Assembly: GCA_964348825.1 (NCBI GenBank)
Contig: CAYGDX010000001.1
Coordinates: 367,463-431,462 of the forward strand
Direction of reading: 5' to 3'
DNA length: 64,000 nt
DNA from: an uncultured Gammaproteobacteria bacterium
GTDB lineage: Bacteria; Patescibacteriota; Patescibacteriia; Veblenbacterales; UBA10138
Shown: piece after piece, positions 1-64,000 of the stretch
How positions within the stretch are numbered: the first letter of the stretch is position 1
Layout: the number at the start of each line of letters is the position of its first letter
Program-made: the position numbers and the translations under genes
The notes under the pieces: model-generated
Told to the model about the DNA's origin: nothing
Database searches by the model: none
What the model saw: the letters and a program-made list of their open reading frames with translations, nothing else

Positions 1-433
1 CCGCAATCACAAGTAATTAGTAGTTTTACATTTTTAGTGTGTAAATATTTTATTGCTTCATCGTTCAAGCCATAACCCTCACGTTCGCGGTGTGGTAGAT
101 ATGTTTCGGTTTTTGCGCCTAATTTTTGTAAAGTAGTAGTTAAGAGTGCGGCGGCACATACACCGTCGGCGTCGTAATCACCAAAAATACCAATTACATC
201 GTTTCGTGAAATACTTTCATAAATTCTCTCTACCGCGCGCTTCATATCTTTAAATAAATAAGGGTCGTGTACATCTTTACTCCAGTCTGGGTTTAAAAAT
301 TCATCAATTTGACTTTGTTCAGTTAGTCCGCGGTTCCATAGCAATTGTAAAAGAATCGGGTCTAATTCCGGAAATAGGCTCTTTGTTTCTTCATTAATTG
401 GTTCGGCAATTTGCCACAGTTTGTTTAACACAT
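1..433 (-). CDS. recJ: Single-stranded-DNA-specific exonuclease RecJ, N-terminal part; the gene continues beyond the window start
   Basis: Reverse-strand translation from the ATG at 431-433 gives MCLNKLWQIAEPINEE...VIGIFGDYDADGVCAAALL...ITCDCG. The DHH motifs I and II are typical of RecJ, and the frame stays open to position 1. This ORF is not in the supplied track because it is incomplete. Confidence 0.8.
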
Positions 434-557
434 TAGTATATTACCTATTTTAGTAGCGATTGACAATTGATATGAGTTGGAGTAAGCTTGGAAACGAAAT
501 TACATACAAAATTGTACATTTTTCACAAACAAAAAACAAAAGAAAAGGAAAATTGTT

Positions 558-1031
558 ATGTTAAAAAAATATGAAATAAATCTTTTAGATTTTACGGCTA
601 ATATCGTTATTATAATTTTATCCGTACTATCATTATCCCAGTATTTTATTTTATCAAGTGAAAATAGATTATGGCGAAGTTATTTTGATGTTGGAATTTT
701 AACTAGTTTATTTGTTTTTACTAGTTATTGGTTAGGTCACTATTTTCAAAATTTTTTTCGAATGATCGTTCAACTTGATAAATTAGAGGCAATAAATTTA
801 CGTCACTTGTGGTTCATTAGTTTATTAACCGGAATTCTAAACTCTTTTATATCTTTTTTAATGTATGACAGAATACCAGGTCTGGGTTATAAAGTTGTAA
901 TGTTGATCTTATTAATTTCCTGCGCTACTATTGGTTTTTTTGCTGGTGTAATTCAAGCCGCTGGGTTTATTGAAGGTGAAAATAAAAAACTAAAAGAAGA
1001 TTATCTGCAGTTATTTAGGAGGGAACAATGA
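558..1031 (+). CDS. Hypothetical multi-pass membrane protein
   Basis: ORF with several hydrophobic segments. It overlaps the next ORF by 4 nt (ATGA). Confidence 0.45.
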   Translation: MLKKYEINLLDFTANIVIIILSVLSLSQYFILSSENRLWRSYFDVGILTSLFVFTSYWLGHYFQNFFRMIVQLDKLEAINLRHLWFISLLTGILNSFISFLMYDRIPGLGYKVVMLILLISCATIGFFAGVIQAAGFIEGENKKLKEDYLQLFRREQ

Positions 1032-1396
1032 ATATAGGACGAGGGCTAGGATTTTTTTCTGTCGCACTGCCGTTACTTGTAATATTATATATTCTTTTAC
1101 CTACGAGATATCGGTTTAAATTTAGTTTCGCAATTGCGGCCATAGCTTCATTTGTTATTGGTTTAATACCAACTCCAACTATTTATGATTTCATTGCTCA
1201 AATGTTGATTAGTTTGTTATCTATTATTGGTAGTTGGTTTATGGCCACTATATTTAAGGTTGAAAAACTAAGAAAGGTTACAGAAAGAAGAAAAATAAGA
1301 AAACAAAATAAAAAAATAAAACGTCTAGCCAAAAGACGTCAAAAAAATATTAGAAAAAAGCAAAAAATTGCTAAGAGGATGTTAAGACATGATTAG
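1028..1396 (+). CDS. Hypothetical membrane protein with a strongly basic Lys/Arg-rich C-terminal tail
   Basis: Hydrophobic N-terminal two thirds, then a KRRKIRKQNKKIKRLAKRRQK tail. Start/stop overlap with the upstream ORF suggests translational coupling. Confidence 0.45.
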   Translation: MNIGRGLGFFSVALPLLVILYILLPTRYRFKFSFAIAAIASFVIGLIPTPTIYDFIAQMLISLLSIIGSWFMATIFKVEKLRKVTERRKIRKQNKKIKRLAKRRQKNIRKKQKIAKRMLRHD

Positions 1397-1418
1397 TTTG
1401 GAAAAACGTCATGTCTTT

Positions 1419-1661
1419 TTATTTATTTTCAGTGGTTGAAACAAGTCGGCTTATTTTTACAGTTACTAATACTACCAATACAGTAATTATTAAAGCGTAA
1501 ACAAATTTAGCCCAAATAGCTGATTGTTCGCCAAAAATATATTTGAATAAGGTTTGAATAGCATCGTTCCAAGCTAATGCCGCTACCAAACCAAAACCAG
1601 CAGTGGTGAGCTCAGAAACTTTTTTAATAATTTGTGTTTTTAAATTTTTCTCATCTGACAT
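1419..1661 (-). CDS. Small membrane protein, hypothetical
   Basis: 80 aa ORF with two predicted TM helices. Confidence 0.4.
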   Translation of the reverse strand: MSDEKNLKTQIIKKVSELTTAGFGLVAALAWNDAIQTLFKYIFGEQSAIWAKFVYALIITVLVVLVTVKISRLVSTTENK

Positions 1662-1663
1662 AA

Positions 1664-2281
1664 TTATTCAAAATTAATTTCATCAGCGTTAATAAATCTA
1701 TGTATTTTTTCCCATACGCCTGATTGAATTGCACCTTTATTATTTAACAATTCAATCACTTCCCACCAGTATTCATGAATCCATAAATTTGGTGGCGGAG
1801 CATTTTGTTGCTGTAATGATTTTATCCAACCTAAGCAATTAACTAATTCATCAAAAGTACCAACCTTGCCCGGAAAAATAACTACATTGGGTAAAATTGT
1901 CATTATATCTTTGCGGGTTTGATAGGAATTTACAGTAACTTTGGCGCCAAATTTTATTAGTTGGTGGGATGGGCAAACAATGTGTAGTGTTATATCAGGT
2001 TGGGCGTTGGTAATAGCGAGCATGGTGCCACCGTTTTCACCGGCGTTTACTAGTACGCCACCAAGGCGTGCCACTTTCATGGCGAGTTTTTCGGCTTCAA
2101 AACAAATTGGATCGCCAAGTGGATAATTCATTCCCCCACTGGTTGCCACCACCAACCCTTCAGCTTTTACTTCTACTTCACCATTATCTATTCCACGCTT
2201 AATAGAAACAAAACCAGCAGAATTTTTAATTTCGCCTTCTTGAATTACTTTACCGGGTACAGTGCCGAATAAGGATGGCAT
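1664..2281 (-). CDS. LOG family protein (TIGR00730-type Rossmann fold; cytokinin riboside 5'-monophosphate phosphoribohydrolase-like)
   Basis: Contains the PGKVGTFDE (PGGxGTxxE-like) LOG signature motif and is about 205 aa, as expected. Confidence 0.7.
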   Translation of the reverse strand: MPSLFGTVPGKVIQEGEIKNSAGFVSIKRGIDNGEVEVKAEGLVVATSGGMNYPLGDPICFEAEKLAMKVARLGGVLVNAGENGGTMLAITNAQPDITLHIVCPSHQLIKFGAKVTVNSYQTRKDIMTILPNVVIFPGKVGTFDELVNCLGWIKSLQQQNAPPPNLWIHEYWWEVIELLNNKGAIQSGVWEKIHRFINADEINFE

Positions 2282-2286
2282 TTTAA

Positions 2287-3240
2287 TTATGATTTTAATT
2301 TTAACAATTCCGACTTAGTTAACAATCCCTTTTGTGCTCCGTTGTGCATTATTACAGCCGTAGCATTAAGCATTCCCCAATATAAAGCGGTTTTGGTGTT
2401 GCCTTCAGAATTAATAAACCCAGCCAAAAATCCACTACCAAATGCATCACCGGCACCAGTGGTGTTTACGGGATTAACTTTAAAAGCTGGTTGGTGATAA
2501 ATACCAGTTTGATTCATATAATAAGCGCCATTTGCACCATCGGTAATCAAAGCGGAATGAACGCCAGTTTTAAGAAGCTTAGGCAACAAATTTTCAGGTT
2601 TATCTGGTTTGGAATTTAATAATTGCTCGGCCTCTTCTTTATTTACATCTAAAATTGAAACGTATGGCAAAAGTTTTTTCATTAAACTTGGTTTTAGTAA
2701 TTGCGCTTGACCAGGGTTCCAAAAAATTGATTGCCCTTGCTTTTTACAATTAGCAAATAATGTTTGTAGTTTACTAGACCAATCCTTACTATATAAGCTT
2801 GTAATATAAAGCCAGGTAGTATTTTTATTAATTATTGACGGAATATCTAAATTCGTAGTAGCGCCACGAGCCACAAAAGCCACGTGGTCATGCGGTCCGC
2901 CACCAGTAACAATAAATGATAAAGCAGTTGCCAACTTTTTATCAGTTTGTAAATTAGTAGTGCCAACCCCTTCGCTCTGCAAGTGTTTTATTACTTCTTG
3001 GCCACGAAAATCAGCGCCCACACGACTAATAATATTAGCCGTGAATCCCAATCGAGCTAATCCAACCGCTACATTGGCCGCGCCACCACCAAAATTATAA
3101 ATCACCTGCTCGGCATCAATTTTTCCGCCATAAGGAAAACTAAGGTAGTTTAATCCGTTTTTAGTATTTAGTTCGACTTGTGAGGTAGTTAAAAATACAT
3201 CCCAAGTAGAACCGCCGATAGTAATAATTTGATTAGTCAT
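2287..3240 (-). CDS. PfkB-family carbohydrate/nucleoside kinase (ribokinase-like)
   Basis: GG(x)AN N-terminal motif and the C-terminal TGAGDAFGSGFLAG PfkB signature. Confidence 0.75.
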   Translation of the reverse strand: MTNQIITIGGSTWDVFLTTSQVELNTKNGLNYLSFPYGGKIDAEQVIYNFGGGAANVAVGLARLGFTANIISRVGADFRGQEVIKHLQSEGVGTTNLQTDKKLATALSFIVTGGGPHDHVAFVARGATTNLDIPSIINKNTTWLYITSLYSKDWSSKLQTLFANCKKQGQSIFWNPGQAQLLKPSLMKKLLPYVSILDVNKEEAEQLLNSKPDKPENLLPKLLKTGVHSALITDGANGAYYMNQTGIYHQPAFKVNPVNTTGAGDAFGSGFLAGFINSEGNTKTALYWGMLNATAVIMHNGAQKGLLTKSELLKLKS

Positions 3241-3285
3241 AAGTTAATCTTAACATTTTTAGATGGTTAATGCTATACTAAAATT

Positions 3286-3627
3286 ATGATTAAATTGTAT
3301 TCACGATTTATTAGTGTAGTTCTATTTATACTTGGCCTGTGGGGGTTTTGGATTGGTAGTATTCCTCAATTTGTACAATTTGATTTGTGGCAAAGTTTTA
3401 TTTACTTAATTTTGGGTGGTGTAGGGTTACAATTAAGTTTTGGTAAACATGAATTTAAATATCTTGTTAATTATTTAAAAACAGCTGGAGTCGTTTGTTT
3501 GGTGTTTTTATTGTTTGGATTAACCTTTCCTAATTTTTTTGATGTTTTTCATTTTGAAGTACCGGAACATATTGGGCATCTTATTTTGGGAGTACTTAGT
3601 TTGATGATTGTTAAAAAATATGATTAA
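3286..3627 (+). CDS. Hypothetical membrane protein
   Basis: 113 aa ORF with three or four hydrophobic helices. Confidence 0.4.
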   Translation: MIKLYSRFISVVLFILGLWGFWIGSIPQFVQFDLWQSFIYLILGGVGLQLSFGKHEFKYLVNYLKTAGVVCLVFLLFGLTFPNFFDVFHFEVPEHIGHLILGVLSLMIVKKYD

Positions 3628-3645
3628 ATATAAAATAATTGTATT

Positions 3646-3740
3646 TAAATCCCCAAGATTCAAATCCCAATTCCCAAAATTTAGTAAACTATTTTCTGTA
3701 CTACTTGGGGATTGGATCTTGGGATTTGGGAATTAAACAT
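3646..3740. repeat. Intergenic AT-rich palindromic repeat of the AAATCC(N)AA / TTGG(N)ATTT family (copy 1)
   Basis: aaatccccaagattcaaatcccaattcccaaaa ... ttggggattggatcttgggatttgggaatt forms a long imperfect hairpin. Confidence 0.6.
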
Positions 3741-3777
3741 TTGGTTATTGAAATTTAATTTTGATACTAAGAACGCA

Positions 3778-4140
3778 TTACTTCCCAATCGCCCGCTTAA
3801 TCGCCTCCATTGACATCAGCGCACATTTAAGGCGGTTAGGTCCAACTGAAATATTAAGTAGATCAACTATAAATTTTTGATCTATTTTTTTTAAATCATT
3901 TATTTTTTGTCCAACAATTTTTTCAAGTAGCATTGAGGCCGCGGCTTGAGATAATACACAACCTTCGCCCGTAAATCCGGCTTGTTTTATAACTCCCCCA
4001 TCATCAATCATAAGTTGCACTGTTAAACTATCACCGCAAGATTTGTTTTCGGCACGACCTGTGTGGGTAGCATTTTTTACATCACCACGCTTCCGCGGAT
4101 TTTTGTAGTGATCAAGAATGTTTTGTTGATAGAGGTCCAT
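3778..4140 (-). CDS. sufU: SUF system Fe-S cluster assembly scaffold SufU (NifU/IscU-like)
   Basis: NifU-like N-terminus DLYQQNILDHYKNPR...CGD...GC with conserved Cys ligands. It is the last gene of the suf operon. Confidence 0.8.
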   Translation of the reverse strand: MDLYQQNILDHYKNPRKRGDVKNATHTGRAENKSCGDSLTVQLMIDDGGVIKQAGFTGEGCVLSQAAASMLLEKIVGQKINDLKKIDQKFIVDLLNISVGPNRLKCALMSMEAIKRAIGK

Positions 4141-4144
4141 AAAG

Positions 4145-4212
4145 TTTAAAATCCAAAATCCGAATACCGAAATCCTAAATTTTCGAATTTAGTGCTTCGA
4201 ATTTTGGATTTA
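4145..4212. repeat. Intergenic palindromic AAATCC-family repeat (copy 2) between sufU and sufS
   Basis: aaaatccaaaatccgaataccgaaatcctaaattttcgaattt...cgaattttggattt inverted structure. Confidence 0.55.
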
Positions 4213-5427
4213 ACTTAGTATCACTTGTGCTCGTTTAATTCCCGCTACTAGCGCATCAATATCTTCAGGTGTGTTATAAAGGCCAAAACTAGCTCGGGTG
4301 GTGGCTACTAAGCCCAATTTAGTGTGGAGTGGCATAGCACAGTGGTGGCCAGCCCGCACTGCGATATTGACTTCATCAAGTAAACTAGCTAAATCATGAG
4401 GATGAATTTTATTTACCACAAAAGAAAAAACTGCGCCGCGTTTACTTACATCGGTTGGCCCAACTAAACGTAGATTATTTATTTTTGTTAATTGTTCTAA
4501 ACCATAAGCGGTAATTTTATTTTCGTGTTCTTGAATATCGCGCCAGCCGATTTTGGTAATAAATTTTATAGCGGAGGCGAGCCCTACCACCTCTGCTATT
4601 GGTGGTGTGCCAGCTTCAAATTTATCAGGGACGTTGGTCCAAGTGGCATTTTCAAAACTTACTTCATTAATCATTCCCCCACCATACTCAAATGGTTCTA
4701 ATTTATTTAATAATTCAGTTTTGCCGTAGAGCACACCAATTCCAGTTGGACCATAAATTTTATGTCCAGAAAAAGCTAAGAAATCACAATTCAATTCTTT
4801 AACATCTATTTCCACATGCGCGGCGGCTTGTGAAGCGTCTATTATTGTTAATGCTCCCGCCGTGTGTGCTGATTTGATAATTGTTTTTAGGTTAGTAATT
4901 TCGCCGGTTACATTAGACATACCTGACACGCTCACAATTTTAGTTTTTGGGTTTATTAATTGATTTAAATCAGATAAAATTAATTGCCCATTTTCATCAA
5001 CTGGTATAAAACGCAAAATTAAGTTATGTTTTTGGGCCGCTTGTTGCCAAGGCACGAGATTGGCGTGATGTTCTAGTTCAGTTAATAAAATTTCGTCACT
5101 TGGTGTTAAATTTGTTGTTAAACTAGCGGCTAATAAATTAAGCCCACTGGTGGTACCACGGGTAAAAATAATTTCGTGTGGACTTTCGGCGTTTACAAAA
5201 TTAGCTACTGTTTCGCGCGCCTCTTCGTAAGCTAAACTTGCTTTTTCCGCTAATTTATAAACACCACGATGGATATTAGCATATGAAGTACGATAAAAAT
5301 TATCCATGGCTTTTAAAACTTGCTCTGGTTTTTGGGCCGAAGCGCCACTATCCAAAAATACCAAATCTTTGTTGATTGGGGCATTAAAAATTGGGAATTG
5401 TTCTTTGATTTTACTTTGGTCAAACAT
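4210..5427 (-). CDS. sufS: Cysteine desulfurase SufS (class V aminotransferase)
   Basis: FPIF...LVFLDSGASAQKP N-terminus, the SGHKIYGPTGIGVLYGK PLP-lysine motif and the active-site HHCA loop. The track ORF runs to 5487, but the likely true start is the ATG at 5425-5427 (MFDQSKIKEQFPIF), which overlaps the sufD stop. Confidence 0.85.
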   Translation of the reverse strand: MFDQSKIKEQFPIFNAPINKDLVFLDSGASAQKPEQVLKAMDNFYRTSYANIHRGVYKLAEKASLAYEEARETVANFVNAESPHEIIFTRGTTSGLNLLAASLTTNLTPSDEILLTELEHHANLVPWQQAAQKHNLILRFIPVDENGQLILSDLNQLINPKTKIVSVSGMSNVTGEITNLKTIIKSAHTAGALTIIDASQAAAHVEIDVKELNCDFLAFSGHKIYGPTGIGVLYGKTELLNKLEPFEYGGGMINEVSFENATWTNVPDKFEAGTPPIAEVVGLASAIKFITKIGWRDIQEHENKITAYGLEQLTKINNLRLVGPTDVSKRGAVFSFVVNKIHPHDLASLLDEVNIAVRAGHHCAMPLHTKLGLVATTRASFGLYNTPEDIDALVAGIKRAQVILS

Positions 5428-6055
5428 ACGATTTAAGTTTAGCACTAATCGATTTTTGGACAAGCGCGTTAGGCGGTAAAATAGCATTTATAAAACCAGC
5501 AATTAAAATTTGACTGGCTTGCTTTGCCGATAAGCCACGACTGCGCAAATAAAAAATATCTTCGTTTGACAAACGCCCAACAGTTGCACCGTGTGAGGCC
5601 TTAACGTCATTGGTTAAAATTTCCAAACTGGGAATTGATTCGGCTTTAGCATTATCGCCGACTAAGAGTGATTTATCTGACAAATAAGCATCAGTACCAC
5701 TCCCATTTTTATCTATTTTTATCATGGCGCGACAAAAACTTTCAGAACTTCCAAATTGCACTCGCCTGATATTAAGGCGCGAGAAACAATTTTTACCACA
5801 ATGGTTTACGGTGAAATTAAATTGTTGGTTTTCAGTCTTACCGCCCAAGTGAACAAAACTCGCCTCTAGTTTTGAATTGTTACCAGCTAAATTAAAATTA
5901 ATATTAAAATTTTTATCGGTAGCACCGTAATTTATAAAGTATAATTTTATGTTGCAGTTGTTTTCTAAAATAAAATCGTAATCTTTTTCTAAAGATATGA
6001 TTTTTTGTTCTATAAATAGTTCATCTTTTTTGTTATTTTTAAAATATTTTTTCAT
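5420..6055 (-). CDS. sufD: Fe-S cluster assembly protein SufD, unusually short (211 aa)
   Basis: SufB/SufD beta-helix C-terminal region (FYLRSRGLSAKQASQILIAGF). It sits between sufB and sufS. Confidence 0.7.
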   Translation of the reverse strand: MKKYFKNNKKDELFIEQKIISLEKDYDFILENNCNIKLYFINYGATDKNFNINFNLAGNNSKLEASFVHLGGKTENQQFNFTVNHCGKNCFSRLNIRRVQFGSSESFCRAMIKIDKNGSGTDAYLSDKSLLVGDNAKAESIPSLEILTNDVKASHGATVGRLSNEDIFYLRSRGLSAKQASQILIAGFINAILPPNALVQKSISAKLKSYV

Positions 6056-6061
6056 AATTTA

Positions 6062-7468
6062 TTATCCCACACTTCCCTCCATCTCCAGTTGGATTAAACG
6101 ATTTAATTCTACGGCATATTCGAGTGGTAATTCTTTGGCCACGGGCTCTATAAAACCAGAAACAATTAATGACACTGCTTCGTTTTCAGACAGCCCACGA
6201 GAGCGCAAATAAAATAATTGCTCCTCCCCTACTTTTGAGACCACGGCTTCATGTTCAATTTGTGTATCACTCGCCTGTATTTTCATAGTGGGGTAAGTGT
6301 CACTCCGTGATTTATCATCCAAAATTAAAGCATCGCATTTTACTTTTGATTTTACACTAGTTGCTTGCGGTGCGACTTTTAAAAGTCCGCGATAACTAGT
6401 ACGTCCGCCGTGATGTGATACTGATTTCGAAATTATGTTTGAGCTAGTATCGGGTGCTAAGTGAATTACTTTAGCACCCGCATCTTGATATTGATTATGG
6501 CCCGCTACCGCTAGTGATAAAATGTCAGCTCGCGCGCCACGACCAGTCATTACCACGCAAGGATATTTCATAGTTAATTTGGCGCCAAAATTACCATCAA
6601 CCCATTCTACAATCGCGCCTTCTTGCGCGACTGCCCGTTTGGTAACTAAATTATAAACATCAGTGGACCAGTTTTGAATGGTAGTATAACGCACGCGCGA
6701 ATAAGGTTTGGCAATAATTTCCACCACCGCGGCGTGTAAAGAATCCACCGCGTAAATTGGCGCGGTACAACCTTCTACATAGTGCACGAAACTTCCCTCT
6801 TCGGCGATTATTAAAGTGCGTTCAAATTGTCCCATATTCGCGGCATTCAAGCGAAAATAAGCTTGGAGTGGTAAAGTAACTTGTACGCCCGCAGGCACAT
6901 AAACAAAACTACCACCACTCCATACGGCGGTGTTGAGGGCGGCAATTTTATTATCGGCGATTGGTACTACTGTACCAATATATTTTTTTACAAGCTCTGG
7001 ATATTTTTGCAGTGCTTCATCAAGTCCGCAAAAAATAACTCCCAATTTTTGCCACTCAGCTTTTAAATTATGATAAATAGTTTCTGATTCGTATTGCGCG
7101 CCTACACCAGCTAAAAATTCTCGCTCAGCTTGAGGTACGCCCAATTTATTAAAAGTATTTTTGATTTTGGTTGGAACTTCGCTCCATTTTTGAGCTTCTC
7201 TTTCAGTCGGCTTAATATAATATTGTATTTTATCAAAATTTAAAGCTGATAAATCAGGCGCCCAAGTTGGCATTGTCTTGGCTTTAAAAATTTGAAGAGC
7301 ACGTAGGCGATTTTGTAGCATCCAGTGGGGTTCATTTTTTAAATAGGAAATCTCTTGGACTACTGGTTCAGATAATCCAGCGGGGATAGAATAAAAAGGC
7401 ACGACATCATCACGAAAGCCGTATCTAGTTCGGTAATTATTAGTGTTGGTGGAATATTTGTTGGACAT
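6062..7468 (-). CDS. sufB: Fe-S cluster assembly protein SufB
   Basis: 468 aa with the typical SufB C-terminus ...FYLRSRGLSENEA...ELNRLIQLEMEGSVG. Confidence 0.9.
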   Translation of the reverse strand: MSNKYSTNTNNYRTRYGFRDDVVPFYSIPAGLSEPVVQEISYLKNEPHWMLQNRLRALQIFKAKTMPTWAPDLSALNFDKIQYYIKPTEREAQKWSEVPTKIKNTFNKLGVPQAEREFLAGVGAQYESETIYHNLKAEWQKLGVIFCGLDEALQKYPELVKKYIGTVVPIADNKIAALNTAVWSGGSFVYVPAGVQVTLPLQAYFRLNAANMGQFERTLIIAEEGSFVHYVEGCTAPIYAVDSLHAAVVEIIAKPYSRVRYTTIQNWSTDVYNLVTKRAVAQEGAIVEWVDGNFGAKLTMKYPCVVMTGRGARADILSLAVAGHNQYQDAGAKVIHLAPDTSSNIISKSVSHHGGRTSYRGLLKVAPQATSVKSKVKCDALILDDKSRSDTYPTMKIQASDTQIEHEAVVSKVGEEQLFYLRSRGLSENEAVSLIVSGFIEPVAKELPLEYAVELNRLIQLEMEGSVG

Positions 7469-7640
7469 ACAATTTTGAAAATCCGAAATCAGAATTGTCT
7501 AATTACTAATCTCTAAAATCTAATTTCTAAAAATGACAAATGTCTAATAACTAAATTTAGAGATTGGGAATTAGATATTTTTAGATATTAGAAATTAGTC
7601 ATTAGTGATTTTTTGTTTTTGGATTCCCGCCTCCGCGGGA
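7469..7640. repeat. Intergenic palindromic AAATCC / tandem 'aatc/ctaa' repeat (copy 3) inside the suf operon
   Basis: ctaatttctaaaaat...atttttagatattagaaattag inverted arrangement of about 170 nt between sufC and sufB. Confidence 0.55.
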
Positions 7641-7649
7641 ATGACAATT
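7621..7649. repeat. Conserved 29-nt GC hairpin motif GGATTCCCGCCTCCGCGGGAATGACAATT (copy 1)
   Basis: TCCCGC/GCGGGA stem just 3' of the sufC stop. A second copy with compensatory stem changes lies at 22385-22413. Confidence 0.6.
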
Positions 7650-7659
7650 GCTAATACTC

Positions 7660-8418
7660 TTACTCTAAGCTCTTACTCTTACTAAAATACTTATATCCAA
7701 ACTGATCAATTTTCTTCACCAACTCCTTTCCCCCACTCGCTACAATTTGTCCGTCAAGCATAATATGAATAAAATCAGGTTTTAGGTAATCCAAAAGTCG
7801 CTGGTAATGTGTGATTACCAAAAATCCCCTTGTTTTGTGTCGTAGTTCGCTAATACCATTCGCCACTGATTTTAAGGCGTCTAAATCAAGGCCAGAATCA
7901 GTTTCATCTAGTACTGCAAGCCGTGGTTTAAATAATAATAGTTGGAGTACTTCTAATTTTTTTTTCTCACCACCGGAAAAATTGTCGTTAATTGAGCGTT
8001 CTAAAAATTCAGGATTTAAATTTAATTGATTCAAAATTGGTTTTAATTTTTTTTGTAGTTCGGCTGGATTTATTTTTATAGAATGTAAATTATTGTAAGC
8101 CAAATGCAAAAAATTAAATATCGGCACACCGCTCAAGCTTTGTGGATTTTGAAAGGCTAAAAAAATTCCGGCTCGGGCTCTTATTTCTGGCGACATGGCG
8201 TTAATTTTTTTATCATTAAATTTTATATCACCGCGAGTTATTTTATAAGCTGGATGCCCAGCTATAGTTAAAGCTAGAGTAGATTTACCCGAGCCATTGG
8301 GCCCCATTATTACATGAGTTTCATTGGCTTTAACTTTGAGTGATAATCCATTGATAATTTTTTTATTTTCCGCCGCGACTGATAAATTATTTATAGATAG
8401 TAACATTTTAAATAACAT
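7660..8418 (-). CDS. sufC: Fe-S cluster assembly ATPase SufC
   Basis: Walker A GPNGSGKST, ABC signature LSGGEKK and Walker B VLDETDSGLD. It is the first gene of the suf operon. Confidence 0.9.
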   Translation of the reverse strand: MLFKMLLSINNLSVAAENKKIINGLSLKVKANETHVIMGPNGSGKSTLALTIAGHPAYKITRGDIKFNDKKINAMSPEIRARAGIFLAFQNPQSLSGVPIFNFLHLAYNNLHSIKINPAELQKKLKPILNQLNLNPEFLERSINDNFSGGEKKKLEVLQLLLFKPRLAVLDETDSGLDLDALKSVANGISELRHKTRGFLVITHYQRLLDYLKPDFIHIMLDGQIVASGGKELVKKIDQFGYKYFSKSKSLE

Positions 8419-9013
8419 TAAGACGATTTTCTACCTCAGTCCAATTTATTACTTGGAAGTATGCTTCAACATATTCTGGTCGACGATTTTGGTATTTCAA
8501 ATAGTAAGCGTGTTCCCACACATCAAGCCCTAAAATTGGAGTAAGTTTTTGACTAATTGGACAATCTTGGTTGGGAGTATTAACAATAGATAATTTTTTA
8601 GTTTGGTCAGCTGTAAGCCAAGTGAAGCCACTGCCAAATAGGGAAAGTGCCGATTTAGTAAAAGATTCTTTAAATTTTGCAAAGTCGCCAAAATCGCTAG
8701 TAATTTGTTCAGCTAATTTGCCTTGTGGCTCCTTAGCAACACCCGGTTTAATAATTTCCCAAAATAAACAGTGATTAAAATGCCCACCACCGTGATTGCG
8801 CACCGTAGTGCGAATACTTTCGGGTACAATATTTAAATTAGTTAGTAACCATTCGATTGATTTGTCAGCTAGTTCGGGGGCTTGGGTTAGCACTTCATTC
8901 AATTTGTTAACATAAGTTTGATGATGCTTACTATAGTGTATTTCCATTGTTTTAGCATCAAAATATGGCTCCAGCGCGTCGTAGGAGTAAGGCAATTTAG
9001 GTAATTCAAACAT
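8408..9013 (-). CDS. Fe/Mn-family superoxide dismutase
   Basis: LPKLPYSYDALEPYFDAKTMEIHYSKHHQTYV and DVWEHAYY metal-ligand motifs. Confidence 0.9.
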   Translation of the reverse strand: MFELPKLPYSYDALEPYFDAKTMEIHYSKHHQTYVNKLNEVLTQAPELADKSIEWLLTNLNIVPESIRTTVRNHGGGHFNHCLFWEIIKPGVAKEPQGKLAEQITSDFGDFAKFKESFTKSALSLFGSGFTWLTADQTKKLSIVNTPNQDCPISQKLTPILGLDVWEHAYYLKYQNRRPEYVEAYFQVINWTEVENRLNVI

Positions 9014-9116
9014 AGATAAAATATTAATAATTAAGTAAGATTAGTATAGCAAAAATTTCTAAAAATAGTTAATTTCATTTGTCAATCATGGTTTTTAATA
9101 CTATAATCAGCTTATT

Positions 9117-10523
9117 ATGAGTTTAGATTTATTCAACACCTTATCACGTCAAAAAGAAGAGTTTAAGCCCCTACAAGCTGGGCAGGTGGGCCTATATACT
9201 TGTGGGCCAACGGTTTATGCTGCGCCGCATTTGGGAAATTTGCGTACTTATATTTTTGAAGATATTTTAAAACGCACATTGCTAGCAAACGATTACAAAG
9301 TTAAGCATGTGATGAATATTACTGATGTCGGACATTTAGTAAGCGACGCGGATGAGGGTGAAGATAAAATGGAAAAAGGTTCGCGGGCGACAGGCAAAAC
9401 CGTGTGGGAGATAGCCACCGAATTCACGCAGGAATTTAAAAATAATTTAGTTGACCTTAATATTTTACCACCTGATATTTATTGCCCGGCGACTGATTAT
9501 ATTTCCGAGCAGATTGATTTAATAAAAAAGTTAGAGGCTAAGGGTTTTACTTATGTAATACCCGATGGTGTTTATTTTGATACTTCAAAATTATCTGATT
9601 ATGGCAAACTCGCGCGCCTTGATTTGGAAGGATTAAAAGCTGGCGCGCGAGTAGAAATTGCTAGTGGTAAAAAAAATATTACTGATTTTGCGCTTTGGAA
9701 ATTATCTTATTCTGGTGGAAGGTCTTTCGACCCAGCTCAAGACGACGCGAAGTCGCGTCGTCAAATGGAGTGGGATTCGCCTTGGGGTAAGGGTTTTCCA
9801 GGTTGGCATATTGAATGCAGTGCTATGAGTATGAAATACTTAGGCGAAATATTTGATATTCATTGTGGTGGCATTGACCATATTCCAGTGCATCATACTA
9901 ATGAAATCGCCCAAAGCGAAGCTGTAACTGGTAAAGTGCCAGCCAATTTTTGGATGCATGGCGAATTTATGGTGGTGGATGAAAAACGAATGGGAAAATC
10001 TGAAGGCAATGCTATGACTTTAGATTGGTTAAAAGAACAAAATATTTCACCACTTGAGTATCGTTATTTTTGTTTAGGTACTCATTATCGTAAACCACTT
10101 AGTTTTTCTTTGGAGGCGATTGTAAGCGCATCTAAAGCGCTTAAGAATATCCAAGCTAAAGTAGCTACTATGGTTGAAGTTCAAATCGGTTGCGCTGAAT
10201 TAGAGCAGAAATTTAAAGAAGCGATTAATGATGATTTAAATACACCGCAAGCGCTCGCCGTAGTGTGGGAAGTTTTAAAATCAAATTATCCAGATGGCGT
10301 TAAAAAAGCCTCATTACTTAAAATAGATGAAGTGTTGGGTTTGGGGTTAAAAGATATAAAATTAGTAGTTATACCACCAGCAGTTCAAACATTTGCAGAT
10401 GAACGTGAACAAGCGCGCCACGACAAAGATTTTACCAAGGCCGATGTAATTAGACAAAGTATAAAAGAATTGGGTTTTACAGTAGACGACACCGACTTTG
10501 GTCCAGTAATAAAAAAATTATAG
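9117..10523 (+). CDS. cysS: Cysteinyl-tRNA synthetase
   Basis: HLGN (HIGH-type) motif, KMGKS (KMSKS) motif and the Zn-binding Cys at CGPTVY. Confidence 0.9.
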
Positions 10524-10540
10524 CTATTACTTTGATTACT

Positions 10541-10633
10541 TCAACAACATACCAACATACTCCAGTTTGTTGGTATGTTGTTTTATTATCTAATTATGTC
10601 CGGCCGGACATAATTAGATAATAAAGTTTTTTT
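10541..10633 (+). terminator. Tandem intrinsic terminators downstream of cysS, including a perfect 42-bp palindrome
   Basis: Hairpin AACATAC...GTATGTTG followed by TTTT. Then TTATTATCTAATTATGTCCGG|CCGGACATAATTAGATAATAA at 10583-10624, followed by AGTTTTTTT. Confidence 0.65.
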
Positions 10634-10643
10634 AGGAAAATTT

Positions 10644-10716
10644 GGAAAATAAAAAAACGGTTCAGAATTTTTTGATTAGTGACTTATTGTCAAAAATCTC
10701 AATTCCGAACCGTTGT
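10644..10716 (-). terminator. Putative intrinsic terminator for the minus-strand secreted-protein gene
   Basis: Inverted repeat AACGGTTCAGAATT...AATTCCGAACCGTT, followed on the minus strand by a TTTTTTTATTTT run. The loop is large. Confidence 0.4.
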
Positions 10717-10764
10717 GTTCGTATGTTACGATTGGGTCAGCTAATCAATCGCAACGTACTTAAA

Positions 10765-13014
10765 TTATTTCTGCAGGATCATTCGCTCGTTTTGGACGAA
10801 TTCACCGGCTTGTAAACGATAGACATACACACCGCTTGGTAAATCAGAAGCGTTAAAGTCAACCGAACGCTCCCCCGCTTCCTGTTGAACCCCATTTAAC
10901 AATGTTGCCACTTCCTGCCCCAGCATATTGTACACCCTAAGTGTAACACTTGTTGCTATGGGTAAGCTGTAACGAATTGTTGTTGTAGGATTAAACGGAT
11001 TGGGGAAGTTTTGTTGGAGCGCAAACTGTTTGGGTGTTGAAGTTACATCATCACCCACGCCAGTTACTCCTGAAACTTCAACATTGATATTCTCAGTAGT
11101 AGTAAAATAACTACCCTTAAGATTCTCAAGAGAAAGTTGGAGGTTATCAACCGAACCTAGCATCACAATTTCCACTAAAGTTGCTTCATTTGCCATAATA
11201 CTGTCGTACCGAGCAAATGAAACCAAACCATCAGTAGTGTAATAATTTGCTAATTCTTCAATGATGCTACCAGGATAAGTTACGCTTTCCACTGTAAGTC
11301 GTGGGTTGAAGTGTAATTTTCCAGTGAATCGCTGTGCCGAACCGTAATTTCCGGTAAAACTAAACGATAACTTTGTTTTACCTTTCATAGTAATCGGAGT
11401 TATCAATACGGTTCCTTCAGCTGGATTGTTACTTTGAATTTGTTTCAATCCAGTTTTACCAAATCCGCTGATCGCGCCTTCGTAAATATTAGTAACATCA
11501 TCGCCATCGGTATCACCATCATAATCACCATCACCTAAATTTTTCACTGGTGGTGTACTGTCCGGCAAAATGTAAGCGTTGTTTAGTTTTACAGCATCGG
11601 CAATAGTATGATTATAATTCATATTCACATCAAGACGTGAATAGAAATATAGACGCGTTTTTGGCGTCCAAGCTGTAAAATCATCGTCGCCAGCAACATC
11701 AGCTAAAACTGCGTCGGTTAGATAGATGTCGGATGTACTGTTGTATGAGACGATTCCAATGGTCGCCAATTTGAAATCAGAGCTATTAAAGCCACTGGAA
11801 TTCATACCTCCAACACGAATGTTGTTGGTACAATAAAACCGATTAGTACCCTTACGCGCTGAAAAACCGTTATGACCTTCGATATCCATCATCCACTGTT
11901 GATCGTGATAAGTATTGTCAGACAAATCAACCTGATAGGCTGCTAAATTATACGGGTTACGGTAGATTGTTAGATTAGATTCAGTTGTATCACCATAAGT
12001 ACCAGCCGCGCCGTTTAAAACTAATATCGGTCTTTGTTGAGCGGCTTGAGCAAAGTAGGCAATTGTTGAGCTACTTAGTTGGTCATTTTCAGTGATGTTA
12101 AAAGACTCCCACGGCAAATTGCGAGCAGTAGCTTCAGCCGAATCAAGATTTACCCCATACTCTCGAAGTAACCATCTTGTTTCGTCCATCTCGTTGTTGT
12201 AGTTATTACACTGATCTTTTTTGAATAGACTAAGTAGAACATCGCGTAAGTACCAACCATACATATTATAGTTATATTGCTGTTCGTCTGACCACCATGA
12301 TATTCCACCAATAGCTTGTAGGTGACGGTAAGCAGGAGTAGTGAGAGTGTTTGGCACTTCATATTCGGGCAAGTTCATCTTATTGATACAAAACAGTGTA
12401 TCAATCATTTTGGCAAAATCGCCGTAGGTAACCGGATTAACTGCTGGAGGCAATATGATTGAAATATAATGATGGACCAACGGTAACCCATTTGCATTGT
12501 AACGAATCCCAGTAGTTAGATCGGTGACAATAATAGTTTGGGTTATTAAATTATAATGGCCAACTTTATAGGGTACGTCCGCTATAATTTGTAATTCAAC
12601 CGTTGTCCCTTTTGTGATGGAAAGATTAATTCCATCATCTAAGCTGTACCACATTACATTGTTAACACTATCGAGCATTCTTAAACCTAAGGATTCAGGA
12701 CCAGATGAATTAGTTGTCATAATAATTCTATCAATCCTAATGTCACTAGGAGATGTTGTTGGAACTGTAATCCTGAGTCTCGCATGGATTACATTATTTG
12801 TTCCAGCCAATACCTCTTGGATTGCTTCCCCTTCACCTATCTCGCATTTAATAGGTGGTGGTGTTGGTATTGGACAACCTGGGCATGGTGGTGGATTTCC
12901 ACCGTCGCCACCGCCATCTGGAGGTGGAACTTGTGCGAACGAATTTGTTGCGCTGAAAGTCAGGAATAAAACCCCGACAATAATTAATATTGTTAAAGAG
13001 AAAATAGATTTCAT
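10765..13014 (-). CDS. Large secreted protein with a type IX secretion system (Por) C-terminal sorting domain. It has an N-terminal signal peptide, a Pro/Gly-rich CxxC linker and a DGDYDGDTDGDD Ca-binding-like repeat
   Basis: The C-terminal roughly 80 aa (NFPNPFNPTTTIRYSLP...VTLRVYNMLGQEVATL...SGVYVYRLQAGEF) match the T9SS CTD consensus. The signal peptide is MKSIFSLTILIIVGVLFLTFSATNSFAQ. Local GC and codon usage look higher than in neighbouring genes. Confidence 0.7.
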   Translation of the reverse strand: MKSIFSLTILIIVGVLFLTFSATNSFAQVPPPDGGGDGGNPPPCPGCPIPTPPPIKCEIGEGEAIQEVLAGTNNVIHARLRITVPTTSPSDIRIDRIIMTTNSSGPESLGLRMLDSVNNVMWYSLDDGINLSITKGTTVELQIIADVPYKVGHYNLITQTIIVTDLTTGIRYNANGLPLVHHYISIILPPAVNPVTYGDFAKMIDTLFCINKMNLPEYEVPNTLTTPAYRHLQAIGGISWWSDEQQYNYNMYGWYLRDVLLSLFKKDQCNNYNNEMDETRWLLREYGVNLDSAEATARNLPWESFNITENDQLSSSTIAYFAQAAQQRPILVLNGAAGTYGDTTESNLTIYRNPYNLAAYQVDLSDNTYHDQQWMMDIEGHNGFSARKGTNRFYCTNNIRVGGMNSSGFNSSDFKLATIGIVSYNSTSDIYLTDAVLADVAGDDDFTAWTPKTRLYFYSRLDVNMNYNHTIADAVKLNNAYILPDSTPPVKNLGDGDYDGDTDGDDVTNIYEGAISGFGKTGLKQIQSNNPAEGTVLITPITMKGKTKLSFSFTGNYGSAQRFTGKLHFNPRLTVESVTYPGSIIEELANYYTTDGLVSFARYDSIMANEATLVEIVMLGSVDNLQLSLENLKGSYFTTTENINVEVSGVTGVGDDVTSTPKQFALQQNFPNPFNPTTTIRYSLPIATSVTLRVYNMLGQEVATLLNGVQQEAGERSVDFNASDLPSGVYVYRLQAGEFVQNERMILQK

Positions 13015-13214
13015 ACGAAATCCCTTTATATTGGTTTTGAATGTGCCACCTTGTCCCGCCTTGTGAGCATTAGGATTAAGTAGCTGTTATTTGTATTTTA
13101 ATTTTCGAACTAATTTACCATAGAATTATAAATCTGTCAAGCATATCCACCGATTAGGTGGAGACAAATTTTATTCTATGGCGCTATATTTAACGCTTTT
13201 ACCTATATTTACTT

Positions 13215-13253
13215 ACAAAAAAATACCTAGCCAAACATAAAAATTTGGCTAGG
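13215..13253 (-). terminator. Intrinsic terminator after the small minus-strand membrane ORFs
   Basis: 10-bp stem CCTAGCCAAA/TTTGGCTAGG with an 8-nt loop, followed on the minus strand by a T7 run. Confidence 0.6.
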
Positions 13254-13265
13254 ATTAGGGAAAAT

Positions 13266-13460
13266 TCAATTTAAATATATATCTGATAATAAATCACTTG
13301 GCGTGTTAAGGTACAGCTCCTTTTGGTAGTCATATTCACTCATTTGATTATTTAATAGCCATGATTTTTTAAAAGACACACCGAGTGTATTAAGTGCTAA
13401 CCCAATAGCAATCCATAAACTAATTGAACAAGTTAATATAACTTGAGCATCATTGATCAT
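13266..13460 (-). CDS. Small hydrophobic protein (64 aa), hypothetical
   Basis: Its ATG overlaps the TGA stop of an upstream 56-aa ORF (ATGA overlap). Confidence 0.35.
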   Translation of the reverse strand: MINDAQVILTCSISLWIAIGLALNTLGVSFKKSWLLNNQMSEYDYQKELYLNTPSDLLSDIYLN

Positions 13461-13627
13461 AGTTCCACTCCGTTTTTAACTACCACATCTTGGTCAGAAA
13501 GTTTTACGCGTAAAATATTCATAACCATTGGTGTTATACCAATAATGCCGTAAGCTAGTGTTAGCAATAAGCTAAATAATACACAAAGAACAAATATAGC
13601 ACCGTGAAATAATTTTTGAAAGATCAT
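13457..13627 (-). CDS. Small membrane protein (56 aa, MIFQKLFHGAIFVLCVLFSLLLTLAYGIIGITPMVMNILRVKLSDQDVVVKNGVEL), hypothetical
   Basis: Hand-translated ORF below the track's size cut-off. Its stop overlaps the start of the next small ORF. Confidence 0.3.
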   Translation of the reverse strand: MIFQKLFHGAIFVLCVLFSLLLTLAYGIIGITPMVMNILRVKLSDQDVVVKNGVEL

Positions 13628-13697
13628 TTTTACTCCTGATTATTTTTTTGATTTTGATTTAATATATTTGTTTTTAAATTACTCTTAATACTTAGGG

Positions 13698-13726
13698 TTG
13701 TCAAATCGAAAAAAATTAGTTATAAT
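13698..13726 (+). promoter_or_regulatory. Near-consensus sigma70-type promoter for the dus gene, with an almost leaderless start
   Basis: TTGTCA at 13698-13703, a 17-nt spacer, then TATAAT at 13721-13726. The ATG is at 13738 with no Shine-Dalgarno sequence. Confidence 0.5.
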
Positions 13727-13737
13727 ATCACGGCTTT

Positions 13738-14754
13738 ATGAATGATAATTTTTGGACAAAATTACCAAAACCAATTTTAGCTCTCGCCCCTATGGCGGGG
13801 GTAACAGATTTTGCTTTTCGGCAAATGTGTAAAAGTTATGGCGCTGATGTTATTTATACTGAATTTGCTTCGGCCAATGCTTTGGTGTATGAGAATGCTA
13901 AAACTAAAGATATGATTAAATTCTCCTCCACCGAACAACCAGTGGTTTGTCAGATTTTTGGTAATCAACCCGAAATGTTTTTTAAAGCCGCTAAAATTTT
14001 GGAAGAAATGGGTTTTGCAGGCGTAGATATAAATTTTGGCTGCCCGGCGTACAAAGTAGTAAAAACTGGTGGCGGAGTAAGCTTGATGCGTAATTTAAAT
14101 TTGTGTTATGAAATTGTACAAGCCACTTGTGAGGCAGTAAAAATTCCCGTATCTATAAAAATACGAGCTAGTATTAAGCATAACCAAAATACGAAGGATA
14201 AAATTGAAGGTGGCGCCAGTGATGATTGCCAAGATGTTTGTTCAACCGACACTGTAACCGCGGTTGATTTGGTTAATAGAATTGGGAAATTGCCAGTGGG
14301 TGCGATTATGATTCACGCTCGTTCATTTGAACAACCATTTGATGGCGAACCAAAATTAGAGATTATCAATGAAGTGAGGAAAGTGTGGTCAGGAATTTTA
14401 ATTGCCAATGGTGGTATTAGCACGCCTGAAAAAGCTAAAGAAATTTTAAATACCACTTTCGCCGATGGGGTTGGCTTAGCACGTGGGGCTTGGGGGCATC
14501 CGTGGCTATTTAAACAAACTAAAGATTACTTAAAAACTGGTGAGTATGAAATACCAGTTTGGGGAGAGATTAAGCGAGATATAATAAAACACGCACGCTT
14601 AGCTTTTGAAAATAGCGGCACACACGGTTTAATTGAACTACGCAAGCATTTGGGTTGGTATGTGAAAGGTTTTCCAAGTGCCTCTGAAATTCGAGCCAAA
14701 TTAATGACTTGTAGAAGTGTGGAAGAAATAGAAAATGTTTTGAATAATAATTAA
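13738..14754 (+). CDS. tRNA-dihydrouridine synthase (Dus family, FMN-dependent)
   Basis: LAPMAGVTDFAFRQMC...VDINFGCP...IANGGI conserved Dus motifs. Confidence 0.85.
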   Translation: MNDNFWTKLPKPILALAPMAGVTDFAFRQMCKSYGADVIYTEFASANALVYENAKTKDMIKFSSTEQPVVCQIFGNQPEMFFKAAKILEEMGFAGVDINFGCPAYKVVKTGGGVSLMRNLNLCYEIVQATCEAVKIPVSIKIRASIKHNQNTKDKIEGGASDDCQDVCSTDTVTAVDLVNRIGKLPVGAIMIHARSFEQPFDGEPKLEIINEVRKVWSGILIANGGISTPEKAKEILNTTFADGVGLARGAWGHPWLFKQTKDYLKTGEYEIPVWGEIKRDIIKHARLAFENSGTHGLIELRKHLGWYVKGFPSASEIRAKLMTCRSVEEIENVLNNN

Positions 14755-14770
14755 GCGTATAATTTTAAAT

Positions 14771-14810
14771 AAAAAAATAAGCCCACTCGAAGTAAGGTGG
14801 GCTTTGTAAT
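14771..14810. terminator. Bidirectional intrinsic terminator between convergent genes
   Basis: AAGCCCAC/GTGGGCTT stem flanked by an A-run on one side and a T-rich run on the other. Confidence 0.55.
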
Positions 14811-14826
14811 AATAAAAATATAATAT

Positions 14827-15225
14827 TTAGCTATTGAGTGGCAACTCAATAATATTATTTTGTAAATTTTGAAAATTAAAATTTTTCGCGCCCAAATGTG
14901 TAGCTAAACCACTATTTACAATTGTACTTTTAAAACCATTGTAACCGAGTTTTTCACAAATATTGTACAAGGTTTGTTGAGCGTCGGTAGGAGTTTTTTG
15001 AACAAGTTTTCCAATCTTAGTAAAATCTACATCTACAATATGCGAATCACAATTTTCCAAAAATTTTGTTAGGAAATTGTATTCGTCTTGTTTCAAGATA
15101 CGATTACCGTGTTCATTTAGCAACTTTAAAATCGCTGTAGAATGGTTGTTATCGTTTATTCTTATTGGATAAACTTTAAGGTGGTACAAAATGTGAAGCA
15201 GGGCTAACGAATTTGCTTTTAACAT
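14827..15225 (-). CDS. Hypothetical protein
   Basis: 132 aa ORF with no recognisable motif. Confidence 0.35.
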   Translation of the reverse strand: MLKANSLALLHILYHLKVYPIRINDNNHSTAILKLLNEHGNRILKQDEYNFLTKFLENCDSHIVDVDFTKIGKLVQKTPTDAQQTLYNICEKLGYNGFKSTIVNSGLATHLGAKNFNFQNLQNNIIELPLNS

Positions 15226-15313
15226 AGTTATCCTATTATTTTTGTTTGGTTTTTGATTTTGGTTGGTTATTTAGGTTTGTTTCAAACAATCTTACATTAA
15301 TATAAATTTTATG

Positions 15314-15967
15314 TCAATTTTTTTCAAGCCATTCTGGTAACCATTTATCTACTATCTTTAAAGCATCTTTTTCAGCTTGATCTAAAACTTCTTTGGGTGT
15401 TTTAAGGTGATCTTTACGCCAAGATGGGATAACTGAGTAAAGTATAGCCTGACGCATTAAAATCATTCGGTAATCTTTATCGCTACGAGCCAGTTCAGCT
15501 AGCGCATGATTAATTGACCAAAATAAGCTGCGATATTCTCCGCCCGATGTTTCCATTATGTGTTTAATATCAGCACTTAACCCCTTATTAATATCTGGTA
15601 GAAAAATACGATTTATTTCTGGTTGTTTAGAATTTTTAAAAAACTTTTCATCACTACTAGCTTCATTCAATATTTTTTCAATATCTTTTTTTCTTAATTC
15701 TAGTTTTTGTAATTCGATGGGTGTACAATCTCCCATTTTTCCAGTTAGCGCTTCTTTAATGTTTATTAATTCGCTACGGTAGCTATTTAAAATTTCCCAG
15801 TGGTCAGACGCCTTATCGTTATTTTCAAATTTTTTTACTTGTTCAGAATCAACGCGAACTTCACCGCTTGATTCATCAATTCGCTCTGCATTATTAAAAA
15901 ATTCTGTAAAACCCTCCTTCATATTACCTACTCTTAGAATTAACCCGCGAACCAAAGCGCACATCAA
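15314..15967 (-). CDS. Hypothetical protein
   Basis: 217 aa ORF, acidic and helical, with no recognisable motif. Confidence 0.35.
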   Translation of the reverse strand: MMCALVRGLILRVGNMKEGFTEFFNNAERIDESSGEVRVDSEQVKKFENNDKASDHWEILNSYRSELINIKEALTGKMGDCTPIELQKLELRKKDIEKILNEASSDEKFFKNSKQPEINRIFLPDINKGLSADIKHIMETSGGEYRSLFWSINHALAELARSDKDYRMILMRQAILYSVIPSWRKDHLKTPKEVLDQAEKDALKIVDKWLPEWLEKN

Positions 15968-16805
15968 TATACTCGGCTTTGCTTAGGAAGTCCTCACCTT
16001 TTTCAGCTATAAATTTAACTAAGGTTAGTAGTTGAGCATCAAGCGGACGACTAGTGGTAACTAAAATATAAAAACCATTCTCAGTTATTACTCGCCAAGT
16101 TGGTAGATCTTTGGGGTTATAATTAATTTTAGAGATTTTTATATTTGGTAGCCGAGGCGTCCAAGTAGCACTTAGTTCACCTAAAAATTCCGCTGATTTA
16201 TCGTCAAGTATACTGTCGCCTAAATTTAACTCTTTATCTGACACATCATTGATTAAAATATAAGGTGTAGTGTCGCCTGCGTTGTATTTCATTAATTTGC
16301 CATTTCTATCTAGTAAAAAAATTTCTTTGTCATTTTGCCACTTAGCTACTACTACATCTTGGGTTAAGGAAACCCTCAAAACATTTGGCCATTGCTTTTG
16401 AAATTCAGCACTATTGGCTGCAAAATTTTGGGTTAAATTTTCTTTGGCGCGGGCTTCATTAAAAAATAGTAAATTATTTTGTGGTATAACTAGCGCCCAA
16501 AAATTACGAGTGTAACCGCGTACTAATTCTGCAATTTCAGTTCTAGTAGTTGGTGTTTTTACACCGGTTACAATAATATTTCTAATTTGAAGGATTGGCG
16601 AATAAACTATTACTACCACTAATGCAAATAAACCAATCAAGGTGAGTCGAAAGGGCCAAGATTGTAACATACTGGTATGACCAGCCCCACGATAGGCCTG
16701 CGACAAATGCCGTACCGAGCTTGGAGTATGATTCACCCGCGGCGCAAAATCGCGCATCGTCACAAGTGTGCGACGTCGTTTTTTATATTTTATTCCTTGT
16801 ACCAT
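15924..16805 (-). CDS. ftsQ: Cell division protein FtsQ/DivIB-like
   Basis: Basic N-terminus, a single TM segment and a POTRA-like region. It lies immediately downstream of ddl, as in dcw clusters. Confidence 0.55.
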   Translation of the reverse strand: MVQGIKYKKRRRTLVTMRDFAPRVNHTPSSVRHLSQAYRGAGHTSMLQSWPFRLTLIGLFALVVVIVYSPILQIRNIIVTGVKTPTTRTEIAELVRGYTRNFWALVIPQNNLLFFNEARAKENLTQNFAANSAEFQKQWPNVLRVSLTQDVVVAKWQNDKEIFLLDRNGKLMKYNAGDTTPYILINDVSDKELNLGDSILDDKSAEFLGELSATWTPRLPNIKISKINYNPKDLPTWRVITENGFYILVTTSRPLDAQLLTLVKFIAEKGEDFLSKAEYIDVRFGSRVNSKSR

Positions 16806-17917
16806 GATTTTTTAGGCTTAAAACTAGTTTGTAATTTTATTTTAGCGGAAGCGCGCTCAATTGCCAAATTAATTAGCTTGTCTAGGAGTTTAATATAAGT
16901 AAGTCCTGAAGCTTCCCAGAGTTTTGGATACATACTAATACTAGTAAACCCGGGGATTGTATTGACTTCGTTTAAATAAATGCGATACGGATTAGCTTGC
17001 ACTAAAAAATCTACTCGGGCCATACCCGCAAGATCTAAAGCTTTAAAAGCCGCCGTGGCGTAATTTTGAATTTCCTTGGCTATTTTAGATGGCAAGGGTG
17101 CGGGAATAACTGCTTGCGATTTACCATCTACATATTTGGCATCGTAATCATAAAATTCATTAGAAGAAATGATTTGGCCAAGTACTGAAGCTTCCGGATT
17201 ATCATTTCCCAGCACCGCACACTCTATTTCTAAAGGATTTGCAACTGCTTGTTCTACAATAATACGGCGGTCATACTTGACGGCTAAATTAATAGCTTGA
17301 ATAAGTCCTTTTTCATTATGGGCCTTACTAATTCCGACCGACGATCCTAAATTTGCTGGTTTAACAAAGCAAGGCAACCCAATCTGTTTTAGAATGTCTT
17401 TAACAAGTAGGGGCTTATTTTTTTGCCAAGCTGAAGCGGTAAAATATGTGAATTTTGGTGTAGGAATGTTATTTGATTCAAAAATCATTTTTTGAGCAAT
17501 TTTATCCATTCCAACTGCAGAGCCAAGCACACCCGCACCCACATAGGGAATACCCGCCAACTCTAAAAGTCCTTGCACTGTACCATCTTCCCCAAATGTA
17601 CCATGGAGCACAGGGAAAATTACATCAAGTGGTGTCGCCGATGTTTTATTAATATTTAAACTGACTAGAGATTTAATAGTTGGGTCAGCTGGCACCATAC
17701 TCGCTAATTGTTTTGGTATTGCAGTTTGACTTTTTAGTATACTCAAAACCTTATCACCTGAAAGCCATTTACCTTCCTTACTAATACCAATCGGTACTAC
17801 TTCATACTTTTTTGGATCCAAGTTTTTTATAATTGAAGTGGCGGAAACCAAAGACACTTCATGCTCGGCCGACCGACCACCAAATAATACACCAACTTTT
17901 ATTCTTTTTGATTTCAT
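16790..17917 (-). CDS. ddl: D-alanine--D-alanine ligase
   Basis: ATP-grasp Ddl motifs: KVGVLFGGRSAEHEVSL...GEDG..QG..E...IPYVG and the C-terminal NEVNTIPGFT. Confidence 0.9.
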   Translation of the reverse strand: MKSKRIKVGVLFGGRSAEHEVSLVSATSIIKNLDPKKYEVVPIGISKEGKWLSGDKVLSILKSQTAIPKQLASMVPADPTIKSLVSLNINKTSATPLDVIFPVLHGTFGEDGTVQGLLELAGIPYVGAGVLGSAVGMDKIAQKMIFESNNIPTPKFTYFTASAWQKNKPLLVKDILKQIGLPCFVKPANLGSSVGISKAHNEKGLIQAINLAVKYDRRIIVEQAVANPLEIECAVLGNDNPEASVLGQIISSNEFYDYDAKYVDGKSQAVIPAPLPSKIAKEIQNYATAAFKALDLAGMARVDFLVQANPYRIYLNEVNTIPGFTSISMYPKLWEASGLTYIKLLDKLINLAIERASAKIKLQTSFKPKKSWYKE

Positions 17918-18558
17918 AGTTTAATTTCTCCATAAATAGCGAGCGGTGCGCCTGATTTCATCGCCCACAATTGATCACCATAATCAAAATGCCACCACTC
18001 TTCTGGGTATTGCATAAAACCAATAGCTAACATAGCTTCACGAAAAATTTTACGATTTTTACGAACCGTTTCGTTTATGGCGTTCTCTTCAAAATATAAA
18101 GGTGAGGCCTCGGGACCAAAATAATCAAAATCTGTACCCATATCTAATTCTTTGCCTACCTGATCAACTAAAGTTAAATCCACTGCCCCACCAGTAGCAT
18201 GAGGTGGAATCCGACCCGGCTCATGTGGTGGTGTTACAAAAGTCCCCACTTCTATCGCTAATTTATTTTCATCCCATTCAGGATGTTTAAGTTTAAACTC
18301 CTCCCAAGTACTTTTATAAAGTGTATTTTGCACTTCTCTGGGGCGAAACCCATCCCAAATTTTAAATTTATAAATTTTTAAATCTTTCTGAATTTCCTGT
18401 AATTTTTTCGCCACACCTACTCGTAAAAACATGCGCTGATTAGTAGTAAATCCTCGGTTAAAATATATTGGATCTAAAATAAAATCAAAACTACTTAAAT
18501 CAACCAGTGGTTCATTATTCTCTTGTATTGGAATTGTTTGATAACTGGCAATGGACAT
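17914..18558 (-). CDS. D-Ala-D-Ala dipeptidase, VanX/DdpX-like (M15D family)
   Basis: WDGFRPREVQ...PHATGGAVDLTL...WWHFDY Zn-ligand motifs. The track ORF runs to 18678, but the likely start is the ATG at 18556-18558, just after the alr stop. Confidence 0.7.
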   Translation of the reverse strand: MSIASYQTIPIQENNEPLVDLSSFDFILDPIYFNRGFTTNQRMFLRVGVAKKLQEIQKDLKIYKFKIWDGFRPREVQNTLYKSTWEEFKLKHPEWDENKLAIEVGTFVTPPHEPGRIPPHATGGAVDLTLVDQVGKELDMGTDFDYFGPEASPLYFEENAINETVRKNRKIFREAMLAIGFMQYPEEWWHFDYGDQLWAMKSGAPLAIYGEIKL

Positions 18559-18562
18559 AAAT

Positions 18563-19717
18563 TTACGACAACATTCTTGGCAATTGTGGATTAATTCGTG
18601 TGACCACTTCGTAATTAATCGTTTCAGTAAGTATAGCGATTTCATCAGCAGTAATTTCCTCTGCCTTTTGTTTGCCAATTAATACTACTTCATCCCCCAC
18701 CTTAACATTTGGAACTTCTGTTACATCTACCATTGTAATATTCATACAAATTTTACCAATAATTTTACACTTTGTCCCGTGAATGATTACTGATCCACGA
18801 TTGGAAAGCTTTCGATCATAGCCGTCGAAGTACCCAATCGGTAGTGTAGCCATCACCGTTGGGCGTTTAGTAATAAATGAGCAATCATAACCCACCGGTG
18901 TTTTAGCTGGCAGGTTTTGAATTTGAATTACTTGTGTTTTCCAAGTGAGCGCTGGTTTTAAATCAAAATTAGGATGATTTTTTTGTACCATTTGTTTGTT
19001 ATCGTCACTAGGCCACAAGCCATACAAACCAATACCAAGTCGCACTAAATTGTGTTGTGATTTAGGTGCGGTAGTAATAGCGGCCGTACAAGCCGTATGT
19101 TCATATAAATCTTTTGGTAGCAATTTTTTAACTTTATTTAAAAATTCGTTAAAATTATTTAGTTGCTCGTTTAAAAACCAATGATCTTGTGATTCAGCAG
19201 TGGCAAAATGCGTGGCAATACCTTCTAATTGTAAATAGGATGAATTTAAAATTCGCTTTAAAAAAATAGTAGCTTGTTCGGCATTTAATCCTAATCGCGC
19301 CATGCCAGTTTCAAGTTTTAAATGTACTCGAGCAACTTTACCGCATTTTTTAGCTGCTTGCTCTAAAGCTTTTAATTGTTCTTCTTCGTACACAGCAAAA
19401 GAAATTTTTTGCGATAAGGCGGTAATTAAATCATGACTAATAAAAGGGCGGAAATAACTTAATACTAAAATTGGTAAATTAATTCCGCTTTGTCTTAAAG
19501 CTAGTGCTTCATTTAAACCCGCTACGCCCAGCATATCTACTTGATGCGACCTTTCACAAACTCGCGCTGCGAGCTCTAAACCGTGACCGTAAGCATTTGA
19601 TTTTACCACGGCTAAAAGTTTTACGCCGCGACCCAATAAACGACGATGGGCACGAATGTTTGAAATAAGTGCCCGCTGTGAAATTTCTAGCCAAGAATAG
19701 TGGGGAGATTTTGTCAT
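18563..19717 (-). CDS. alr: Alanine racemase
   Basis: PLP-lysine motif AVVKSNAYGHG and a C-terminal beta-domain. Confidence 0.85.
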   Translation of the reverse strand: MTKSPHYSWLEISQRALISNIRAHRRLLGRGVKLLAVVKSNAYGHGLELAARVCERSHQVDMLGVAGLNEALALRQSGINLPILVLSYFRPFISHDLITALSQKISFAVYEEEQLKALEQAAKKCGKVARVHLKLETGMARLGLNAEQATIFLKRILNSSYLQLEGIATHFATAESQDHWFLNEQLNNFNEFLNKVKKLLPKDLYEHTACTAAITTAPKSQHNLVRLGIGLYGLWPSDDNKQMVQKNHPNFDLKPALTWKTQVIQIQNLPAKTPVGYDCSFITKRPTVMATLPIGYFDGYDRKLSNRGSVIIHGTKCKIIGKICMNITMVDVTEVPNVKVGDEVVLIGKQKAEEITADEIAILTETINYEVVTRINPQLPRMLS

Positions 19718-19733
19718 GATTTATCATTTAAAT

Positions 19734-20186
19734 TTATGAATATTTTTTATTATTAAAATATTCTTTCCAACTACGTATATAGATTATATTGATAATAATG
19801 CTACTCCAAAAAAACAACATACCAAGAGGGATTAACATAATATAATATAATGATACATATGATATACTACTACTGAAAGGCAATCCAAAAAAACTTATGG
19901 TATCTAAAAATAATGACACCCCACCTTCTGTAGGTATAAAAATACTTGATAATATGACAATACAAACTAGTATTAATAAATTTAATCCTAATTTTCTACC
20001 CTTTAATAATAAAATACTGGAAATTGTAATACCAATGGAATTTATTAAATAGTAAAGAAAATAAAAAAATATCGCAGACCGTGAACCATCACTGAATATA
20101 TTATAAAATGACACACTTAAAATAATTCCAATTACCCCGCCTAATAACAATAAATACGATATTATTTTGAACTTACGTGGTAGCAT
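19734..20186 (-). CDS. Hypothetical integral membrane protein
   Basis: Highly hydrophobic. The track ORF runs to 20258, but the likely start is the ATG at 20184-20186 (MLPRKFKI), which avoids overlap with serS. Confidence 0.4.
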   Translation of the reverse strand: MLPRKFKIISYLLLLGGVIGIILSVSFYNIFSDGSRSAIFFYFLYYLINSIGITISSILLLKGRKLGLNLLILVCIVILSSIFIPTEGGVSLFLDTISFFGLPFSSSISYVSLYYIMLIPLGMLFFWSSIIINIIYIRSWKEYFNNKKYS

Positions 20187-20190
20187 ATAA

Positions 20191-21477
20191 TTAACTCTTA
20201 ATAATTGTTTTATTGGGCATGTACGACTGGAGCACTTCTGGAATTTTAATTGAGCCATCTGCTTGCTGATAATTTTCTATAATCGCAATAATAGTTCGGC
20301 CAATGGCAAATACCGTGGCATCTACCATATGTACGAATTCTGCTTTGTTGCCCAGCTTAACTTTTGTTCCCAAACGACGGGCTTGATAATCAGTGTTTAA
20401 ATCAGAGGTGGTAGTTTCACGATAAGTGCCTTGCCCCGGCATCCAAGAGTTAATATCAATTTGTCGAGCATCTGGCCCGCCCATATCACCCGTACAAATA
20501 CTAATCACCTGATACGGAATGCCAAGTTGTTGTAATAAATATTCTTGAATCGCTACGGTAAAATCTTGCTCGGCGCGTGAATTTTCCGGCAAGCAAAATA
20601 TTTCCATTTCTAATTTATCAAATTGATGAACGCGTAAAATACCTTTTGTATCTTTACCATAAGTGCCTGATTCGCGGCGAAAAGCACTAGAAAAACCAGC
20701 ATAGCGAATTGGTAAATCTTTGGCCTCAAAAGTGTGATCCATATGCATAGGCCCTAAAGTATGCTCAGCTGAGCCAACCAACCACAAATCGTCCGATGGT
20801 ATATGATAGCGATCATCGCTTGGATCAAGTCGTGCCATTTTACGATACACTTCTTCGCGTAACATAACAGGTGGCACTACCGGCATAAATGGTTTAGTGC
20901 TTATGGCTGTTAAATTATTTGCTTCAGCAATTTTAGCTAATACATTGGAATCTGTTAAAACAGAATATCCAAATTGAATAAGCGCAAATTCAAGTAGCGC
21001 CGCATCGCCTTTTAAATAACCAAAACGACTGCCGGAAACTTCCGCCGCAGTTTTAACATCAATAATATCTAACTCTTCGGCGATGGTTAAATAATCTTTA
21101 GGCGTGAAATCAAATTTTCGTTTCTCCCCTACTTCACGAGCTACTACATTATCAGCTTCAGATTTACCAATCGGCACATCATCAAATGGGATATTCGGCA
21201 CCTTGTACATCAACTCTTGAAGATTTGCGGATAATTCATTATATGTTTTTTCCAAACTCTGTATGGCGGTTTTTAAAGTTTTAAGCTCGGCTGATTCACC
21301 ACGCGCTTCTTTGCTTTTAATTTTTTGCTCCGCGCGCTTTTGCTCCAGTTCCACTTGCACCACCCGCGCTTCGGCATCTATTTTTAAAAGCTCATCAATG
21401 TCAACTTTGCCGTTCTTATTTAGAACGGCTTTTTTTACTATTTTTGGATTTTCACGAATGAATTTAATGTCTAACAT
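20191..21477 (-). CDS. serS: Seryl-tRNA synthetase
   Basis: N-terminal coiled coil plus class II motifs (FRRE...GILRVHQF, GRTIIAIIENYQ). Confidence 0.9.
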   Translation of the reverse strand: MLDIKFIRENPKIVKKAVLNKNGKVDIDELLKIDAEARVVQVELEQKRAEQKIKSKEARGESAELKTLKTAIQSLEKTYNELSANLQELMYKVPNIPFDDVPIGKSEADNVVAREVGEKRKFDFTPKDYLTIAEELDIIDVKTAAEVSGSRFGYLKGDAALLEFALIQFGYSVLTDSNVLAKIAEANNLTAISTKPFMPVVPPVMLREEVYRKMARLDPSDDRYHIPSDDLWLVGSAEHTLGPMHMDHTFEAKDLPIRYAGFSSAFRRESGTYGKDTKGILRVHQFDKLEMEIFCLPENSRAEQDFTVAIQEYLLQQLGIPYQVISICTGDMGGPDARQIDINSWMPGQGTYRETTTSDLNTDYQARRLGTKVKLGNKAEFVHMVDATVFAIGRTIIAIIENYQQADGSIKIPEVLQSYMPNKTIIKS

Positions 21478-21478
21478 A

Positions 21479-21988
21479 TTAATTTACTCTAACTGATATA
21501 GTTTTAAGCTTATCAAGCGATATACCCATACTAGCAATTTCTTCAGCTTTTTTCAACTCTTCCTCTATCCCAACGTGTTTAATGTTTTTTAAGTCATCAA
21601 GGCTCACCCACTGATAATCTGTAAAATCATTTTGGTCAATTATAACTTTTGAATCATTCTTCACCTCGCATAAGTAGGACCACACTTTACTAGTTTGACC
21701 GTCGGGGCGTACAAAACTTTTATCTTTAAGCAAAATCTTGCCGGGTTTAAGCGTAAGACCGGCTTCTTCTTGCGCTTCTCTGACTAAAGTTTCCTCTACG
21801 GTATCATTACCTTCTATTTTTCCACCGGGAAACGTGTACATATCTGGGTAGGCCAATTCATGCTCGGCTCGTTTCAAAACTAAATACTTACCAACTGAAT
21901 TCCTGATGACGGCGACTACTGTTACACTGTGTAATTTATTATTGGACATAAAAATTATTCCATCTTCTCTATCGCCCCAATTACCCAC
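21479..21988 (-). CDS. NUDIX hydrolase
   Basis: Nudix box GGKIEGNDTVEETLVREAQEEAG. Confidence 0.75.
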   Translation of the reverse strand: MGNWGDREDGIIFMSNNKLHSVTVVAVIRNSVGKYLVLKRAEHELAYPDMYTFPGGKIEGNDTVEETLVREAQEEAGLTLKPGKILLKDKSFVRPDGQTSKVWSYLCEVKNDSKVIIDQNDFTDYQWVSLDDLKNIKHVGIEEELKKAEEIASMGISLDKLKTISVRVN

Positions 21989-22365
21989 TCGCTCCTCAAT
22001 TTATCTTTCATCTGATAAATTTCATCCTTCGTAAACCACTTGGCATCCATTATTTCATCCTCAGGAATTTTTAACTCACCACCGGAAATCGTAGCTTCAA
22101 ATGCATGTTTAGGTGGAGTGTTTGTAGTATCTTGAAAAATACCTAATTTTTTAATTAATTTAACATCATAACCACATTCTTCTTTCGCTTCTTTAATAGC
22201 TGTTTGTTCAATCGTATCGCCTTGTTCTACTCTACCTGCTGGCCAATTCCATAAACCATACGCTTTAGGTTGTTTTTCTTGAATTAACAAAAATTTGTTA
22301 TTTTTTTTGATAACTACCCCAGCCACAATAGGTACTAGTATTGGATCAAATTTATTATTTTCCAT
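21955..22365 (-). CDS. NUDIX hydrolase
   Basis: Nudix box GRVEQGDTIEQTAIKEAKEECG. It overlaps the previous NUDIX gene. Confidence 0.75.
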   Translation of the reverse strand: MENNKFDPILVPIVAGVVIKKNNKFLLIQEKQPKAYGLWNWPAGRVEQGDTIEQTAIKEAKEECGYDVKLIKKLGIFQDTTNTPPKHAFEATISGGELKIPEDEIMDAKWFTKDEIYQMKDKLRSEWVIGAIEKME

Positions 22366-22384
22366 AAATTAAAATTAGTTTTCT

Positions 22385-22413
22385 GGATCCCCGCCTGCGC
22401 GGGGATGACAATT
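22385..22413. repeat. Conserved 29-nt GC hairpin motif GGATCCCCGCCTGCGCGGGGATGACAATT (copy 2)
   Basis: Identical to the 7621-7649 copy at 27 of 29 positions, with a compensatory stem change. It overlaps the stop codon of the HD-domain gene. Confidence 0.6.
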
Positions 22414-22966
22414 AAAGTCCAAGTGATAGTGCTATTTCTTGCATAGCTTTAAGCTCTATTTCAATTAACTGGTCAAGGGTTAAACCAATCATTACATCGC
22501 ACTTCGCTATGATTTCACGATTCACACCCGAAGCAAACGATTTGTCTTTGAATTTCTTTTTAACTGATGAAACTTTTACGCTAGCGAGTTTTTTATCTGG
22601 TTGTACAAAAGCGCAAGCAATTATTAAGCCAGTTAATTCTTCTGCACACCACAAAGCTTTTTCCATCAACGTTTCAGGTGTAAATCCGTGAGTGTGGTTA
22701 TGAACTTTAACTGCTTTTACAATTTCTGGCGCAAGTCCTGCTTCAGCCAGCCACTGGGCACCCACCAAAGAATGTTTCTCTGGTTCGCTTTCCGTTGATT
22801 CCCAATCAATATCATGCGTAAGCCCAGCTAACCCCCACATTTCCTCATTCTCACCAAAATGACGTGCTAGCGCTCGCATTATGCTTTCCGAAGCTAGTAA
22901 GTGCGTACGCAAAAAATTACCTTGTACTTTACTCTGCACTAATTCCCAAGCTTCTGCACGCGTCAT
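22412..22966 (-). CDS. HD-domain metal-dependent phosphohydrolase
   Basis: H...HD...D motif pattern (LTHDIDWES, HNHTHG). Confidence 0.6.
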   Translation of the reverse strand: MTRAEAWELVQSKVQGNFLRTHLLASESIMRALARHFGENEEMWGLAGLTHDIDWESTESEPEKHSLVGAQWLAEAGLAPEIVKAVKVHNHTHGFTPETLMEKALWCAEELTGLIIACAFVQPDKKLASVKVSSVKKKFKDKSFASGVNREIIAKCDVMIGLTLDQLIEIELKAMQEIALSLGL

Positions 22967-23340
22967 ATTAAATTACCTCGAGTTATAATTTGATACAAGG
23001 CTAATATTGTAATTACAGAAGTTGCTATTAACAAAAAATAATCAATAATTTTTTCTAACGTTGGATATTTTTTAGCGCTGTTATCTAATATTACCGCTAT
23101 TATGTAAGTCAGCACCACTGTATTAGCAATACCGATAAAATTTATATCAGCTGGTGTAATACATACGCCATTATTTAGTACTACTGGATATTTGATTGGC
23201 AGTTGACATTTGATTGTTTGGTAATTGAAAAAATTAAACCAAGTGTACTTTTGAAATTGAATAATAATAGCAAATATCACCAAATCCAAAATCAAAAACG
23301 CTTTTCTAATACTAAGCGCTAAAAATTTAAATCTCCCCAT
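22963..23340 (-). CDS. Hypothetical membrane protein
   Basis: 125 aa with three hydrophobic helices. Confidence 0.35.
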   Translation of the reverse strand: MGRFKFLALSIRKAFLILDLVIFAIIIQFQKYTWFNFFNYQTIKCQLPIKYPVVLNNGVCITPADINFIGIANTVVLTYIIAVILDNSAKKYPTLEKIIDYFLLIATSVITILALYQIITRGNLI

Positions 23341-23356
23341 ATCTTTATTTTAAAAT

Positions 23357-23581
23357 TTAACGAATAAAAACCATTAAAATCCAAAAAGCGCCGAGCACTA
23401 TCATTAACCAAGCAATAGCCCGATTTAATTTTATAGTAGTTGGGTCGGGTTCTTTGGGGGCACTTCTTAGTTTGTTGCCCAAATCAAGTATTTGCCTAAT
23501 AAATTTTTCTCTGGAATATACCACACCTAATATTATTAAAAATACTCCGTATATTATAGCGCTCGTGGATTCTGTATTCAT
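23357..23581 (-). CDS. Small membrane protein, hypothetical
   Basis: 74 aa with two TM helices. Confidence 0.35.
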   Translation of the reverse strand: MNTESTSAIIYGVFLIILGVVYSREKFIRQILDLGNKLRSAPKEPDPTTIKLNRAIAWLMIVLGAFWILMVFIR

Positions 23582-23601
23582 TGATTTGTTAATTTAAAAA
23601 A

Positions 23602-25089
23602 TTATTTACTCCTCATTGGTGGGAAGATTACAGTTTCTCGAATTGGTTTATCTACAATAAAACTAAATAAACGTTCGGAAAAGCCAAATCCAGCCGCGGG
23701 CGGCATACCGTATTCCAAGGCGGTTACAAAATCTTCATCCATCATTTGCGCTTCATTGTCCCCTGCTTCCCTAAGCTTCATTTGCCCTTCAAAACGTTCT
23801 CTTTGATCAAATGGGTCATTCAGCTCAGACCAGCCATTACCAAGCTCACTCCCTGCCACAATCACCTGCATACGTTGCACACGACCTTCCAAAGTATCGT
23901 GCTTTTTAGCGAGTGGCGAAACTTCAATTGGGTGATTAATTAAGAATAATGGCCCCAAAACTTTCGGTCGCACTAATTTTTTCCAAAATAAATCAATCAG
24001 CCGCCCAGCGCCCATATTTTCGTCATAGCGCACTTTGTGTTTTTGTAAAAGTTTTTGTAATTGGGCAACTTCTGTGACACCGGCTAAATCCTCACCCGAA
24101 ATTTCTTTAATTAATTCAAAATAATCTTTACGTGGCCAAGTGCCACTCCAATCAATTTCTTTGCCGTCGTAAACTGTTTTAAGTCCGCCTGAAACTTCTT
24201 CCACAATATGCTGATATAATTTTTCTGTTAAATCCATTAAATTATTATAATCGGCATAGGCCCAATAAAATTCACAAGTATCGTAGTCCTGCAAATGTTC
24301 AGTATCAATACCTTCATTGCGAAATACTTTACCTATTTCGTACACTTTTTCAAAACCACCAACTAGCAATCGCTTAAGTGGCAGTTCTAAAGAGATGCGT
24401 AAATAAAAATTTTGATCCAAAGCATCGTGATGAGTAATAAATGGATTAGCGTCGGCTCCACCCGGTATTGCCTCAAGCGCCGGAGTTTGCACTTCCATAA
24501 AATTTGTTTTCGCAAAAAATTCTCGTGCCGCTTGCCAGTACTTAGCTTTTTTAATAAATAGTTCACGCGTTTCAACGCTAGTCATTAAATCTAAATAACG
24601 TTGCCTAAGTCGCGCTTCAATATCTTTAAGCCCGTGCCATTTTTCTGGTAGCGGATGTAAACATTTACTAAGTGGTGTAACCGAAGTTGCAAGAATGGTA
24701 ATTTCACCGCGTTTAGTTTTAACCAGTGGCCCACTCACGCCCACAATATCGCCCATATCAAATAAATTTACTAACTCCCAAGATTTTTTATCTAAGGCCG
24801 ATTCTAAAAATGCTACTTGAATTTTTCCGGCCGTATCTTGAAGTGTGGCAAATACTAATTGCCCGTGCGGACGAATTGTCATTAGCCGCCCAGCCGATGT
24901 AGCCATCACCGATTTTGGTACTTCAGCACCTTCTAAAATCGGTAAATCCTTACCTTCAACTAAAGCTAAAATATCAGCGGTAGAGTGTTCCTTATTAAAA
25001 ATTGCTGGGTACAAAGCAAAACCTAAAGTGCGCCAAGCATCCAAATGCTCTTTTCTGCTTTGCAATTCTTGTTGTTCTCGTGTAGACAT
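23602..25089 (-). CDS. lysS: Lysyl-tRNA synthetase, class II
   Basis: N-terminal OB anticodon-binding domain and class II motifs (FRNEG, GGADANPF, GFGFSERL). Confidence 0.9.
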   Translation of the reverse strand: MSTREQQELQSRKEHLDAWRTLGFALYPAIFNKEHSTADILALVEGKDLPILEGAEVPKSVMATSAGRLMTIRPHGQLVFATLQDTAGKIQVAFLESALDKKSWELVNLFDMGDIVGVSGPLVKTKRGEITILATSVTPLSKCLHPLPEKWHGLKDIEARLRQRYLDLMTSVETRELFIKKAKYWQAAREFFAKTNFMEVQTPALEAIPGGADANPFITHHDALDQNFYLRISLELPLKRLLVGGFEKVYEIGKVFRNEGIDTEHLQDYDTCEFYWAYADYNNLMDLTEKLYQHIVEEVSGGLKTVYDGKEIDWSGTWPRKDYFELIKEISGEDLAGVTEVAQLQKLLQKHKVRYDENMGAGRLIDLFWKKLVRPKVLGPLFLINHPIEVSPLAKKHDTLEGRVQRMQVIVAGSELGNGWSELNDPFDQRERFEGQMKLREAGDNEAQMMDEDFVTALEYGMPPAAGFGFSERLFSFIVDKPIRETVIFPPMRSK

Positions 25090-25130
25090 GACTATATAGT
25101 AACAAAATTACTAATTTTAGCAATATCACA

Positions 25131-25184
25131 AAATAAAAAACCGCCTCAACCTTTGTATTTTCATACAAAAATTGTGACGGTTAA
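25131..25184 (-). terminator. Putative intrinsic terminator after the 189-aa gene
   Basis: Imperfect inverted repeat AACCGCCTCAA...TTGTGACGGTT with a nested TTTGTAT...ATACAAA palindrome and a minus-strand T-run. Confidence 0.4.
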
Positions 25185-25203
25185 CTCAGCTATTTACATA
25201 GCC

Positions 25204-25773
25204 TTATTTTGTTACAGTGATTTCATTAAATACCACTTGAGTATGTTCCGGGTTAGCAAACTTCGCCATAAAAAGCCGAATATTGGCTTTAACGAAGTCC
25301 ATTTCCAGAACAGTTTTAGCGGTACTAATAAGATCAACCTTTTGACGATCAAGTAATGAAACAAACCGTCGTAAGAACATACTACCTATTTTTTCCTGCA
25401 AGAATTTATAAGCGGCACAATCTTCGTGGTTTATTAAAATTACCGTACCAATGGTTGGAAAATGTTTGAGTAAGAACTCAATCTGATCTTTAGCTACCTT
25501 AAATTGCTTTGATAACGTTATCACATCAGTAAAACAACTTACTCCACCAGGAATCACCAAGTTAACGTATTCATCTTCCTTAAAACCAAGACACCCCTTA
25601 GCGCCATCGCCTTCAATAAAATTTCGAAACGCTTTTCGAAACCTTACATCGGCACAATGTACAATAAGTGCTTTGGGTTTTGGATTTACAACAACTGGAA
25701 AGATTACTTGGACTGATTCTGACGTAACATCTCCAACCCTATCTCTGGTTGTGGTGTTAACTGTTTTCATCAT
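25204..25773 (-). CDS. Hypothetical protein with divergent beta-carbonic-anhydrase-like motifs
   Basis: VHCADVRF (CxDxR) and INHEDCAA (HxxC) resemble the beta-CA Zn-ligand motifs. The assignment is tentative. Confidence 0.3.
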   Translation of the reverse strand: MMKTVNTTTRDRVGDVTSESVQVIFPVVVNPKPKALIVHCADVRFRKAFRNFIEGDGAKGCLGFKEDEYVNLVIPGGVSCFTDVITLSKQFKVAKDQIEFLLKHFPTIGTVILINHEDCAAYKFLQEKIGSMFLRRFVSLLDRQKVDLISTAKTVLEMDFVKANIRLFMAKFANPEHTQVVFNEITVTK

Positions 25774-25779
25774 ATCTCC

Positions 25780-27501
25780 TTAAGCTTCAACTACGGTTGG
25801 CGTTTTTTCTTCAGATTTTACACCCAATCCGGGGAATAGCCGCTCGATATCTTCAGTTTTGATACCAATTTTCTCGAGCATACCGGAGATGTCCATATTC
25901 ATTGCTTTCATTTGGGCGAACATTTTGAAGACGAGATTTGGAATCAGCATTGACATACGTTCAACGCTACCATTGCCGTCTTTACCACCACCCATATCAA
26001 CAATGTTGATGTTGTCAACGTTACTGAGTCCAGCGCCGGCAGATTTGAAGATACTTTCCATAATTTTCGCTCCAGCTTCACCGGTTTGTTCAATGAGAAT
26101 CGGCAAACGGTCAAGAATGAGAATCAATTTTGCTTGATCACTCATTTTTTCCATTGCTTTCTGCATAGCTTCAACGCCAGCTGCTTCAGCAAGAAGTGAT
26201 TGTCTACGACCTTCGGCTGTAGCGAGTAACTTGGCTTTATCACCTTCAGCTTCGGCAGTAAGTTTTGCCCTCAAACCATCCGCATCAGCAAGTAAACCCG
26301 CCTTCTTTCCGTCAGCTTCGGCAGTAAGTTTTGCTTTTTGACCTTCACCTTCGTTGGTGTCAGCTTCTTTTTGAGCCAATGCTTTCGTCTTCATAGCTTC
26401 ACCTGCCGCCTCTGCATCAATCACAGCTTTCTTCTTGTTGGCTGCGGCTTCAATCTCCAGCTTCTGTTGAGCCGCCTCTGCATTAATCACGGCAGCTTGC
26501 TTGTTGGCTTCGGCTTGTTTAATAACTGTAGCTTTTAAATGAGCTTCAACACGTGCACCTTCTTTTTCTTCAACCTTCAACTGCGCTTCTTTTTCTGCAG
26601 CATCTCGCTCCGCTTGCTTAATCTTCAAAGTTTTTTCCTGTTCCGCCGTAGCAATTGACATAGCTGTATTAGCCTCAGCCTGCTTGGTGTCACGTTCCAC
26701 TTGGTACGATGCTTTTTTAAGATCACGATCTTTTTCAGCCTCTGCAATTAAGGCTTCATTTTGTGCTTTTACTGTGGCAGCTTCTTTTGTTGCATTAGAA
26801 ACTTGTATCTCAGTATCTCTAGTAGCTTCCGCAACTTTAATATCAGCTTCTCTTTTTGCTTCAGCCACAGCTTTTTTACCAAGAGATTCAATATATCCTT
26901 CGGCGTCGTTGACATCCTTGATAACCAAATTGATGATTTGAATACCGAGACGTTTTAACTCTCCAGTTGATTCTTGAATTACCTTCTTGTTAAATTCATC
27001 ACGTTTACGGAGCAAATCATTGATATCGAGGTTGCCGATTATTGAACGCAAATGTCCTTGTAAAATATTTTTAACCAAGGTCTGAATTTCCGCCCCACTC
27101 TTACCAAGAAAGTTTTGAGCAGCATTTAAAAGATCTTCCGGAGTTATAGAAATATTACAAGTAGCAATTCCTTGAACATTAATTGGTACATTGTCCATAT
27201 TAGGAATGCCTTTTTCATTGATTTCAATTTGAAATGCTGAAGTGTCCATCTCCTGATAATTTTCAACAAACGGCATAACTATACCGCCACCTGAAGCAAC
27301 TACCCGGAAACCTTTTTCAACCATCTGGCCATCCGCACCTTTAAATTTACTTTTACGACCATAGAATATTCCGACCTTACCGGGAGGAATCTTCTTGTAG
27401 CGCCGAGATACAACATAGAATCCCATGAGGATCCCAACCCCGACAAGTAAAATCATAATCGGGACAAAAGTCCCTGAGAAAAAATCCATTACTTGGTTCA
27501 T
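25780..27501 (-). CDS. Flotillin-like SPFH/band-7 protein
   Basis: N-terminal TM segment, SPFH domain and a long Ala/Glu/Lys-rich coiled coil with EA repeats. Confidence 0.8.
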   Translation of the reverse strand: MNQVMDFFSGTFVPIMILLVGVGILMGFYVVSRRYKKIPPGKVGIFYGRKSKFKGADGQMVEKGFRVVASGGGIVMPFVENYQEMDTSAFQIEINEKGIPNMDNVPINVQGIATCNISITPEDLLNAAQNFLGKSGAEIQTLVKNILQGHLRSIIGNLDINDLLRKRDEFNKKVIQESTGELKRLGIQIINLVIKDVNDAEGYIESLGKKAVAEAKREADIKVAEATRDTEIQVSNATKEAATVKAQNEALIAEAEKDRDLKKASYQVERDTKQAEANTAMSIATAEQEKTLKIKQAERDAAEKEAQLKVEEKEGARVEAHLKATVIKQAEANKQAAVINAEAAQQKLEIEAAANKKKAVIDAEAAGEAMKTKALAQKEADTNEGEGQKAKLTAEADGKKAGLLADADGLRAKLTAEAEGDKAKLLATAEGRRQSLLAEAAGVEAMQKAMEKMSDQAKLILILDRLPILIEQTGEAGAKIMESIFKSAGAGLSNVDNINIVDMGGGKDGNGSVERMSMLIPNLVFKMFAQMKAMNMDISGMLEKIGIKTEDIERLFPGLGVKSEEKTPTVVEA

Positions 27502-27568
27502 TACTGTGTTCCTTAAATTATTTTATTGAATGTGAATTATTTTTTGATTTTTTAATGCTGTTGTAAAA

Positions 27569-28108
27569 CTACGAAAGTTTTGATTGAACGATTAACTCAC
27601 TACCAGCTACGCCAACAACTTCCACTGTTCTTCCGCGAAGAATTTCACTACCATCTTTTGATTTTGCAGTATAAGTGAGGTATGAGCCGTCGATAGTGAC
27701 ACCTACCTCACCATTGCTTTGAGCAGATATAGTAATTGTAACATTACCTATCTTACCCACTGCATTTTTCGTAGAAATAATAGAAGAAGCTTGCTGCTTA
27801 TACAGCAAGGCCATGAGTGAATACATAATTAATGAAAGTATAACAGCACTTCCAAGCCCCCAAATAGAGGAACTTATAATGCTTTCATCATTGTATCGAG
27901 CGATAGAGCCAGCCGCCCCAAATCCCATTAGAAAAGTTGATATAACCTTACTAGAGAATAAGGAGATAGTTGGCGCATCGTGTGAAACATCGTGATCTGT
28001 ATCATGATCAACACTTACTTCGTGCTCGACCTCGTGGTCGTGCCCAAAAAGTAAAGAGAAGACCAATCCTAACAAACCAACAAACGCCAATGCGACGAAT
28101 ATTAACAT
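27569..28108 (-). CDS. NfeD-like membrane protein (flotillin partner) with a His/Asp-rich segment
   Basis: TM helices plus a C-terminal OB-like beta domain. The HDHEVEHEVSVDHDTDHDVSHD region suggests metal binding. It is adjacent to the flotillin gene, as in NfeD-flotillin operons. Confidence 0.6.
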   Translation of the reverse strand: MLIFVALAFVGLLGLVFSLLFGHDHEVEHEVSVDHDTDHDVSHDAPTISLFSSKVISTFLMGFGAAGSIARYNDESIISSSIWGLGSAVILSLIMYSLMALLYKQQASSIISTKNAVGKIGNVTITISAQSNGEVGVTIDGSYLTYTAKSKDGSEILRGRTVEVVGVAGSELIVQSKLS

Positions 28109-28285
28109 GATTTATTAACCTTTATATAATTGTGATTATTGTTGTATTTAGTTGTAAAAATTACATTTTTGCGTATTTTTATTTATAAACCATCTTACAA
28201 TAAATGACGAAATATGTCAAGGGAAATTTTTTTAAATAAAAAAACAGAGCTTTTACCCTGTTTTTAGATCAAAATAGTTAATTAT

Positions 28286-28756
28286 TTACCTCACCGCCAC
28301 AATTTCGTATTTCATTATACCTTTAGGCACTTTAACATCCACCTCATCGCCTTTCATACGCCCTAAAAAGGCCTGCCCGAGTGGTGATTCGTTGGAAATA
28401 AGGCCTTGAGCAGGACTTGCTTCATTTGAACCTACAATGGTAAATTCGCGCTGCACGCCATCAATTTTTACAACTACAGTTGAGCCAATATTAACGAGGC
28501 CCGCTCCACCCGATGACTCGTCAATTATTTCGGCATTTTTTAAAATATTTTCAATTTCAATAATCCGGCCTTCAATAAAACCTTGCTCATCTTTAGCTTC
28601 GGCATACTCGGCATTTTCCGACAAATCACCCAGCTCTTTGGCTTCGCGAATACGATGCGCCACATCGAGCCGGCGATTCGTTTTTAAATCGAGTAACTCT
28701 TTTTTTATTCTAGCTAAACCATCTTTGGTCATGTAGGCCTGTGAATCTGCACTCAT
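28286..28756 (-). CDS. greA: Transcription elongation factor GreA
   Basis: N-terminal coiled coil with acidic tip and a C-terminal FKBP-like domain. The sequence is typical of GreA. Confidence 0.85.
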   Translation of the reverse strand: MSADSQAYMTKDGLARIKKELLDLKTNRRLDVAHRIREAKELGDLSENAEYAEAKDEQGFIEGRIIEIENILKNAEIIDESSGGAGLVNIGSTVVVKIDGVQREFTIVGSNEASPAQGLISNESPLGQAFLGRMKGDEVDVKVPKGIMKYEIVAVR

Positions 28757-28785
28757 ATAAATAAGATAATAAATACCCTAAGAAG

Positions 28786-28818
28786 GGAAAATAATTAAAC
28801 GCCCGTAATTTGGGCGAC
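28786..28818 (-). terminator. Putative terminator after mrdA
   Basis: CGCCC/GGGCG stem with a 7-nt loop, followed on the minus strand by TTTAATTATTTT. Confidence 0.3.
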
Positions 28819-28839
28819 AAAAGTAAGATAAAACAAATA

Positions 28840-30762
28840 TTATTTCTTGTCAAGAAAACTTGATTGATTCGCTGCGTACCAGCTAAATATTTCACGCGCG
28901 ATTGGTACTGCCACGCTAGAGCCCTCACCGCCATTTTCAAGCATCACCACTAGTGCAATTTCTGGCTTGTCGTATGGCGCGTAACCAGCAAACCAAGCGT
29001 GTGGCATTTTGCCAGTGCCCGCTTGAGCCGTACCAGTTTTTCCAGCCACGGCAATTGGTAAAGTATTTAAACTACGAGCACTACCACTAACTACCGTTTG
29101 CCGCATCCCCTGCCTTACAACTTCAAAAACTTCTGGACGTAAATTAACTGTTGGATAATTTTTATCATCGGTAGCACTTAAATTATTTTTTTTATCATCT
29201 GATATTTTAAAATTTATTAATTTGCCATTATTTAATAAAGCCACATAACTTTTGAGTAACTCAAGTGGCGTAACAAGTAAATTGCCTTGGCCAATGGAAA
29301 TATTATAGGTATCACCTAAAAACCAACGATCATTTAAAGTTTTTTGTTTCCACTCCGGGCTGGGTACAACTCCCGCTTCAACTTGTGGTAAATCTATTTG
29401 CGGCGCTTCATTAAATTTAAATTGTTTTAAATAAGATGTAATTCTATTTACCCCCAAACCCTCTCGTTCATTATTTCCCCCGCCAGTTAAATAAAAAAAT
29501 GTGTTGACTGATTCGGCTATTGCTTGAATAACATTTACCCGACCATGCCCACCTGGTTTCCAATCGGCAAAAAACCTGTTCCCTAATTGCACCCCGCCAG
29601 TACTTAAAAAGGTAGTGCTCGGTGTTATAACATTCTCCTGTAAAGCTCCAGCCGCAATAATTGGCTTAATAGTTGAACCGGGCGGATAAGTAGCTTGCAG
29701 AACGCGATTAAATAAAGGACGACTAGAATTACTTAATAAATTTTTAATGATTTTATTATCACGTTTGATAGTAAAAACATTGGGATTAAAACTGGGGTAA
29801 CTCGTAAGCGCTAAAATTTGACCGCTTTGTACTTCGGTTACAACCACCGAACCGCTAATACCTCGTGGTGCCGCGGCGCGAGCTAAAGCTGTAAAGGCGA
29901 GTTCTTGCAAATCAGCATCCACACTTAAATAAAAATCTTGCCCCGGAATGGCTTTATTTTCAGTATAAATTTTAAGTTCTGTGCCACTGGGTGCTACTTC
30001 AACTTCACGTTTACCAGTAACCCCGCGCAAAACATCATCATAAGTTTTTTCAAGACCTGTTTTACCAATCAAATCATTTAAATTATAACGACCCGAATTA
30101 TTTTTATATTGATCCTCAGAAATCTGAGCAACATAGCCGAGCAAATGACCAAAAGCCGAATTATCAATGTACGACCTTACTCCCACCACTTCGATATTTA
30201 AACCTGATAGATTGTTAATTCTAGTCGCTATTTGGAGGGCTAATTCGCGTGGCAAATTATAAGCCAAAATTTGTGGTAAGTAATTACTTGATTTTAAATT
30301 TTGTAAATTATCTGTTTCCAAAAGTTCAGTGGGCACATCTTTCAATAAATCATTAAGCAGTGCTTCACGCTCATTAGCTTGCTTAGGCAAACTAGCTGGC
30401 ACCACTGTTAATCTAAACCCAGGCACTGTGCTGGCTAAAATTTTACCACGTCGATCATAAATCACACCACGCGGAGCTGGAATAAATTGCGTACGAATTC
30501 TATTACCCTCGGCCACTGATCGTAAATATCCACCCTGACTCACTTGTAAATAAATTAAACGCGAAAGTCCTCCTAAAATTAATATGCCTAAAATTATAGC
30601 AAAAATACTAGGCCACCTTTCGCTAATAACGCGCCGGAGTGAAGCGAGCCCCACTTCACCTAAAGTTGAACCTTCAAACAAGCGATAACTAAAACCCCTA
30701 ACATTTCGATCAGAAATGTCACCGCCCCGAGTTTTAATAGCAAATGGATCAGAATTTTTCAT
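28840..30762 (-). CDS. mrdA: Penicillin-binding protein 2 (elongasome transpeptidase)
   Basis: PBP dimerisation domain plus transpeptidase motifs STIK, SxN (SVN) and KTG(T). It is located directly after mreD. Confidence 0.85.
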   Translation of the reverse strand: MKNSDPFAIKTRGGDISDRNVRGFSYRLFEGSTLGEVGLASLRRVISERWPSIFAIILGILILGGLSRLIYLQVSQGGYLRSVAEGNRIRTQFIPAPRGVIYDRRGKILASTVPGFRLTVVPASLPKQANEREALLNDLLKDVPTELLETDNLQNLKSSNYLPQILAYNLPRELALQIATRINNLSGLNIEVVGVRSYIDNSAFGHLLGYVAQISEDQYKNNSGRYNLNDLIGKTGLEKTYDDVLRGVTGKREVEVAPSGTELKIYTENKAIPGQDFYLSVDADLQELAFTALARAAAPRGISGSVVVTEVQSGQILALTSYPSFNPNVFTIKRDNKIIKNLLSNSSRPLFNRVLQATYPPGSTIKPIIAAGALQENVITPSTTFLSTGGVQLGNRFFADWKPGGHGRVNVIQAIAESVNTFFYLTGGGNNEREGLGVNRITSYLKQFKFNEAPQIDLPQVEAGVVPSPEWKQKTLNDRWFLGDTYNISIGQGNLLVTPLELLKSYVALLNNGKLINFKISDDKKNNLSATDDKNYPTVNLRPEVFEVVRQGMRQTVVSGSARSLNTLPIAVAGKTGTAQAGTGKMPHAWFAGYAPYDKPEIALVVMLENGGEGSSVAVPIAREIFSWYAANQSSFLDKK

Positions 30763-31239
30763 TTATTTTTTCTTATTAGCTGACAAATATTTAAATCCAA
30801 AACCTAAAATTAAATTTCCCATAATCACTAGTAGTACCCAACCAAAATAAAATTGCGACTTGAATGGATTCAACTGATTATTAAGTTGCCAAACCATAAA
30901 TTCTAAAATACCAAGCCACAATAAATTTAAAATTATTCCCGCCATTAATCTAAACCATAATTCATCAAAACGTTTAACCAAATTATTGATTTGTTTAAAA
31001 ATTGGCCAAATTATTAAGGTGGTAATTGTAAAAATTGGTTGGAACTCAAAATTAGACCAATCGGTCAAAATACTGGCAACAAGCAGTGGTAAAATATATA
31101 GCTGGTTGGTAAATAATAAATATGATACCGCAATAATCGGCAAAATTGGCAAAGCGGTATAATCAAAAAAAATAGTTAGTAAGTAGTAAACTAGCCAAAT
31201 TAAAATACCAAACATTAATCTTACCCACCACTTATTCAT
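30763..31239 (-). CDS. mreD: Rod shape-determining protein MreD
   Basis: 158 aa polytopic membrane protein between mreC and mrdA. Confidence 0.6.
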   Translation of the reverse strand: MNKWWVRLMFGILIWLVYYLLTIFFDYTALPILPIIAVSYLLFTNQLYILPLLVASILTDWSNFEFQPIFTITTLIIWPIFKQINNLVKRFDELWFRLMAGIILNLLWLGILEFMVWQLNNQLNPFKSQFYFGWVLLVIMGNLILGFGFKYLSANKKK

Positions 31240-32060
31240 AACTCGTTAAGTAATACTCCCACCTTATCCAAATGTTCTAAATTAAAAGGCGGCTCAATAA
31301 TAGCTGATTTAAATAACTCACCAGGTGGGGCGTCAACCACCGTAATTTTACCAATTAAAAGTCCGGCTGGCATTTTGTCATTTAAATGGCTGGTAAAAAC
31401 AAAACTGCCGGGGGCTATATTATCAGCCGCTGGTATCATACCCAGGCGTAATCCCAAATTATATTCACCCCGCACCAAACCAATTATTTTATCCTGATTT
31501 AAAACTTGACCAACTACCGCAGTATGATAATTAGAAAGCGGCCAAATTTGGCTTTGATTTTGATCAACCTGTCCAATTATACCAAGGAGTACTAAAGTTT
31601 CTAGTTGATTATTAATTTGATTGTCATTTTTTATTACAATCGCATCTCCTAAAGTTAGGCCGTCATTTTTTCCCAAATCAATTACATAAGCGTAACCATC
31701 GGCGGCGTTTAGGCGACTGATAATCGAACCGATTTTTATTTTTTTACCAATCGGCGCTTTGATTTTTAACAACTGACGCAAGTTGTTATTCTCAGCTTGT
31801 AATTTTTGAGTTGAAAAATCATTAAGCGTAACTTGAGCATTTTTAATTTTTAAATCGTTAAGCTCGTTATTTATTTGTGGGGCGTTTAAAAAGAAATTAT
31901 AGCGGGTGTATAAACTATAACCTAAACTTTCCAGTGGTCTTAATATATAACGAAAATATTTACCACTATTTAACCATTTACTGCTGCCACCTAAATAAAT
32001 TAGCGCCAGCAACAAAAGCAACCAGCTGATAATTTTTAGCAGTGATTTAGATTTAATCAT
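31236..32060 (-). CDS. mreC: Rod shape-determining protein MreC
   Basis: N-terminal TM segment, coiled coil and a beta-rich C-terminal domain. It follows mreB. Confidence 0.75.
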   Translation of the reverse strand: MIKSKSLLKIISWLLLLLALIYLGGSSKWLNSGKYFRYILRPLESLGYSLYTRYNFFLNAPQINNELNDLKIKNAQVTLNDFSTQKLQAENNNLRQLLKIKAPIGKKIKIGSIISRLNAADGYAYVIDLGKNDGLTLGDAIVIKNDNQINNQLETLVLLGIIGQVDQNQSQIWPLSNYHTAVVGQVLNQDKIIGLVRGEYNLGLRLGMIPAADNIAPGSFVFTSHLNDKMPAGLLIGKITVVDAPPGELFKSAIIEPPFNLEHLDKVGVLLNEL

Positions 32061-32147
32061 ATTGATGAGTTGATGCTAGATTCCCTCCACCATTCGCCAA
32101 CTGGTCGGCGGCGAATCACAGGGTTAACACCTTATATTTAAATTTTA

Positions 32148-33200
32148 TTAGGATCTGGGTGTGGGTGGCAACATTAAATCCCGACCAGCTTCAATATCTT
32201 CTAAAATTACACCCGTGCCTCGTACCACCGCAGTTAATGGATCGTCAACAATTTGTACTGGCACGCCCAATTCATCGGCTAGCATTCTATCTAAATGTTT
32301 AAGCATAGCGCCACCACCTGACATATACAGCCCCTTTTCATAAATATCAGCCACCAATTCCGGCGGAGTGGCTTCAATAGTATCTTTAACATTAACAACC
32401 AATAGTCGTATAACTTTTTGTAGTGATTCGCGCACTTGCCCATCGTTTATAATTACTTCGCGTGGCAGGCCTGATACTAAATCACGTCCACGGATTTTCA
32501 TTTCGAGTGGTTCATCAAGTGGTATGGCGGAACCAATTTTAATTTTAATCTCTTCGGCGGTGTGGTCGCCGAGTAGTAAACTAAAATTATCACGTACATA
32601 TTGACTAACAGCATCGGTTAATTCATCGCCCGCAATTCTAAGTGACCGCCAAGTAACAACTCCACCCAAACTAATTACCGCAATCTCAGAAGTTCCACCA
32701 CCAATATCCAAAATAAAGTGAGCTGATGGGTCGCGCACTGGTAATCGCGAGCCTAAAGCCGCCGCCATTGGTTCTTCAATTAGCATTACCTCGCGCGCGC
32801 CCGCTGAATAAGCTGCATCTTCTACCGCCTTTCTTTCTACTTCAGTTACATCAAGTGGCACACCAATAACTACGCGAGGCCTTGGTGAAATATTAAAACT
32901 TTCACGATGTACTTTTTCAATAAAATATTTAAGCATTTTTTCCGCCACTTCAAAATCTGAAATCACACCATCTTGCAGTGGCCGCGAAGCGACTAAATGC
33001 ATTGGTGTTTTTCCCACCATTTTTTTAGCTTCGTGCCCTACCGCCACAATTTGATCAAGCCGAGTATTAATTGCCACCACCGACGGTTCATTAATTACAA
33101 TGCCCTTATCTTTGACGTACACCAAAGTATTGGCCGTACCGAGGTCAATTCCAATATCTTTAGAAAATCTACCAAAAAAAGCGTCTAACATACCCTGCAT
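32148..33200 (-). CDS. mreB: Rod shape-determining protein MreB (actin homologue)
   Basis: DLGTANTLVYV, DIGGGTSE and the overall actin fold motifs. Confidence 0.9.
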   Translation of the reverse strand: MQGMLDAFFGRFSKDIGIDLGTANTLVYVKDKGIVINEPSVVAINTRLDQIVAVGHEAKKMVGKTPMHLVASRPLQDGVISDFEVAEKMLKYFIEKVHRESFNISPRPRVVIGVPLDVTEVERKAVEDAAYSAGAREVMLIEEPMAAALGSRLPVRDPSAHFILDIGGGTSEIAVISLGGVVTWRSLRIAGDELTDAVSQYVRDNFSLLLGDHTAEEIKIKIGSAIPLDEPLEMKIRGRDLVSGLPREVIINDGQVRESLQKVIRLLVVNVKDTIEATPPELVADIYEKGLYMSGGGAMLKHLDRMLADELGVPVQIVDDPLTAVVRGTGVILEDIEAGRDLMLPPTPRS

Positions 33201-33382
33201 ATCAACTTCGCTCGACCAGCTAAAACGCGGAACGAGCTAGAAATAAATAATTATCCTGAATTAACTTCTAAACTAAATATAAATTTGGCTGGTCGGAAAC
33301 CAGCGTAAGCGAAGTTGTATTGCAGGGATAATACAAATAGATTGTAATTAAATTGGCGCTTAATGTAAAGCTATTAAATTTA

Positions 33383-34627
33383 TTATTGAACACCAAAAGT
33401 ATTCAATAATTCATCTTCTGAAATCATTTTTAATTCCTGATCTCCCCGTAATTTTAATTCAATTTTATCACCCGTGCGTTCACTTATTACAGCACGATAT
33501 GATAGCCCCAGTAAATCACTATCTTGAAATTTCACACCAGCTGATTCACTACGATCATCATATAAAACTTCCACACCTTGGTTTACTAATTTTTGGTACA
33601 GTGCGTCAGCTTTATTTTTGACTATTTCCGATTCACCTAAGGCAAGTAAGTGAAGTTTAAATGGTGAAATTTCATCTGGCCAAATAATTCCCTTATCATC
33701 GTGATTCACTTCTACCACTGTACCCATCACCCGCCCTGGCCCAATACCATATGAAGCCATAATTACAAATTTACTTTCACCTGTTTCATCGTGATATTTT
33801 AAATCCAAACTTTCGGAAAATTTTGTACCGAGTTTAAAAATATTTCCCACTTCCACACTTTTACTTTCAATCAAAGTATCATTTTTACAAGTTGGGCATG
33901 TATCCCCTGCTACATTTTTACAAACTTCTTTATTTTGCGCAAAACTACACTTTGGACAATAAATTATTAAATCTTCGCCAGCTTCACAAGGTACTTGAAA
34001 TTCATGACTAAATTTTTTAGTAAAAGCACCACCCGAGGCCTCCACCACTCGCGCATTTAATCCGCAACGTTTAAAAATTTTCAAATAAGCCGCCTTTACT
34101 ATTTCGTAATAATTATCTAAATCGGCTTCCGAGGCGTGGAAACTATACAAATCTTTCATTATAAACTCACGGGTACGTAGTAAACCTGACTTGGCTCGCG
34201 GTTCATTGCGAAATTTTGTTTGTAATTGATAAACCGACCGTGGTAAATCACGATAAGAATTAATAAATTTTTTAGCTATTTCCGTTACCGGCTCTTCGTG
34301 CGTCCAAGCCAACCCCACCGCTTGACCTTTGGTTGTTTCAAATTTATACATTATTTCTTCGGGTGTAACCCAACGTCCAGTTTTTTCCCACAACTCCTTA
34401 GGTTGTAGTGAAGTCATAGTGATTTCTTGTCCACCCACCGCATTTATTTCTTCGCGGATAATTTTGCAAATTTTATTAAATACCAAATGCCCGAGTGGTA
34501 GATATGAATAAGCGCCAGCCAGCGCCTTATCAATAAAGCCGCCCTTAAGTAGTAATTGAGCGTTGATTGACACTTCTTCCGCCCCCACTGATCTTATAGT
34601 TTTAGTAAATAATTGAGATTGTTTCAT
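33383..34627 (-). CDS. proS: Prolyl-tRNA synthetase, compact form lacking the INS editing domain
   Basis: N-terminus matches ProRS (…GAYSYLPLGHLV...QP.ELW..TGRW). Class II motif 2 is FRNEPRAKSGLLRTREFIMKDLYSFH. There is a C-terminal class IIa anticodon-binding domain and an inserted Cys4 cluster (CPKC...CPTC). Confidence 0.75.
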   Translation of the reverse strand: MKQSQLFTKTIRSVGAEEVSINAQLLLKGGFIDKALAGAYSYLPLGHLVFNKICKIIREEINAVGGQEITMTSLQPKELWEKTGRWVTPEEIMYKFETTKGQAVGLAWTHEEPVTEIAKKFINSYRDLPRSVYQLQTKFRNEPRAKSGLLRTREFIMKDLYSFHASEADLDNYYEIVKAAYLKIFKRCGLNARVVEASGGAFTKKFSHEFQVPCEAGEDLIIYCPKCSFAQNKEVCKNVAGDTCPTCKNDTLIESKSVEVGNIFKLGTKFSESLDLKYHDETGESKFVIMASYGIGPGRVMGTVVEVNHDDKGIIWPDEISPFKLHLLALGESEIVKNKADALYQKLVNQGVEVLYDDRSESAGVKFQDSDLLGLSYRAVISERTGDKIELKLRGDQELKMISEDELLNTFGVQ

Positions 34628-34739
34628 ATGGTATTATCTTAGCAAATTGGCTGATTATTACAAATTTTGATTAAATTTGAAATAAAACACTCAAAAATGT
34701 GTAATAGAATTAAGGTGTTAATCATAATCATTTATACTT

Positions 34740-36500
34740 ATGTTGAATTTTTTAAAGACCAAATGGCTTACTCTAATATTAATAATAATTGCCTTAGCCG
34801 CAATTTATTATTTTTTTATTCGTACCGATAAAATTAATACGGAAGTTACCTATATTACCACACCAGTTACCCGCGGCACCTTAGCTATTACAATTGGTGG
34901 TTCTGGTCAAGTGGCTAGTGGCAATCAAGTAGAAATTAAACCGCAAGTAGCTGGCACGGTTAGCTATGTGAATGTAAAAAACGGACAGGAAGTAAAGAGT
35001 GGTGCATTGTTATTTCAAATTGATGCCAAAGAAGCTATCAAATCCGTACGTGATGCTGAAGCCAACTTAGATTCAGCTAAACTTTCTTTAGAAAAATTAT
35101 TAAAACCGGCCGACGCTTTATCGATTATTCAAGCGGAAAATTCTTTAGCCCAAAGTCAAGAATCAAAAATAAAAACGGCTAGCGCTATTACCAAGGGTTA
35201 CGACGACGCGTTTAGTGCGGTGGCTAATTCGTTTTTAGATTCCCCTACCATTATATCGGAACTTTACAACATGCTTTATGCTACAACTATCGCTGATAGC
35301 GATTATAGCGTAGGACGCGGCACTTGGAATTACAATGCCTTACTTAACACTTTAAGTAATAGTGATAACCGTCTTGATTTAGAAAAATACACTACTAAAG
35401 CGCGAACTGATTATGAATCAGTTCGCGCCTTGTATGATACAAATTTTGATAAATACAAAACCGCTGGTCGTTATGACAATACTGAAGAAATTGAATCATT
35501 ATTAACTGATACATTGAAAACTATTCGTAGTTTAGCTGAAGCCGCTAAAAGCGCCAGTAATATGTTTGACGTTTGGGTAGATTATCGCTCACAAGAAAAT
35601 AATAAAACTATAAGCGCGATCACTGCTTATCAATCAAAATTATCTGATTATATTGGTAAAACCAACAATCATTTATCCACCTTATTAAATCAACAAACCA
35701 GTTTGACCGATAATAAACAAGCTTTAATTAATGCCGACCGATCGATTAAGGAAAAAACTGAAAGTTTAGCTAAATTAAAAGCCGGAATTGATATTTTAGA
35801 TCTTAAAACACAACAACTAACTATAAAACAACGTGAAAATTCTTTACGTGATGCACAGGAAAAATTGGCTGATTATTATGTTCGTGCGCCATTTACTGGA
35901 GTGATTGCAAAATTAGATATTAAACGAGGCGACCAAGCATCGTCGGGTACCAGTCCAATTACTTTAATTACGCAAAATAAAATTGCTGAAATTTCACTAA
36001 ATGAAGTTGATGTGGCTAAAGTAAAAATTGGTCAGAAGGTTACCCTAACTTTTGACGCTATTGATAATTTAACACTCACTGGCCAAGTAGCCGAGATTGA
36101 TTCACTGGGCACCACTACCCAAGGTGTAGTTTACTACGCTGTTAAAATATCTTTTGACACGCAAGACGAACGTATAAAACCAAGTATGAGTGTTTCTGCT
36201 AATATTATTACCGAAGCGCGACCTGATATTTTAATCGTACCAAGTAGTGCCATAAAAACCAGTAACAATGGGCAAAACTATGTAGAAATTCTCGTTAATA
36301 ATACACCAGAGTCAAAAAATGTTACAGTTGGTATTAGTAACGACACTAACACTGAAATAACAGAGGGTTTAAGTGAAAATGAATCTATAATTACTCAAAC
36401 TATTCAACCTAGTGCTAACTCTACTCAAACTCCTGCTCGTAGTGGAAATTCTTTAATTCCAGGACTCGGCGGTGGCGGACAAATTAGGGGTGTACGTTAG
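34740..36500 (+). CDS. HlyD/MacA-family periplasmic adaptor (membrane fusion protein)
   Basis: N-terminal TM anchor, biotinyl-lipoyl-like and coiled-coil hairpin regions, and beta-barrel motifs. It precedes the MacB-like ABC pair. Confidence 0.75.
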   Translation: MLNFLKTKWLTLILIIIALAAIYYFFIRTDKINTEVTYITTPVTRGTLAITIGGSGQVASGNQVEIKPQVAGTVSYVNVKNGQEVKSGALLFQIDAKEAIKSVRDAEANLDSAKLSLEKLLKPADALSIIQAENSLAQSQESKIKTASAITKGYDDAFSAVANSFLDSPTIISELYNMLYATTIADSDYSVGRGTWNYNALLNTLSNSDNRLDLEKYTTKARTDYESVRALYDTNFDKYKTAGRYDNTEEIESLLTDTLKTIRSLAEAAKSASNMFDVWVDYRSQENNKTISAITAYQSKLSDYIGKTNNHLSTLLNQQTSLTDNKQALINADRSIKEKTESLAKLKAGIDILDLKTQQLTIKQRENSLRDAQEKLADYYVRAPFTGVIAKLDIKRGDQASSGTSPITLITQNKIAEISLNEVDVAKVKIGQKVTLTFDAIDNLTLTGQVAEIDSLGTTTQGVVYYAVKISFDTQDERIKPSMSVSANIITEARPDILIVPSSAIKTSNNGQNYVEILVNNTPESKNVTVGISNDTNTEITEGLSENESIITQTIQPSANSTQTPARSGNSLIPGLGGGGQIRGVR

Positions 36501-36531
36501 GTGTTTAAAAATAAAGTACTACTAAAAAAAT

Positions 36532-37209
36532 ATGATTGAGTGTCATAATCTAAATAAAATTTATAAAACCGGTGAAACTGAAACTATCGCCCTTGATAAT
36601 ATTTCGTTTACTATTGAAAATGGTGAATTTGTAGCTATTATGGGACCATCGGGCTCGGGCAAATCAACTCTCATGCATATTTTAGGTGCCCTAGACACAC
36701 CAACTTCCGGTAGTTATTTACTTGATAATGAAGATATTTCACAATTAAACGACGATGATTTAGCAGAAATTAGAAAAAAGAAAATTGGTTTTGTTTTTCA
36801 ATCTTTTAATTTACTGCCTCGCGCTACAGTACTGCGCAATGTCACACTACCTTTAGTTTACGCTGGCGTACCAAAAGCTGAGCGTGAAGCCGCGGCGCGT
36901 GAGGCCTTAAAAAATACTGGCCTTGAAGAAACTCGTTTTTATAATTTATCAAATCAACTTTCTGGTGGACAAATGCAAAGAGTAGCTATTGCCCGCGCGC
37001 TGGTGAATAATCCAAGTTTAATTTTAGCCGACGAACCAACTGGCAATTTAGATACCAAAACAGGTGAAATGGTTTTAAATACTTTTCAAAAGTTAAATAA
37101 AGAAGGTCACACTATTATTTTAATTACCCATGAGCCCGATGTAGCCACTTGGGCCAAGCGAGTAATTAATATTCGTGATGGTAAAATTATTTCTGATCAT
37201 AAAAATTAA
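36532..37209 (+). CDS. ABC transporter ATP-binding protein (MacB/LolD-like)
   Basis: Walker [11 protein letters not shown]-loop, signature [15 protein letters not shown] and Walker [12 protein letters not shown]. Confidence 0.9.
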
Positions 37210-37210
37210 T

Positions 37211-38437
37211 ATGAAATTAATTGATTTGTTAGAAGAAACATATTTAGCGATTACGGTAAATAAAGCGCGCTCGAGTCTCACAATTTTAGGTATTGTAATC
37301 GGTATTGGTTCGGTAATTACCATGATTGCAGTAGGACGTGGCGCCCAAGCCACCATTGAGGATAATATTCAATCAATTGGTTCTAATTTACTTCTTATAA
37401 TGCCAGGCTCCGGGCGCGGTGGTGCTAGTGGCCCAGTTAGCGCTGGGCGCGGTTCAGCTCAAACTTTAACAGGTAGCGATGCCGAAGCAATTACTAAAGA
37501 AATAAATTTTGAAAGTAAAATTGCACCGGAAATTTCTCGCCGTTATCAAATTACCGCGCGGGGTAAAAATACCAATACACAAGTGATTGGTACCGTACCC
37601 GATTACACCACAGTACGTAATGTACAAATAGCTAGTGGTAATTTTATAACTTCAAATCAAATTACCTCAGCCGCTAAAGTGGCTATACTTGGTCCAACTA
37701 CCGCCACTGATTTATTTGCTGAAGGCGTAAGCCCAATTGACCAAACTATTCGCATTAATCGTGTAGAATTTAAAATTATTGGGGTTACTAAAAGTAAAGG
37801 CGGTACTGGTTTTGGTAATCAAGATGATGTAATTTACGTACCACTAACTACCGCGCAAAGATTTTTAGCAGGTGATAATTATGTTACAACCATTAGCGTA
37901 CAAATTAACGATCAAGCAAATATGAGCGCGGCTCAACAACAAATTACCAATATACTTTTAGCCCGTCACAATATTTCAAATCCACAACTAGCTGATTTTA
38001 ATGTTTTAAATCAATCGGATATTGTAGCAACCGCCACTAGTGTCACTGATATATTTACTATGTTACTCGCCTCAATTGCCGGTATTTCACTACTAGTCGG
38101 TGGAATTGGTATTATGAATATGATGCTAACAAATGTTACAGAACGCACCCGCGAAATTGGTTTGCGCAAAGCTATTGGCGGAAAAAGAAACGATATTTCT
38201 ACTCAATTTTTAATTGAATCAGTAATGCTTACTTTTTTAGGTGGAATATTTGGTGTAATATTAGGTTGGTTGTTAGCGCTCGGAGTCACTAAATTTGCAG
38301 GCATTACCACCGAAATAAGTTGGGAATCTGTTCTTTTGGCATTTTCAGTAGCGGCGGGAATAGGTGTAATTTTTGGTTATTATCCAGCGCGCCGAGCAGC
38401 TAAATTAAACCCGATTGAAGCGCTCCGTTATGAATAA
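37211..38437 (+). CDS. ABC transporter permease, FtsX/MacB family
   Basis: N-terminal TM segment, a large periplasmic domain and a C-terminal FtsX-type 3-TM bundle. The likely start is the ATG at 37211, immediately after the ATPase stop; the track ORF starts at 37175. Confidence 0.8.
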   Translation: MKLIDLLEETYLAITVNKARSSLTILGIVIGIGSVITMIAVGRGAQATIEDNIQSIGSNLLLIMPGSGRGGASGPVSAGRGSAQTLTGSDAEAITKEINFESKIAPEISRRYQITARGKNTNTQVIGTVPDYTTVRNVQIASGNFITSNQITSAAKVAILGPTTATDLFAEGVSPIDQTIRINRVEFKIIGVTKSKGGTGFGNQDDVIYVPLTTAQRFLAGDNYVTTISVQINDQANMSAAQQQITNILLARHNISNPQLADFNVLNQSDIVATATSVTDIFTMLLASIAGISLLVGGIGIMNMMLTNVTERTREIGLRKAIGGKRNDISTQFLIESVMLTFLGGIFGVILGWLLALGVTKFAGITTEISWESVLLAFSVAAGIGVIFGYYPARRAAKLNPIEALRYE

Positions 38438-38476
38438 ATATTTATTATTTAATTTTAATAACTAAGCACAATTTTT

Positions 38477-38938
38477 ATGAACAAAACAATCACAATCGCG
38501 GCCCTTGCGGCAATTATATTAGGTGCTATTGGTTTTTATAGTGGAATGAAGTATAGTGAATCAAAAATTCCCGCTCGGCGAGGGAATCAATTAGGGATGA
38601 TGAATGGCGCACCCGGACAATTTCAAAATGGTGCTGGAGGCCCCGCTGGAATGCGTGGCCAACGTAATGGAGAAAACGCTATGAATTTTATAGCTGGTGA
38701 AATAATTAGTCGTGACGCGCAAAGTATAACTGTAAAATTACGCGATGGTGGCTCAAAAATTATCTTTTTATCTAAAACTACAGAAATCAGCAAAACTACC
38801 GATGGCGCAATTGCCGACTTGGAGGTTGGCAAACAAATTACGGCTACTGGCACAGCTGGCACCGATGGCAATGTAACCGCGCAAATGATTCAAATTCGTC
38901 CCCTACCGCCGGTTATAACTCCACCAACTACTAAATAA
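38477..38938 (+). CDS. Hypothetical secreted Gly/Asn-rich protein
   Basis: Signal/anchor sequence followed by a low-complexity region and a beta-rich C-terminus. Confidence 0.4.
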   Translation: MNKTITIAALAAIILGAIGFYSGMKYSESKIPARRGNQLGMMNGAPGQFQNGAGGPAGMRGQRNGENAMNFIAGEIISRDAQSITVKLRDGGSKIIFLSKTTEISKTTDGAIADLEVGKQITATGTAGTDGNVTAQMIQIRPLPPVITPPTTK

Positions 38939-38950
38939 TTTTTTATATCT

Positions 38951-39358
38951 ATGACGCAAGATTTAATTTCTAATCCAAATAATAAATCAAAAATAAAAAT
39001 AATTATCAGCCTTATAATTCTGATTGTGCTTATTAGTTCAATTTGGTTTTTATACTACAAAAATAAAAACTCGCCAATCAGTCCCCCATCTAATAATACC
39101 CAAACTGAAAATACTTCTGACAAAATATATACTATGGCTGATGTATCACAACATTCTAATTCAACTAATTGTTGGGCAGTTGTGAATGGTGGTGTTTATA
39201 ATTTGACTCCATATTTATACCGCCATCCGGGTGGATATAATTATATTTTATCTATGTGTGGAAAAGACGGCTCCAGTAATTTTACTGCCCAACATGGTGG
39301 TCAAAAACGACCTGAATCAGAATTAAGTAAACTTAAAATTGGCAACTTGAGCTCATAA
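38951..39358 (+). CDS. Membrane-anchored cytochrome b5-like heme-binding domain protein
   Basis: N-terminal TM segment plus WAVVNGGVYNLTPYLYRHPGG...HG (HPGG heme-ligand motif). Confidence 0.65.
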   Translation: MTQDLISNPNNKSKIKIIISLIILIVLISSIWFLYYKNKNSPISPPSNNTQTENTSDKIYTMADVSQHSNSTNCWAVVNGGVYNLTPYLYRHPGGYNYILSMCGKDGSSNFTAQHGGQKRPESELSKLKIGNLSS

Positions 39359-39462
39359 GTTAGTAATCCACAGCTAAAAATTTGCGTCTTATAAAAAAGT
39401 ATGAAACAATATAAGTCCGGAGTAAAATTTTTACTCCAAACTTAATAATTATTTTTTATTTT

Positions 39463-40017
39463 ATGGATCAAATTGATCAAAATCAAATGCCACCGGCCCC
39501 AGCCGCCGCTTCAAACGCTGGTGATGGTGGCAAAGCGCCACTTTATGCACTAGTTGCAATTATTGTAATCGTGGCTGGTGGGTATTTATGGTTTAGCTTA
39601 AGCAAATCAAACGAAGTTGAAGATGCTTTAAACAACGCAGAAAATCTGCCGATTGAACAAACTAATATGCCAGTGCCCGATGGTTTTGTGCCACCTACCA
39701 ACCAACCACCAATTGAACCAGAAACTGTAGTTGTACCAGAACAAGTAAAAACCTTTACACTAGTAGCTAAAAATTTTTCTTTTTTACCTTTAGAAATAAA
39801 AGTTAAACAGGGTGACAAAGTAAAAATTGTACTAGACAACCAAGAAGGCTTTCATGATTTAGTGATTGATGAATTTGGTGTACGTACCAAACAAATTACC
39901 GCTGGCCAAACCGACGAAATTAATTTCACAGCTGATAAGGCAGGTACTTTTGAATATTACTGTTCAGTAGGTAAACACCGATCGATGGGAATGAAAGGTA
40001 ATTTGATAGTTGAGTAA
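39463..40017 (+). CDS. Cupredoxin-like (type-1 copper) domain protein, membrane-anchored
   Basis: C-terminal H...C..H...M ligand pattern (GFHD...YYCSVGKHRSMGM), typical of plastocyanin, azurin or the CuA-like fold. Confidence 0.65.
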   Translation: MDQIDQNQMPPAPAAASNAGDGGKAPLYALVAIIVIVAGGYLWFSLSKSNEVEDALNNAENLPIEQTNMPVPDGFVPPTNQPPIEPETVVVPEQVKTFTLVAKNFSFLPLEIKVKQGDKVKIVLDNQEGFHDLVIDEFGVRTKQITAGQTDEINFTADKAGTFEYYCSVGKHRSMGMKGNLIVE

Positions 40018-40025
40018 ACAAACGT

Positions 40026-40076
40026 CATCACCATTTCCCTCCCCTTAATGGGGAGGGTTAGGGAGGGGTGATCACT
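40026..40076 (+). promoter_or_regulatory. GC-rich alternative-pairing hairpin (CCCTCCCC / GGGGAGGG / GGGAGGGG), just 3' of the cupredoxin gene
   Basis: TCACCATTTCCCTCCCCTTAATGGGGAGGGTTAGGGAGGGGTGA, in which the 5' C-run can pair with either of two G-runs. Confidence 0.35.
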
Positions 40077-40088
40077 TTATATAAACAA

Positions 40089-40124
40089 AAACACTCTTAC
40101 TCGTCCAGTAAGAGTGTTTTTTAA
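40089..40124 (+). terminator. Intrinsic terminator of the plus-strand efflux / cytochrome-b5 / cupredoxin unit
   Basis: Perfect 12-bp stem AACACTCTTACT/AGTAAGAGTGTT followed by TTTTTT. Confidence 0.8.
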
Positions 40125-40280
40125 TTATTTAATTATAATTACAGTGTCTCCCATCCAAAGCTCCGGACCTACCTGTGTAGGCAACTATTTTACCTCTTAG
40201 ACGAACGAATTTTTAAGTAATTCCTGAACGAATTAATTTTTTTATTGTCCGAAGGGCTACTGTAAAACGGTAATTTTATT

Positions 40281-40535
40281 AAAAAAATACCGGGCCTTTT
40301 AATTGGGCCCGGGATAGTACCTGATCGATCTCATTAAAGCGCAAAGATACGTCCGCTTCAATAATATCCCTATTCTTCCCTCACAAGACTGGGAAACGTC
40401 TTTGTGATGACCTAGCTGTTCGCTACGACTAAAGTCCGCTAGGCGACATTCAGTATTTGTTATACTGTCATACTTTGTAAAATATGTCAAGCGGACGTGC
40501 TTTACTTGGTCTAGGTATTTAAAATTAAGTCAAAA
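40281..40535 (-). ncRNA. Candidate structured non-coding RNA or structured 3' UTR, with its own intrinsic terminator at 40281-40313
   Basis: GC-rich island of about 250 nt (roughly 50% GC against about 33% nearby) with no credible ORF. The minus-strand terminator is CCGGGCC/GGCCCGG followed by UUUUUUU. The RNA class was not identified. Confidence 0.3.
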
Positions 40536-40592
40536 AATTAATAATCAATACAAAGTCCATTTTTATTTTTTTAATGGCTTTTTATTAACCAA

Positions 40593-41042
40593 CTAAGAAT
40601 ACCCCGTAGCTCTCCTGCGACTGGGTAATTCATTTTTTAGTAAATCAATAATAATTTTACGGGCTGGTTGGGTAATAAAATCTTGTGGCACTTCACCAAG
40701 CCCAAACCAACGCCACTCAGAAAAATTAGCTGGCTCCATCAATCGCGGAATTTGTTTAGTTTGGCATAAAAATAAAAACACTTTATCACCCTCTAAATAA
40801 CCATCAAGTTCAGTAATATATTTTAAAATTTCAAAATCAGTTATGCCTATTTCTTCGCCAACTTCACGACGCAAAGCAATCTCAATTGTTTCACCACTAT
40901 TACATCTACCACCCGGACAAGTCCAAAATACTTCATTTTCAGAATAATGACGCTTACCCATTAAAACCTTACTATTTTGAATAATCACCGCCACTGGGCA
41001 GGTTTTATTATTGCCTATTTGTTGTAATATATTTTGTAACAT
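40593..41042 (-). CDS. NUDIX hydrolase (MutT-like)
   Basis: Nudix box GGRCNSGETIEIALRREVGEEIG. Confidence 0.75.
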   Translation of the reverse strand: MLQNILQQIGNNKTCPVAVIIQNSKVLMGKRHYSENEVFWTCPGGRCNSGETIEIALRREVGEEIGITDFEILKYITELDGYLEGDKVFLFLCQTKQIPRLMEPANFSEWRWFGLGEVPQDFITQPARKIIIDLLKNELPSRRRATGYS

Positions 41043-41484
41043 TTTCTAACATCTCAAAAGTTTTAGGCCAAACAGTTTTTGCTGAAGGTACTAATTCAAA
41101 TTCAGACACTGGTGTTATAAGAAATTCCTTCACACTTTTTAGCGACAACCATTTCATATCAGCTACCTCTGCTGTATCAATTTTAAATTTATTGGTAATT
41201 TCTTTTTCTACCAACGCGTAATAAATATTAAATCTACGCACTTGCCCATCACTATGATTAAAATCAGTGGTAAATAAAAAATTAGGATTATAATCACCAA
41301 GTTTCAAGCCAAGTTCTTCTTTAACCTCACGTACCAAAGTTTGTATTGGCGTTTCATTTACTTCTGCCGTACCAGTAACAGTTGGTCCCCATACTCCAGG
41401 ATGTAAAGATTTTGTAAGCGATCTTTTGGCTAACAAAATTTCATTTTCTTTATTAATTAACCAAAGTACCGCAATTTCTAACAT
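41008..41484 (-). CDS. NUDIX hydrolase
   Basis: Nudix box GTAEVNETPIQTLVREVKEELG. It overlaps the downstream NUDIX gene. Confidence 0.7.
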   Translation of the reverse strand: MLEIAVLWLINKENEILLAKRSLTKSLHPGVWGPTVTGTAEVNETPIQTLVREVKEELGLKLGDYNPNFLFTTDFNHSDGQVRRFNIYYALVEKEITNKFKIDTAEVADMKWLSLKSVKEFLITPVSEFELVPSAKTVWPKTFEMLENVTKYITTNRQ

Positions 41485-41493
41485 AAAATATAA

Positions 41494-42069
41494 TTATTTT
41501 TCAAAATTTAAAACTTCAAAAACTTTATCTCTCAACTTCTCAAACTTCAAATAGCCAGCTTTTTTGTTGAAATGCCCAGCGTTTGGTACAAAATCCAAAT
41601 TAACACCTAAATGTTTTGCCAACTCCTCACCATTACCCAACGAAACAAATGGATCGTTATCAGATTGAAAAACACTAAAATAATTGGCCTTAGTTTTTAT
41701 TAAATCAAAGTTAAAATCAAAACCGGAAAATGCGCTATCGCGGTCATAATTTAAAATTGGCCTCACGCCAATTGGCGTGCCAGTAAAAAACGCGGCGCGA
41801 ATAGGGTTTTCTAACTTTTCAAGCACGCGCAACGCAAAAACTCCACCCAAACTATGCCCAATTATAACCGCATTTTCATTTAAATAATCCTCGTAATTCT
41901 TAAACACCTCAAACCACTCCCCTATTTTGGCCGCTACAACAGGCGGGGTTGGAAATTGGGGTATAAAAACCTTGCAACCTTTTTGCTCTAATTCTTGCTT
42001 CAACCACGGAAACCAATTTTCTTCCGGATATCCTTCCGTGCCGTGGAAAATAAAAATGTTGATAGGCAT
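41494..42069 (-). CDS. Alpha/beta-hydrolase, RBBP9/YdeN-like serine hydrolase
   Basis: IFIFHG...GHSLGG nucleophile elbow plus C-terminal D and H residues. The size of about 190 aa fits. Confidence 0.65.
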   Translation of the reverse strand: MPINIFIFHGTEGYPEENWFPWLKQELEQKGCKVFIPQFPTPPVVAAKIGEWFEVFKNYEDYLNENAVIIGHSLGGVFALRVLEKLENPIRAAFFTGTPIGVRPILNYDRDSAFSGFDFNFDLIKTKANYFSVFQSDNDPFVSLGNGEELAKHLGVNLDFVPNAGHFNKKAGYLKFEKLRDKVFEVLNFEK

Positions 42070-42107
42070 ATTTTTTATATAATTATAATTTTATATAAGT
42101 AAAAACT

Positions 42108-42449
42108 TTAATCACACAACAAACATTCGCAAGGTTTATTCTTTAAAAAACTTTTTTGCTCTTTAGTGGTATTAATAAATATCTGTTGACTGCTTGAACC
42201 GCTGGCTAATTTTTTATCAAGATCAGAATGGTGCTTGTATCCACGACGAAAAAACTCCTTTACCAACGATTCGTGTCTATTGTAAAGCGCTTTAGTTTTA
42301 CCAACCCAACGCAATGTTTCAGGATGCCTTGAATACCCACCTTTGGCACCATGCTTGGTTAAAATGTTCCATAAGCCATGAAGTTCACGGTGTTCAGCAA
42401 GTAAATGCTTTCGGCATAAATGTTTTGGATGTATATCCCAAATACGCAT
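42108..42449 (-). CDS. Pyrimidine-dimer DNA glycosylase (T4 endonuclease V / DenV family)
   Basis: N-terminus MRIWDIHPKHLCRKHLLAEHRELHGLW matches the conserved DenV-family start, in which the N-terminal amine and Glu form the catalytic pair. Confidence 0.6.
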   Translation of the reverse strand: MRIWDIHPKHLCRKHLLAEHRELHGLWNILTKHGAKGGYSRHPETLRWVGKTKALYNRHESLVKEFFRRGYKHHSDLDKKLASGSSSQQIFINTTKEQKSFLKNKPCECLLCD

Positions 42450-42553
42450 AAATTTAGACTAATTAAGAACTAGAAATATCTAAGTCTACCCTACTTCCCC
42501 ATGTGTTTAATGTGATTATTTTCATAATTAATATAAAAAGCAACTACTTTATT

Positions 42554-42805
42554 TTAGCGATGTGTGCAACCAGCCCAACAACAAGGTCTGCGCATTCCGA
42601 CCTTAAGCTTCGAGAGTGCCTTTTCTATTCGAATAGCCCGAGTTTTGGATTTCTTAGCGGAAATTACCCAACAGATCCATTCATTGCGTGCGAGTGGTGT
42701 AATATCCGCCCATATTGCTTTCACATCTGGTGAAGAAATAATGGCTTTTCGTAAATCTGCTGGTACTTTATGCGCTACACCCGCGGCACTTTCTTTTTTG
42801 GTCAT
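42554..42805 (-). CDS. YdeI/OmpD-associated family small protein
   Basis: 83 aa. The ...AIWADITPLARNEWICWVISAKK...R pattern is typical of the DUF1801/YdeI C-terminal domain. Confidence 0.45.
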   Translation of the reverse strand: MTKKESAAGVAHKVPADLRKAIISSPDVKAIWADITPLARNEWICWVISAKKSKTRAIRIEKALSKLKVGMRRPCCWAGCTHR

Positions 42806-42809
42806 AGTT

Positions 42810-43241
42810 TTAATTATTTACTACGAACTTTTTAAAATTCTCAAGAATTGCAGACCAGCCGGCTTTTTGCATTTCCGTGCTATTTACCTCTTCAGGATAA
42901 AATTCTTCTTCAATTTTCGTGGTGCCATTTCCTAAATCAGTAAAAATAATTTCACATTCTCTGTGTTGATCCTCACCATCCGCTTTATCCATGATGTATT
43001 TAATATTCTCAAACGGAGTGATATTTGTATAGGTGCCGGTAAAATCAAAAGAGGCACTGCCATCTTTGGCAGACATTCTGGTTAAAAATCTACCCCCAAC
43101 CCTTACATCATTTTCGGCATACGGACATTCCCAAGTTGAACTTGCAAAGGCCCAACCTTTGATACTTTCGGGGTTATTCCAATGTTCCCAAACTTTTTTG
43201 ATATCAGCATTTATTATTGTTTCTACTTTTATTTTCTGCAT
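42810..43241 (-). CDS. SRPBCC-superfamily protein (AHSA1 / activator-of-Hsp90-ATPase-like)
   Basis: IINADIKKVWEHWNNPESIKGW...FDFTGTY...GW pattern. The likely start is the ATG at 43239-43241; the track extends to 43310 and overlaps the upstream gene. Confidence 0.6.
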   Translation of the reverse strand: MQKIKVETIINADIKKVWEHWNNPESIKGWAFASSTWECPYAENDVRVGGRFLTRMSAKDGSASFDFTGTYTNITPFENIKYIMDKADGEDQHRECEIIFTDLGNGTTKIEEEFYPEEVNSTEMQKAGWSAILENFKKFVVNN

Positions 43242-43257
43242 ATAGTTATTCTTAAGT

Positions 43258-44013
43258 TTAGTGTGTCTCTTCCGCTTCTTTTCTTGTGTTAGAGTACGCG
43301 CACCAATCACAATGCTCTCCAGATTCTGGTGTCACATTACTTTCCAAACATTTCTTAATTTCAAACAAAGTTTTTTCTACCCACGAATCATCACCTTTAT
43401 GTTCAATCAAATTAACATCAAAATCAATTCGCTTATCAAAAGCTTGCCTATCCATTTTCCCAGTGCAATATACGAAATAACCAACATCAGATACTTTGAG
43501 CCCATTCTGTCGCAAAAGCCACTGGTATACCTCCATTTGGCGCTTGTAGCCATTCTGCCACTCTTTATCTAGTGCTTTGACTGCTTCATCTTTGGCGGTT
43601 GCCTTATAATCCACGACAATATATTCGCTCTTCCCGTTGATCCACAAATCATCAATCGCACCAGTTACTAAAAGTTCTGTTGGTTCGTGCAGGAATCTCA
43701 CACCACCAAAATTTCTTCGCCATTCATCAAGCTCCTCGTGAGACATTGGTCGCGCATCAATTCCATATTCTTTTTGTAATGGATGCTGTTCATTCTTCAC
43801 CCGATACGAGTCAAATTCTTGTTTCAAAAGAAAATCCACAGCACTGTTGATGGAAAAAGGAAATCCCGGTACCCGTTTTACACCAAGCTTGTTATCTATA
43901 TAAAAACATCGCGGACATTCCTTAAACAAATCAATTTTGGAACGAGAAAGTTTCCAATTCTTGCCTCCATAATTCCACGATTCCATTCGGTTTGGGTTGT
44001 AGTATTCAGACAT
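43258..44013 (-). CDS. Cas4-like PD-(D/E)XK nuclease with an Fe-S Cys cluster (DUF83 / PDDEXK_1-like)
   Basis: N-terminal LSRSKIDLFKECPRCFYI (a Cas4/AddB-type motif), a D...VVDYK catalytic core, and C-terminal Cys residues (KKC...HCDWC). It sits 5 nt downstream of hsdR. Confidence 0.6.
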   Translation of the reverse strand: MSEYYNPNRMESWNYGGKNWKLSRSKIDLFKECPRCFYIDNKLGVKRVPGFPFSINSAVDFLLKQEFDSYRVKNEQHPLQKEYGIDARPMSHEELDEWRRNFGGVRFLHEPTELLVTGAIDDLWINGKSEYIVVDYKATAKDEAVKALDKEWQNGYKRQMEVYQWLLRQNGLKVSDVGYFVYCTGKMDRQAFDKRIDFDVNLIEHKGDDSWVEKTLFEIKKCLESNVTPESGEHCDWCAYSNTRKEAEETH

Positions 44014-44017
44014 AAAA

Positions 44018-47000
44018 TTAAATTGCTACTGGAAAATACTCCCTATAAACTCGCACAGTTTCAAGATAGATAGATTCAATCAACCTTTTAGTCTGCATCT
44101 CCTCAACAATTCCTTTCTGAAGCAAAAGAAGTCTTACGTTCTGACGAATGCGCGCTTTTATTGTTTCGTTGTTAGTCCAGTCAATCGCCAAATCACGTCT
44201 AATACGTTTGGTAAGTTCCTTAACAAATTCTTTTATATCAATTCCTGCATTTTTTAGATCAGGATTTTTTTCAAGAGTATCGTAAAACACAATTTCCTCT
44301 TCAGAAAGTCCTGTATCTTTACTCTCTTGATCTAACTTCTTAATTTCATCCGCAATTTCAAGAAGTTGTTTTATTATTTCAGCCGAACTGATAACATTGT
44401 TTTCATATTTTTCAATAAGACCTTCCAATAGAGTAAGCATCGTTTCGTATCTGGCAGTATTAACACGCATACGAGAGCGAATTTCCTGATCGAGAAGTTT
44501 ACGGACAGAATCAACAGCAAAATTGTGATATTGGGATTTCTTTATTTCGGCAACAAATTTCTCATCGAAAATTGAAATACTTTTCTTTTCTTGACCTTCC
44601 ACATTAAACAAATCAACAATACCTTCAGCTTGAATTGAATCTTGCATTAAACTACGAATAGCACTTTCTGTCTCCTCTGGGAAAATAGCATGAGGTAATA
44701 CTGTCTGCTTCCGTATCGCTTCACGAATTGATTGAAAGAATTGTAAATCATTCACAATTTTCATTGCTTCCTCTCCCGGCATAACAAGAGCATGCAGTTT
44801 CGAAAGTTTCGAAACCATTCCCATATATTTCATTTTTCGCTCATCAGATAAATATCCGCTATTGGTTATTACTTCGTTTATTCCGGCTTGCATAATTCTA
44901 ACAAGCTCAACTCCTTTCTTCTGTTTCCAAGAAGTATAATCAACTTTGCCAAAAAATTCGCCGACCTGTTTGTGTATGATGTGCATTTGTGCGACAACCT
45001 CATTAATAGGAATTAGTGCACCATTTTGAATGTCGGAATCATACCAAGCAAGTGCTTTCTTTAAGTTTTCAGCAATACCAATATAATCAACAATCAAGCC
45101 CCCTGGTTTATCTTTAAAAACTCGGTTTACACGAGCAATTGCCTGCATAAGCCCGTGATTTTTAAGTGGTTTATCAAGATACATCGTGTGCAAACATGGT
45201 ATATCAAAGCCGGTGAGCCACATATCGCACACAATGGCAATTTTCAGAGAATCATTTACTTTTTTAAATCTTTTCTCTAGTTTCTTTACATCTTTCTCTG
45301 ATTGTATAACGGAAGCATATTCATCGCTGCTTGAAATAACCACCGCACATTCCGGAGCACCATCAATTTTTTTGATCGCTTCATACATCAGAACCGCGAT
45401 CCTACGACTCATTGTCACGATCATTGCCTTACCCTCAATTGGTCTATTATTAAAGTGATTTACAATATCTTCTGCAATTTTATTTATGCGACTTGGCGCT
45501 CCAACAACTTCTTCGAGCACAGCCCATTCTTTACGCATTCTCGCGTTATCATCAGAGACAACTTCGCCCAATACTGCATCAAATTTAGAATCAATAAATT
45601 TATCGGCAAGATGAAGTGGCACAAGCCGACCTTCGTAGTAAATTGGTACCGTAGATTTATCTATTACCGATTGGCTGATCTTGTACGAACTAACTACATT
45701 ACCAAAAACCCTAACTGTGTCTTTATCATTTTTCGAAATAGGTGTTCCAGTTACTCCCAAAAAGCTTGCATTAGGTAATGCAAGGCGCACATTACCAGCT
45801 AAATTGCTGTATTGCGTACGATGAGCCTCATCAGCAAGAACAATTATATTGTCTCGTTCGGTTAAGGCATTTTGAGCAACTGGATCTTCTTGGAATTTCT
45901 GAATGGTAGTAAAGATAAGCTCACTACCCAAATGTGACAATCGAGTGCGTAAATCTTGTATACTCGACGCTTTTTTCGCAAGCGTTCCATATCCGGTGCG
46001 ACTGAAAGTTTTAAATAACTGATCATCTAAATCTTCACGGTCTGTTAGAAATACATACGCAGGACTTTTTAACTCTGGAATATTTTTTGTTTTATTCACA
46101 TAAAAAACCATTGAAAGTGATTTTCCCGAACCCTGTGTATGCCAAAATACACCAATTTTATGTTCTTGTTTTCCAAGTACTGAGTTAATTGTACTTTCAA
46201 TAGTTTTGTTTACTCCATAATACTGGTGATAGAGTGCCATCTTTTTTGTGTAGGTAACTGCATCACCATCACTGTCGGCTTCAAAAATTGTGAAGTGTTG
46301 TAGCACATCTAAGAATCGCTCTTTGTTAAAAAGTCCTTTAGTCAATACTTCTAATTCTTCCGCTTCTTTAGAAAAATCATTTTCAACATTGATACCTTTC
46401 CATGTTCCATATCGTTCCCATGAACTAGAGATAGTGCCGTGTCGCGCATTAAACAAATCAGACAGCCCGACAACTTGGTTGAATAAAAATAGTTTCGGAA
46501 TTTCCTTTTTGTAATATTCAATATCTCGATACGCCTCACCAATTGTCGCTTCTGTACGAACGCCACTCTTTAATTCGAAAACACCGAGTGGTAAACCATT
46601 CACAAAGACAACAGCGTCTAGACGGCACACCGAATCAATACCTTGCACAGTGAATTGATTCACAACCAAAAATTCATTAGATAACGGCTCGGCAAAATCT
46701 ATAAGTTTAACCAAATCAGTTTTTTCATCTCCATTTTCAGTCCACGAAATCTTTTTACCATTTGTAATCCATGAATAAACCTCCTTGTTGCCAAGGATAA
46801 GATCAGCATGAGAATAATCCGCAATTTCTTTAACAATAATTTCCGCCTGTTCAGCAGGAAGCGACGGATTTATTCTTCGAATGGCTCCAAGAAGTCTGCC
46901 TCTTAAAACCACACCTCGAAAATCCTCACGCTCGGCGCGAGCCTGTCCAGGGTTTATATCTGGCCCATAGATGTGCTCATAACTCTCGCCCTTGAGCCAG

Positions 47001-47047
47001 TCGGTGAGTGATTGTTCCGTTAAATTGTTTTCGTTGATGGGGTTCAT
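44018..47047 (-). CDS. hsdR: Type I restriction enzyme R subunit (HsdR), SF2 helicase-nuclease
   Basis: 1009 aa with an N-terminal nuclease region and helicase motifs I (GSGKS), II (DEAH) and VI. It is adjacent to hsdS and hsdM. Confidence 0.9.
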   Translation of the reverse strand: MNPINENNLTEQSLTDWLKGESYEHIYGPDINPGQARAEREDFRGVVLRGRLLGAIRRINPSLPAEQAEIIVKEIADYSHADLILGNKEVYSWITNGKKISWTENGDEKTDLVKLIDFAEPLSNEFLVVNQFTVQGIDSVCRLDAVVFVNGLPLGVFELKSGVRTEATIGEAYRDIEYYKKEIPKLFLFNQVVGLSDLFNARHGTISSSWERYGTWKGINVENDFSKEAEELEVLTKGLFNKERFLDVLQHFTIFEADSDGDAVTYTKKMALYHQYYGVNKTIESTINSVLGKQEHKIGVFWHTQGSGKSLSMVFYVNKTKNIPELKSPAYVFLTDREDLDDQLFKTFSRTGYGTLAKKASSIQDLRTRLSHLGSELIFTTIQKFQEDPVAQNALTERDNIIVLADEAHRTQYSNLAGNVRLALPNASFLGVTGTPISKNDKDTVRVFGNVVSSYKISQSVIDKSTVPIYYEGRLVPLHLADKFIDSKFDAVLGEVVSDDNARMRKEWAVLEEVVGAPSRINKIAEDIVNHFNNRPIEGKAMIVTMSRRIAVLMYEAIKKIDGAPECAVVISSSDEYASVIQSEKDVKKLEKRFKKVNDSLKIAIVCDMWLTGFDIPCLHTMYLDKPLKNHGLMQAIARVNRVFKDKPGGLIVDYIGIAENLKKALAWYDSDIQNGALIPINEVVAQMHIIHKQVGEFFGKVDYTSWKQKKGVELVRIMQAGINEVITNSGYLSDERKMKYMGMVSKLSKLHALVMPGEEAMKIVNDLQFFQSIREAIRKQTVLPHAIFPEETESAIRSLMQDSIQAEGIVDLFNVEGQEKKSISIFDEKFVAEIKKSQYHNFAVDSVRKLLDQEIRSRMRVNTARYETMLTLLEGLIEKYENNVISSAEIIKQLLEIADEIKKLDQESKDTGLSEEEIVFYDTLEKNPDLKNAGIDIKEFVKELTKRIRRDLAIDWTNNETIKARIRQNVRLLLLQKGIVEEMQTKRLIESIYLETVRVYREYFPVAI

Positions 47048-47051
47048 AATA

Positions 47052-47909
47052 CTATTTTACCTTTGGAACAACGCCAGTTATGTCAGAGACCATATCCTTT
47101 ATATCTGACACAATGGGCATTATTTTTTTATCAAACTTATCGCTCCCTGTCTCATTATCTCTAATGTTTTTCATCGGTGATGAATATAGTTGTCCTATTG
47201 ATTCCAAGATAAAATCAAGTTTTTTCTTATACTCATCTCCCGGTTGATCTGCAAACAAGTTCTCAATTATTTCTTTGTAAGCTTCAAGTGAACGAGCAAT
47301 GGAAGCTTTAAATTCATATTCTTCAATTAATCTTTTTGAGCGAGAATACTCACGATTTACAAAAAATTCAAAAAAGATTATTGGAGAAGTCAAAGCAAGC
47401 TTTACTAAGAAACTTATCTCAAAGATTGTATCTCCCTTAGAAACCTGCCATACAACTACTCCGAAAACAGCTAAAAGCAGTGCGGTACTTGTACCTACGA
47501 GCCACTTAAACCATTTCTCATTGTCTTTCTTTAAATCATCTTTTACTTTATCAAAAGAGTTTGATAATTTTTCGTTTGAAATAATGCCAAGTTGTTGCAA
47601 TGAGAGGGTATGTATCTCATCCGTTTTGGTTTTAAGTGCCTCAACTGTACCCTTAATTTCTTCGGTTAAATTTTGTTGCTCAGTAGTGCTTTCTTTAAGA
47701 GTCTCAACTTCTTGTACTAGATTATCTAATTCCAGTTTTTTTGCAGGAATAGCATCTATGTTTACTTTCTGTGCTTGTAATTGTGCAATCAACGTATCCA
47801 TAACTTGCTTTTCTGATGAAACATTTTGCACCAAAACATTCAAATCTCCCAGTGCCTTAAGATTTTGATCTATTTCTGTTAATTTTTGTGCTAATTCTTT
47901 TTTATTCAT
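47052..47909 (-). CDS. Uncharacterised protein embedded between hsdS and hsdR: an N-terminal coiled coil of about 130 aa, two TM helices and a cytoplasmic C-terminal domain
   Basis: Heptad-rich N-terminus, then the hydrophobic segments WFKWLVGTSTALLLAVFGVVVWQV and IFEISFLVKLALTSPIIFFEFFV. No known domain was recognised. Confidence 0.45.
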   Translation of the reverse strand: MNKKELAQKLTEIDQNLKALGDLNVLVQNVSSEKQVMDTLIAQLQAQKVNIDAIPAKKLELDNLVQEVETLKESTTEQQNLTEEIKGTVEALKTKTDEIHTLSLQQLGIISNEKLSNSFDKVKDDLKKDNEKWFKWLVGTSTALLLAVFGVVVWQVSKGDTIFEISFLVKLALTSPIIFFEFFVNREYSRSKRLIEEYEFKASIARSLEAYKEIIENLFADQPGDEYKKKLDFILESIGQLYSSPMKNIRDNETGSDKFDKKIMPIVSDIKDMVSDITGVVPKVK

Positions 47910-47913
47910 AAAT

Positions 47914-49005
47914 TTAAATTAATTTTTCTAATAATTGATCTCTCGACTCTTTAAGTTTTACATTTTCTTTTTCAAGCACAACCATTTCACTTATAAAACT
48001 TTTAATTTTTGAAACAAAAGCCTTCGCGAGTTCAACGGGGGGTATGAAAAATTCAATACTCGATAACTCGCTCCAATGACGCTTGTACTCTCTCTGGTCA
48101 ATCAAATCTTTTGTCAAAAAATAAGTAAATATTGGGTTGTAACCATCTTTCTCGCCAAGAGGAATTGTATTAGGACCTAACGAGAATGGTTCACATATAA
48201 TTTGGGTTCTGCAAGTATGATCACCGAAAATTAGCACCGGATTATATATATTTGCCTTAAAAGAAGGTTCTTCTTCACTAAAACCAATTATCCCTTTTGA
48301 AGATTGGTCGTAAACGGGTATAGAACCTTTGTTCAACAATGAATCTTCTTTGTAGGTTTTTTGTGTAGATAATCGTTCAACAACATCTTCGATTTTCCCC
48401 ATATTCCACCCCTCCGGAATTTCTCCCATTTCACTTTCTATCATTTTCTTTTTTTCATATCCCGGAAAACGCAAGTTTACAAACCATTCATTAAAAATTG
48501 TTTGTGCTGTAGCTTCAAGATTTTTGATTATCTTATTATTATTTTCAATTTTTGAATCATAAGCACTCAATATTTCGGTAATTTTCTTTTGTGTTAAAAA
48601 TTCTGGGGTCTCAACTTGTAAGTTATATATGGTATCTCTACTTAATCCCGGAACAGCAGAATCGCCACCATAACGAGGTAAATTAATTCTCTTTAAGAGA
48701 TAGAAAATATATTTTAAATCAAAACCTTCTTTGGGTTCATCAATAAAAAATGCAGTGTCGATAGGAAAAGAAGGTTGTTCAGAAAAATAGAGAGATCCTA
48801 CATTTCCTTTTCGTCCAATGATTATTGCGGGCGTATTAACTTTCGCTTCATTGTGATAACCCACAACCCCACTTGATGCATAAACTGGGACAGATCCCTT
48901 AATTCTTTTTGGTTCGGGCAATCCAAAACCATATTTAATATCAGCCAAGTCGCTGACAAGATATGGTTTTGATTCTATATTTATTTGTTCCAGTAATTTG
49001 CTCAT
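47914..49005 (-). CDS. hsdS: Type I restriction-modification specificity subunit (HsdS)
   Basis: Target-recognition domain followed by the conserved coiled-coil repeat (ILSAYDSKIENNNKIIKNLEATAQTIFNEWF). At 363 aa it is somewhat short. Confidence 0.8.
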   Translation of the reverse strand: MSKLLEQINIESKPYLVSDLADIKYGFGLPEPKRIKGSVPVYASSGVVGYHNEAKVNTPAIIIGRKGNVGSLYFSEQPSFPIDTAFFIDEPKEGFDLKYIFYLLKRINLPRYGGDSAVPGLSRDTIYNLQVETPEFLTQKKITEILSAYDSKIENNNKIIKNLEATAQTIFNEWFVNLRFPGYEKKKMIESEMGEIPEGWNMGKIEDVVERLSTQKTYKEDSLLNKGSIPVYDQSSKGIIGFSEEEPSFKANIYNPVLIFGDHTCRTQIICEPFSLGPNTIPLGEKDGYNPIFTYFLTKDLIDQREYKRHWSELSSIEFFIPPVELAKAFVSKIKSFISEMVVLEKENVKLKESRDQLLEKLI

Positions 49006-49011
49006 ATATAA

Positions 49012-49776
49012 TTATTTTTTACTAACTAAATCAAGAATATCCTTGGTTGGTTTTATTTCCAGAAATTGGTACAGACTTGGTTTAATAACTTCCAATATAG
49101 AAGCAAGGAATCCAGAAGTTTGCCCGTTGTTATTTTTTGCAGTTTTTAACCATCGAGCTTTTGCAACATCAAATGATTCAATTTTATCTTTTTTTAATTT
49201 CGCGATCGCAACAGGTTTATATTCTTGATTAATGATAGAAGCCATAGATGGATTATTTAACATATCAATAACACGCTGTGCATTTTCTGCTTTCATTAAA
49301 TCTCCATCTATAAACTGAAAGTTTCTGTGTACATGCTGTATTCTATGCTCAATGACACCATTAAATACCTCTTTTGTTTTTTCTACGCCTGCTTGAAAAA
49401 AGTCTTCAATGTCATCCTTATTTATTGCAATTTTCTTTATATCTTTTTTTAGTCCAAAAAACAGATTTTCTATTTTATTCTTTAAGGTATCCATATCTTG
49501 TAGATATGCATGAATATGATGATTAAGTTCTTCTGTTCTATCTATTTTTTCTGAATTAGAATAGAACTCTTGAAAATATACTTCATATCGTAAAATCTTC
49601 TGCCATGCATAATTTACACTAATTAATAAATTGTTATACTTCTCGAGATTCTTCTTGTTCAATCTCGAAACATCTAACAAATTTTTCAATTCATTTTTCA
49701 AAATATCTGGATAAAGACAAATTCCAAAGTCTCCCAATATTTCATCCATTATGTGATTTTGGTTTTGGGTAAGCAT
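49012..49776 (-). CDS. Uncharacterised soluble protein embedded between hsdM and hsdS
   Basis: 254 aa with no recognisable domain. It contains an RIQHVH segment (Rx4H-like). It is tightly packed, with 6-7 nt gaps on either side. Confidence 0.45.
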   Translation of the reverse strand: MLTQNQNHIMDEILGDFGICLYPDILKNELKNLLDVSRLNKKNLEKYNNLLISVNYAWQKILRYEVYFQEFYSNSEKIDRTEELNHHIHAYLQDMDTLKNKIENLFFGLKKDIKKIAINKDDIEDFFQAGVEKTKEVFNGVIEHRIQHVHRNFQFIDGDLMKAENAQRVIDMLNNPSMASIINQEYKPVAIAKLKKDKIESFDVAKARWLKTAKNNNGQTSGFLASILEVIKPSLYQFLEIKPTKDILDLVSKK

Positions 49777-49781
49777 ATAAT

Positions 49782-51569
49782 TTAAAATCCTAATTCCTTA
49801 AGATTTTTCTCAATATCTTTTTCTAATTCACGACCCTTTGTAAATGCTTCCCGGAGTTCTCCAGAGAGTTTTTGCATTTTTTCTTCAAAAGAAATTCCAT
49901 CATCTTCAATATCTGCAAGTCCGACATATCTTCCCGGGGTAAGAGTATATCCGTTCTTTTTTATTTCTTCTAGGTTTGCTGATTTACAAAAACCAGAAAC
50001 ATCTTCGTATTTTAGCGCTCCTTTTTCTTCACGCCATGAACGAACAGTACCCGCAATCTTTTCAAGATTATCTTTATTGAAAACAACCTGTTTTCGAGAA
50101 ATTTGTTCAAAAATATCTCGGGCATCAATAAAAAGAGTTTCACCTTTGCGATTACGGAAACGATCGCCACTTTTATTTTTTGCCAAAAACCACAAAGAAA
50201 CCGGGAGAGATACATTATAAAAGAGTTTTGATGGACAAGAAATAATCACGTCCACAAGGTCTGCGTCGATGAGCTTCTGACGAAGTTCACCCTCTTTTCC
50301 AGACACAGCAAGCGCTCCATTTGGCATAACGAATCCCGCATGTCCGTTTGGTGAAAGATGATGTGTAAAGTGTTGCACCCACATAAAATTTGCACTGCCA
50401 GAAGGCGGTACACCTAAAATAATGCGTGGGTCATTGTCAGAAAGTTTTTGAGGTTCCCATTCTGCATTAAACGGAGGATTGGCGATAACAAAATCTGCTT
50501 GAAGATTAGGAAATTTGTCTTGATAGTATGTATTGCCCAATTCTATTTTTCCTGAAAGTCCCCGAATAGCAAGATTCATTTTACAAAGACGAAGTGTTGT
50601 TTGATTGCTTTCTTGTCCACTGATAGAAAGCTTGGATGGATCCATTTTATGATCATGTAAATATTCTCCCATAGACACAAACATTCCACCACTACCGCAG
50701 GCAGGATCAAGAATGCGAGCGTTTTCATATGGCTCAAGAATTTCAACAAGAAGTTTTACAATAGAACGAGGGGTAAAAAATTCTCCTCCGCGCTTTCCTT
50801 CGGCAGAAGCAAATTGTCCCAAAAAATATTCATAGATGCGACCGAGAATGTCTTTTTCTCGGTCAAAATCGTGATCAAAAGAAATTTTAGAAAAAATATT
50901 TACCAATTCACCAAGAACAGTGTGGTCCAAATTTGTTTTTGTATATACACGAGGAAGAACATTTTCAAGTTGTACAGGATTATCTTTCTCAATCAATTCC
51001 ATTGCGTTGTCCAAAACTTTTCCCAAATCAGGACTCATGGTCTTTGTTTGTAAATATTCCCAACGAGATTTTTCCGGAACGTAGAATACACCCTCGGAAG
51101 TATAAAAATCTTTTGTTTCAAGAATTGCTTTTCGTGCTTCATCGGTCGGAACATAAAAATCTTCATTCTTTTTATCGCGAGTCATTCCCGTAAGAATTTC
51201 TCTGCGTTTATAGAATGAGTCAGAAATGTATTTCAAGAAAAGTAAGCCTAAAACTATGTTTTTATATTCCGAAACGTCTATATTTCCACGTAATTTATCT
51301 GCCGCCGCCCAAAGTTCTTTTTCAAAACCAAGGTCATGGTGATTAACCCCAGTCTTTTTGGAAATTGCTTTTTCTTGAGCTTTTTTTTGCTCTTCTTTTA
51401 TACGATCTTTTATTTGCTGAGATAAACTACCTATTTCATATAAAAAACCGGTACCTACTTCCTTAACCTTTAAATTGGCTTCGCCTTTTAATTTCTTTTG
51501 AATTGCCTGCCTCGTAACTCCCAAAATACGAGCCAAGTCTGCAGTTGAAATGTAGTCATTATTATTCAT
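49782..51569 (-). CDS. hsdM: Type I restriction-modification methyltransferase subunit (HsdM) with an N-terminal HTH extension
   Basis: N-terminal HTH region YISTADLARILGVTRQAIQKKL, then the HsdM N-domain and a gamma-class N6-adenine MTase domain (FFTPRSIV; NPPF motif VIANPPFN). The likely start is the ATG at 51567-51569; the track's TTG-start extension to 51587 would lie inside the promoter. Confidence 0.85.
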   Translation of the reverse strand: MNNNDYISTADLARILGVTRQAIQKKLKGEANLKVKEVGTGFLYEIGSLSQQIKDRIKEEQKKAQEKAISKKTGVNHHDLGFEKELWAAADKLRGNIDVSEYKNIVLGLLFLKYISDSFYKRREILTGMTRDKKNEDFYVPTDEARKAILETKDFYTSEGVFYVPEKSRWEYLQTKTMSPDLGKVLDNAMELIEKDNPVQLENVLPRVYTKTNLDHTVLGELVNIFSKISFDHDFDREKDILGRIYEYFLGQFASAEGKRGGEFFTPRSIVKLLVEILEPYENARILDPACGSGGMFVSMGEYLHDHKMDPSKLSISGQESNQTTLRLCKMNLAIRGLSGKIELGNTYYQDKFPNLQADFVIANPPFNAEWEPQKLSDNDPRIILGVPPSGSANFMWVQHFTHHLSPNGHAGFVMPNGALAVSGKEGELRQKLIDADLVDVIISCPSKLFYNVSLPVSLWFLAKNKSGDRFRNRKGETLFIDARDIFEQISRKQVVFNKDNLEKIAGTVRSWREEKGALKYEDVSGFCKSANLEEIKKNGYTLTPGRYVGLADIEDDGISFEEKMQKLSGELREAFTKGRELEKDIEKNLKELGF

Positions 51570-51577
51570 ACCAAGTA

Positions 51578-51623
51578 AGTGTAGCAAAACACTAATAGGT
51601 TGTCAAGTGACAACCTATTAGTG
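51578..51623 (-). promoter_or_regulatory. Promoter of the hsdM operon, embedded in a perfect 16-2-16 palindrome (candidate autoregulatory operator)
   Basis: On the minus strand, TTGACA (51601-51606), a 17-nt spacer, then TACACT (51578-51583), with the ATG 8 nt downstream. The palindrome CACTAATAGGTTGTCA-AG-TGACAACCTATTAGTG spans 51590-51623. Confidence 0.5.
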
Positions 51624-51879
51624 AATCAATCTGCCACAAAAATACTTAAAAAACAGTCTCAAAAAGTAGTTCTAAAAAATAGCCAATTTATTAATTACAA
51701 TGCTAGCAAATTTTACAAAAATTGTCTAAAAAATAACACTTCCTAATAATCAGCCAAAACACATACTTTTATCTCAATTTTCTACTAAATCATGCACGCC
51801 ACTGGACTTGGTATAACTAACGACAATTTAAACACTATTACAACCACACAATTTTAATTCAGCGTAACCCTATATTACA

Positions 51880-51912
51880 AAAACTTCCCCGCTATCTTGG
51901 GGAAGTTTTTTA
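51880..51912. terminator. Bidirectional intrinsic terminator
   Basis: AACTTCCCC/GGGGAAGTT stem flanked by an A-run and a T-run. It separates the HTH-ATPase gene unit from the RM operon. Confidence 0.65.
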
Positions 51913-52028
51913 CCTGTTGCCACAGATATATAATAGAAAAACTTGCATTCTTTTGCAAGAGTGTAACATAATGCATAGATGTCCACCCCGCTACACTTAT
52001 AAATCTAAACAAATAATTCTACGCATCG

Positions 52029-52187
52029 CTGGGAGACATGGATTCTGCGCCTTTTCGGCGCATCCGCCGTGAAGGCGGAGAACTACTTTATATTTAGATC
52101 CAGAATCTGTTGTCCCCGCCTTTTCGGCGCGCCTGCCTCCTCGGCAGGTAAATCGCAAATGAGGCGACTACCATTAAACGACCCCCT
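52029..52187 (-). repeat. Degenerate tRNA-Gln-like composite element (copy A)
   Basis: In minus-strand orientation it reads AGGGGGTCGTTTAATGGTAG, then a 52-nt insert, then GGACAACAGATTCTGGATCT, then about 50 nt, then AGAATCCATGTCTCCCAG. The tRNA-Gln D-arm, anticodon arm (CUG) and 3' end are interrupted by a structured module with GAAA-tetraloop hairpins. The acceptor stem is not complementary, so it is probably non-functional. Confidence 0.55.
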
Positions 52188-52211
52188 TAGTTTCGTAATT
52201 CAAAGTTCACA

Positions 52212-53261
52212 TTACTTTTTAATCTTTGCCTCATTTTTTGACCTCTCGACCATAAACCTTACTCCTTCTGACATATTAGATTCTTTAATTTCTATATCCG
52301 GATGAGCATTTTGAAAAACACGATAAATTTCATCAGCAAATGCTTGACCAACTACCGGCACACCATCAAAATCAAGTAGTATTATTTTAAATTTATCTAA
52401 ACCAAATAGAATTCGTCGTGCTTGTGAACGTGAAATATTAACACCGCCCATTGTAAAAAGTTTAACTCTAATTTCAGTTTTATCAAAACCATAATCACTG
52501 TCAACTGAAATATTTGTATACTTCTTGAACACATCAGTAAGGTGTAGCCCTGAATTAACATCGATTTCAAAAATAACCTTAGTACCTCTTTTTACTATTG
52601 GAATATTTTTTATATTTGGACCTTTTGCCGTAATGATAAGTTGATAACGGAAACTATTCAATATAAATGTATCTGCTGATTTAGAGGTAAAAAAAATCCC
52701 CTCTCCAGAATGAGATTTTGACATTGTTGTTGTTTTACCTTTGAGTAAATCTTGAATCGCCTCAATTTCAGAATGAAGCTTTTTTTTCTTCATAATATTA
52801 CGAAATACTCCCACACCCGAATCCTCTACTATAAAAGAAAGTTTGCTATCGCGAATCGCAACTTCAATATTTATTACTTTTGACTTCGAATGTTCAATCG
52901 CATTATTAAATATTTCAGAAAATGCAAAGGTAAAAATACTTTGAATGTTTTCTGGTAATTTTAGAAGCTGTGAAAATCTCTGCTCTACTTCCATAAGAAC
53001 TTTGTGTTCTTCTAATTTTATATTTTTATATTTTTTACGAAAAATAGATGGAAATACCTTGGGATTTTTTTCTGCATATTCCGTAGAAATGTAAAAGGCA
53101 GAGCGTGTTCCACCAAATTTTATTATTTCTTTTTCAAAAATAAGCTCTGCTATAAGTTGGTTTACATATTGGCGAGACACACCAAACTGCACAGAAAGCT
53201 CTTTAGTAGTCACTTTCCCTTGTTTATTCGCTATTTCTAGTATTTTTATTTTATTTATCAT
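52212..53261 (-). CDS. Three-domain protein: N-terminal winged HTH, GHKL/HATPase_c ATPase (anti-sigma-factor-kinase-like) and a C-terminal STAS-like DUF4325 domain
   Basis: HTH KVTTKELSVQFGVSRQYVNQLIAEL. GHKL N-box EIFNNAIEHS, G1 box VEDSGVGV and G2 box SGEGIFF. C-terminal LLDFDGVPVVGQAFADEIYRVF is typical of DUF4325. The likely start is the ATG at 53259-53261; the track's TTG-start ORF extends to 53294. Confidence 0.6.
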   Translation of the reverse strand: MINKIKILEIANKQGKVTTKELSVQFGVSRQYVNQLIAELIFEKEIIKFGGTRSAFYISTEYAEKNPKVFPSIFRKKYKNIKLEEHKVLMEVEQRFSQLLKLPENIQSIFTFAFSEIFNNAIEHSKSKVINIEVAIRDSKLSFIVEDSGVGVFRNIMKKKKLHSEIEAIQDLLKGKTTTMSKSHSGEGIFFTSKSADTFILNSFRYQLIITAKGPNIKNIPIVKRGTKVIFEIDVNSGLHLTDVFKKYTNISVDSDYGFDKTEIRVKLFTMGGVNISRSQARRILFGLDKFKIILLDFDGVPVVGQAFADEIYRVFQNAHPDIEIKESNMSEGVRFMVERSKNEAKIKK

Positions 53262-53271
53262 AAGCAAGTAT

Positions 53272-53312
53272 ATTGTAAACCAATCTATAATCAATTGTCA
53301 AGTAATTGACAA
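53272..53312 (-). promoter_or_regulatory. Promoter with a palindromic -35 region for the HTH-GHKL-STAS gene
   Basis: On the minus strand, TTGTCAATTACTTGACA includes a TTGACA -35 (53296-53301). A 17-nt spacer follows, then TACAAT (53272-53277), with the ATG 10 nt downstream. It shares the TTGTCA/TGACAA half-sites with the hsdM promoter. Confidence 0.5.
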
Positions 53313-53371
53313 CTAGCCCAGTAATGTTTTATATGAAACAAATCCGCCAAAATTGTTAATCATCGTCCCAA

Positions 53372-53491
53372 CTGGGAGACATGGATCCCTGTAGTATATC
53401 ACTTCGGTGATAACTACAGGGCGCGGTCGGCGCCTCTTCGGCGGGCCTGCCTCACCGGTAGGTAAATCGCTAATTAGGCGACTACTCATTC
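53372..53491 (-). repeat. tRNA-Gln-derived structured repeat (copy B), immediately 3' of the genuine tRNA-Gln
   Basis: It carries the same roughly 55-nt three-hairpin module as copy A (GTAGTCGCCTAATTAGCGATTTACCTACCGGTGAGGCAGGCCCGCCGAAGAGGCG). After that comes a perfect 13-bp hairpin with a CGAA loop, and then a copy of the tRNA 3' end, GATCCATGTCTCCCAG. Confidence 0.55.
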
Positions 53492-53500
53492 TCTATATAA

Positions 53501-53571
53501 CTGGGGGACATGGATTCGAACCATGATAAACAGATCCAGAATCTGTTGTCCTACCATTAGACGATCCCCCA
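53501..53571 (-). tRNA. tRNA-Gln (anticodon CUG)
   Basis: Hand-folded cloverleaf. Acceptor stem UGGGGGA/UCCCCCA with U1:A72 and discriminator G73, both Gln identity elements. D-arm GUCU/GGAC. Anticodon arm ACAGA-UUCUGGA-UCUGU. A 4-nt variable loop. T-arm CAUGG-UUCGAAU-CCAUG. No CCA is encoded. Confidence 0.85.
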
Positions 53572-53589
53572 ACGTATTTAAATTCTAAA

Positions 53590-53710
53590 CACTAAATCCG
53601 AAATCCTAAATAAATTTTAAAATCCTAAATTCAAATGTTTAAAACTTTTTTTTGGATTTTAGTCATTGGGATTTATTTGGGATTTAGAAATTAGGATTTA
53701 GGATTTTTAA
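53590..53710. repeat. Intergenic palindromic AAATCC-family repeat (copy 4) between tRNA-Gln and dnaX
   Basis: aaatccgaaatcctaaataaattttaaaatcctaaatt ... tttggattttagtcattgggatttatttgggatttagaaattaggatttaggattttt. Confidence 0.6.
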
Positions 53711-53780
53711 ACGATTGATATGTCTTATTAGTTGGGTTTGCTCTCTCAAATTTCGAGATTACAACCCAATCTACCTACCT

Positions 53781-55316
53781 TTACCCATCCACCACTTGCC
53801 CACCAAAAGTATTAAGCACACTGGAAAATAAATCAGGCGTGGTTGGTGGCGGGCTAACAATTGATTTTATTTTGAGAGTTGTGCCCATAATTTCCGCCAC
53901 CGCTTTTTCCACAGCTAAATTAATTTTGCTATCTGCTAAACGTTCTTTGTGTAATTTATATTGAAATGAAATAGTAAGTGCGCGCCCCACAAACTCTTTG
54001 GGCTCAGCCATACTTAAAATAAATGACAAAGAGTGATTAACTGGTTTTAATTTAGCAATCACTTGGGGCCACAACTGTTTAATTGATTCCAAAGTTAAAT
54101 CAGTTGGCGTAGTTGCTTCGGTTGATGAATTCTGAGGCACCTCCGCACTTGAATCACTTTGACTAACAACTGAAGCTTGACCACTGGCTGACGCTTTATT
54201 ATTCACCTCTTTTATTTCTGTGCCATTGGTACAAATAGTAATAATAGCAAGCTCTAAATTGAGCTGGGGAATTTCACTTTGCTTCCAACTATTTTCGGCC
54301 TGCGACCAAGTTTGAATAATAAATTGTAAACGCGGCATAGTTAAACCTTCGGCTGATTTGGCCACCGCTATTTGCTCATCTTTCGCCAATAAATTTATTT
54401 CTTCGCTTAATTTTTGTCCACCTAATTTATAAAGCATTATCAAACGCAAAAAATTTAATACTTGACTATAAAAAACTGATAATTCCCCACCCTCATTCAA
54501 ATAATCATTAAGAATTGTGATACCTTGAGCCGCGTCACGTTTGATTAAAGCGCTAATTATATTTTGCACTACTTCAGTATCAACTTTTGGTAAAACTAAA
54601 TTGGCGCGGGCGGAATCTATTTTACTGCCACCTAATCCTAAAACTTTACCGAGTAAACTTTCAGCATCGCGCACCGAACCTTGGGCGAGGTATGCCACGC
54701 GGCGCAAAACTTCATCATCTACCTCAATTTTTTCTAAACCAATTAAATCATTTAAACGGATAAGTAAAACATCAACCGCCACACGATGAAAATCAAAGCG
54801 CTGACAACGGGAAATAATAGTGGCTGGCACTTTGTGAACATCAGTGGTCGCTAGAATGAATACCACGTGCGCTGGCGGCTCTTCTAAGGTCTTTAAGAGC
54901 GCGTTAAAGGCCTCGGTGGTAAGCATATGCACTTCATCCACAATAATCACCTTATAGCGTGAACCGGCTGTGCCTAGTGGGATATTTTCACGAATAGCGC
55001 GAATATCATCAATCCGCCGGTTCGAGGCGGCGTCGAGCTCTAAAACGTCAAGTGATAAACCGCGAGTTATGGCGACACAAGAATCACACTCACCGCACGG
55101 CTCGCCTGAATTCGCCTTCTTTTTTTCGCAGTTTAAGGCCTTGGCGAGTAATCGCGCTACAGTGGTCTTGCCTACTCCGCGCATGCCGCAAAATAAATAA
55201 GCGTGGGCTAATTGCCCACTTAAAATTTGTTGAAGAAGTGTGGTTTTAATATGTTCTTGCCCCACCAAATCACGGAAGAATTGCGGGCGATATTTACGGT
55301 ATAAAGTAGTAGACAT
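53781..55316 (-). CDS. dnaX: DNA polymerase III subunit gamma/tau
   Basis: AAA+ Walker A GMRGVGKTT, a Zn module CGECDSC, box VII/sensor motifs and a C-terminal tau-like extension. Confidence 0.9.
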   Translation of the reverse strand: MSTTLYRKYRPQFFRDLVGQEHIKTTLLQQILSGQLAHAYLFCGMRGVGKTTVARLLAKALNCEKKKANSGEPCGECDSCVAITRGLSLDVLELDAASNRRIDDIRAIRENIPLGTAGSRYKVIIVDEVHMLTTEAFNALLKTLEEPPAHVVFILATTDVHKVPATIISRCQRFDFHRVAVDVLLIRLNDLIGLEKIEVDDEVLRRVAYLAQGSVRDAESLLGKVLGLGGSKIDSARANLVLPKVDTEVVQNIISALIKRDAAQGITILNDYLNEGGELSVFYSQVLNFLRLIMLYKLGGQKLSEEINLLAKDEQIAVAKSAEGLTMPRLQFIIQTWSQAENSWKQSEIPQLNLELAIITICTNGTEIKEVNNKASASGQASVVSQSDSSAEVPQNSSTEATTPTDLTLESIKQLWPQVIAKLKPVNHSLSFILSMAEPKEFVGRALTISFQYKLHKERLADSKINLAVEKAVAEIMGTTLKIKSIVSPPPTTPDLFSSVLNTFGGQVVDG

Positions 55317-55420
55317 ATAGCGTACTTATTTTAGCACTGCTACTGAATCTAGCAAGTAGTTAATTGCTACCACGCCCACTCTTACGCGATAATAAAATCC
55401 TGTAAAAATACGGGGGTAGA

Positions 55421-55545
55421 AATGTCAAATGTCAAAATCCAAATGTCAAATCAAATCCCAAATCCAAATGTTTAAAATTTTAATCATTTGGTCATTTGAC
55501 ATTGATTTGTAATTTGAGCTTGGGATTTTGGATTTTTAAACTAAA
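55421..55545. repeat. Intergenic palindromic repeat (copy 5; AAATGTCAAA / AAATCC units with an inverted partner)
   Basis: aaatgtcaaatgtcaaaatccaaatgtcaaatcaaatcccaaatccaaatg ... catttggtcatttgacattgatttg...tgggattttggattttt. Confidence 0.55.
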
Positions 55546-55572
55546 AACCCCTCTTTTAAACAGGGGCTTTAC
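55546..55572 (-). terminator. Weak intrinsic terminator after the 63-aa gene
   Basis: CCCCT/AGGGG stem with a 9-nt loop, followed on the minus strand by a T-run. Confidence 0.3.
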
Positions 55573-55592
55573 GGAAATTATAAATTTATCAA

Positions 55593-55784
55593 TTACATTT
55601 CTAACGGTGACACATTTTCTTCCTCATGCTTTTGTTTTCGTATTATTTCATCAGCCTTTTTTACAGCATCTTCGTATAACAATCCATTCTCTGCTTCCAT
55701 TAGCTGAAATGCAATAGCATCTCTTTCAAAAAATATCTGATCAATATGATTATTATGATCACCGTTTGGCATAATTTCAATCAA
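55593..55784 (-). CDS. Small acidic hypothetical protein
   Basis: 63 aa ORF with no recognisable motif. Confidence 0.3.
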   Translation of the reverse strand: MIEIMPNGDHNNHIDQIFFERDAIAFQLMEAENGLLYEDAVKKADEIIRKQKHEEENVSPLEM

Positions 55785-55796
55785 AATATATATTAA

Positions 55797-56477
55797 CTAC
55801 ATTTCAACCAACGGCACCTTATCATCATCCTCCTCCACTTTCTTCTTACTTACTCTGGGTTTTTTTTCTACAGTTGGTTCTAAACTTTCCATTGGTGGCA
55901 ATGACTCTAAAACAGCTGGGGCAGATAATTCGCCTTCGGCATTAAATTTCTTAATTACATTTTCTACAGCCGCCCAAGTAGCCGGCGCGCCCTTAGGAAT
56001 TAAAATTACCACTTCATCTCCTAAACTAGCTTTAAAATAAGTAATGCTAGCCAAAAGTACTTTATAATTAGTACCGCGCGCCAAAACTCTTAACTCTTCG
56101 GTTTGATCATCTTTATTTAAAACACCAACAATTCTATCGCGTTCTACTGGCCCAACTTGTTTGTAAATAAACGAGCCATCGGGGCTGATGGTTAGTTTCA
56201 TCATATCCCCTTCAACTAATTTTGATTTAGATGCATAATTGGCTGGCACACTGTAAAGTTTGCCATCGGGCCCAACCATATTTTGCCCATCAAACACGCC
56301 TTCAATAATCACCGAACCCTGCTCCGTGCGCTGAATAGAAGCACCCTGATGCGGTTGAATATCACCTAAAACAACCTCCGCGGCGCCGAGCGCTTGTAGC
56401 AACTGTGTGGCAGTCGTTAAATTACTCCGTGCCGCCTCAACTAATTGTCGTATTAAGCCCAATTTATCAGCTGACAT
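55797..56477 (-). CDS. Hypothetical protein (226 aa), immediately upstream of the VirD4-like ATPase
   Basis: No recognisable motif. The C-terminus is acidic/Lys-rich. Confidence 0.35.
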   Translation of the reverse strand: MSADKLGLIRQLVEAARSNLTTATQLLQALGAAEVVLGDIQPHQGASIQRTEQGSVIIEGVFDGQNMVGPDGKLYSVPANYASKSKLVEGDMMKLTISPDGSFIYKQVGPVERDRIVGVLNKDDQTEELRVLARGTNYKVLLASITYFKASLGDEVVILIPKGAPATWAAVENVIKKFNAEGELSAPAVLESLPPMESLEPTVEKKPRVSKKKVEEDDDKVPLVEM

Positions 56478-56590
56478 ATGTGTTTTTCCTTTTTGCCACA
56501 GGATTTTTAATTTTGTCCAGTGACTTAGTTTTAGTGTTTATGTGGTTATTATACAATAAAGCGAAATTTAGTCAAATTTATTTTACTTAA

Positions 56591-59197
56591 TTATAATGTC
56601 GCCTCCGAAGCCGGAGCTGAACCTTGTGAGCCCGCTTCGCCAAGTTTAGTACGATCCATAATATCAGCATCTACTTCGGCGCGCGAGCGCGCGTATTTAA
56701 GGCGCGAGAGGGCCTTAATTTTTTCAGCCAAAGTCGCATCACCCTTACCCGGTGGCAAAGTGCGCATATTAAATGGTCGCGACGGTGCATTATCAATTAA
56801 TAATTTAATATAGGCATTGTATTGCTCTACGTTCACTAAATCATAAGCCGAGAAAACCGGCGCGAATTCTTTGGCAATTAATTCAGCATCTTCCACGCCA
56901 ATTTTAAAGGAAATAATAGTACCAGTAGTACCAAGCACCGCATCGCGAACTTTCGTATTACCCTTGTCTTGCATCAATTGGCCTAAATATTGATGCGCAA
57001 TAATTAAATCCAAACGATATTTTCGGGCCTCGGATAAAATTGTGGAAATAGAATCGGTAATAAAGTTTTGGAATTCATCAATATACAAATAAAAATCATT
57101 ACGTTCGCTTTCGGCCATATTCGCCCGCGCCATCGCCGCCATTTGAAGTTTTGAAACTACAATTAACCCTAAGAGCGACGAGTTCACTTCTCCGGTTTTA
57201 CCTTTGGATAAATTCACCAACAATATCTTACCTTTATCCATTACCTCGCGAAAATCAAAACCACTTTTAGCTTGGCCAATAATATTTCGCATCATTTCAT
57301 TTTCCACAAAACGACCAACTTTGGAAATCAAATACCCCAGCATTTCTGATTTATGGAAATCCGAAGTTTTGGCCATTTCTTTTTCCCAAAAGGCGCGCAC
57401 TACTACATCTTTTAATTTACTAACTTTGTATTTTTGAAAAGCTGGATCAGTAAACATGCGCGGAATATCGGCAATCGTACCTGGCGAACTTTCATCAGCC
57501 ATTAAAGTCAGCATCACGTTGCGCATATTATGTTCAAACATTGGACCAATCATTTCCGGTGGAAAAAGTTTGTAAAAAATCGCAATCATTTCTTGCACCA
57601 CAAAATCTTTTTGATTTTCGTCGTGGAATTCAAGCATATTTAAGCCCATTGGTCGCTCAATATCGGAAGGATCAAATACAATTACATCATCGGCCCTTTC
57701 CACCGGCACTTGCCTGAGCACGCCTTCCACTAAATCGCCATGCGGATCCACCACACAAACACCCTTGCCGGCTTTAATATCTTGCACAATCATATTTTCA
57801 AGTAGCACCGATTTACCAGTACCTGATTTACCAATAATATACATATGGCGCCGGCGATCATCATCTTTTATTTTTACCTCTACTTCTTCACCGCGGTAAT
57901 AATTTATACCCAAAGTTAGGCCGATTTTTGGAATATTAACTGGCGCTGAAGCACGCCGAGCCGCGAGCCAGCGAATATTAGGCGTTTCGGAAGAAGGTAG
58001 TGGGAAATGAAAAAGCGAAGCGAGCTCTTCAGTATTTAAAATAAAGCGTTTACTATATTGAAATGTACGATGAATAAAATTATAAAAAAACCGATTAGAA
58101 TTCCACGGATGTTTAAAAACAAAAGCATTGCCATACTCATAAATATTAAACTGAGCAAAAGCATTTAAAATATTTCTTAAATACATTTCCGCTGTAGTTT
58201 GATTTTCCCCCATTGCTACTACACGCGCTACAATTTCAAAACCGGCTTTAGAGGCCTTTTGTTCTATACCTTTAACCATTTCTTGCTCTAAGGGTGATAA
58301 TTTATAATCAGTCGGCGGCTTCATTTTTTGATCAGGTTGACTGGCGCTAGTGGGCACCATACCACCTAAAGCACTTAATCCCTTAGAAAATAAACTTCGG
58401 CCGGAAGCATCAGAGGAATTTTTACCTTGCTGCATTCTGGAGGCAAGTTTTACACCTTGACTACGCCAACTAGTCGGCGCCGAACGCACTACTAATTGAA
58501 CTGCCGCCCCATATTCAGTGGGAATTTTTGACATTACATTAGTAATACTATTTAATGGATCGGTTTCAAATTGCTTATAGGTTTTTATTGGGTAAGCAAA
58601 ACCACGCGCTAATTTCATATACGAACCAACTGCCACACCTTGGGGCGAAAAAATATTGTAATCTGGCTCTTCTTCAATTTGGGCGTGCGGATATTGCGCA
58701 TTGATTTGTTGCTCTACAAAAGCCTGGTTTTTGCGAGGAATAGCCACGTAAAAAGATATCATGCCGTTATCCGCCACAATTTCTAAAGCATAATGATCCG
58801 AGCGACCTAAAATAAAATTTTGACATTTTTTAATTATTTTACGGAAAAAAGAATGTGGCTTTAAGCCAACTAAACCAGATAGTAAGATTTCGGCCACGGA
58901 AATTTGCTCTTGAATTTGTTGTGAAGCTGGTTTATCTTGCTTAGCCGCGGCATCGGGCTGACCAACTTCGCGTGGCAAACGCACGAGTAGTATCGCCATA
59001 CCTAAAGAGGCGTGTACTTGATTAATTTTGTGACGTACCGCTCGCCAAAAAATAAATAAAACAACTACAATAAATAAAGTGGTAATTGAAAACCAAAAAC
59101 CAGGTCCAAAATCAAAACTTGGGACTTGCGTATTATACTGCAATCCAATATTAAGATTTTCAAAATCGTAGGGATTATTTTCTGGCATAATTACCAA
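56591..59197 (-). CDS. VirD4/TraD/TraG-family coupling-protein-like ATPase, with N-terminal TM segments and a TrwB-type DNA-binding ATPase domain
   Basis: Two N-terminal TM helices, Walker A IIGKSGTGKSVLL, Walker B YLYIDEFQNF and the helical all-alpha insertion typical of type IV coupling proteins. Confidence 0.7.
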   Translation of the reverse strand: MVIMPENNPYDFENLNIGLQYNTQVPSFDFGPGFWFSITTLFIVVVLFIFWRAVRHKINQVHASLGMAILLVRLPREVGQPDAAAKQDKPASQQIQEQISVAEILLSGLVGLKPHSFFRKIIKKCQNFILGRSDHYALEIVADNGMISFYVAIPRKNQAFVEQQINAQYPHAQIEEEPDYNIFSPQGVAVGSYMKLARGFAYPIKTYKQFETDPLNSITNVMSKIPTEYGAAVQLVVRSAPTSWRSQGVKLASRMQQGKNSSDASGRSLFSKGLSALGGMVPTSASQPDQKMKPPTDYKLSPLEQEMVKGIEQKASKAGFEIVARVVAMGENQTTAEMYLRNILNAFAQFNIYEYGNAFVFKHPWNSNRFFYNFIHRTFQYSKRFILNTEELASLFHFPLPSSETPNIRWLAARRASAPVNIPKIGLTLGINYYRGEEVEVKIKDDDRRRHMYIIGKSGTGKSVLLENMIVQDIKAGKGVCVVDPHGDLVEGVLRQVPVERADDVIVFDPSDIERPMGLNMLEFHDENQKDFVVQEMIAIFYKLFPPEMIGPMFEHNMRNVMLTLMADESSPGTIADIPRMFTDPAFQKYKVSKLKDVVVRAFWEKEMAKTSDFHKSEMLGYLISKVGRFVENEMMRNIIGQAKSGFDFREVMDKGKILLVNLSKGKTGEVNSSLLGLIVVSKLQMAAMARANMAESERNDFYLYIDEFQNFITDSISTILSEARKYRLDLIIAHQYLGQLMQDKGNTKVRDAVLGTTGTIISFKIGVEDAELIAKEFAPVFSAYDLVNVEQYNAYIKLLIDNAPSRPFNMRTLPPGKGDATLAEKIKALSRLKYARSRAEVDADIMDRTKLGEAGSQGSAPASEATL

Positions 59198-59228
59198 CTA
59201 CTATTAATTTGAAGAACTAAACCTAAAA

Positions 59229-59720
59229 TTATTTCTTCAACTTCAAAATTTTGTCCAATTTAATCTTCGCCTCTTGTTCCACAAAAAATTTATTTACCCC
59301 AGGCAAAGTAAACAACCAATCACGAATTAATTTCAAAACCTCCACCAAACGAAATTTGGTTTGCGACACAAGCCCCACAATTTTACGAGCAGTTTGTTCA
59401 CCCAAAACTTTAAATTGCAATTTTTTATCTGGGGTTAAATTTTTATAAGCCGATTCCAACCCTTCGGCTAAAATACCTTCTACTTGTTTTTGAATAGCTG
59501 GTACTGATGGAGCTTGGCTAGAAGGTGATATCGGTGGTTGTATTACTATTTGACTAGGATTAACCTTGTCTTCAGTTCTAAATTTAGCTGATTTATCAAA
59601 ATCTTTTTCGGGCGACAATTCTAAAATCTCCGGCTGCTCCACATGAGGCGCAACTGGTTCTAACTCTGGCGAACGATTGGCATTTATATCCATAACCTTT
59701 TGATGAATATATTTTACCAC
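59229..59720 (-). CDS. Hypothetical Pro/Ser-rich protein
   Basis: 163 aa ORF. It is probably co-transcribed with the VirD4-like gene. Confidence 0.3.
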   Translation of the reverse strand: MVKYIHQKVMDINANRSPELEPVAPHVEQPEILELSPEKDFDKSAKFRTEDKVNPSQIVIQPPISPSSQAPSVPAIQKQVEGILAEGLESAYKNLTPDKKLQFKVLGEQTARKIVGLVSQTKFRLVEVLKLIRDWLFTLPGVNKFFVEQEAKIKLDKILKLKK

Positions 59721-59908
59721 TTACTTACCCACAATTCAAACTACTACTCTAATATTTTAAAAAGTGTTATTATAAAATCATCTATGACCCAGTAATACAA
59801 CTTCGCTTAAGCTTTCACCAAACTAGTACTTACTGTGTTATTTTCTTTACATTATTGGATAATTCTTAACTACTAAACTTTCCTACGCTTTATTCTGGCG
59901 TAGCGAAG

Positions 59909-61609
59909 TTGATATACTTGGGTATGAGTTACGCTTTTGGAGAGGTCAGCGTGCTTATCATTCTCGCATCTTTAGGCGCCTTGATTCTTTTTTTATTACG
60001 CCAACCATCAATTCTCGCCTACCTTTTGGCGGGCGCTATTGCTGGGCCTTTGGGTTTTGGTTTAATTAAAAGTCAGGAAATACTGGGGGTTTTATCATCT
60101 TTTGGTATTGCCCTGCTTTTATTTTTGGTTGGACTAGAACTTGATTTTACAAAACTAAAAAAATTAGGGCGCACTAGCTTAATAATTGGTAGCGCGCAAG
60201 TTATTTTTACCACTTTAATTGGATTTTTTATTTGCCGCTTACTTGGTGTAGGAGTGGCGCCAAGTTTTTATATTGCACTCGCCCTCACCTTTTCTAGCAC
60301 CATAATTATTGTTAAACTTTTCTCTGATCAAGGCGAACTTAATACTTTAGCCGGTCGAATTGCTCTTAGTATTTTATTATTTCAAGATATTGTTGCTTTG
60401 TCGGCCGTTGTTATTTTAGGTGGTTTAAATCAAGATGCTACAATTTGGTTCGGAGTGTTTACATTACTACGCGCTGTGGCTTTAGTGGGTGTAGTAATTT
60501 TTATCGCTCGTTACGCCTTAAAATATTTATTTTCTATTATTGCACGATCATCTGAACTTTTAATGTTAACCGCTCTCGCTTGGTGTTTTGTAGTGGTAAT
60601 GTCATCGCTCCTGCTTGGATTATCGGCTGAACTAGGCGCCTTGATTGCCGGACTAGCCCTCGCCAGCATGCCTTATAATTTAGAAATCAGCGCACGGCTT
60701 AAAAGCTTACGTGATTTTTTCTTAATTTTATTTTTTGTCGGCCTTGGTAGTCAGCTAGCCATTACTAGTTTGGGCACACTTCAACCATTATTTTGGACAC
60801 TCACCGCCTTTGTTTTAATTGGCAATCCTGTAATCGTAATTTTAATCATGAGTTATTTAGGTTACCGCCGACGCACCAATTTAACTGTTGGTTTATCAAT
60901 GGGTATGGTTTCGGAATTTTCATTGGTATTAATTGCTTTAGGCGTAAAACTTGGTCACATCACAAATAATTACTTAACCTTAATTGCCGCCGTGGCCGCC
61001 TTATCAATCGCCGTTACTAGTTATTTAATGTCGCATAGTAACCAAATTTATATTTGGCTAAAGCCCTGGCTTAAAAAATTAGAGCGCAATAAATTTAATA
61101 GTGATGAGCATTCACCTATTATTTTAAAAACAAAAAATCACACCGTTTTATTTGGTTGTGATCGTTTAGGCGAAAGAATACTACGCACTTTAAAATCATT
61201 AAAACATTCTATTGTGGTAGTTGATTTTAATCCTGACGTGGTAACAAAATTAAAAAAGCAAAGCGTAACTTGTCTTTATGGCGACATGAGTGATTTAGAA
61301 GTAATGGAACAACTTAATTTGGATTCCGCTCGAATGATTATCTCCACCGTGCCCGATGTAAACGATAATTTACTCTTACTTAATTTGGTTAGTAAGTTAA
61401 AAAGTAAGGCGGTAATTTATTTAACAGCCAACACTTGGCATGACTGTCAAGAATTATACCAAGCTGGCGCGCATTATGTAATATTTCCACATTATTTATC
61501 GGGCGAACATTTTAGCTCTATTCTTGCTAAACTAACCAGCCCAACCTATCTTAAAGCTGCCAAACGCGATCACTTAGCCGCTATCACCAAACACTATAGT
61601 GTGAAATAA
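59909..61609 (+). CDS. Monovalent cation:proton antiporter (CPA2/Kef-type) with a C-terminal TrkA-N (RCK) NAD-binding domain
   Basis: About 12 TM helices, then a Rossmann-fold GxGxxG-like region (VLFGCDRLGERI). Confidence 0.8.
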   Translation: MIYLGMSYAFGEVSVLIILASLGALILFLLRQPSILAYLLAGAIAGPLGFGLIKSQEILGVLSSFGIALLLFLVGLELDFTKLKKLGRTSLIIGSAQVIFTTLIGFFICRLLGVGVAPSFYIALALTFSSTIIIVKLFSDQGELNTLAGRIALSILLFQDIVALSAVVILGGLNQDATIWFGVFTLLRAVALVGVVIFIARYALKYLFSIIARSSELLMLTALAWCFVVVMSSLLLGLSAELGALIAGLALASMPYNLEISARLKSLRDFFLILFFVGLGSQLAITSLGTLQPLFWTLTAFVLIGNPVIVILIMSYLGYRRRTNLTVGLSMGMVSEFSLVLIALGVKLGHITNNYLTLIAAVAALSIAVTSYLMSHSNQIYIWLKPWLKKLERNKFNSDEHSPIILKTKNHTVLFGCDRLGERILRTLKSLKHSIVVVDFNPDVVTKLKKQSVTCLYGDMSDLEVMEQLNLDSARMIISTVPDVNDNLLLLNLVSKLKSKAVIYLTANTWHDCQELYQAGAHYVIFPHYLSGEHFSSILAKLTSPTYLKAAKRDHLAAITKHYSVK

Positions 61610-61637
61610 TTTATTTTTATTTTCACTACACAATTTA

Positions 61638-61677
61638 AATGATAATAACCTTTTCGCGCGAAAAGGTTATTATCATT
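61638..61677. repeat. Perfect 40-bp palindrome with core ATAACCTTTTCGCGCGAAAAGGTTAT (copy 1), between convergent kef and arsR
   Basis: AATGATAATAACCTTTTCGCGCGAAAAGGTTATTATCATT. It is likely a bidirectional terminator or protein-binding site. Confidence 0.6.
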
Positions 61678-61687
61678 AATAAGTAAA

Positions 61688-61960
61688 TTAAGAAATAAGT
61701 GGTTTTAATAATTGATTGTGACAAGAGTTTAGTTCGTCTGACAAATTGTAATAAACTACATTAGCTCGCCGGTTTTTTATCAAAAAACCAATGTTGTACA
61801 AATTAGTCAAATGCTTGTGTGTAGATTTAATTGACAACTTGATTCCCAGCGCAATATCAGTTACACAAGTTGCGCCGTGTTTATTTAACAATAAAATTAT
61901 TTCTAAACGTCTACGATTACCCAACGCTTTATAATAACGCTCTAATTCATAATGCTTCAT
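61688..61960 (-). CDS. ArsR/SmtB-family winged-HTH transcriptional regulator
   Basis: GNRRRLEIILLL...ATCVTDIALGIKLSIKSTHKHLTNLYNIGFL...VYYNL is a typical ArsR HTH. There are Cys residues in the alpha3 region (TCVTD). Confidence 0.75.
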   Translation of the reverse strand: MKHYELERYYKALGNRRRLEIILLLNKHGATCVTDIALGIKLSIKSTHKHLTNLYNIGFLIKNRRANVVYYNLSDELNSCHNQLLKPLIS

Positions 61961-61970
61961 AAACTATTTA

Positions 61971-62012
61971 TATCATCCATAACCTTTTCGCGCGAAAAGG
62001 TTATGGATGATA
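61971..62012. promoter_or_regulatory. Perfect 42-bp palindrome sharing the 26-bp core ATAACCTTTTCGCGCGAAAAGGTTAT (copy 2), 11 nt upstream of the arsR start. Candidate operator and terminator
   Basis: TATCATCCATAACCTTTTCGCGCGAAAAGGTTATGGATGATA. Confidence 0.5.
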
Positions 62013-62033
62013 GCAAAGAAATTAATTTAAATT

Positions 62034-63008
62034 TTATAGAGTAGTTATAGGGCGGGATTGGGTGATGTAAAACTTACCTTTTTGAAACGCCCATTCAATA
62101 TCACAAGGAAATTTATAATGTTTTTCAATATTCACACAAATTTTTGCAAGCTCCAAAATTTGCTTGCCAGTTAATTTTTGTTTACTACCTTGGACTTTAG
62201 TAAAATTTTTCCACACATTCCCCCCACCGGGCTTGCCGTAAAGCGCGCGGGATTGCTCTGATACATTTATATCAAGTAAATCAAAATTTTTCTTGCCAAT
62301 CACATAAGCATCAGGTGTGATTTGCCCAGAAACAATCGCTTCACCTAAACCGTACCCTGCTTCAATAATCATTTGATTACGATCTTTAGTTACTGGATGT
62401 ACCGTAAAAGCAATGCCGGAAATTTCGGATTGCACCATTACTTGCACCACCACCGCGACTGAAACTTTAGCGCGGTGTAATTTTTTCTCTCGACGATAAA
62501 AAATCGCCCGTGGTGTAAATAGCGACGACCAACACTCCCTTACTCGCCCAAGTAAATTTTTCTCGGTGGTATTTAAATAACTTTCCAGCTCCCCTGCCCA
62601 ACTGGCGGTTGAAGAATCCTCCGCCGTGGCCGAAGAGCGCACTGCCACAAATTTTGACTTTAATTTTTTAAACTCACTTAAAATTTCAATTTGCAAATCT
62701 TTTGGCATGCGCGCCTTGTGAATTAAATCACGAATCACCGCCGAATATTTATCCACCGAACTAACATCTTTGTGATTTACCTTATCTAACTGGGTTTGTA
62801 TTTCTACTTCCAAACCTGTTTCGTGCAAAAACCTATCAAAGGCACTGGCCAGCACCACAAACCCCGGCGGCACAGGAATTCCCGCCTGCGTCATCTCGCC
62901 GAGAGATGCCCCCTTCCCTCCGGCTAAGTGTACGGATTTTTTAGAAAGTTTTGAAAATGGTAATAGATATGATGACATATTGATATGAATATATCTTAAT
63001 ACTACCAA
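62034..63008 (-). CDS. PEP/pyruvate-binding (PPDK_N-like) domain protein, stand-alone N-terminal domain of a PEP synthase or pyruvate phosphate dikinase-type enzyme
   Basis: LAGGKGASLGEMTQAGIPVPPGFVV is the signature start of the ATP-grasp-like PEP-utilising N-domain. The protein is 324 aa. Confidence 0.6.
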   Translation of the reverse strand: MVVLRYIHINMSSYLLPFSKLSKKSVHLAGGKGASLGEMTQAGIPVPPGFVVLASAFDRFLHETGLEVEIQTQLDKVNHKDVSSVDKYSAVIRDLIHKARMPKDLQIEILSEFKKLKSKFVAVRSSATAEDSSTASWAGELESYLNTTEKNLLGRVRECWSSLFTPRAIFYRREKKLHRAKVSVAVVVQVMVQSEISGIAFTVHPVTKDRNQMIIEAGYGLGEAIVSGQITPDAYVIGKKNFDLLDINVSEQSRALYGKPGGGNVWKNFTKVQGSKQKLTGKQILELAKICVNIEKHYKFPCDIEWAFQKGKFYITQSRPITTL

Positions 63009-63094
63009 ACATACAAACTACTGACAAATAATATAACAAGCGCTATAATTAATATAGATTTTAATGTAATAATTTACCATTAACCTATAACAAT

Positions 63095-64000
63095 ATGGGT
63101 GAAAATTCAATAGCTAGAGAAAAATACATTGGCAATAAAGATCTTGAATCTCGAGATTTTGGGCATAACATTACCATGATAATGACTTTCATGCGGCATG
63201 AACAACCAGGGAAAACCCCCGAAGGATTAAGTGCCGACTTTTTGACTGAAGAAGGAGAATTATCTGCCACAAAAAGAGGCGGGGAAAGAAAGATTGAAAA
63301 TCTTAAAATTTATTCTTCCCCTAAATTTAGGGCTCAAAGAACGGTTAATCTTGTAGCGGAGAATGTTGATGAAACTATAAATGTAATTAATAAAACATTT
63401 ACCGAAACTACTAATGTTAATCCTAAAAATGAAGCTTCAAAGAACAAATTTATTGTAAGAGAAGTTAAGGAGTTAGATGCAATTAAAAACATGGGCCCTT
63501 TATATTTAGAGGGCATGCGGCATGCCGATACTTTAATTGCCCAAGGTGATAAACATTCACAATTGGACTTAGCGGTCCAATATGTGTTAGACAACCCTGA
63601 ACGATCGAAGGAGTTAAATTCATTAACTCCCGAAGAAATAGCTAGCGAAATGGCACACAGAATTACATACGAAACACAAATGTCAAATAAATTTTATAAC
63701 AATTCAAAAGTAGAACTACTACATGGTACTCACGGCCCACGTTTTGAACCATTCCTACAACAAGTAATCGTTAACGATGATGGTACTCACGGCTTTAAAC
63801 ATTTAGATGAAATCGGCGGAGCGGCCAAACCAGGAGAAGGTTTTTCAATAATACAAAAACGCTCAACTAAAGACGAGATCAATAATGACAATTATTCTTT
63901 GGAACTTACTTATAAAAATAAAACCTATCAGGTTGATTTAATAAGATTAAAAGAGTTAGCTGTATTATACAAAAAAGAGGTTAAAAATAAAATTTTTAAT
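63095..64000 (+). CDS. Histidine-phosphatase-superfamily (phosphoglycerate-mutase-like) protein, 3' partial
   Basis: Hand-translated ORF MGENSIAREKYIG...TMIMTFMRHEQ (RHG-like motif) ... LLHGTHG. The frame is open to the window end. It is not in the track because it is unterminated. Confidence 0.4.
   Translation, partial: MGENSIAREKYIGNKDLESRDFGHNITMIMTFMRHEQPGKTPEGLSADFLTEEGELSATKRGGERKIENLKIYSSPKFRAQRTVNLVAENVDETINVINKTFTETTNVNPKNEASKNKFIVREVKELDAIKNMGPLYLEGMRHADTLIAQGDKHSQLDLAVQYVLDNPERSKELNSLTPEEIASEMAHRITYETQMSNKFYNNSKVELLHGTHGPRFEPFLQQVIVNDDGTHGFKHLDEIGGAAKPGEGFSIIQKRSTKDEINNDNYSLELTYKNKTYQVDLIRLKELAVLYKKEVKNKIFN

Follow-up and report, generated by a model that had tools for sequence, protein, structure and literature searches.

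A conserved T9SS-type C-terminal domain in a family of predicted surface proteins of Patescibacteria

The locus

The window, i.e., the whole stretch of 64 kb of DNA which was analyzed, belongs to a contig with a length of 469 kb or more. At issue is a gene on its minus strand which codes for a modular protein of 749 aa, termed P0001, with a T9SS type-A sorting domain at its C-terminus (CTD). The features of the locus are collected in Table 1. The open reading frame to which the first-pass annotation had drawn attention is real, and the ribosome-binding site, AAGGGA, is located 8-13 nt 5' of its ATG. The CTD gene and cysS are convergent. On the opposite flank, between the CTD gene and dusB, reside two small ORFs of 56 and 64 aa, each with a single TM segment. 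These are also called as genes in the contigs L001 and L002. In the related contigs L009, L010, and L011 a pair of ORFs of 47-60 aa is present in the equivalent position, with sequences unlike those of the pair in the window. The small ORFs were considered as conserved partners of the CTD gene and were rejected as such: the position is kept, the sequence is not. Elsewhere in the window, a compositional anomaly at 26-27 kb corresponds to an ordinary flotillin-like coiled-coil protein.

Table 1. Features at the CTD locus, in window coordinates.
Feature	Coordinates	Strand	Basis or detail
cysS, convergent neighbor and syntenic anchor	9117..10523	+	TIGR00435, 415 bits
First hairpin 3' of cysS	10543..10582	+	19-bp stem
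cysS terminator	10582..10625	+	44-nt perfect palindrome and T-run
CTD-gene terminator hairpin	10651..10719	-	stem AACGGTTC(G/A)GAA, 31-nt loop, T-run
CTD gene (P0001, 749-aa modular protein, predicted to be secreted)	10765..13014	-	ORF, ATG start
T9SS type-A CTD, residues 670-749	10768..11007	-	both curated models passed
Flexible linker before CTD, residues 650-669 (GVTGVGDD..TPKQFAL)	11008..11067	-	pLDDT 35-48
Cohesin-fold beta-sandwich 2, residues 533-647	11074..11418	-	AF2
Putative divergent dockerin, residues 459-517	11464..11640	-	two EF-hand-like Ca loops and helices
Cohesin-fold beta-sandwich 1, residues 330-458	11641..12027	-	AF2 pLDDT ~90
Helical domain, residues 197-325	12040..12426	-	AF2 helices, pLDDT 74-93
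N-terminal Ig-like beta-sandwich, residues 56-187	12454..12849	-	AF2 strands
Disordered Pro/Gly-rich stalk with CPGCP motif, residues 28-55	12850..12933	-	pLDDT below 50
Sec/SPase I signal peptide, residues 1-27, predicted cleavage SFA|Q	12934..13014	-	sequence inspection
5' leader, conserved GAAAATTAAAATACAAATAACA block and ribosome-binding site	13015..13111	-	alignment with L005
Promoter TTGACA, 17 nt, TG-n-TAAATT	13112..13140	-	10/12 plus TG extension
Intrinsic terminator ending the upstream small-ORF unit	13226..13253	-	11-bp stem, then TATTTTTTTG
Two small single-TM ORFs, 56 and 64 aa, upstream of CTD gene	13266..13627	-	
dusB, syntenic anchor on opposite flank	13738..14754	+	

The gene is native to a Patescibacterium

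Among the best 120 relatives of CysS every named one is from the CPR (Veblenbacteria 69%, Kerfeldbacteria 62%). The relatives of the target protein itself stem from MAGs which are labelled Patescibacteria. Judging from its CysS relatives, all of which are CPR where named, the source organism is a Patescibacterium (CPR) related to Veblenbacteria and Kerfeldbacteria. The earlier view that the gene resides in a non-FCB context is thus correct.

The first-pass annotation had further described the gene as atypical, i.e., as richer in GC and in the codons ccc, ctg, and ggc than its neighbors. This does not hold. The GC content is 0.401 vs 0.364 ± 0.043 (z 0.86), GC3 has a z of 1.09 (rank 10 of 60), and GC1 a z of 0.03. 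The codons named are not enriched: CCC is used at 0.12 in the CTD gene and at 0.12 in the other genes, CTG at 0.06 vs 0.04, and GGC at 0.17 vs 0.22. The small GC excess is due to the amino acid content, with Pro, Gly, Thr, Asn, and Asp up and Lys and Glu down.

Assembly chimerism, which had also been suspected, is refuted by independent assemblies of 100% identity and by synteny in related genomes. The locus is present with 100% identity in independent Logan and ENA contigs, and the exact P0001 protein was found in four independent contigs. The order sufBC-sodA-cysS, CTD gene, two small ORFs, dusB is kept in L009, L010, and L011. cysS is adjacent to the CTD gene also in L014 (H52-bin160_1, GCA_038061115.1), where the entire junction of cysS, palindromic terminator and CTD gene is on a single contig. 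Hence, the gene order is shared by at least four other Patescibacterial assemblies. The short-read contigs break at 10596-10611, next to the CTD gene, and none of the independent contigs crosses this point; the Logan contigs L001 and L007 both end here. The contigs break at this position because it is inside the perfect palindrome of 44 nt.

The proposal of a horizontal acquisition did not fare better. The composition is not foreign, and the protein is a member of a family specific to the CPR, whose body and CTD stay together down to 26% identity. As far as sequence comparisons can tell, the CTD gene is a native, vertically inherited member of this CPR-specific family.

Promoter, leader, and terminators

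The promoter TTGACA-17-TAAATT which had been proposed upstream of the gene is present, possesses a TG extension, and is conserved in the orthologous locus of L005. In the latter the -35 element, the spacer and the downstream leader are nearly identical despite saturated synonymous sites. As a class, promoter-like matches are not in excess (17 vs 13.2 ± 3.6 in shuffled sequence). The promoter is supported because it is conserved, not because it matches a consensus. A nested hairpin which had been described around the promoter was rejected as a regulatory structure: its arms of 9 nt have a length which recurs by chance in the region, and the left arm is not conserved in L005.

The gene does have terminators at both sides, as had been stated, namely its own hairpin 3' of its reading frame and the terminator which ends the upstream small-ORF unit. 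When the former is compared with that of H52-bin160_1, the stems are kept and the loop is variable. The cysS terminator was correctly described as a perfect palindrome, with a T-run following; its length is 44 nt, however, and not 42 nt. This palindrome recurs unchanged in a genome with a CysS of 88% identity. The first hairpin 3' of cysS displays a compensatory exchange of C-G to T-A at 10545/10580 relative to H52-bin160_1. The intergenic structures as well as the promoter and leader are conserved in a related genome.

Architecture of the protein body

The signal peptide, as judged by inspection, has an MK n-region, a hydrophobic core of 18 residues and small residues at positions -3 and -1. 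A corresponding N-terminal segment with a Gln behind it is found, again by inspection, in every member of the family. The model of the whole protein by AF2 has a pLDDT of 78. The Pro-rich CPGCPIP linker mentioned in the first-pass annotation is present as the Pro/Gly-rich stalk, and its CPGCP motif is kept only in the two closest orthologues. The Ig-like domain which follows is restricted to the long family members and is missing in those of 570-600 aa. Neither Pfam nor PDB gave a match for the helical domain, residues 197-325. It contains the motif N(L/I)DS.EA.ARG, of which D291 is invariant and S292 and E294 are nearly so.

The next segment consists of two beta-sandwiches which flank a putative dockerin. 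Both have the jelly-roll fold of cohesins by predicted structure (Foldseek) and are below the Pfam thresholds. Foldseek matched a type II cohesin dyad (3l8q, E = 3e-10), the match spanning two sandwiches, and the cohesins 2xdh (TMt 0.73), 6kge_A (TMt 0.68), and 4dh2_A (TMt 0.59). Pfam Cohesin (PF00963) gave no match for the window protein; for the relative P0162 the match is weak (20 bits vs a cut-off of 24.1, E = 8e-4). The Asp-rich, Ca-binding-like repeats which had been noticed earlier are present and probably form this divergent dockerin. A family sub-profile of this region matched solved dockerins at E = 5e-6 to 1e-3. Pfam Dockerin_1 (PF00404) matches 8 of 15 family members, the best at 1.8e-5, and does not match the window copy alone. 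Helices are predicted by AF2 at residues 471-482 and 504-515. Their fold and family bring to mind a surface scaffold or adhesin, in which the cohesin and dockerin modules would probably mediate self-assembly or the binding of a partner in a Ca-dependent manner. The flexible linker between the second cohesin and the CTD has two invariant residues, P661 and L666.

The CTD is a canonical T9SS sorting domain

That the protein terminates in a T9SS CTD was confirmed by both curated models. TIGR04183 scores 43 bits at a cut-off of 23, PF18962 scores 38.7 bits at a cut-off of 27, in either case over residues 670-748. The CTD extends to the last residue of the protein. The motifs PNPF(N/S), LG, SG.Y.Y and the basic/hydrophobic tail are invariant in the 17-member family and are common to FCB CTDs. 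The AF2 model of the CTD alone (pLDDT 88) is an Ig-like beta-sandwich. Its best PDB match is 8glk_D, the T9SS-bound CTD of NucA; the mirolase CTD, 8qb1, was matched as well. The E-values of these matches are only about 2e-3, in line with a small and generic fold. A second CTD was not found in a six-frame translation of the 64-kb window.

When the CTD was used in a profile search, the best matches were CTDs from Ignavibacteria and Chlorobiota, and all named matches were from Ignavibacteria, Chlorobiota, or Bacteroidota. The search returned mostly short fragments and informs on the CTD subtype, not on its spread in the CPR. The CTD alone, perhaps along with the +1 Gln style of the signal peptide, looks FCB- or Ignavibacteria-derived, and this derivation looks old. 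An Ignavibacteria protein encoded in L006 was considered as a donor of cohesin plus CTD and was rejected; it proved to be a CTD-bearing Zn-metalloprotease which is unrelated.

Conservation within the family is highest in the CTD

A search of 1.84 billion representative proteins with the protein body identified 16 relatives, 15 of these below 1e-10. All named body relatives are Patescibacteria; for 9 of the 15 non-redundant family members the taxonomy is not confirmed. A profile search of genome and metagenome contigs, which used a two-member alignment, yielded almost nothing new. Ten distant relatives (26-35% identical) were tested and all ten end in Por_Secre_tail. In one distant member, P0168, FlgD_ig scores above Por_Secre_tail.

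Within the family the CTD is the region of highest conservation. Twenty of the 33 invariant columns are within residues 661-732, and columns of the CTD have a mean pairwise identity of 0.51, those of the body one of 0.24-0.29. Between orthologues the CTD has a pN of 0.18 and a pS of 0.53. Between two paralogues in a single genome (H52-bin160_1) the values are 0.11 and 0.46, and omega is about 0.2. Recent gene conversion as a source of the similarity between the paralogous CTDs was rejected because a pS of 0.46 indicates selection. The constraint per position in CPR CTDs correlates with that in other, i.e., FCB, CTDs with r = 0.83. More than one CTD protein per genome was observed, namely the two paralogues in H52-bin160_1, and P0158 and a BNR-CTD protein in L009. 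The CTDs resemble one another most within the same genome.

T9SS machinery and outer membrane

Families of the T9SS or of the outer membrane had no match in the scanned ORFs of the window or in the called genes of L009, L010, L011, and L013. About 40 of the 60 window ORFs were scanned, among them all of at least 200 aa except for one of the size of an ABC-ATPase. Overall, about 150 kb were sampled, namely the 64-kb window plus roughly 85 kb from related contigs; about 130 kb of this sequence lies on contigs confirmed as CPR. We know of neither an outer membrane nor a T9SS in Patescibacteria, and CPR genomes, being very small, would leave little room for a machinery of >15 genes. According to passages of PMC12102498, Patescibacteria are regarded as being without an outer membrane, and an obligately epibiotic life is widely attributed to the CPR. 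A VirD4-like gene is present in the window, and the Patescibacterial T4SS is of the monoderm type, at least as covered in these passages. The literature searched on CPR or Patescibacteria with T9SS or CTD contained no paper linking them. The label 'T9SS type A sorting domain-containing protein [Patescibacteria group bacterium]' is already in use. CTD proteins of Patescibacteria are, then, labelled in databases and not discussed in the literature searched.

A proposed role for the CTD

What could be the function of such a domain in these organisms? We consider it probable, with moderate confidence, that P0001 is a native, Sec-exported surface scaffold of the CPR in which a T9SS-type CTD was selectively kept for a non-canonical role in recognition or anchoring. 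The gene would form a separate transcription unit, driven by a conserved sigma-70-type promoter and with conserved terminators at both bounds. The product, exported via Sec and cut at the predicted site, would be a modular extracellular or surface protein with the order Pro/Gly stalk, Ig-like, helical, cohesin-fold, dockerin, cohesin-fold, flexible linker and T9SS type-A CTD. The CTD would be a canonical sorting domain of the Ignavibacteria type which may have been gained long ago and then have remained under strong purifying selection. Since Patescibacteria are thought to be without an outer membrane, its role is likely not translocation across an outer membrane by a T9SS of the cell itself. 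Instead, it may be a recognition or anchoring module retained on a protein which has already been exported. Candidate partners are a surface component of the CPR or T9SS components on the surface of a diderm FCB host. The suggestion in the first-pass annotation that the CTD is used by something other than a canonical T9SS was well taken as an interesting possibility, with a genuine CTD in a non-FCB genome. Two considerations temper this proposal. The conservation of the CTD is possibly for the most part structural, i.e., due to the fold core, which would weaken the inference of recognition. Further, well-kept canonical T9SS motifs are exactly what a real T9SS-type receptor would predict, and this counts against a non-canonical reading.

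The first of these considerations leads to the view that the CTD was inherited from an FCB-derived ancestral gene and today is a stable Ig-like end domain without specific recognition. The generic Ig-like sandwich fold would agree with this, and the better score of P0168 as FlgD_ig suggests drift in some lineages. We regard it as unlikely, however, because the CTD, the highest conserved part of the protein, shows about twice the conservation of the remaining beta-sandwich domains, because the loop and terminal motifs are retained (QNYPNPFNP, KKMxLxK), because the low omega holds even between paralogues, and because the CTD recurs on unrelated bodies within the same genomes, e.g., in the BNR-CTD protein of L009.

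Could the CTD be aimed at another organism? It may mimic the cargo signal of a diderm FCB host, e.g., one of the Ignavibacteria. The exported CPR protein would then dock on the T9SS attachment components (PorV/PorU type) exposed on the host, or be covalently attached by them, and the epibiont would thereby be tethered to its host. This would fit a CTD which stays canonical and Ignavibacteria-like over a long divergence in the CPR, a modular adhesin or scaffold which bears its CTD distally on a flexible linker, and the epibiotic way of life ascribed to the CPR. Yet structural constraint by itself may account for the conservation, and as a specific assignment we deem a host-directed tag quite unlikely.

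The second consideration would lead back to a canonical cargo. Here, the lineage would, against expectation, own a T9SS and hence also some layer resembling an outer membrane, with the CTD directing secretion and attachment as it does in FCB bacteria. Several observations point in this direction: the motifs and the positional constraint are indistinguishable from those of FCB CTDs, several different CTD proteins exist per genome (H52-bin160_1, L009), the CTDs are most alike within a genome as expected under co-evolution with one machinery, and all carry signal peptides with a +1 Gln like Bacteroidota and Ignavibacterium. All the same, it is very improbable in view of the lack of matches to T9SS and outer-membrane genes in the scanned window ORFs and the called genes of the related contigs, the view of Patescibacteria as being without an outer membrane, their monoderm-type T4SS, the silence of the literature searched, and the size of the machinery relative to CPR genomes. 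Finally, a chimeric or mis-binned contig or a recent import from an FCB bacterium can be dismissed with near certainty: the contig break beside the gene and the weak binning of the orthologue P0002, which is on a contig of 2.65 kb, are outweighed by the palindrome which explains the break, the intact junction in L014, the contiguity of cysS and CTD gene in L009, L010, and L011, the ordinary composition and codon usage, and a protein body without an FCB relative.

These findings have implications beyond this locus. To our knowledge, the only understood function of the T9SS CTD is that of a signal for crossing, and attaching to, the FCB outer membrane. In the present family, which belongs to bacteria regarded as single-membraned, no other part is conserved as strongly as the canonical CTD. 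Some CPR could own an unsuspected T9SS-like receptor or envelope; alternatively, the CTD may have taken on another function in recognition or anchoring, possibly directed at a host. Either outcome bears on how CPR epibionts attach to cells and on what the CTD recognizes. Should the tag indeed be host-directed, a secretion signal would have been repurposed as a handle for inter-species adhesion. The P0001 family constitutes a concrete and testable set of genes.

Comparison with known systems

P0001 shares with the T9SS type-A cargo of Bacteroidota and Ignavibacteriota a C-terminal beta-sandwich of 80 residues with canonical motifs which passes both curated models, a Sec signal peptide (by inspection) with a +1 Gln, a flexible linker ahead of the CTD, and the occurrence of several proteins with similar CTDs per genome. 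Unlike established FCB cargo, e.g., the NucA CTD of F. johnsoniae (8glk) or mirolase (8qb1), it is encoded in Patescibacteria, no T9SS gene was seen in the sampled DNA (about 150 kb), and the passenger domains have no FCB homologue.

The body is reminiscent of non-cellulosomal cohesin/dockerin proteins (Archaeoglobus fulgidus 2xdh; ScaA type II dyad 3l8q) in that cohesin-fold sandwiches and a putative two-loop dockerin are part of one polypeptide and that a glycoside-hydrolase context is missing. It differs from these since its cohesins are recognizable by fold only and its putative dockerin is divergent, and since it adds a helical domain, an Ig-like domain and a T9SS CTD.

Monoderm bacteria and archaea use LPXTG/sortase and PGF-CTERM/archaeosortase tags, which are short and tripartite, contain a TM helix and have a known cognate transpeptidase. 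The CTD, in contrast, is a folded domain of 80 aa without a TM segment. Like these tags, it is a C-terminal element common to several Sec-exported surface proteins per genome, and the presence of one such tag on several surface proteins of a single genome suggests a common recognition partner.

The C-terminal domain and its genomic setting

A T9SS-type C-terminal sorting domain (CTD) had been claimed for this 749-aa protein in the first-pass annotation. The claim is upheld by both curated type-A sorting-domain models: residues 670-748 score 43 bits with TIGR04183 (cut-off 23) and 38.7 bits with PF18962 (cut-off 27). HMM score, position, motif and fold all agree, i.e., at the domain level the protein is a member of TIGR04183/PF18962. 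Modelled alone the CTD has a pLDDT of 88, and its top PDB match is 8glk_D, the CTD of a substrate in complex with the Flavobacterium T9SS; the mirolase CTD and Ig domains of FlgD rank lower. A custom CTD profile found no second CTD in the six frames of the window.

The surroundings had been described as devoid of FCB character (Bacteroidota, Ignavibacteria and other T9SS bearers), and rightly so. All named sequences among the best 120 CysS relatives are Patescibacteria (CPR), i.e., Candidatus Veblenbacteria (69%), Kerfeldbacteria (62%), Parcubacteria and others, and full-length relatives of the target carry the label 'Patescibacteria group bacterium'. Judged by these relatives the genomic context is evidently CPR. 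The neighbours are housekeeping genes, in the order sufS, sufD, sufB, sufC, sodA, cysS, target, dusB, ftsQ-like, ddl, vanX-like, alr; further along the window are SerRS, LysRS/AsnRS-type genes, PBP2, mreBC, dnaX, a MacAB-type exporter, a type I restriction-modification (R-M) system and a VirD4-like ATPase. The latter, a TrwB/VirD4-like coupling ATPase of 868 aa (56591-59197, minus strand), fits the monoderm-type T4SS reported for most Patescibacteria (PMC12102498). Alr, vanX-like, ddl and ftsQ-like form a compact cell-wall cluster, in which the ORFs of the vanX-like D-Ala-D-Ala dipeptidase, which begins with TTG, and of alanine racemase share about 116 nt (17914-19717, minus strand); the dipeptidase start as listed probably lies too far upstream. 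Upstream, the target is preceded by two small single-TM ORFs (56 aa and 64 aa; 13266-13627, minus strand). A similar-sized pair occupies the same position in three contigs from other samples (L009, L010, L011), without recognisable sequence similarity.

Features of the target gene, its product and its flanks (window positions or residues)
Feature	Position	Strand	Remarks
Hairpin after cysS	10543-10582		19-bp stem
Perfect palindrome	10582-10625		44 nt, then T-run; directly adjoins the 19-bp hairpin
Target's own hairpin and T-run	10651-10719	-	
Target ORF	10765..13014	-	749 aa; ATG start, AAGGGA ahead of start
Promoter-like element	13140-13112		TTGACA-17-TG-n-TAAATT, upstream of target
Terminator upstream of target	13226-13253		
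Signal peptide	N-terminal, ahead of residue 28		AlphaFold2 model
Pro/Gly stalk	residues 28-55		AlphaFold2; disordered
Beta-sandwich	residues 56-187		AlphaFold2
Helical domain	residues 197-325		AlphaFold2
Beta-sandwich	residues 330-458		AlphaFold2
Two helices	residues 471-482, 504-515		AlphaFold2
Beta-sandwich	residues 533-647		AlphaFold2
Linker	residues 650-673		AlphaFold2; flexible
CTD sandwich	residues 677-747		AlphaFold2

Origin of the gene

Assembly chimerism and recent horizontal acquisition had both been considered. The former is excluded by Logan and ENA contigs of other assemblies, which are 100% identical over the locus (L001 covers 10596-18793 of the window, from the target to alr; L007 covers 7620-10611, from sufC to cysS), and decisively by synteny in other samples. 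In L009, L010 and L011, where CysS is 67-71% identical, single contigs carry sufB-sufC-sodA-Rrf2-x-cysS(+), then the CTD gene(-), a pair of small ORFs(-) and dusB(+). In the related CPR MAG H52-bin160_1 the junction of CTD gene, terminator, palindrome and cysS lies on one contig, L014 (JBBTZY010000007.1). The synteny across these four contigs demonstrates that the clade's ancestor already had the gene at this site, which together with its ordinary composition argues against recent import. Thus, the target is a native CPR gene.

The atypical composition claimed earlier disappeared on comparison with the 59 other ORFs of the window: GC is 0.401 (z 0.86), GC3 0.332 (z 1.09, rank 10/60), and GC1 has a z of 0.03. 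The supposed richness in ccc, ctg and ggc is likewise absent (target versus others: CCC 0.12 vs 0.12, CTG 0.06 vs 0.04, GGC 0.17 vs 0.22). In codon-usage distance the gene ranks 5/37, behind four other long genes, namely the type I R-M subunits, a flotillin-like SPFH gene and the VirD4-like gene. Pro, Gly, Thr, Asn and Asp are elevated and Lys and Glu reduced, as is typical of secreted proteins, and this amino-acid content accounts for the slight GC excess.

The strongest local skew of the window (AT skew -0.28, GC 0.43) is located at 25780-27501 (minus strand), in the gene of the flotillin-like SPFH protein with its long Ala/Glu/Lys coiled coil; it is caused by amino-acid composition, not by foreign DNA. 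The R-M cluster at 43258-51587 (PD-(D/E)XK nuclease, hsdR, two unknown ORFs, hsdS, hsdM) has the lowest GC of the window, 0.29-0.34 around 47-50 kb, and codon usage among the most deviant (hsdM rank 1, hsdR rank 3 of 37). It looks a better fit for acquired DNA than the target. Near it, within 53500-53700, a tRNA-Gln(CTG) is directly followed by two short AT-rich tandem repeats (53601-53644, 53647-53700), a possible integration site.

In H52-bin160_1 the protein P0160 (865 aa) adjoins cysS, yet the body-orthologue of the target is P0002; the spacer downstream of P0160 matches that of the window. Either loss of a tandem paralogue or recombination in the conserved CTD-coding region, in the window's lineage, would fit this pattern. 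In L009 the slot between cysS and dusB is expanded (11427-20348): besides genes for TPM-domain, LemA and GH130 proteins it contains those of a BNR/PSII_BNR protein of 530 aa, which itself has a T9SS CTD, and a 706-aa SpaA_2-repeat protein, and then that of the family member P0158; it looks like a surface-protein island.

The transcription unit

Terminators on both sides of the gene, as claimed at first, are present, and the target is its own transcription unit. The palindrome after cysS is perfect and followed by a T-run as described; it measures 44 nt instead of 42. The TTGACA-17-TAAATT element exists and is conserved in L005, a second contig of H52-bin160_1 (JBBTZY010000095.1). The nested hairpin said to enclose it is not supported: in this part of the window arms of such length (9 nt) are repeatedly met by chance, and L005 lacks the left one. 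Promoter consensus matches are not in excess (17 found versus 13.2 +/- 3.6 in shuffled sequence). However, between L005 and the window the -35 element, the spacer and a block of the leader are almost identical while synonymous sites in the gene are saturated. Conservation, and not the consensus match alone, thus supports the putative flanking elements.

The first 157 nt of the spacer between cysS and the CTD gene differ from H52-bin160_1 (CysS 88% identical) at about 5 positions. The palindrome is identical there (L014, about 2770-2815), whereas coding synonymous sites differ by about 50%. The 19-bp hairpin displays a compensatory C-G to T-A change at 10545/10580, which supports a real stem, and in a third hairpin the stems are kept while the loop varies. 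The palindrome is also where the two independent Logan contigs L001 and L007 end, and it accounts for the break seen in de Bruijn assemblies. It is thus under selection and at the same time an obstacle to assembly.

Architecture of the protein

The structure was modelled by AlphaFold2 on the family alignment (mean pLDDT 78, pTM 0.63). In Foldseek the sandwiches match cohesins: 3l8q, the type II cohesin dyad of ScaA (E = 3e-10), 2xdh, a non-cellulosomal cohesin from Archaeoglobus (TMt 0.73), and type I cohesins (TMt 0.6-0.7). The Asp-rich, Ca-binding-like repeats noted at first are indeed present (DVNMNYNHTIADAV...LGDGDYDGDTDGDDV) and appear to be a divergent dockerin: a sub-profile matches dockerins of solved structure (E = 5e-6 to 1e-3). 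Pfam Dockerin_1 is matched by 8 of 15 members, though not by the window copy alone. The gene encodes a Sec-type N-terminus, cohesin-fold and dockerin-like modules and a T9SS-type CTD.

The CPGCP (CxxC) motif of the stalk (12874-12888, residues 43-47) is conserved between the two closest orthologues only. In all family members the predicted signal-peptidase cleavage leaves Gln as the first residue (SFA|Q, AMA|Q, AFA|Q, ADA|Q etc.; in the target at 12931-12936, residues 27/28). The same holds for the BNR-CTD protein with its unrelated body (L009, 14139-15731). The one clear non-CTD secreted protein nearby, SpaA_2-like, has VLA|A without the +1 Gln; the whole sample is too small for statistics. 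The family's +1 Gln matches the Q-rule described for Bacteroidetes, for which Ignavibacterium album ranks highest outside the phylum at 77% (PMC5837995).

Family and constraint on the CTD

With residues 1-665, the body without the CTD, as query, HMMER was run exhaustively over 1.84 billion representatives and returned only 16 relatives, 15 of them below 1e-10, with 26-35% identity and a core of residues 190-665. Of the 15 non-redundant members, six are CPR as shown by name or cysS synteny; two more reside in compact contigs among ribosomal-protein, aaRS, ComEC and VirD4-like genes. Por_Secre_tail ends all ten members tested; in P0168 it falls just under the Pfam cut-off and FlgD_ig scores higher. 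An Ignavibacteria protein matching residues 577-749 (L006) was rejected as a relative: it is an unrelated metalloprotease with a CTD, so the family is linked to FCB through the CTD only.

In the 17-sequence alignment mean column identity is 33%, and residues 661-732 account for 20 of the 33 invariant columns. The CTD reaches a mean pairwise column identity of 0.51, the dockerin one of 0.39, and the other parts have values of 0.24-0.29. Against a 63-67% identical orthologue the target's CTD has pN 0.18 and pS 0.53, its body pN 0.215 with pS saturated. The paralogues P0002 and P0160 are 35% identical in their bodies and 83% identical over their last 95 residues; there pN 0.11 and pS 0.46 indicate long-term purifying selection, and this pS rules out recent conversion as the source of the similarity. 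In L009 the BNR-repeat protein, two genes from P0158, has a CTD closest to that of P0158 (69%, identical tail TEARKMLLAR). In motifs the CTDs of CPR are no different from others (CPR-CPR 0.52, CPR-other 0.45, other-other 0.43), and per-column information content of the two sets correlates at r = 0.83, the comparison set having been picked by similarity to the query. A profile of the CPR CTDs best matches Ignavibacteria, Ignavibacteriales, Chlorobiota and Bacteroidota. Clearly, the CTD is canonical and under selection. That it is a purely structural relic is unlikely, being hard to reconcile with a CTD that is the best-conserved part of the protein and recurs on unrelated bodies.

Possible function

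Patescibacteria are considered to have no outer membrane and a T4SS of monoderm type (PMC12102498), and according to PMC5837995 the T9SS is essentially restricted to Bacteroidetes and certain relatives within the FCB group. A canonical T9SS role of the CTD in CPR, which would require the secretion machinery, an outer membrane and cleavage of the CTD, is therefore unlikely. That the CTD instead docks onto the T9SS components on the surface of an FCB host is a reading we consider quite unlikely. An unexpected T9SS of the CPR cell's own is highly improbable.

We favour a CPR-encoded partner for the CTD. The protein would be exported by Sec, cleaved at SFA|Q, and displayed or released outside the single membrane; dockerin and cohesin-fold modules could then mediate Ca-dependent self-assembly or partner binding, and the CTD on its flexible linker may serve as recognition or anchoring module.

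Automatic labels for such CPR proteins already exist in public databases. Full-text literature searches for T9SS or CTD terms together with CPR/Patescibacteria or 'monoderm' turned up no paper that discusses them. The occurrence of the CTD in CPR is robust, will surprise T9SS and CPR specialists, and leads to direct experiments. Although the body fails the Cohesin HMM threshold, its presumed working is like that of the non-cellulosomal cohesin/dockerin proteins.

What the first reader, a model, noticed from the sequence alone, without database searches (positions are those of the whole stretch)
40281..53571. A 13-kb accessory/defence island on the minus strand, with tRNA-Gln at one end and a GC-rich structured RNA at the other
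From 51.6 kb down to 40.6 kb almost every gene is on the minus strand, with minimal spacing. Their functions are typical of horizontally acquired stress and defence cargo:
- A type I RM system plus embedded unknowns.
- A Cas4-like nuclease.
- A DenV-type UV-dimer glycosylase.
- SRPBCC and YdeI genes.
- An RBBP9-like hydrolase.
- Two NUDIX hydrolases.

The array starts next to a tRNA gene with duplicated tRNA 3' ends. It ends at a structured, terminator-capped non-coding segment (40281-40535).

The surrounding genes are core housekeeping: dnaX on one side and the efflux/cupredoxin operon on the other.
Basis: inference. Interest (0 to 1): 0.55.

Follow-up and report, generated by a model that had tools for sequence, protein, structure and literature searches.

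The report
Mosaic restriction-system region beside tRNA-Gln
Next to a glutamine tRNA gene in a small-genome Patescibacteria (CPR) bacterium, a recently imported DNA restriction system sits among ordinary resident genes, so this is a patchwork variable region, not one 13-kb mobile island, and it is fairly ordinary.

Summary
The single 13-kb island bounded by tRNA-Gln and a structured RNA is not supported.

- **Variable gap:** against the only relative that keeps both flanks, the gap is 18.9 kb (34.6-53.5 kb).
- **Imported part:** only about 43.2-51.9 kb looks foreign. This is a type I RM operon (hsdM, unknown 254 aa, hsdS, unknown 285 aa, hsdR) plus a Cas4-like nuclease. It is a tetranucleotide outlier.
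  - HsdR is 94% identical to proteins of Yonathbacteria/Nomurabacteria MAGs, and the Cas4-like protein is 89% identical to a Buchananbacteria protein. The best non-self ProRS match is 70%.
- **Resident part:** the NUDIX, Ser-hydrolase and DenV genes have native composition. SRPBCC and YdeI lie at the edge of the shift. The one family searched, the Ser hydrolase, is widespread in CPR genomes.
- **No mobility signals:** there is no integrase and no tRNA repeat near 40 kb. The tRNA 3'-end repeats bracket only 1.5 kb, which holds an HTH-GHKL-DUF4325 gene between two GC-rich tRNA-Gln-derived elements.
- **Junction caveat:** another assembly of the same strain swaps the two tRNA-Gln paralogs at this junction.

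Verdict: a mosaic plasticity zone with an RM module transferred between CPR lineages. Interest is low to moderate.

The parts
53500..53572 (-). tRNA-Gln(CTG), directly downstream of dnaX (53781-55316)
   Evidence: ARAGORN and Rfam at 63 bits. The dnaX-tRNA-Gln linkage is kept in L001, L002 and L082.
53372..53499 (-). copyB, a tRNA-Gln-derived GC-rich element. Read 5' to 3' on the minus strand it is GTAG, the 60-nt three-hairpin module D2 (53426-53485), a 33-nt hairpin, then the tRNA T-loop-to-3'-end 17-mer (53372-53388).
   Evidence: Fold z = -4.5. GC 0.53. No Rfam hit.
52212..53261 (-). wHTH + GHKL ATPase (anti-sigma-kinase-like) + DUF4325/STAS-like protein, 349 aa. Its own promoter, TTGACA-18-TACAAT, lies at 53301-53272.
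   Evidence: Pfam. Promoter scan 11/12. More than 6900 homologs, 66-82% identical across CPR classes. The promoter is conserved in L154.
52029..52186 (-). copyC, a pseudo-tRNA-Gln. It has the acceptor 5' strand and D arm, then D2 (52112-52171), then an anticodon arm identical to the resident tRNA-Gln(CTG), then a 50-nt GC-rich insert, then the 3'-end 17-mer (52029-52045). The 5' half of the T arm is missing.
   Evidence: Alignment. Fold z = -3.7. Not called by ARAGORN or Rfam. GC 0.55.
51588..52028 (.). AT-rich spacer with no ORF. It holds a terminator-like hairpin (51959-51942, minus strand) and the hsdM promoter TTGACA-17-TACACT, which sits inside a perfect 15+4+15 palindrome (51590-51623).
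49782..51569 (-). hsdM, type I methyltransferase with an extra N-terminal HTH
   Evidence: Pfam N6_Mtase 5e-103 and HsdM_N. PADLOC MTase_I. Its 90%-identity cluster has 7 members.
49012..49776 (-). unk254, an all-helical protein of a rare family embedded between hsdM and hsdS. Conserved His and Arg residues (H87, R145, H148, H150).
   Evidence: - 98 representative clusters among 1.84 billion proteins.
- No Pfam or PADLOC family.
- AF2 model pLDDT 93, with no Foldseek match in PDB or BFVD.
- Its homolog P0364 sits between TIR_2 and TerB_N genes.
47914..49005 (-). hsdS, specificity subunit with two target-recognition domains
   Evidence: Pfam Methylase_S, two stretches. PADLOC Specificity_I. Singleton at 90% identity.
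47052..47909 (-). unk285, a protein with a coiled coil and two predicted transmembrane helices, embedded between hsdS and hsdR
   Evidence: No family match. The AF2 single-sequence model is unusable, pLDDT 47. The transmembrane helices were read from the sequence.
44018..47047 (-). hsdR, type I restriction subunit
   Evidence: Pfam. TIGR00348 at 581 bits. 94% identical to P0462, seen in Yonathbacteria/Nomurabacteria MAGs; its 90% cluster has 74 members.
43258..44013 (-). Stand-alone PD-(D/E)XK Cas4-like nuclease with CPRC and CDWC cysteine pairs, 4 nt downstream of hsdR
   Evidence: Pfam PDDEXK_1, with Cas_Cas4 just above its cutoff at 22.9 vs 22.7 bits. TIGR cas4 is below its cutoff at 31 vs 65 bits. 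89% identical to a Buchananbacteria protein; its 90% cluster has 265 members. No CRISPR array in the window.
42554..43241 (-). AHSA1/SRPBCC (42810-43241) and OmdA/YdeI (42554-42805), spaced 16 nt and 4 nt from their upstream neighbours
   Evidence: Pfam. Gene starts taken from the calls in L077 and L150.
40593..42449 (-). DenV-type pyrimidine-dimer glycosylase (42108-42449), RBBP9/YdeN-like Ser hydrolase (41494-42069) and two NUDIX hydrolases (41008-41484, 40593-41042)
   Evidence: Pfam. Native tetranucleotide composition, z = 0.3. The Ser hydrolase has more than 2200 homologs, 69-76% identical across CPR, and stands alone in L152 and L153.
40281..40535 (-). Candidate structured RNA, either a 3' UTR or an independent sRNA. 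It ends in CCGGGCC-N9-GGCCCGG followed by a U-run.
   Evidence: Fold z = -4.1. No Rfam hit at E<=10 apart from noise. No convincing ORF. No homolog in 2 Mb of fetched loci.
40087..40280 (-). A second non-coding stretch ending in the 15-bp bidirectional terminator 40087-40121, shared with the convergent cupredoxin operon
   Evidence: Only sub-threshold Rfam hits, all driven by the terminator.
34740..40017 (+). MacA/MacB-type efflux genes (membrane-fusion protein, ABC ATPase, FtsX-type permease), a 153-aa protein, cytochrome b5 and a cupredoxin. These lie in the same lineage-specific gap and are not core.
   Evidence: Pfam and Pfam labels on the gene calls in L075 and L077. Absent between tRNA-Gln and ProRS in L001. 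No homologs in the relatives' flanks except generic ABC ATPases. Singletons at 90% identity.

Best explanation
The segment is a mosaic plasticity zone. It fills an ancient synteny gap between two conserved blocks: VirD4-like/p226/dnaX/tRNA-Gln(CTG) on one side and ProRS/mreBCD/PBP2/greA/lysS on the other. It has at least three layers.

**1. A laterally acquired defence module, about 43.2-51.9 kb.** This is a complete type I RM operon plus a Cas4-like PD-(D/E)XK nuclease.
- The operon order is HTH-hsdM, unk254, hsdS, unk285, hsdR.
- It is probably transcribed from one promoter, which sits inside a perfect palindrome.
- It has circulated recently among Patescibacteria.
- Inferred mechanism from the type I RM family: HsdM2S methylates a bipartite target, and HsdR translocates and cuts unmethylated DNA.
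- Also inferred: the HTH on HsdM represses its own promoter at the palindrome, and the two embedded ORFs are swappable accessory or back-up defence genes.

**2. Resident small enzymes, 40.6-42.5 kb.** These are DenV, the Ser hydrolase and two NUDIX hydrolases. They look like ordinary genes of this genome that happen to lie in the gap. SRPBCC and YdeI (42.5-43.2 kb) sit at the edge of the compositional shift and are packed onto the RM operon, so their origin is unclear.

**3. The tRNA-proximal 1.5 kb.** A widespread CPR regulator gene (HTH-GHKL-STAS) lies between two degenerate GC-rich copies derived from the resident tRNA-Gln(CTG). I read these as scars of past recombination or duplication at the tRNA, not as the ends of the 13-kb array.

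The efflux/cupredoxin operon (34.7-40.0 kb) belongs to the same lineage-specific gap.
For: **Synteny**
- L001 has VirD4-like, p226, dnaX, tRNA-Gln(CTG), one aminotransferase, ProRS, MreB, MreC, MreD, PBP2, GreA and LysRS on one strand.
- The window keeps the same order and strand, with 18.9 kb in place of the aminotransferase.
- L079, L080 and L081 keep the ProRS block but each has different genes upstream.

**Horizontal transfer of the RM block**
- There is a sustained tetranucleotide deviation from about 43 to 52 kb. Sliding-window z reaches 2.8-3.75. The 7.6-kb RM segment exceeded all 300 same-size background segments.
- HsdR is 944/1006 identical to P0462 (Yonathbacteria/Nomurabacteria MAGs), and its 90% cluster has 74 members.
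- The Cas4-like protein is 89% identical to a Buchananbacteria protein, and its cluster has 265 members.
- By contrast, ProRS, MreB, LysRS, PBP2 and DnaX clusters have 1-6 members, and the best non-self ProRS match is 70%.
- The genes between hsdM and hsdR are the variable part. unk254 and hsdS are singletons at 90% identity, and unk285 has 4 members.

**Native cargo**
- z = 0.3 for 40593-42449 and 0.8 for 40593-44013.
- The Ser hydrolase family is widespread in CPR and stands alone among housekeeping genes elsewhere.

**tRNA end**
- The 17-mer repeats occur only at 52029, 53372 and 53501.
- copyC's anticodon arm equals that of the resident tRNA-Gln(CTG).

**Transcription units**
- There are separate strong promoters for the HATPase gene and for hsdM, with a terminator-like hairpin between them.

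**Literature**
- Restriction systems are reported as common in CPR genomes (PMC4742961).
Against: - The nearest genome that keeps both flanks is distant (DnaX 53%, ProRS 66%). The gap comparison therefore does not date or order the insertions.
- The composition signal is moderate. The peak 2-kb distance equals the largest value seen among background windows, and GC and GC3 are unremarkable.
- The RM block has no flanking repeats or mobility gene, so how it arrived is unknown.
- SRPBCC and YdeI are packed at 4-16 nt onto the RM operon. The border between imported and resident genes (43.2 kb or 42.5 kb) is therefore uncertain.
- High identity of HsdR across phyla shows transfer among CPR lineages but not its direction.
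- HTH autoregulation and any defence role for unk254 and unk285 are inference only.
- The tRNA junction differs between assemblies.
Confidence: 0.6

Rival explanations
1. One 13-kb integrative genomic island entered the 3' end of tRNA-Gln by site-specific recombination. It runs from the tRNA to the structured RNA at 40.3 kb and carries all twelve genes as cargo.
For: - It lies next to a tRNA whose T-loop-to-3'-end 17-mer is repeated. To my knowledge this is the classic att core position (Williams 2002).
- The whole array is absent from L001.
- It contains an RM system with an HGT signature.
Against: - There is no integrase, recombinase or transposase between 34 and 54 kb.
- The repeats bracket 0.13 kb and 1.5 kb, not 13 kb, and none lies at 40 kb.
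- The 40.6-44.0 kb genes have native composition.
- The Ser hydrolase is a common CPR gene found in non-island contexts.
- The missing segment in L001 extends 5.5 kb beyond the proposed border.
Confidence: 0.1
2. Nothing here is an island. The whole 34.6-53.5 kb stretch is vertically inherited and lineage-specific, and the composition signal only reflects the unusual amino-acid content of RM proteins.
For: - GC and GC3 are typical of the genome.
- There are no mobility genes.
- No close relatives are available to show presence or absence. The best are 66-70% identical in ProRS.
- Co-orientation matches the rest of the replichore.
Against: - HsdR at 94% and the Cas4-like protein at 89% identity to proteins of other candidate phyla, against at most 70-77% for housekeeping proteins, cannot be vertical.
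- The 90% clusters of these two proteins have 74 and 265 members, against 1-6 for housekeeping proteins.
Confidence: 0.08
3. The join between the array and dnaX-tRNA-Gln(CTG) is an assembly chimera, or one state of a population-level inversion. In the organism the array follows ftsX-tRNA-Gln(TTG), and dnaX-tRNA-Gln(CTG) is followed by other DNA.
For: - In ENA sample ERZ27247837, contig k141_1760627 (L071) matches the window at 100% from 64000 to 53501. It then diverges exactly at the tRNA 3' end.
- Contig k141_320809 (L150, 156 kb) matches 53529-39782 at 100% but carries ftsX and tRNA-Gln(TTG) upstream. All 9 mismatches lie inside the tRNA.
- The two paralogs share their 3' 29 nt.
- Logan unitigs break at this point.
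Against: - L001 links dnaX-tRNA-Gln(CTG) to ProRS-mreBCD on one strand, as the window does.
- copyC carries the anticodon arm of the CTG paralog, not the TTG one.
- Contig-length coincidences suggest other assemblies also carry dnaX together with island genes. An 8682-bp contig carries the DnaX and HATPase cluster members. A 70564-bp contig carries the DnaX, HATPase, Ser hydrolase and cupredoxin members. This is inference only.
- Both ENA contigs stop within 0.4-1 kb after crossing the tRNA.
Confidence: 0.2
4. copyB and copyC are not scars. They are functional tRNA-like structured RNAs, or the ends of a small tRNA-Gln-targeting element that carries the HTH-GHKL-STAS gene.
For: - They are the only non-coding GC-rich islands in the window.
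- Both fold well, z = -3.7 and -4.5, with an acceptor-like closing stem.
- Most differences between the two D2 copies fall in loops.
- They bracket one gene that has its own promoter.
Against: - There are only two copies and no covariation.
- There is no Rfam match.
- The D2 pattern is absent from IMG/VR and JGI metagenome contigs.
- Homologs of the gene in L154 and L157 lack such flanks.
- copyB has a broken pair in hairpin 2, and copyC has lost its T arm.
Confidence: 0.15

Closest known systems
tRNA-linked genomic or defence islands (integrase-mediated, att core in the tRNA T-loop-to-3' end)
   Same: It lies downstream of a tRNA 3' end. Direct repeats of the 17-nt T-loop-to-3'-end segment are present. 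Its content is accessory and includes an RM system. It is absent from a syntenic relative.
   Different: There is no integrase. The repeats do not bound the array. Most of the proposed cargo is compositionally native. The variable gap is larger than the proposed island.
E. coli prr locus (EcoprrI type Ic RM with the anticodon nuclease PrrC embedded between the hsd genes), and RloC/Abi-type genes linked to RM systems (from my own knowledge)
   Same: Non-RM ORFs are inserted between hsdM/hsdS and hsdS/hsdR in one tight operon. This is compatible with a back-up defence function.
   Different: unk254 and unk285 show no similarity to PrrC, RloC or any PADLOC, Pfam or PDB entry. No ATPase or nuclease motif was established. 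An RxxxxH motif that resembles the HEPN signature is not backed by any fold match.
Mobile type I RM modules and the E. coli immigration control region (hsd-mcr-mrr hypervariable locus) (from my own knowledge)
   Same: A complete hsdMSR set behaves as a transferable unit within a hypervariable chromosomal locus. hsdS is the most divergent gene.
   Different: Here transfer is among Patescibacteria lineages. hsdM carries an N-terminal HTH, and its promoter lies in a palindrome. A Cas4-like nuclease travels with hsdR.
Controller (C) protein regulation of RM operons (from my own knowledge)
   Same: An HTH domain is encoded at the start of the operon, and a perfect palindrome overlaps the -35 box.
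   Different: The HTH is fused to HsdM rather than being a separate C protein. Binding has not been tested.

Membership tests
Integrase-type tRNA-linked genomic island | Lies next to the 3' end of a tRNA gene | tested here: met
   tRNA-Gln at 53500-53572, with the array beginning 14 nt after its 3' end. In another assembly the tRNA at this junction is the TTG paralog.
Integrase-type tRNA-linked genomic island | Direct repeat of the tRNA 3' segment at the distal boundary | tested here: not met
   The 17-mer (up to 3 mismatches) and the 13-mer (up to 2 mismatches) occur only at 52029, 53372 and 53501. None lies at 40-40.6 kb or 34.6 kb.
Integrase-type tRNA-linked genomic island | An integrase or recombinase gene inside the element | tested here: not met
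   Pfam, NCBIfam and PADLOC scans of the ORFs between 38.5 and 53.3 kb, plus the contig gene calls for the efflux genes, found no recombinase family.
Integrase-type tRNA-linked genomic island | Atypical composition over the whole element | tested here: not met
   Only about 43-52 kb deviates. 40.6-44.0 kb has z = 0.8, and the HATPase gene is marginal at z = 2.1 with 5% of background segments as far.
Integrase-type tRNA-linked genomic island | Empty site in close relatives | tested here: inconclusive
   L001 lacks the array but also lacks 34.7-40.0 kb, and it is distant (DnaX 53%). No genome closer than 70% ProRS identity could be examined.
Type I restriction-modification system | HsdM, HsdS with two TRDs, and HsdR with nuclease and SF2 motor domains, all in one operon | tested here: met
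   N6_Mtase 5e-103; Methylase_S with two stretches; HSDR_N, SWI2_SNF2 and T1RH-like_C; TIGR00348 at 581 bits against a 285-bit cutoff. Gaps between genes are 4-6 nt.
Type I restriction-modification system | Enzymatic activity (methylated bipartite motif, restriction) | not testable with these tools
   Needs methylome or biochemical data.
CRISPR-Cas (Cas4) | Cas4 family score, plus neighbouring cas genes or a CRISPR array | tested here: not met
   The TIGR cas4 score is 31 bits against a 65-bit cutoff. Pfam Cas_Cas4 is at its threshold, 22.9 vs 22.7 bits. There are no cas genes and no repeat array in the window.
PrrC/RloC-type RM-embedded anticodon nuclease | Sequence or fold similarity to PrrC or RloC (ABC-type ATPase plus nuclease domain) | tested here: not met
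   unk254 and unk285 have no hits in Pfam, PADLOC, NCBIfam or PDB. The unk254 model has no Foldseek match.
HEPN RNase superfamily (considered for unk254) | Four-helix HEPN fold with an Rx4-6H motif | tested here: inconclusive
Known RNA families (Rfam 15), for 40281-40535, copyB and copyC | Covariance-model score at or near the gathering threshold | tested here: not met
   Only tRNA-Gln passes. All other hits are far below threshold and driven by terminators.
Functional tRNA (copyC) | Cloverleaf with intact T arm and acceptor stem | tested here: not met
   The T-arm 5' half is absent, two of seven acceptor pairs are mismatched, and two inserts of 50-52 nt are present. ARAGORN and Rfam do not call it.

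The most novel reading that the evidence does not exclude
Two readings remain open.

1. The two GC-rich tRNA-Gln-derived modules (copyB and copyC, sharing the three-hairpin D2 core) could be a previously undescribed class of tRNA-like structured RNA in Patescibacteria. Alternatively they could be the ends of a miniature tRNA-targeting element.
2. The rare, confidently folded helical protein unk254, inserted between hsdM and hsdS and found elsewhere beside TIR and TerB_N genes, could be a new RM-linked defence effector.
Probability: 0.12. Interest if true: 0.55.

Novelty: new member of a known kind. Interest (0 to 1): 0.25.

Why it matters
- **A documented transfer among CPR lineages.** This is a concrete case of near-identical type I restriction genes, with an attached Cas4-like nuclease, shared between different Patescibacteria candidate phyla. 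These organisms mostly lack CRISPR and are reported to rely on restriction systems (PMC4742961). It fits the known picture and does not change it.
- **Where RM operons vary.** The slots between the hsd genes are the variable part of an otherwise conserved module. That makes them a useful place to look for new accessory defence genes.
- **A method lesson.** A tRNA plus a same-strand gene run plus defence-flavoured annotations is not enough to call an island in a CPR genome. Small NUDIX, hydrolase and repair genes are ordinary there, and the replichore strand bias is strong.

Tried and rejected
- **Far-end att repeat.** Searched for the tRNA 3' end near 40 kb and 34.6 kb and found none. No long direct or inverted repeats flank the RM block.
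- **RNA families.** Rfam at gathering and at E<=10 on both non-coding ends gave only the tRNA. I considered RNase P, SRP, 6S and tmRNA readings of 40281-40535 and of copyB/copyC by eye and dropped them for lack of any model hit.
- **D2 pattern.** No hits in IMG/VR or in JGI metagenome contigs. blastn and nhmmer of the RNAs against 2 Mb of fetched loci returned only the tRNA 3' end.
- **Closer relatives.** dnaX in GTDB representatives and in JGI metagenomes gave at best 53% and 51% identity. The metagenome machine failed twice first.
- **Island proteins in relatives' flanks.** tblastn found nothing except generic ABC ATPases.
- **Plasmid collection.** Searches with unk254, unk285 and the HATPase protein gave nothing or one weak, uninformative hit.
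- **unk285 structure.** The single-sequence model had pLDDT 47 and is unusable.
- **HATPase gene as a small mobile element.** Rejected. The many short contigs reflect the collection, not mobility. The one exact-protein look-up showed a single context. There are no tRNA-like flanks in L154. In L157 the gene lies on the host side of a tRNA-Ser that is targeted by a serine recombinase.
- **Logan unitig break at 36648-36675.** It coincides with the Walker A motif of the ABC ATPase, so it is a repeated k-mer and not an island border.

Full report
**1. What is in the sequence**

The window is low-GC, about 36%. It comes from a Patescibacteria/CPR genome:
- The best named ProRS relatives are Kerfeldbacteria and 'Patescibacteria group' MAGs at 65-70% identity.
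- The exact proteins sit on a 469-kb NCBI MAG contig and in ENA and Logan assemblies.

ARAGORN and Rfam find one tRNA, tRNA-Gln(CTG), at 53500-53572 on the minus strand. Downstream of it on the minus strand lie, in order:
- an HTH-GHKL ATPase-DUF4325 gene (52212-53261)
- hsdM with an N-terminal HTH (49782-51569)
- an unknown 254-aa ORF
- hsdS
- an unknown 285-aa ORF
- hsdR
- a PD-(D/E)XK Cas4-like gene
- AHSA1/SRPBCC, OmdA/YdeI and a DenV-type glycosylase
- an RBBP9/YdeN-like Ser hydrolase and two NUDIX genes

From hsdM to ydeI the gaps are 4-16 nt. The later gaps are 104, 38 and 9 nt, followed by a 35-nt overlap.

Co-orientation is not special. Almost everything from 19.7 to 34.6 kb and from 40.6 to 59.7 kb is on the minus strand, and GC skew is negative throughout.

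**2. The two ends**

*The 40-kb end.*
- The minus strand of 40281-40535 folds better than shuffles (z = -4.1). It ends in CCGGGCC-N9-GGCCCGG followed by a U-run.
- It is 40% GC, barely above background.
- It has no Rfam match at E<=10, no convincing ORF and no homolog in 2 Mb of fetched loci.
- It is followed by a second non-coding stretch and by a 15-bp bidirectional terminator (40087-40121) shared with the convergent cupredoxin operon.
- Nothing marks it as an attachment site. The tRNA 3' end does not recur there.

*The tRNA end.*
- The 17-mer CTGGGAGACATGGATTC, which runs from the T loop to the 3' end, occurs at 52029, 53372 and 53501. None of 100 shuffles gave three matches.
- The two extra copies belong to larger elements. 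copyB (53372-53499) and copyC (52029-52186) share a 60-nt, 85%-identical three-hairpin module, D2.
- copyC is nearly a whole tRNA-Gln: the acceptor 5' strand and D arm, then D2, then an anticodon arm identical to the resident tRNA-Gln(CTG), then a 50-nt GC-rich insert, then the 17-mer. It lacks the 5' half of the T arm.
- Both elements fold well, z = -3.7 and -4.5. They are the only non-coding islands above 53% GC in the window.
- They have no Rfam match and no covariation, since there are only two copies. The D2 pattern is absent from IMG/VR and JGI metagenome contigs.
- Together they bracket only the HATPase gene, 1.5 kb in all.

**3. Is it an island? Synteny**

- dnaX-tRNA-Gln is conserved in L001, L002 and L082, and a tRNA-Gln lies within about 2 kb of dnaX in Doudnabacteria.
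- L001 (DnaX 53%, ProRS 66%, LysRS 77%) carries VirD4-like, p226, dnaX, tRNA-Gln(CTG), one aminotransferase, ProRS, MreB, MreC, MreD, PBP2, GreA and LysRS on one strand.
- The window has the same order and strand, with 18.9 kb (34628-53499) in place of the aminotransferase.
- Three relatives at 67-69% ProRS identity keep ProRS through LysRS but each has different genes upstream and no dnaX-tRNA-Gln within 10 kb.
- No island protein has a homolog in any relative's flank.
- No genome closer than 70% ProRS identity could be examined, so an exact empty site could not be tested.

**4. Is it an island? Composition and phyletic pattern**

*Composition.*
- Tetranucleotide distance, with the tested window left out of the background, peaks across 42-53 kb. 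z reaches 2.8 with 4-kb windows and 3.75 with 2-kb windows, rising at about 43 kb and falling at about 52 kb.
- The 7.6-kb RM segment is further from the background than all 300 same-size background segments.
- 40593-44013 (z = 0.8) and the efflux operon (z = 1.4) are unremarkable.
- GC and GC3 do not differ, so the signal is moderate.

*Phyletic pattern.* This is the stronger evidence.
- HsdR is 944/1006 (94%) identical to a protein seen in Yonathbacteria and Nomurabacteria MAGs. Its 90%-identity cluster has 74 members.
- The Cas4-like protein is 89% identical to a Buchananbacteria protein, and its cluster has 265 members.
- HsdM's cluster has 7 members.
- Housekeeping clusters (ProRS, MreB, LysRS, PBP2, DnaX, p226) have 1-6 members, drawn from the same or a sister strain. 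The best non-self ProRS match is 70%.
- hsdS and unk254 are singletons, and unk285's cluster has 4 members. The conserved RM backbone therefore carries variable genes between hsdM and hsdR.

*The resident genes.*
- The Ser hydrolase has more than 2200 homologs, 69-76% identical, in Daviesbacteria, Levybacteria, Buchananbacteria and others. It stands alone among housekeeping genes in L152 and L153.
- The HTH-GHKL-DUF4325 protein has more than 6900 homologs, 66-82% identical across CPR classes, with a conserved promoter.
- The homolog contexts examined (L154, L157) show no tRNA-like flanks.
- These are ordinary CPR genes, not island cargo.

No recombinase, transposase or phage gene occurs between 34 and 54 kb.

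**5. The tRNA junction in other assemblies**

- ENA contig k141_1760627 (L071) is 100% identical to the window from 64000 to 53501. It then continues into unrelated sequence with an unknown ORF.
- ENA contig k141_320809 (L150, 156 kb) is 100% identical from 53529 to 39782 but carries ftsX and tRNA-Gln(TTG) upstream. All nine mismatches are inside the tRNA.
- The two tRNA-Gln paralogs share their first 24 nt (with one mismatch) and their last 29 nt.
- This is a reciprocal exchange across at least 155 kb. It is either an inversion between paralogs or a misjoin. It is not excision of an island.
- Three observations favour the window's arrangement as ancestral:
  - L001's synteny matches it.
  - copyC carries the CTG-type anticodon arm.
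  - Contigs of 8682 bp and 70564 bp appear to carry dnaX together with island genes. This last point rests on contig-length coincidence only.
- The Logan unitig break at 36648-36675 is the Walker A motif of the ABC ATPase and not a border.

**6. How it most likely works**

*Shown.* A complete type I RM gene set sits in one tight operon. It has a strong promoter, TTGACA-17-TACACT, inside a perfect 15+4+15 palindrome. A separate strong promoter serves the HATPase gene, and a terminator-like hairpin lies between the two units.

*Inferred.*
- HsdM2S methylates a bipartite site, and HsdR restricts unmodified DNA.
- The N-terminal HTH of HsdM binds the palindrome and autoregulates the operon, much as a controller protein does.
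- The Cas4-like nuclease travels with hsdR and may process DNA ends.
- unk254 and unk285 are accessory or back-up defence genes. The grounds are their position, unk254's homolog lying between TIR_2 and TerB_N genes, and unk285's coiled coil with two predicted transmembrane helices.

*unk254 in detail.*
- It belongs to a rare family, 98 representative clusters among 1.84 billion proteins.
- Its AF2 model is confident (pLDDT 93) and all-helical.
- It matches no Pfam, PADLOC or PDB family and has no Foldseek neighbour.
- A conserved R-x4-H motif is the only hint of a HEPN-like function.

*The resident enzymes.* DenV, the NUDIX hydrolases and the Ser hydrolase, and possibly SRPBCC and YdeI, are resident repair or housekeeping functions.

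**7. Verdict**

- There is a horizontally transferred defence module, but it is about 9 kb (the Cas4-like gene through hsdM). It has no visible integration machinery and is embedded in a larger, older synteny gap.
- The tRNA repeats are local scars around one gene.
- The structured RNA at 40.3 kb is an untyped candidate sRNA or 3' UTR, not a boundary.
- Type I RM modules in hypervariable loci, and RM abundance in CPR genomes, are already known (PMC4742961). This is a new member of a known kind.
- The unresolved oddities are copyB/copyC, unk254 and the paralog swap. They carry most of the remaining interest.

Noticed in passing
window 25204-28108 (minus strand): An NfeD-like gene, a 573-aa flotillin/Band_7 gene and a 189-aa ORF sit between greA and lysS. 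In L001, L079, L080 and L081 greA is followed directly by lysS. This is a second lineage-specific insertion in the conserved block, with mildly atypical composition (z about 1.3).
   Followed up: partly
window 53501-53572; L071 11817-12221; L150 1-1094: The same strain is assembled with the two tRNA-Gln paralogs (CTG and TTG) exchanged. One contig has dnaX-tRNA(CTG) followed by an unknown ORF, and the other has ftsX-tRNA(TTG) followed by the array. The exchange point lies within the shared 3' 29 nt.
   Followed up: partly
window 51578-51625: The hsdM promoter (TTGACA-17-TACACT, with TG) lies inside a perfect 34-bp palindrome, and HsdM has an extra N-terminal HTH. This may be controller-like autoregulation. 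The palindrome also scores as a terminator.
   Followed up: no
window 52212-53330; L154 3940-4003; L157 1-2957: The HTH-GHKL-DUF4325 family is very abundant and highly conserved across CPR, and its promoter (TTGACAATTGA..AGATTGGTTTACAAT) is conserved too. Relatives at 30-45% identity lie on 39 IMG/VR contigs. In L157 the gene precedes a tRNA-Ser that abuts a large serine recombinase.
   Followed up: partly
window 56591-59197 (minus strand): An 868-aa TrwB/VirD4-like coupling-protein ATPase (DUF8128) is conserved together with p226 and dnaX in L001 and L002. It therefore looks like a core gene of the lineage, not a sign of a conjugative element.
   Followed up: partly
window 53601-53712 and 55453-55541: AT-rich repeated motifs (AAATCCTAAAT / TTAGGATTT units) flank dnaX on both sides, in the intergenic regions upstream and downstream. 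Their function is unknown.
   Followed up: no
L155 3928-7811 and L156: A 43%-identical homolog of unk254 lies in a cluster with an Imm_superinfect gene, a TIR_2 gene and a TerB_N gene, next to a MacAB-like efflux operon. This looks like a defence-island context.
   Followed up: no
window 40033-40075: A C/G-run hairpin pair (CCCTCCCC..GGGGAGGG..GGGAGGGG) lies just after the cupredoxin stop codon and before the bidirectional terminator.
   Followed up: no

What the first reader, a model, noticed from the sequence alone, without database searches (positions are those of the whole stretch)
43258..51623. Type I RM operon with two uncharacterised genes inserted between its subunits and a Cas4-like Fe-S nuclease fused to its 3' end
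The genes hsdM (HTH-fused), a 254-aa unknown, hsdS, a 285-aa coiled-coil/2-TM unknown, hsdR and a 251-aa Cas4-like PD-(D/E)XK nuclease are packed on the minus strand with gaps of 4-7 nt. That spacing implies a single transcription unit.

It is established that type I RM loci are recurrent landing pads for additional immunity genes. Known examples are the PrrC and RloC anticodon nucleases, Abi genes and HEPN/DUF4145 proteins, which sit between hsdM/S and hsdR.

Neither inserted gene here shows a recognisable domain. The 285-aa protein has an abortive-infection-like architecture: a long N-terminal coiled coil, two TM helices and a cytoplasmic C-terminal domain. The 254-aa protein contains an RIQHVH (Rx4H, HEPN-like) segment.

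A stand-alone Cas4-family nuclease co-transcribed with hsdR is also unusual. Together these genes may form an RM-linked accessory defence module that has not been described.
Basis: partly seen in the sequence, partly recalled or inferred. Interest (0 to 1): 0.85.

Follow-up and report, generated by a model that had tools for sequence, protein, structure and literature searches.

The report
Restriction operon carrying three unrelated passenger genes
A complete type I restriction-modification operon in a tiny-genome (CPR/Patescibacteria) bacterium carries three independently acquired passenger genes, one of which belongs to a large, unnamed family of membrane proteins that keeps turning up beside restriction systems and in a known phage-defence hotspot.

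Summary
Six minus-strand genes (hsdM, a 254-aa gene, hsdS, a 285-aa gene, hsdR, a 251-aa PD-(D/E)XK nuclease) are separated by 4-6 nt, and neither inserted gene matches Pfam, NCBIfam or PADLOC.

The three extra genes do not travel together. In about 30 related loci each, the 254-aa and 285-aa genes co-occur only in this genome. The same three slots (M|S, S|R, after R) hold other cargo in relatives: Abi_alpha, AbiJ, DUF4145, Schlafen/AlbA_2, NYN, DUF3800, UvrD, OLD, YgjP. This is "guilt-by-embedding" (Payne et al. 2024), a known phenomenon.

- **254-aa protein (X254):** best read as a HEPN-type RNase. It has an invariant Rx4H at the end of a predicted helix-3, and UniProt names a 53% homologue "Cthe-2314-like HEPN". 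No HEPN profile or fold match confirms this.
- **285-aa protein (Y285):** a variable coiled coil plus a conserved two-TM hairpin core. It belongs to an unannotated superfamily (about 980 clusters at E<=1e-10). CPR members sit beside type I, type II or type ISP RM systems in 12 of 17 loci. An E. coli member is the sole cargo of the P2 gpA-gpQ defence hotspot.
- **Nuclease (Cas4L):** not a conserved operon member.

Moderate interest: a new member of a known kind.

The parts
49782..51587 (-). hsdM, the type I RM methyltransferase subunit, with an N-terminal HTH extension of about 80 aa. The likely real start is the ATG at 51569.
   Evidence: HsdM_N and N6_Mtase E=5e-103, weak HTH_11/MarR_2 hits at residues 2-37. 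PADLOC MTase_I 3.8e-155. The NPPF motif is visible in the translation. Relatives show MerR/HTH_17 hits at the N-terminus.
49012..49776 (-). X254, a passenger gene in the hsdM|hsdS slot. It is a predicted all-helical, HEPN-like (Cthe_2314-like) candidate RNase.
   Evidence: No Pfam, NCBIfam or PADLOC hit. Invariant E82, H86, H87, H89, D94, R145, H148 and H150. AF2 pLDDT 89, with R145-H150 at the end of helix 120-150. The 53% homologue P0108 is named 'Cthe-2314-like HEPN domain-containing protein' by UniRef. Lowest GC in the locus, 0.288.
47914..49005 (-). hsdS, the specificity subunit, with two target-recognition domains.
   Evidence: Methylase_S in 2 stretches. PADLOC Specificity_I 4e-67.
47052..47909 (-). 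Y285, a passenger gene in the hsdS|hsdR slot. It has a variable N-terminal coiled coil, a conserved pre-TM helix, a two-TM hairpin and a cytoplasmic EEYxFK...SPM core.
   Evidence: No family hit. TM segments at 136-156 and 162-184. All-helical AF2 model, pLDDT 68. Conserved motifs. Coiled coil 32% versus core 58% mean pairwise identity. The profile finds 2914 cluster representatives at E<=1e-3 and 981 at E<=1e-10.
44018..47047 (-). hsdR, the restriction/translocase subunit.
   Evidence: HSDR_N, SWI2_SNF2, ResIII, T1R_D3-like and T1RH-like_C. TIGR00348 581 bits. PADLOC REase_I 1.5e-239.
43258..44013 (-). Cas4L, a stand-alone PD-(D/E)XK (PDDEXK_1) nuclease with four conserved Cys (2+2), in the variable slot after hsdR.
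   Evidence: PDDEXK_1 1.7e-14. Invariant D121/D122, D135-x-K137, Q159-x3-Y163, C33, C36, C235 and C238 in a 3-sequence alignment. GC3 of 0.365 against 0.23-0.30 for the RM genes. Absent after hsdR in related operons.
51590..51623. A perfect palindrome with 16-bp arms (the scan counted 15 pairs), CACTAATAGGTTGTCA-CT-TGACAACCTATTAGTG, overlapping the -35 hexamer of the best promoter-like site upstream of hsdM. It is a candidate operator for the HsdM HTH, or a terminator.
   Evidence: Not found upstream of hsdM in 16 related loci.
52030..52185 (-). A decayed, insertion-disrupted copy of tRNA-Gln lying between the HATPase/DUF4325 gene and the RM operon. It is a possible old integration scar that marks the upstream edge of the RM island.
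   Evidence: An exact 20-nt repeat of the tRNA anticodon arm (D8). Alignment to the intact tRNA-Gln locus at 53500-53572. ARAGORN does not call it.

Best explanation
The locus is an intact, probably functional type I RM operon (HTH-HsdM, HsdS, HsdR) of a CPR/Patescibacteria genome. Its three permissive positions (between M and S, between S and R, and after R) have each captured a separate mobile passenger gene. The passengers are independent cargo of a recombination hotspot, not one co-evolved module.

X254 is most likely a HEPN-fold, metal-independent RNase of, or near, the Cthe_2314 family. By inference it works as PrrC does with EcoprrI. It is silent while the RM complex is intact and is released as a suicidal or dormancy-inducing RNase when a phage disables restriction.

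Y285 is a member of a large, unannotated superfamily of single-gene membrane proteins. It has a fast-evolving cytoplasmic coiled coil (putative sensor), a conserved two-TM hairpin and an amphipathic C-terminal core (putative effector). By inference it is an abortive-infection-type effector that compromises the membrane when triggered.

Cas4L is a horizontally mobile PD-(D/E)XK nuclease that happens to occupy the post-hsdR slot here.

Shown: gene identities, conservation, synteny statistics and slot variability. Inferred: RNase activity, membrane toxicity, the triggers, and any physical coupling to the RM enzyme.
For: RM core is complete.

Slot variability across related operons (hsdR 50-95% identical):
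- The M|S slot holds X254, NYN, DUF3800, UvrD or small unknowns.
- The S|R slot holds Y285, Abi_alpha, AbiJ_NTD4, DUF4145, SLFN/AlbA_2, DUF3800 or nothing.
- The post-R slot holds Cas4L, YgjP-like, an OLD nuclease or unknowns.

Independence of the passengers:
- X254 and Y285 co-occur only in the source contig.
- An operon with 89%-identical X254 carries DUF4145 instead of Y285.
- A locus with 95%-identical hsdR carries a 62% Y285 plus DUF3800 and has no X254.

X254:
- 14 distinct type I-embedded loci against about 15 others. Among homologues at 48% identity or more, 13 of 16 are RM-embedded.
- Non-RM neighbours include GmrSD-HNH, Trypsin_2, TIR, TerB_N, Shedu SduA and recombinases.
- The invariant Rx4H sits at the end of predicted helix-3, and the invariant E82 sits in helix-2. 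This is the layout described for HEPN.
- A UniRef HEPN name is attached to a 53% homologue.

Y285:
- 12 of 17 non-redundant CPR loci are RM-adjacent: 9 type I, 2 type II (MvaI/BcnI, TaqI) and 1 type ISP. The others sit by TIR or in an integrase island.
- Distant members are verified by HMM (47-316 bits against the A3 profile for full-length proteins; 24.5 bits for a 120-aa Acinetobacter fragment).
- These distant members are found next to HEPN_AbiU2 in a recombinase island, next to an integrase and an Abi protein on a Vibrio plasmid, and as the sole cargo of the P2 gpA-gpQ defence hotspot in E. coli and Klebsiella.
- The coiled coil is variable and the core is conserved.

No full-length relative of any of the three was found in the viral collections. 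X254 and Y285 had none in viral contigs; Y285 and Cas4L had none in the phage records (X254 was not searched there). Cas4L gave only one partial 37% match, over 60 residues.

The concept has precedent.
Against: - No HEPN profile (Pfam) hits X254 or any of 35 homologues.
- The residue after R145 is not the conserved polar residue typical of HEPN.
- Five invariant histidines plus E and D could equally form a metal site.
- The Y285 structure model has low confidence (pLDDT 68), and no member of its superfamily has been tested experimentally.
- Part of the 2914-hit count may be inflated by coiled-coil composition.
- About half of the X254 loci and 5 of 17 Y285 loci are not next to RM genes.
- One extra locus (L043) links an X254 homologue, a small TM protein and a 48% Cas4L orthologue with 5-nt gaps. 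This hints at some non-random X254-Cas4L link that the 'independent cargo' model does not predict.
Confidence: 0.6

Rival explanations
1. One reading: X254, Y285 and Cas4L act together as one RM-linked accessory defence module, for example sensor, membrane effector and nuclease.
For: All are co-directional with 4-6-nt gaps in this genome. L043 has an X254 homologue, a 151-aa TM protein and a 48% Cas4L orthologue with 5-nt gaps. Y285-superfamily members lie beside HEPN proteins in three unrelated settings: this window, HEPN_AbiU2 in L077, and DUF4145 in an E. coli P2 hotspot.
Against: X254 and Y285 co-occur in none of about 30 other loci each. Cas4L follows hsdR in none of about 12 related operons. 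The L043 TM protein is unrelated to Y285. HEPN genes are so common in defence islands that three co-occurrences are weak evidence.
Confidence: 0.1
2. X254 is not an RNase. It is a metal-binding four-helix-bundle protein (hemerythrin-like or other His-rich site) that senses or regulates something, for example the activity or expression of the RM system.
Confidence: 0.2
3. Y285 is not a suicide effector. It is a membrane tether or scaffold that positions restriction enzymes at the inner membrane, where foreign DNA enters.
For: Y285 homologues sit beside RM systems of three mechanistically different types, I, II and ISP. That fits a generic RM helper better than a type-specific partner. The long cytoplasmic coiled coil suits protein docking. 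SNIPE shows that membrane localisation at the injection site is a real defence strategy.
Against: 5 of 17 CPR loci and all the proteobacterial members examined lack any adjacent RM. Examples are the sole cargo of the P2 hotspot and the plasmid loci. No interaction evidence exists. The most conserved part is the TM hairpin and juxtamembrane core, not the coiled coil.
Confidence: 0.15
4. The passengers have no defence role. They are hitch-hiking or selfish genes, or ordinary membrane and repair genes, that accumulate at a recombination-prone locus in a compact genome.
For: Tight spacing is the norm here (22 of 49 pairs). Cas4L has core-like GC3 and is followed by ordinary genes. Some homologues lie beside housekeeping genes, such as GrpE in L009 and alanine racemase in L018.
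Against: Neighbours are strongly and repeatedly enriched for RM, Abi, TIR, Shedu, GmrSD and OLD genes and for recombinases. An E. coli member occupies the P2 old/tin hotspot. Payne et al. found that most embedded genes are neither mobilome nor housekeeping.
Confidence: 0.15

Closest known systems
PrrC / EcoprrI (and RloC): a HEPN anticodon nuclease embedded in a type I RM operon
   Same: A small RNase-type gene sits between hsd genes. X254 has an Rx4H motif, as the PrrC nuclease domain does. The proposed logic (an RNase released when restriction is neutralised) is the model generalised to 16 or more RM-linked HEPN clades.
   Different: X254 (254 aa) has no ABC-ATPase/NTPase domain. It lies between hsdM and hsdS rather than in the PrrC position. 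Its HEPN assignment is unconfirmed by profile or fold. About half of its relatives are not RM-embedded.
Cthe_2314 HEPN family (Anantharaman et al. 2013; the Pfam 'Cthe-2314-like HEPN' naming used by UniProt)
   Same: UniRef100_A0A419DDN9, 53% identical to X254, carries this name. X254 has a conserved Rx4H and an upstream acidic residue.
   Different: The Pfam copy used here gives no hit for X254, for P0108 or for 33 other homologues. The 2013 survey listed 'None detected' for the operon context of this family, whereas this subfamily is frequently type I RM-embedded.
'Guilt-by-embedding' candidates (Payne et al. 2024; PADLOC PDC/HEC) and TgvAB embedded in the V. cholerae VPI-2 type I RM
   Same: Uncharacterised genes nested between hsd subunits, and the same inference of defence function.
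   Different: Neither X254 nor Y285 matches any PADLOC v2 model, PDCs included. That survey used RefSeq, where CPR genomes are scarce. TgvAB is a two-gene GmrSD-type type IV enzyme, which is unrelated.
Membrane-acting abortive-infection effectors (AbiZ; two-TM effectors of CBASS/Pycsar/retron type; SLATT domains)
   Same: Y285 has a two-TM hairpin with cytoplasmic termini, is a single gene, and has a defence-island context. One of 54 superfamily members hits the PADLOC AbiZ model at 5e-6.
   Different: Y285 itself hits neither AbiZ nor any Pfam SLATT model. There is no associated signalling enzyme. Its long, variable coiled coil and the conserved EEYxFK...SPM core are distinctive. No function has been tested.
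Cas4 / RecB-family PD-(D/E)XK nucleases
   Same: Cas4L has the D...D-x-K and QxxxY motifs and four conserved cysteines that bridge the N- and C-termini.
   Different: The Cys arrangement is CxxC...CxxC (2+2), not the Cas4 1+3. TIGR00372 scores 31 bits against a cutoff of 65. There are no cas genes adjacent and no helicase partner. The closest annotated relative is a 'PD-(D/E)XK nuclease family protein' on a gammaproteobacterial plasmid, 47% identical.
Cargo of the P2 prophage gpA-gpQ defence hotspot (old, tin and others; Rousset et al. 2022)
   Same: The E. coli/Klebsiella Y285-superfamily protein WP_001583354.1 occupies exactly this hotspot. It is listed there as 'hypothetical' in their Table S5A.
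   Different: It was not among the systems they cloned, and it shares only about 22% identity with Y285. The relationship rests on profile HMMs (73.8 bits against the superfamily profile).

Membership tests
Type I restriction-modification system | HsdM with an HsdM_N domain and an N6-adenine MTase domain (NPPF motif) | tested here: met
   PF12161 1.8e-24 and PF02384 5e-103. The NPPF motif is visible in the translation.
Type I restriction-modification system | HsdS with two target-recognition domains | tested here: met
   PF01420 in 2 stretches. PADLOC Specificity_I 4e-67.
Type I restriction-modification system | HsdR with an N-terminal nuclease domain, an SF2 translocase and a C-terminal domain | tested here: met
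   PF04313, PF18766, PF22679 and PF11867. TIGR00348 581 bits against a cutoff of 285.
HEPN superfamily (X254) | Conserved Rx4-6H motif | tested here: met
   R145 and H150 are invariant in 35 sequences.
HEPN superfamily (X254) | [quoted passage not shown] | tested here: met
   In the AF2 model (pLDDT 89), helix 120-150 ends at R145-H150, followed by a loop at 151-157. The invariant E82 opens helix 80-116. The criterion is taken from PMC3710099. This rests on a predicted model, not a solved structure.
HEPN superfamily (X254) | Polar residue (N/D/H) immediately after the conserved R | tested here: not met
   Position 146 varies (I, V, D, H, G, N, R) across the alignment.
HEPN superfamily (X254) | Significant profile match to a curated HEPN family, such as Pfam Cthe_2314-like | tested here: not met
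   No HEPN family at E<=1 for 35 members, apart from one HEPN_Apea hit at 0.018 in a single member. None for P0108 at E<=10. No precomputed Pfam domain on 120 listed relatives. hhalign against the DUF4145, AbiU2 and AbiJ proteins in hand was negative, but those templates were one or two sequences.
HEPN superfamily (X254) | Fold similarity to solved HEPN domains | tested here: inconclusive
HEPN superfamily (X254) | Metal-independent RNase activity | not testable with these tools
   Requires biochemistry.
PrrC/RloC anticodon nucleases (X254) | N-terminal ABC-type ATPase/NTPase domain fused to the HEPN nuclease | tested here: not met
   X254 is 254 aa, all-helical, and has no P-loop domain hit.
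Cas4 (Cas4L) | PD-(D/E)XK and QxxxY catalytic motifs | tested here: met
   D121/D122, D135-x-K137 and Q159-x3-Y163 are invariant in 3 sequences.
Cas4 (Cas4L) | Score above the curated Cas4 model threshold | tested here: not met
   TIGR00372 31 bits against a cutoff of 65. PF01930 22.9 bits against 22.7 is borderline, while PDDEXK_1 at 54.8 bits is the better match.
Cas4 (Cas4L) | Four-Cys Fe-S cluster in the Cas4/AddB 1+3 arrangement | tested here: not met
   The conserved Cys are C33-x2-C36 and C235-x2-C238, a 2+2 arrangement. The identity of the metal is not testable here.
Cas4 (Cas4L) | Association with cas1/cas2 or a CRISPR locus | tested here: not met
   The neighbours are hsdR and AHSA1, OmdA and Pyr_excise genes. 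In L043 the neighbours are X254, small TM proteins and an IS200-like gene.
AbiZ / SLATT-type two-TM effectors (Y285) | Profile match to AbiZ (PADLOC) or to the SLATT families (Pfam) | tested here: not met
   Y285 has no hit. One of 54 superfamily members hits AbiZ at 5.4e-6 and none hits SLATT. The seven non-CPR members give only coiled-coil noise.
AbiZ / SLATT-type two-TM effectors (Y285) | Two TM helices forming a hairpin with cytoplasmic flanks | tested here: met
   Hydropathy segments at 136-156 and 162-184 with a 5-residue loop. Basic residues flank both sides (sequence).
PADLOC phage-defence candidates (PDC/HEC) from guilt-by-embedding | Match to a PADLOC-DB v2 model | tested here: not met
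   No match for X254 or Y285, and none for distant Y285 relatives beyond coiled-coil noise.

The most novel reading that the evidence does not exclude
Y285 defines a widespread, entirely unannotated superfamily of single-gene membrane immunity proteins: a variable coiled-coil sensor plus a conserved two-TM hairpin and EEYxFK core. The superfamily is present from CPR to E. coli. It is preferentially recruited next to restriction systems of any type and may act as a back-up that detects failure of restriction, or the entry of DNA, at the membrane. The recurring neighbourhood with HEPN proteins (X254 here, AbiU2 in L077, DUF4145 in a P2 hotspot) could reflect a functional membrane-protein/RNase pairing.
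Probability: 0.3. Interest if true: 0.65.

Novelty: new member of a known kind. Interest (0 to 1): 0.45.

Why it matters
Defence genes nested inside RM operons are a productive source of new immune systems, but CPR/Patescibacteria are almost absent from the RefSeq-based surveys. This locus shows that CPR type I RM operons are three-slot cargo platforms. They shuffle known effectors (Abi_alpha, AbiJ, DUF4145, Schlafen, NYN, OLD) together with two families that no database names.

The 285-aa family is the more useful lead, for three reasons:
- It is large.
- It tracks RM systems of three types.
- It has an E. coli member (WP_001583354.1) sitting alone in the P2 old/tin hotspot, so its function can be tested directly in a standard phage-defence assay without culturing a CPR organism.

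Tried and rejected
- **Pfam scans for a HEPN hit:** scans of 35 X254 homologues, and of P0108 alone at E<=10, were meant to reproduce the UniProt HEPN name. They gave no HEPN_Cthe2314 hit.
- **Third homologue search with the X254 profile:** it returned only the same family, with no Pfam-annotated distant relatives.
- **Profile search of X254 against PDB sequences:** noise only.
- **hhalign of the X254 profile against the DUF4145, AbiU2, AbiJ and Abi_alpha proteins fetched here:** negative, but the templates were one or two sequences, so this is uninformative.
- **Pfam and PADLOC scans of 54 distant Y285 relatives:** only coiled-coil artefacts (Apolipoprotein, LmuB, JetC, ZorA tails) and a single AbiZ hit that I could not localise.
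- **AbiZ primary paper:** not held.
- **Viral-contig and phage-database searches:** no full-length relative. X254 and Y285 were negative in viral contigs, and Y285 and Cas4L were negative in the phage records (X254 was not queried there). Cas4L gave one partial 37% match over 60 residues in a viral contig.
- **L043 151-aa TM protein:** tested as a possible Y285 relative and found unrelated.
- **Downstream neighbours of Y285 homologues:** no consistent partner.
- **Exact-sequence look-up of Cas4L for strain variants lacking the RM island:** only the same arrangement was found.
- **Second att-like tRNA-Gln 3' fragment to define the far island boundary:** none found.
- **Conservation of the hsdM-upstream palindrome in 16 related loci:** none found.

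Full report
**What is there.** The minus strand of 43258-51587 carries six tightly packed ORFs:
- hsdM, 49782-51587
- a 254-aa gene (X254), 49012-49776
- hsdS, 47914-49005
- a 285-aa gene (Y285), 47052-47909
- hsdR, 44018-47047
- a 251-aa gene (Cas4L), 43258-44013

The gaps are 5, 6, 4, 4 and 4 nt. Pfam, NCBIfam and PADLOC identify a complete type I RM system. HsdM has HsdM_N and N6_Mtase domains (E=5e-103) and an N-terminal extension of about 80 aa with weak HTH hits. HsdS has two Methylase_S stretches. HsdR carries all four expected domains (TIGR00348, 581 bits). Cas4L is a PDDEXK_1 nuclease (54.8 bits) that matches Cas4 models only weakly. X254 and Y285 match nothing in any of the three libraries.

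**How much the spacing tells us.** In this window 22 of 49 co-directional gene pairs are 10 nt or less apart. The co-directional run does not stop at Cas4L. It continues through AHSA1 (16-nt gap), OmdA, Pyr_excise, Ser_hydrolase and two NUDIX genes to a strong bidirectional terminator at 40087-40121. Co-transcription of the six genes is plausible, but spacing alone does not tie Cas4L to the RM system any more than it ties in the housekeeping genes after it. Cas4L's GC3 (0.365) also resembles the neighbouring core genes rather than the RM genes and passengers (0.23-0.30). X254 has the lowest GC in the locus, 0.288.

**X254.** Sixty-nine close homologues, and 154 with a profile, were found. Those that carry a source name come from Patescibacteria or other candidate divisions, and none has a precomputed Pfam domain. 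The family has two invariant blocks: E82-x-L-x-H86-H87-I-H89-A-Y-L-x-D94, and R145-x2-H148-x-H150 followed by F155-x-D157. AlphaFold2 gives a confident all-helical model (pLDDT 89, pTM 0.85). Helices span 41-70, 80-116, 120-150, 158-173 and 187-239.

Anantharaman et al. [quoted passage not shown] In X254, R145-H150 ends helix 120-150 and E82 opens helix 80-116, which is that layout. UniRef100_A0A419DDN9 (P0108, 53% identical to X254) is named 'Cthe-2314-like HEPN domain-containing protein'.

Against this, several results are negative or weak:
- The Pfam copy used here gives no HEPN_Cthe2314 hit for any of 35 members, or for P0108 even at E<=10.
- Foldseek against PDB and BFVD finds nothing at E<=0.001.
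- The residue after R145 is not conserved.

I rate 'HEPN-type RNase' as the best reading, at about 0.55-0.6. A His-rich metal-binding bundle is the main rival.

**X254 synteny.** I examined 42 metagenome loci plus contigs encoding selected homologues, about 29 distinct informative loci.
- Fourteen are type I RM-embedded, almost always immediately upstream of hsdS.
- Among homologues at 48% identity or more, the fraction is 13 of 16.
- The rest lie in other defence or mobile contexts:
  - GmrSD_N-HNH upstream and Trypsin_2 downstream
  - TIR upstream and TerB_N downstream
  - Shedu SduA upstream
  - a serine-recombinase island
  - a divergent LexA-S24-MTase
  - an FtsK-like ATPase
- An 87%-identical copy sits with no hsd genes nearby (L018).

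X254 is thus a frequent but not obligate RM passenger.

**Y285.** The protein has four parts:
- an all-helical N-terminus (coiled coil)
- a conserved pre-TM helix (QLGxxSNEKLSNSF)
- two TM segments (136-156 and 162-184) joined by a 5-residue loop
- a conserved cytoplasmic core (NREYSR...LIEEYxFKASIARSxEAYKEI...LYSSPMxNI)

Within the CPR family the coiled coil is much more variable than the core, 32% against 58% mean pairwise identity. A profile search of 1.84 billion cluster representatives found 2914 hits at E<=1e-3 and 981 at E<=1e-10. Many are 400-590 aa long, with the homologous part at the C-terminus and a longer coiled coil at the N-terminus. None of 54 sampled members has a Pfam family for the core. 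PADLOC hits are coiled-coil noise apart from one AbiZ hit.

**Y285 synteny.** Of 17 non-redundant CPR loci:
- Nine are embedded in type I RM operons: eight in the S|R slot and one in the M|S slot.
- Two sit beside type II systems (C-protein + MvaI/BcnI, and TaqI), divergent from a LexA-S24-MTase fusion. One of these homologues is 95% identical to Y285.
- One sits beside a type ISP/IIG enzyme and a zeta toxin.
- One is beside a TIR protein and one is in an integrase island.
- Three are uninformative.

More distant members were verified with the HMMs (47-316 bits for the full-length proteins). They lie in four settings:
- directly upstream of a HEPN_AbiU2 gene in a recombinase island
- beside an integrase and an 'Abi family protein' on a Vibrio plasmid
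- beside a large P-loop NTPase in Hymenobacter
- in 13 of 5426 complete E. coli genomes, and in a Klebsiella record, as the only gene between DinI/gpA and the portal gene gpQ of P2-like prophages

That last position is the documented P2 defence hotspot that holds old and tin (PMC9122126). The protein (WP_001583354) appears there as 'hypothetical' in Table S5A, once together with DUF4145. No paper in the library mentions it.

**The operon is a cargo platform, not a fixed module.** Related operons have hsdR 50-95% identical to this one.

| Slot | Contents seen in this locus and relatives |
|---|---|
| M\|S | X254, NYN, DUF3800, UvrD helicase, small unknowns |
| S\|R | Y285, Abi_alpha, AbiJ_NTD4, DUF4145, Schlafen/AlbA_2, DUF3800, or nothing |
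| After R | Cas4L, YgjP-like, an OLD-family nuclease, unknowns |

- X254 and Y285 co-occur only in the source genome.
- The operon with 89%-identical X254 carries DUF4145 where Y285 would be.
- A locus with 95%-identical HsdR carries a 62% Y285 plus DUF3800 and has no X254.
- Serine recombinases flank several of these operons.

This is the 'genetic embedding' pattern that Payne et al. surveyed. [quoted passage not shown] TgvAB in V. cholerae is a worked example.

**Cas4L.** D121/D122, D135-x-K137, Q159-x3-Y163 and four cysteines (C33-x2-C36, C235-x2-C238) are invariant among the three available homologues. It is a RecB/Cas4-like PD-(D/E)XK nuclease with a probable metal 'staple'. The 2+2 Cys pattern, the sub-threshold Cas4 score and the absence of cas genes argue against calling it Cas4.
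- It follows hsdR in none of about 12 related operons.
- Its closest annotated relative (47% identity) is on a gammaproteobacterial plasmid, so it moves horizontally.
- One unexplained point: L043 encodes an X254 homologue (39%), a 151-aa TM protein unrelated to Y285, and a Cas4L orthologue (48%) with 5-nt gaps. This may be chance within a defence island, or it may hint at an X254-Cas4L link.

**Mechanism, with shown and inferred steps marked.**
- Shown: an intact RM core, three variable slots, independent passengers, conserved motifs and a strong defence or RM context.
- Inferred for X254: it acts as a PrrC-like back-up RNase.
- Inferred for Y285: it acts as a membrane-disrupting abortive-infection effector whose variable coiled coil senses a phage or RM-related cue. 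A membrane-tether role for RM enzymes, for which SNIPE is a conceptual precedent, is the main rival.
- Inferred for Cas4L: it may degrade DNA ends.

None of the three has a confirmed full-length relative in the viral collections searched.

**Verdict.** The anatomy is real and the 'landing pad' idea is right. The genes are not one module, however, and the phenomenon is already established. The added value is two unnamed families. The more important is the large Y285 superfamily, which can be tested in E. coli. I score interest at 0.45 and classify it as a new member of a known kind.

Noticed in passing
window 53500-53572 (-) and about 52030-52185 (-): An intact tRNA-Gln(CTG) lies 1.4 kb from a decayed second copy. 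The copy keeps the 5' arm, an exact 20-nt anticodon arm and the 3' arm, but is split by two inserts of about 50 nt. The two copies bracket the HTH-HATPase_c_2-DUF4325 gene, and the RM operon starts right after the decayed copy. This is possibly an old integration scar.
   Followed up: partly
window 52048-52064, 52117-52133, 53431-53447: A GC-rich hairpin, GGCGCGCCGAAAAGGCG, occurs three times. None of 100 shuffles reached 3 matches. One copy follows the intact tRNA-Gln and two lie inside the decayed copy. It could be a small mobile or terminator element.
   Followed up: partly
window 51590-51623: A perfect palindrome with 16-bp arms overlaps the -35 TTGACA of the best promoter-like site directly upstream of the HTH-fused hsdM. 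The likely ATG start at 51569 would make the mRNA nearly leaderless. It is a candidate autoregulatory operator. It is absent upstream of hsdM in 16 related loci.
   Followed up: partly
window 52212-53294 (-): A 360-aa protein with an N-terminal HTH, a histidine-kinase-like ATPase (HATPase_c_2) and DUF4325 sits just upstream of the RM operon. It has low GC (0.305) and no PADLOC hit, and its function is unknown.
   Followed up: partly
L063:2429-4294, L070:5381-6904, L020:3344-6010: CPR type II RM methyltransferases are fused to a LexA DNA-binding domain and an S24 self-cleaving peptidase. They are transcribed divergently from Y285 or X254 homologues. This suggests SOS-like, damage-inducible control of the neighbouring gene.
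   Followed up: no
L088:5001-6392 (E. coli CP61_Sichuan), L085:5362-6753 (Klebsiella): The Y285-superfamily protein WP_001583354.1 (463 aa, annotated 'hypothetical') is the sole cargo of the P2 gpA-gpQ defence hotspot. It is present in 13 of 5426 complete E. coli genomes and, as far as the paper library shows, is untested.
   Followed up: partly
L043:227-2168: A compact trio with 5-nt gaps next to an IS200-like gene: an X254 homologue (39%), a 151-aa single-TM protein with a weak AbiP hit, and a Cas4L orthologue (48%). This is the only other place where X254 and Cas4L are found together.
   Followed up: partly
L001:1474-3529: In one Y285-bearing operon, hsdR is cut to 248 aa and is followed directly by a serine recombinase gene. 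This indicates recombinase-mediated disruption or shuffling of these operons.
   Followed up: no
L077:7001-9172: A 458-aa Y285-superfamily member is immediately followed by a HEPN_AbiU2 protein in a serine-recombinase island. It is found on 19 contigs and may be a two-gene system.
   Followed up: no
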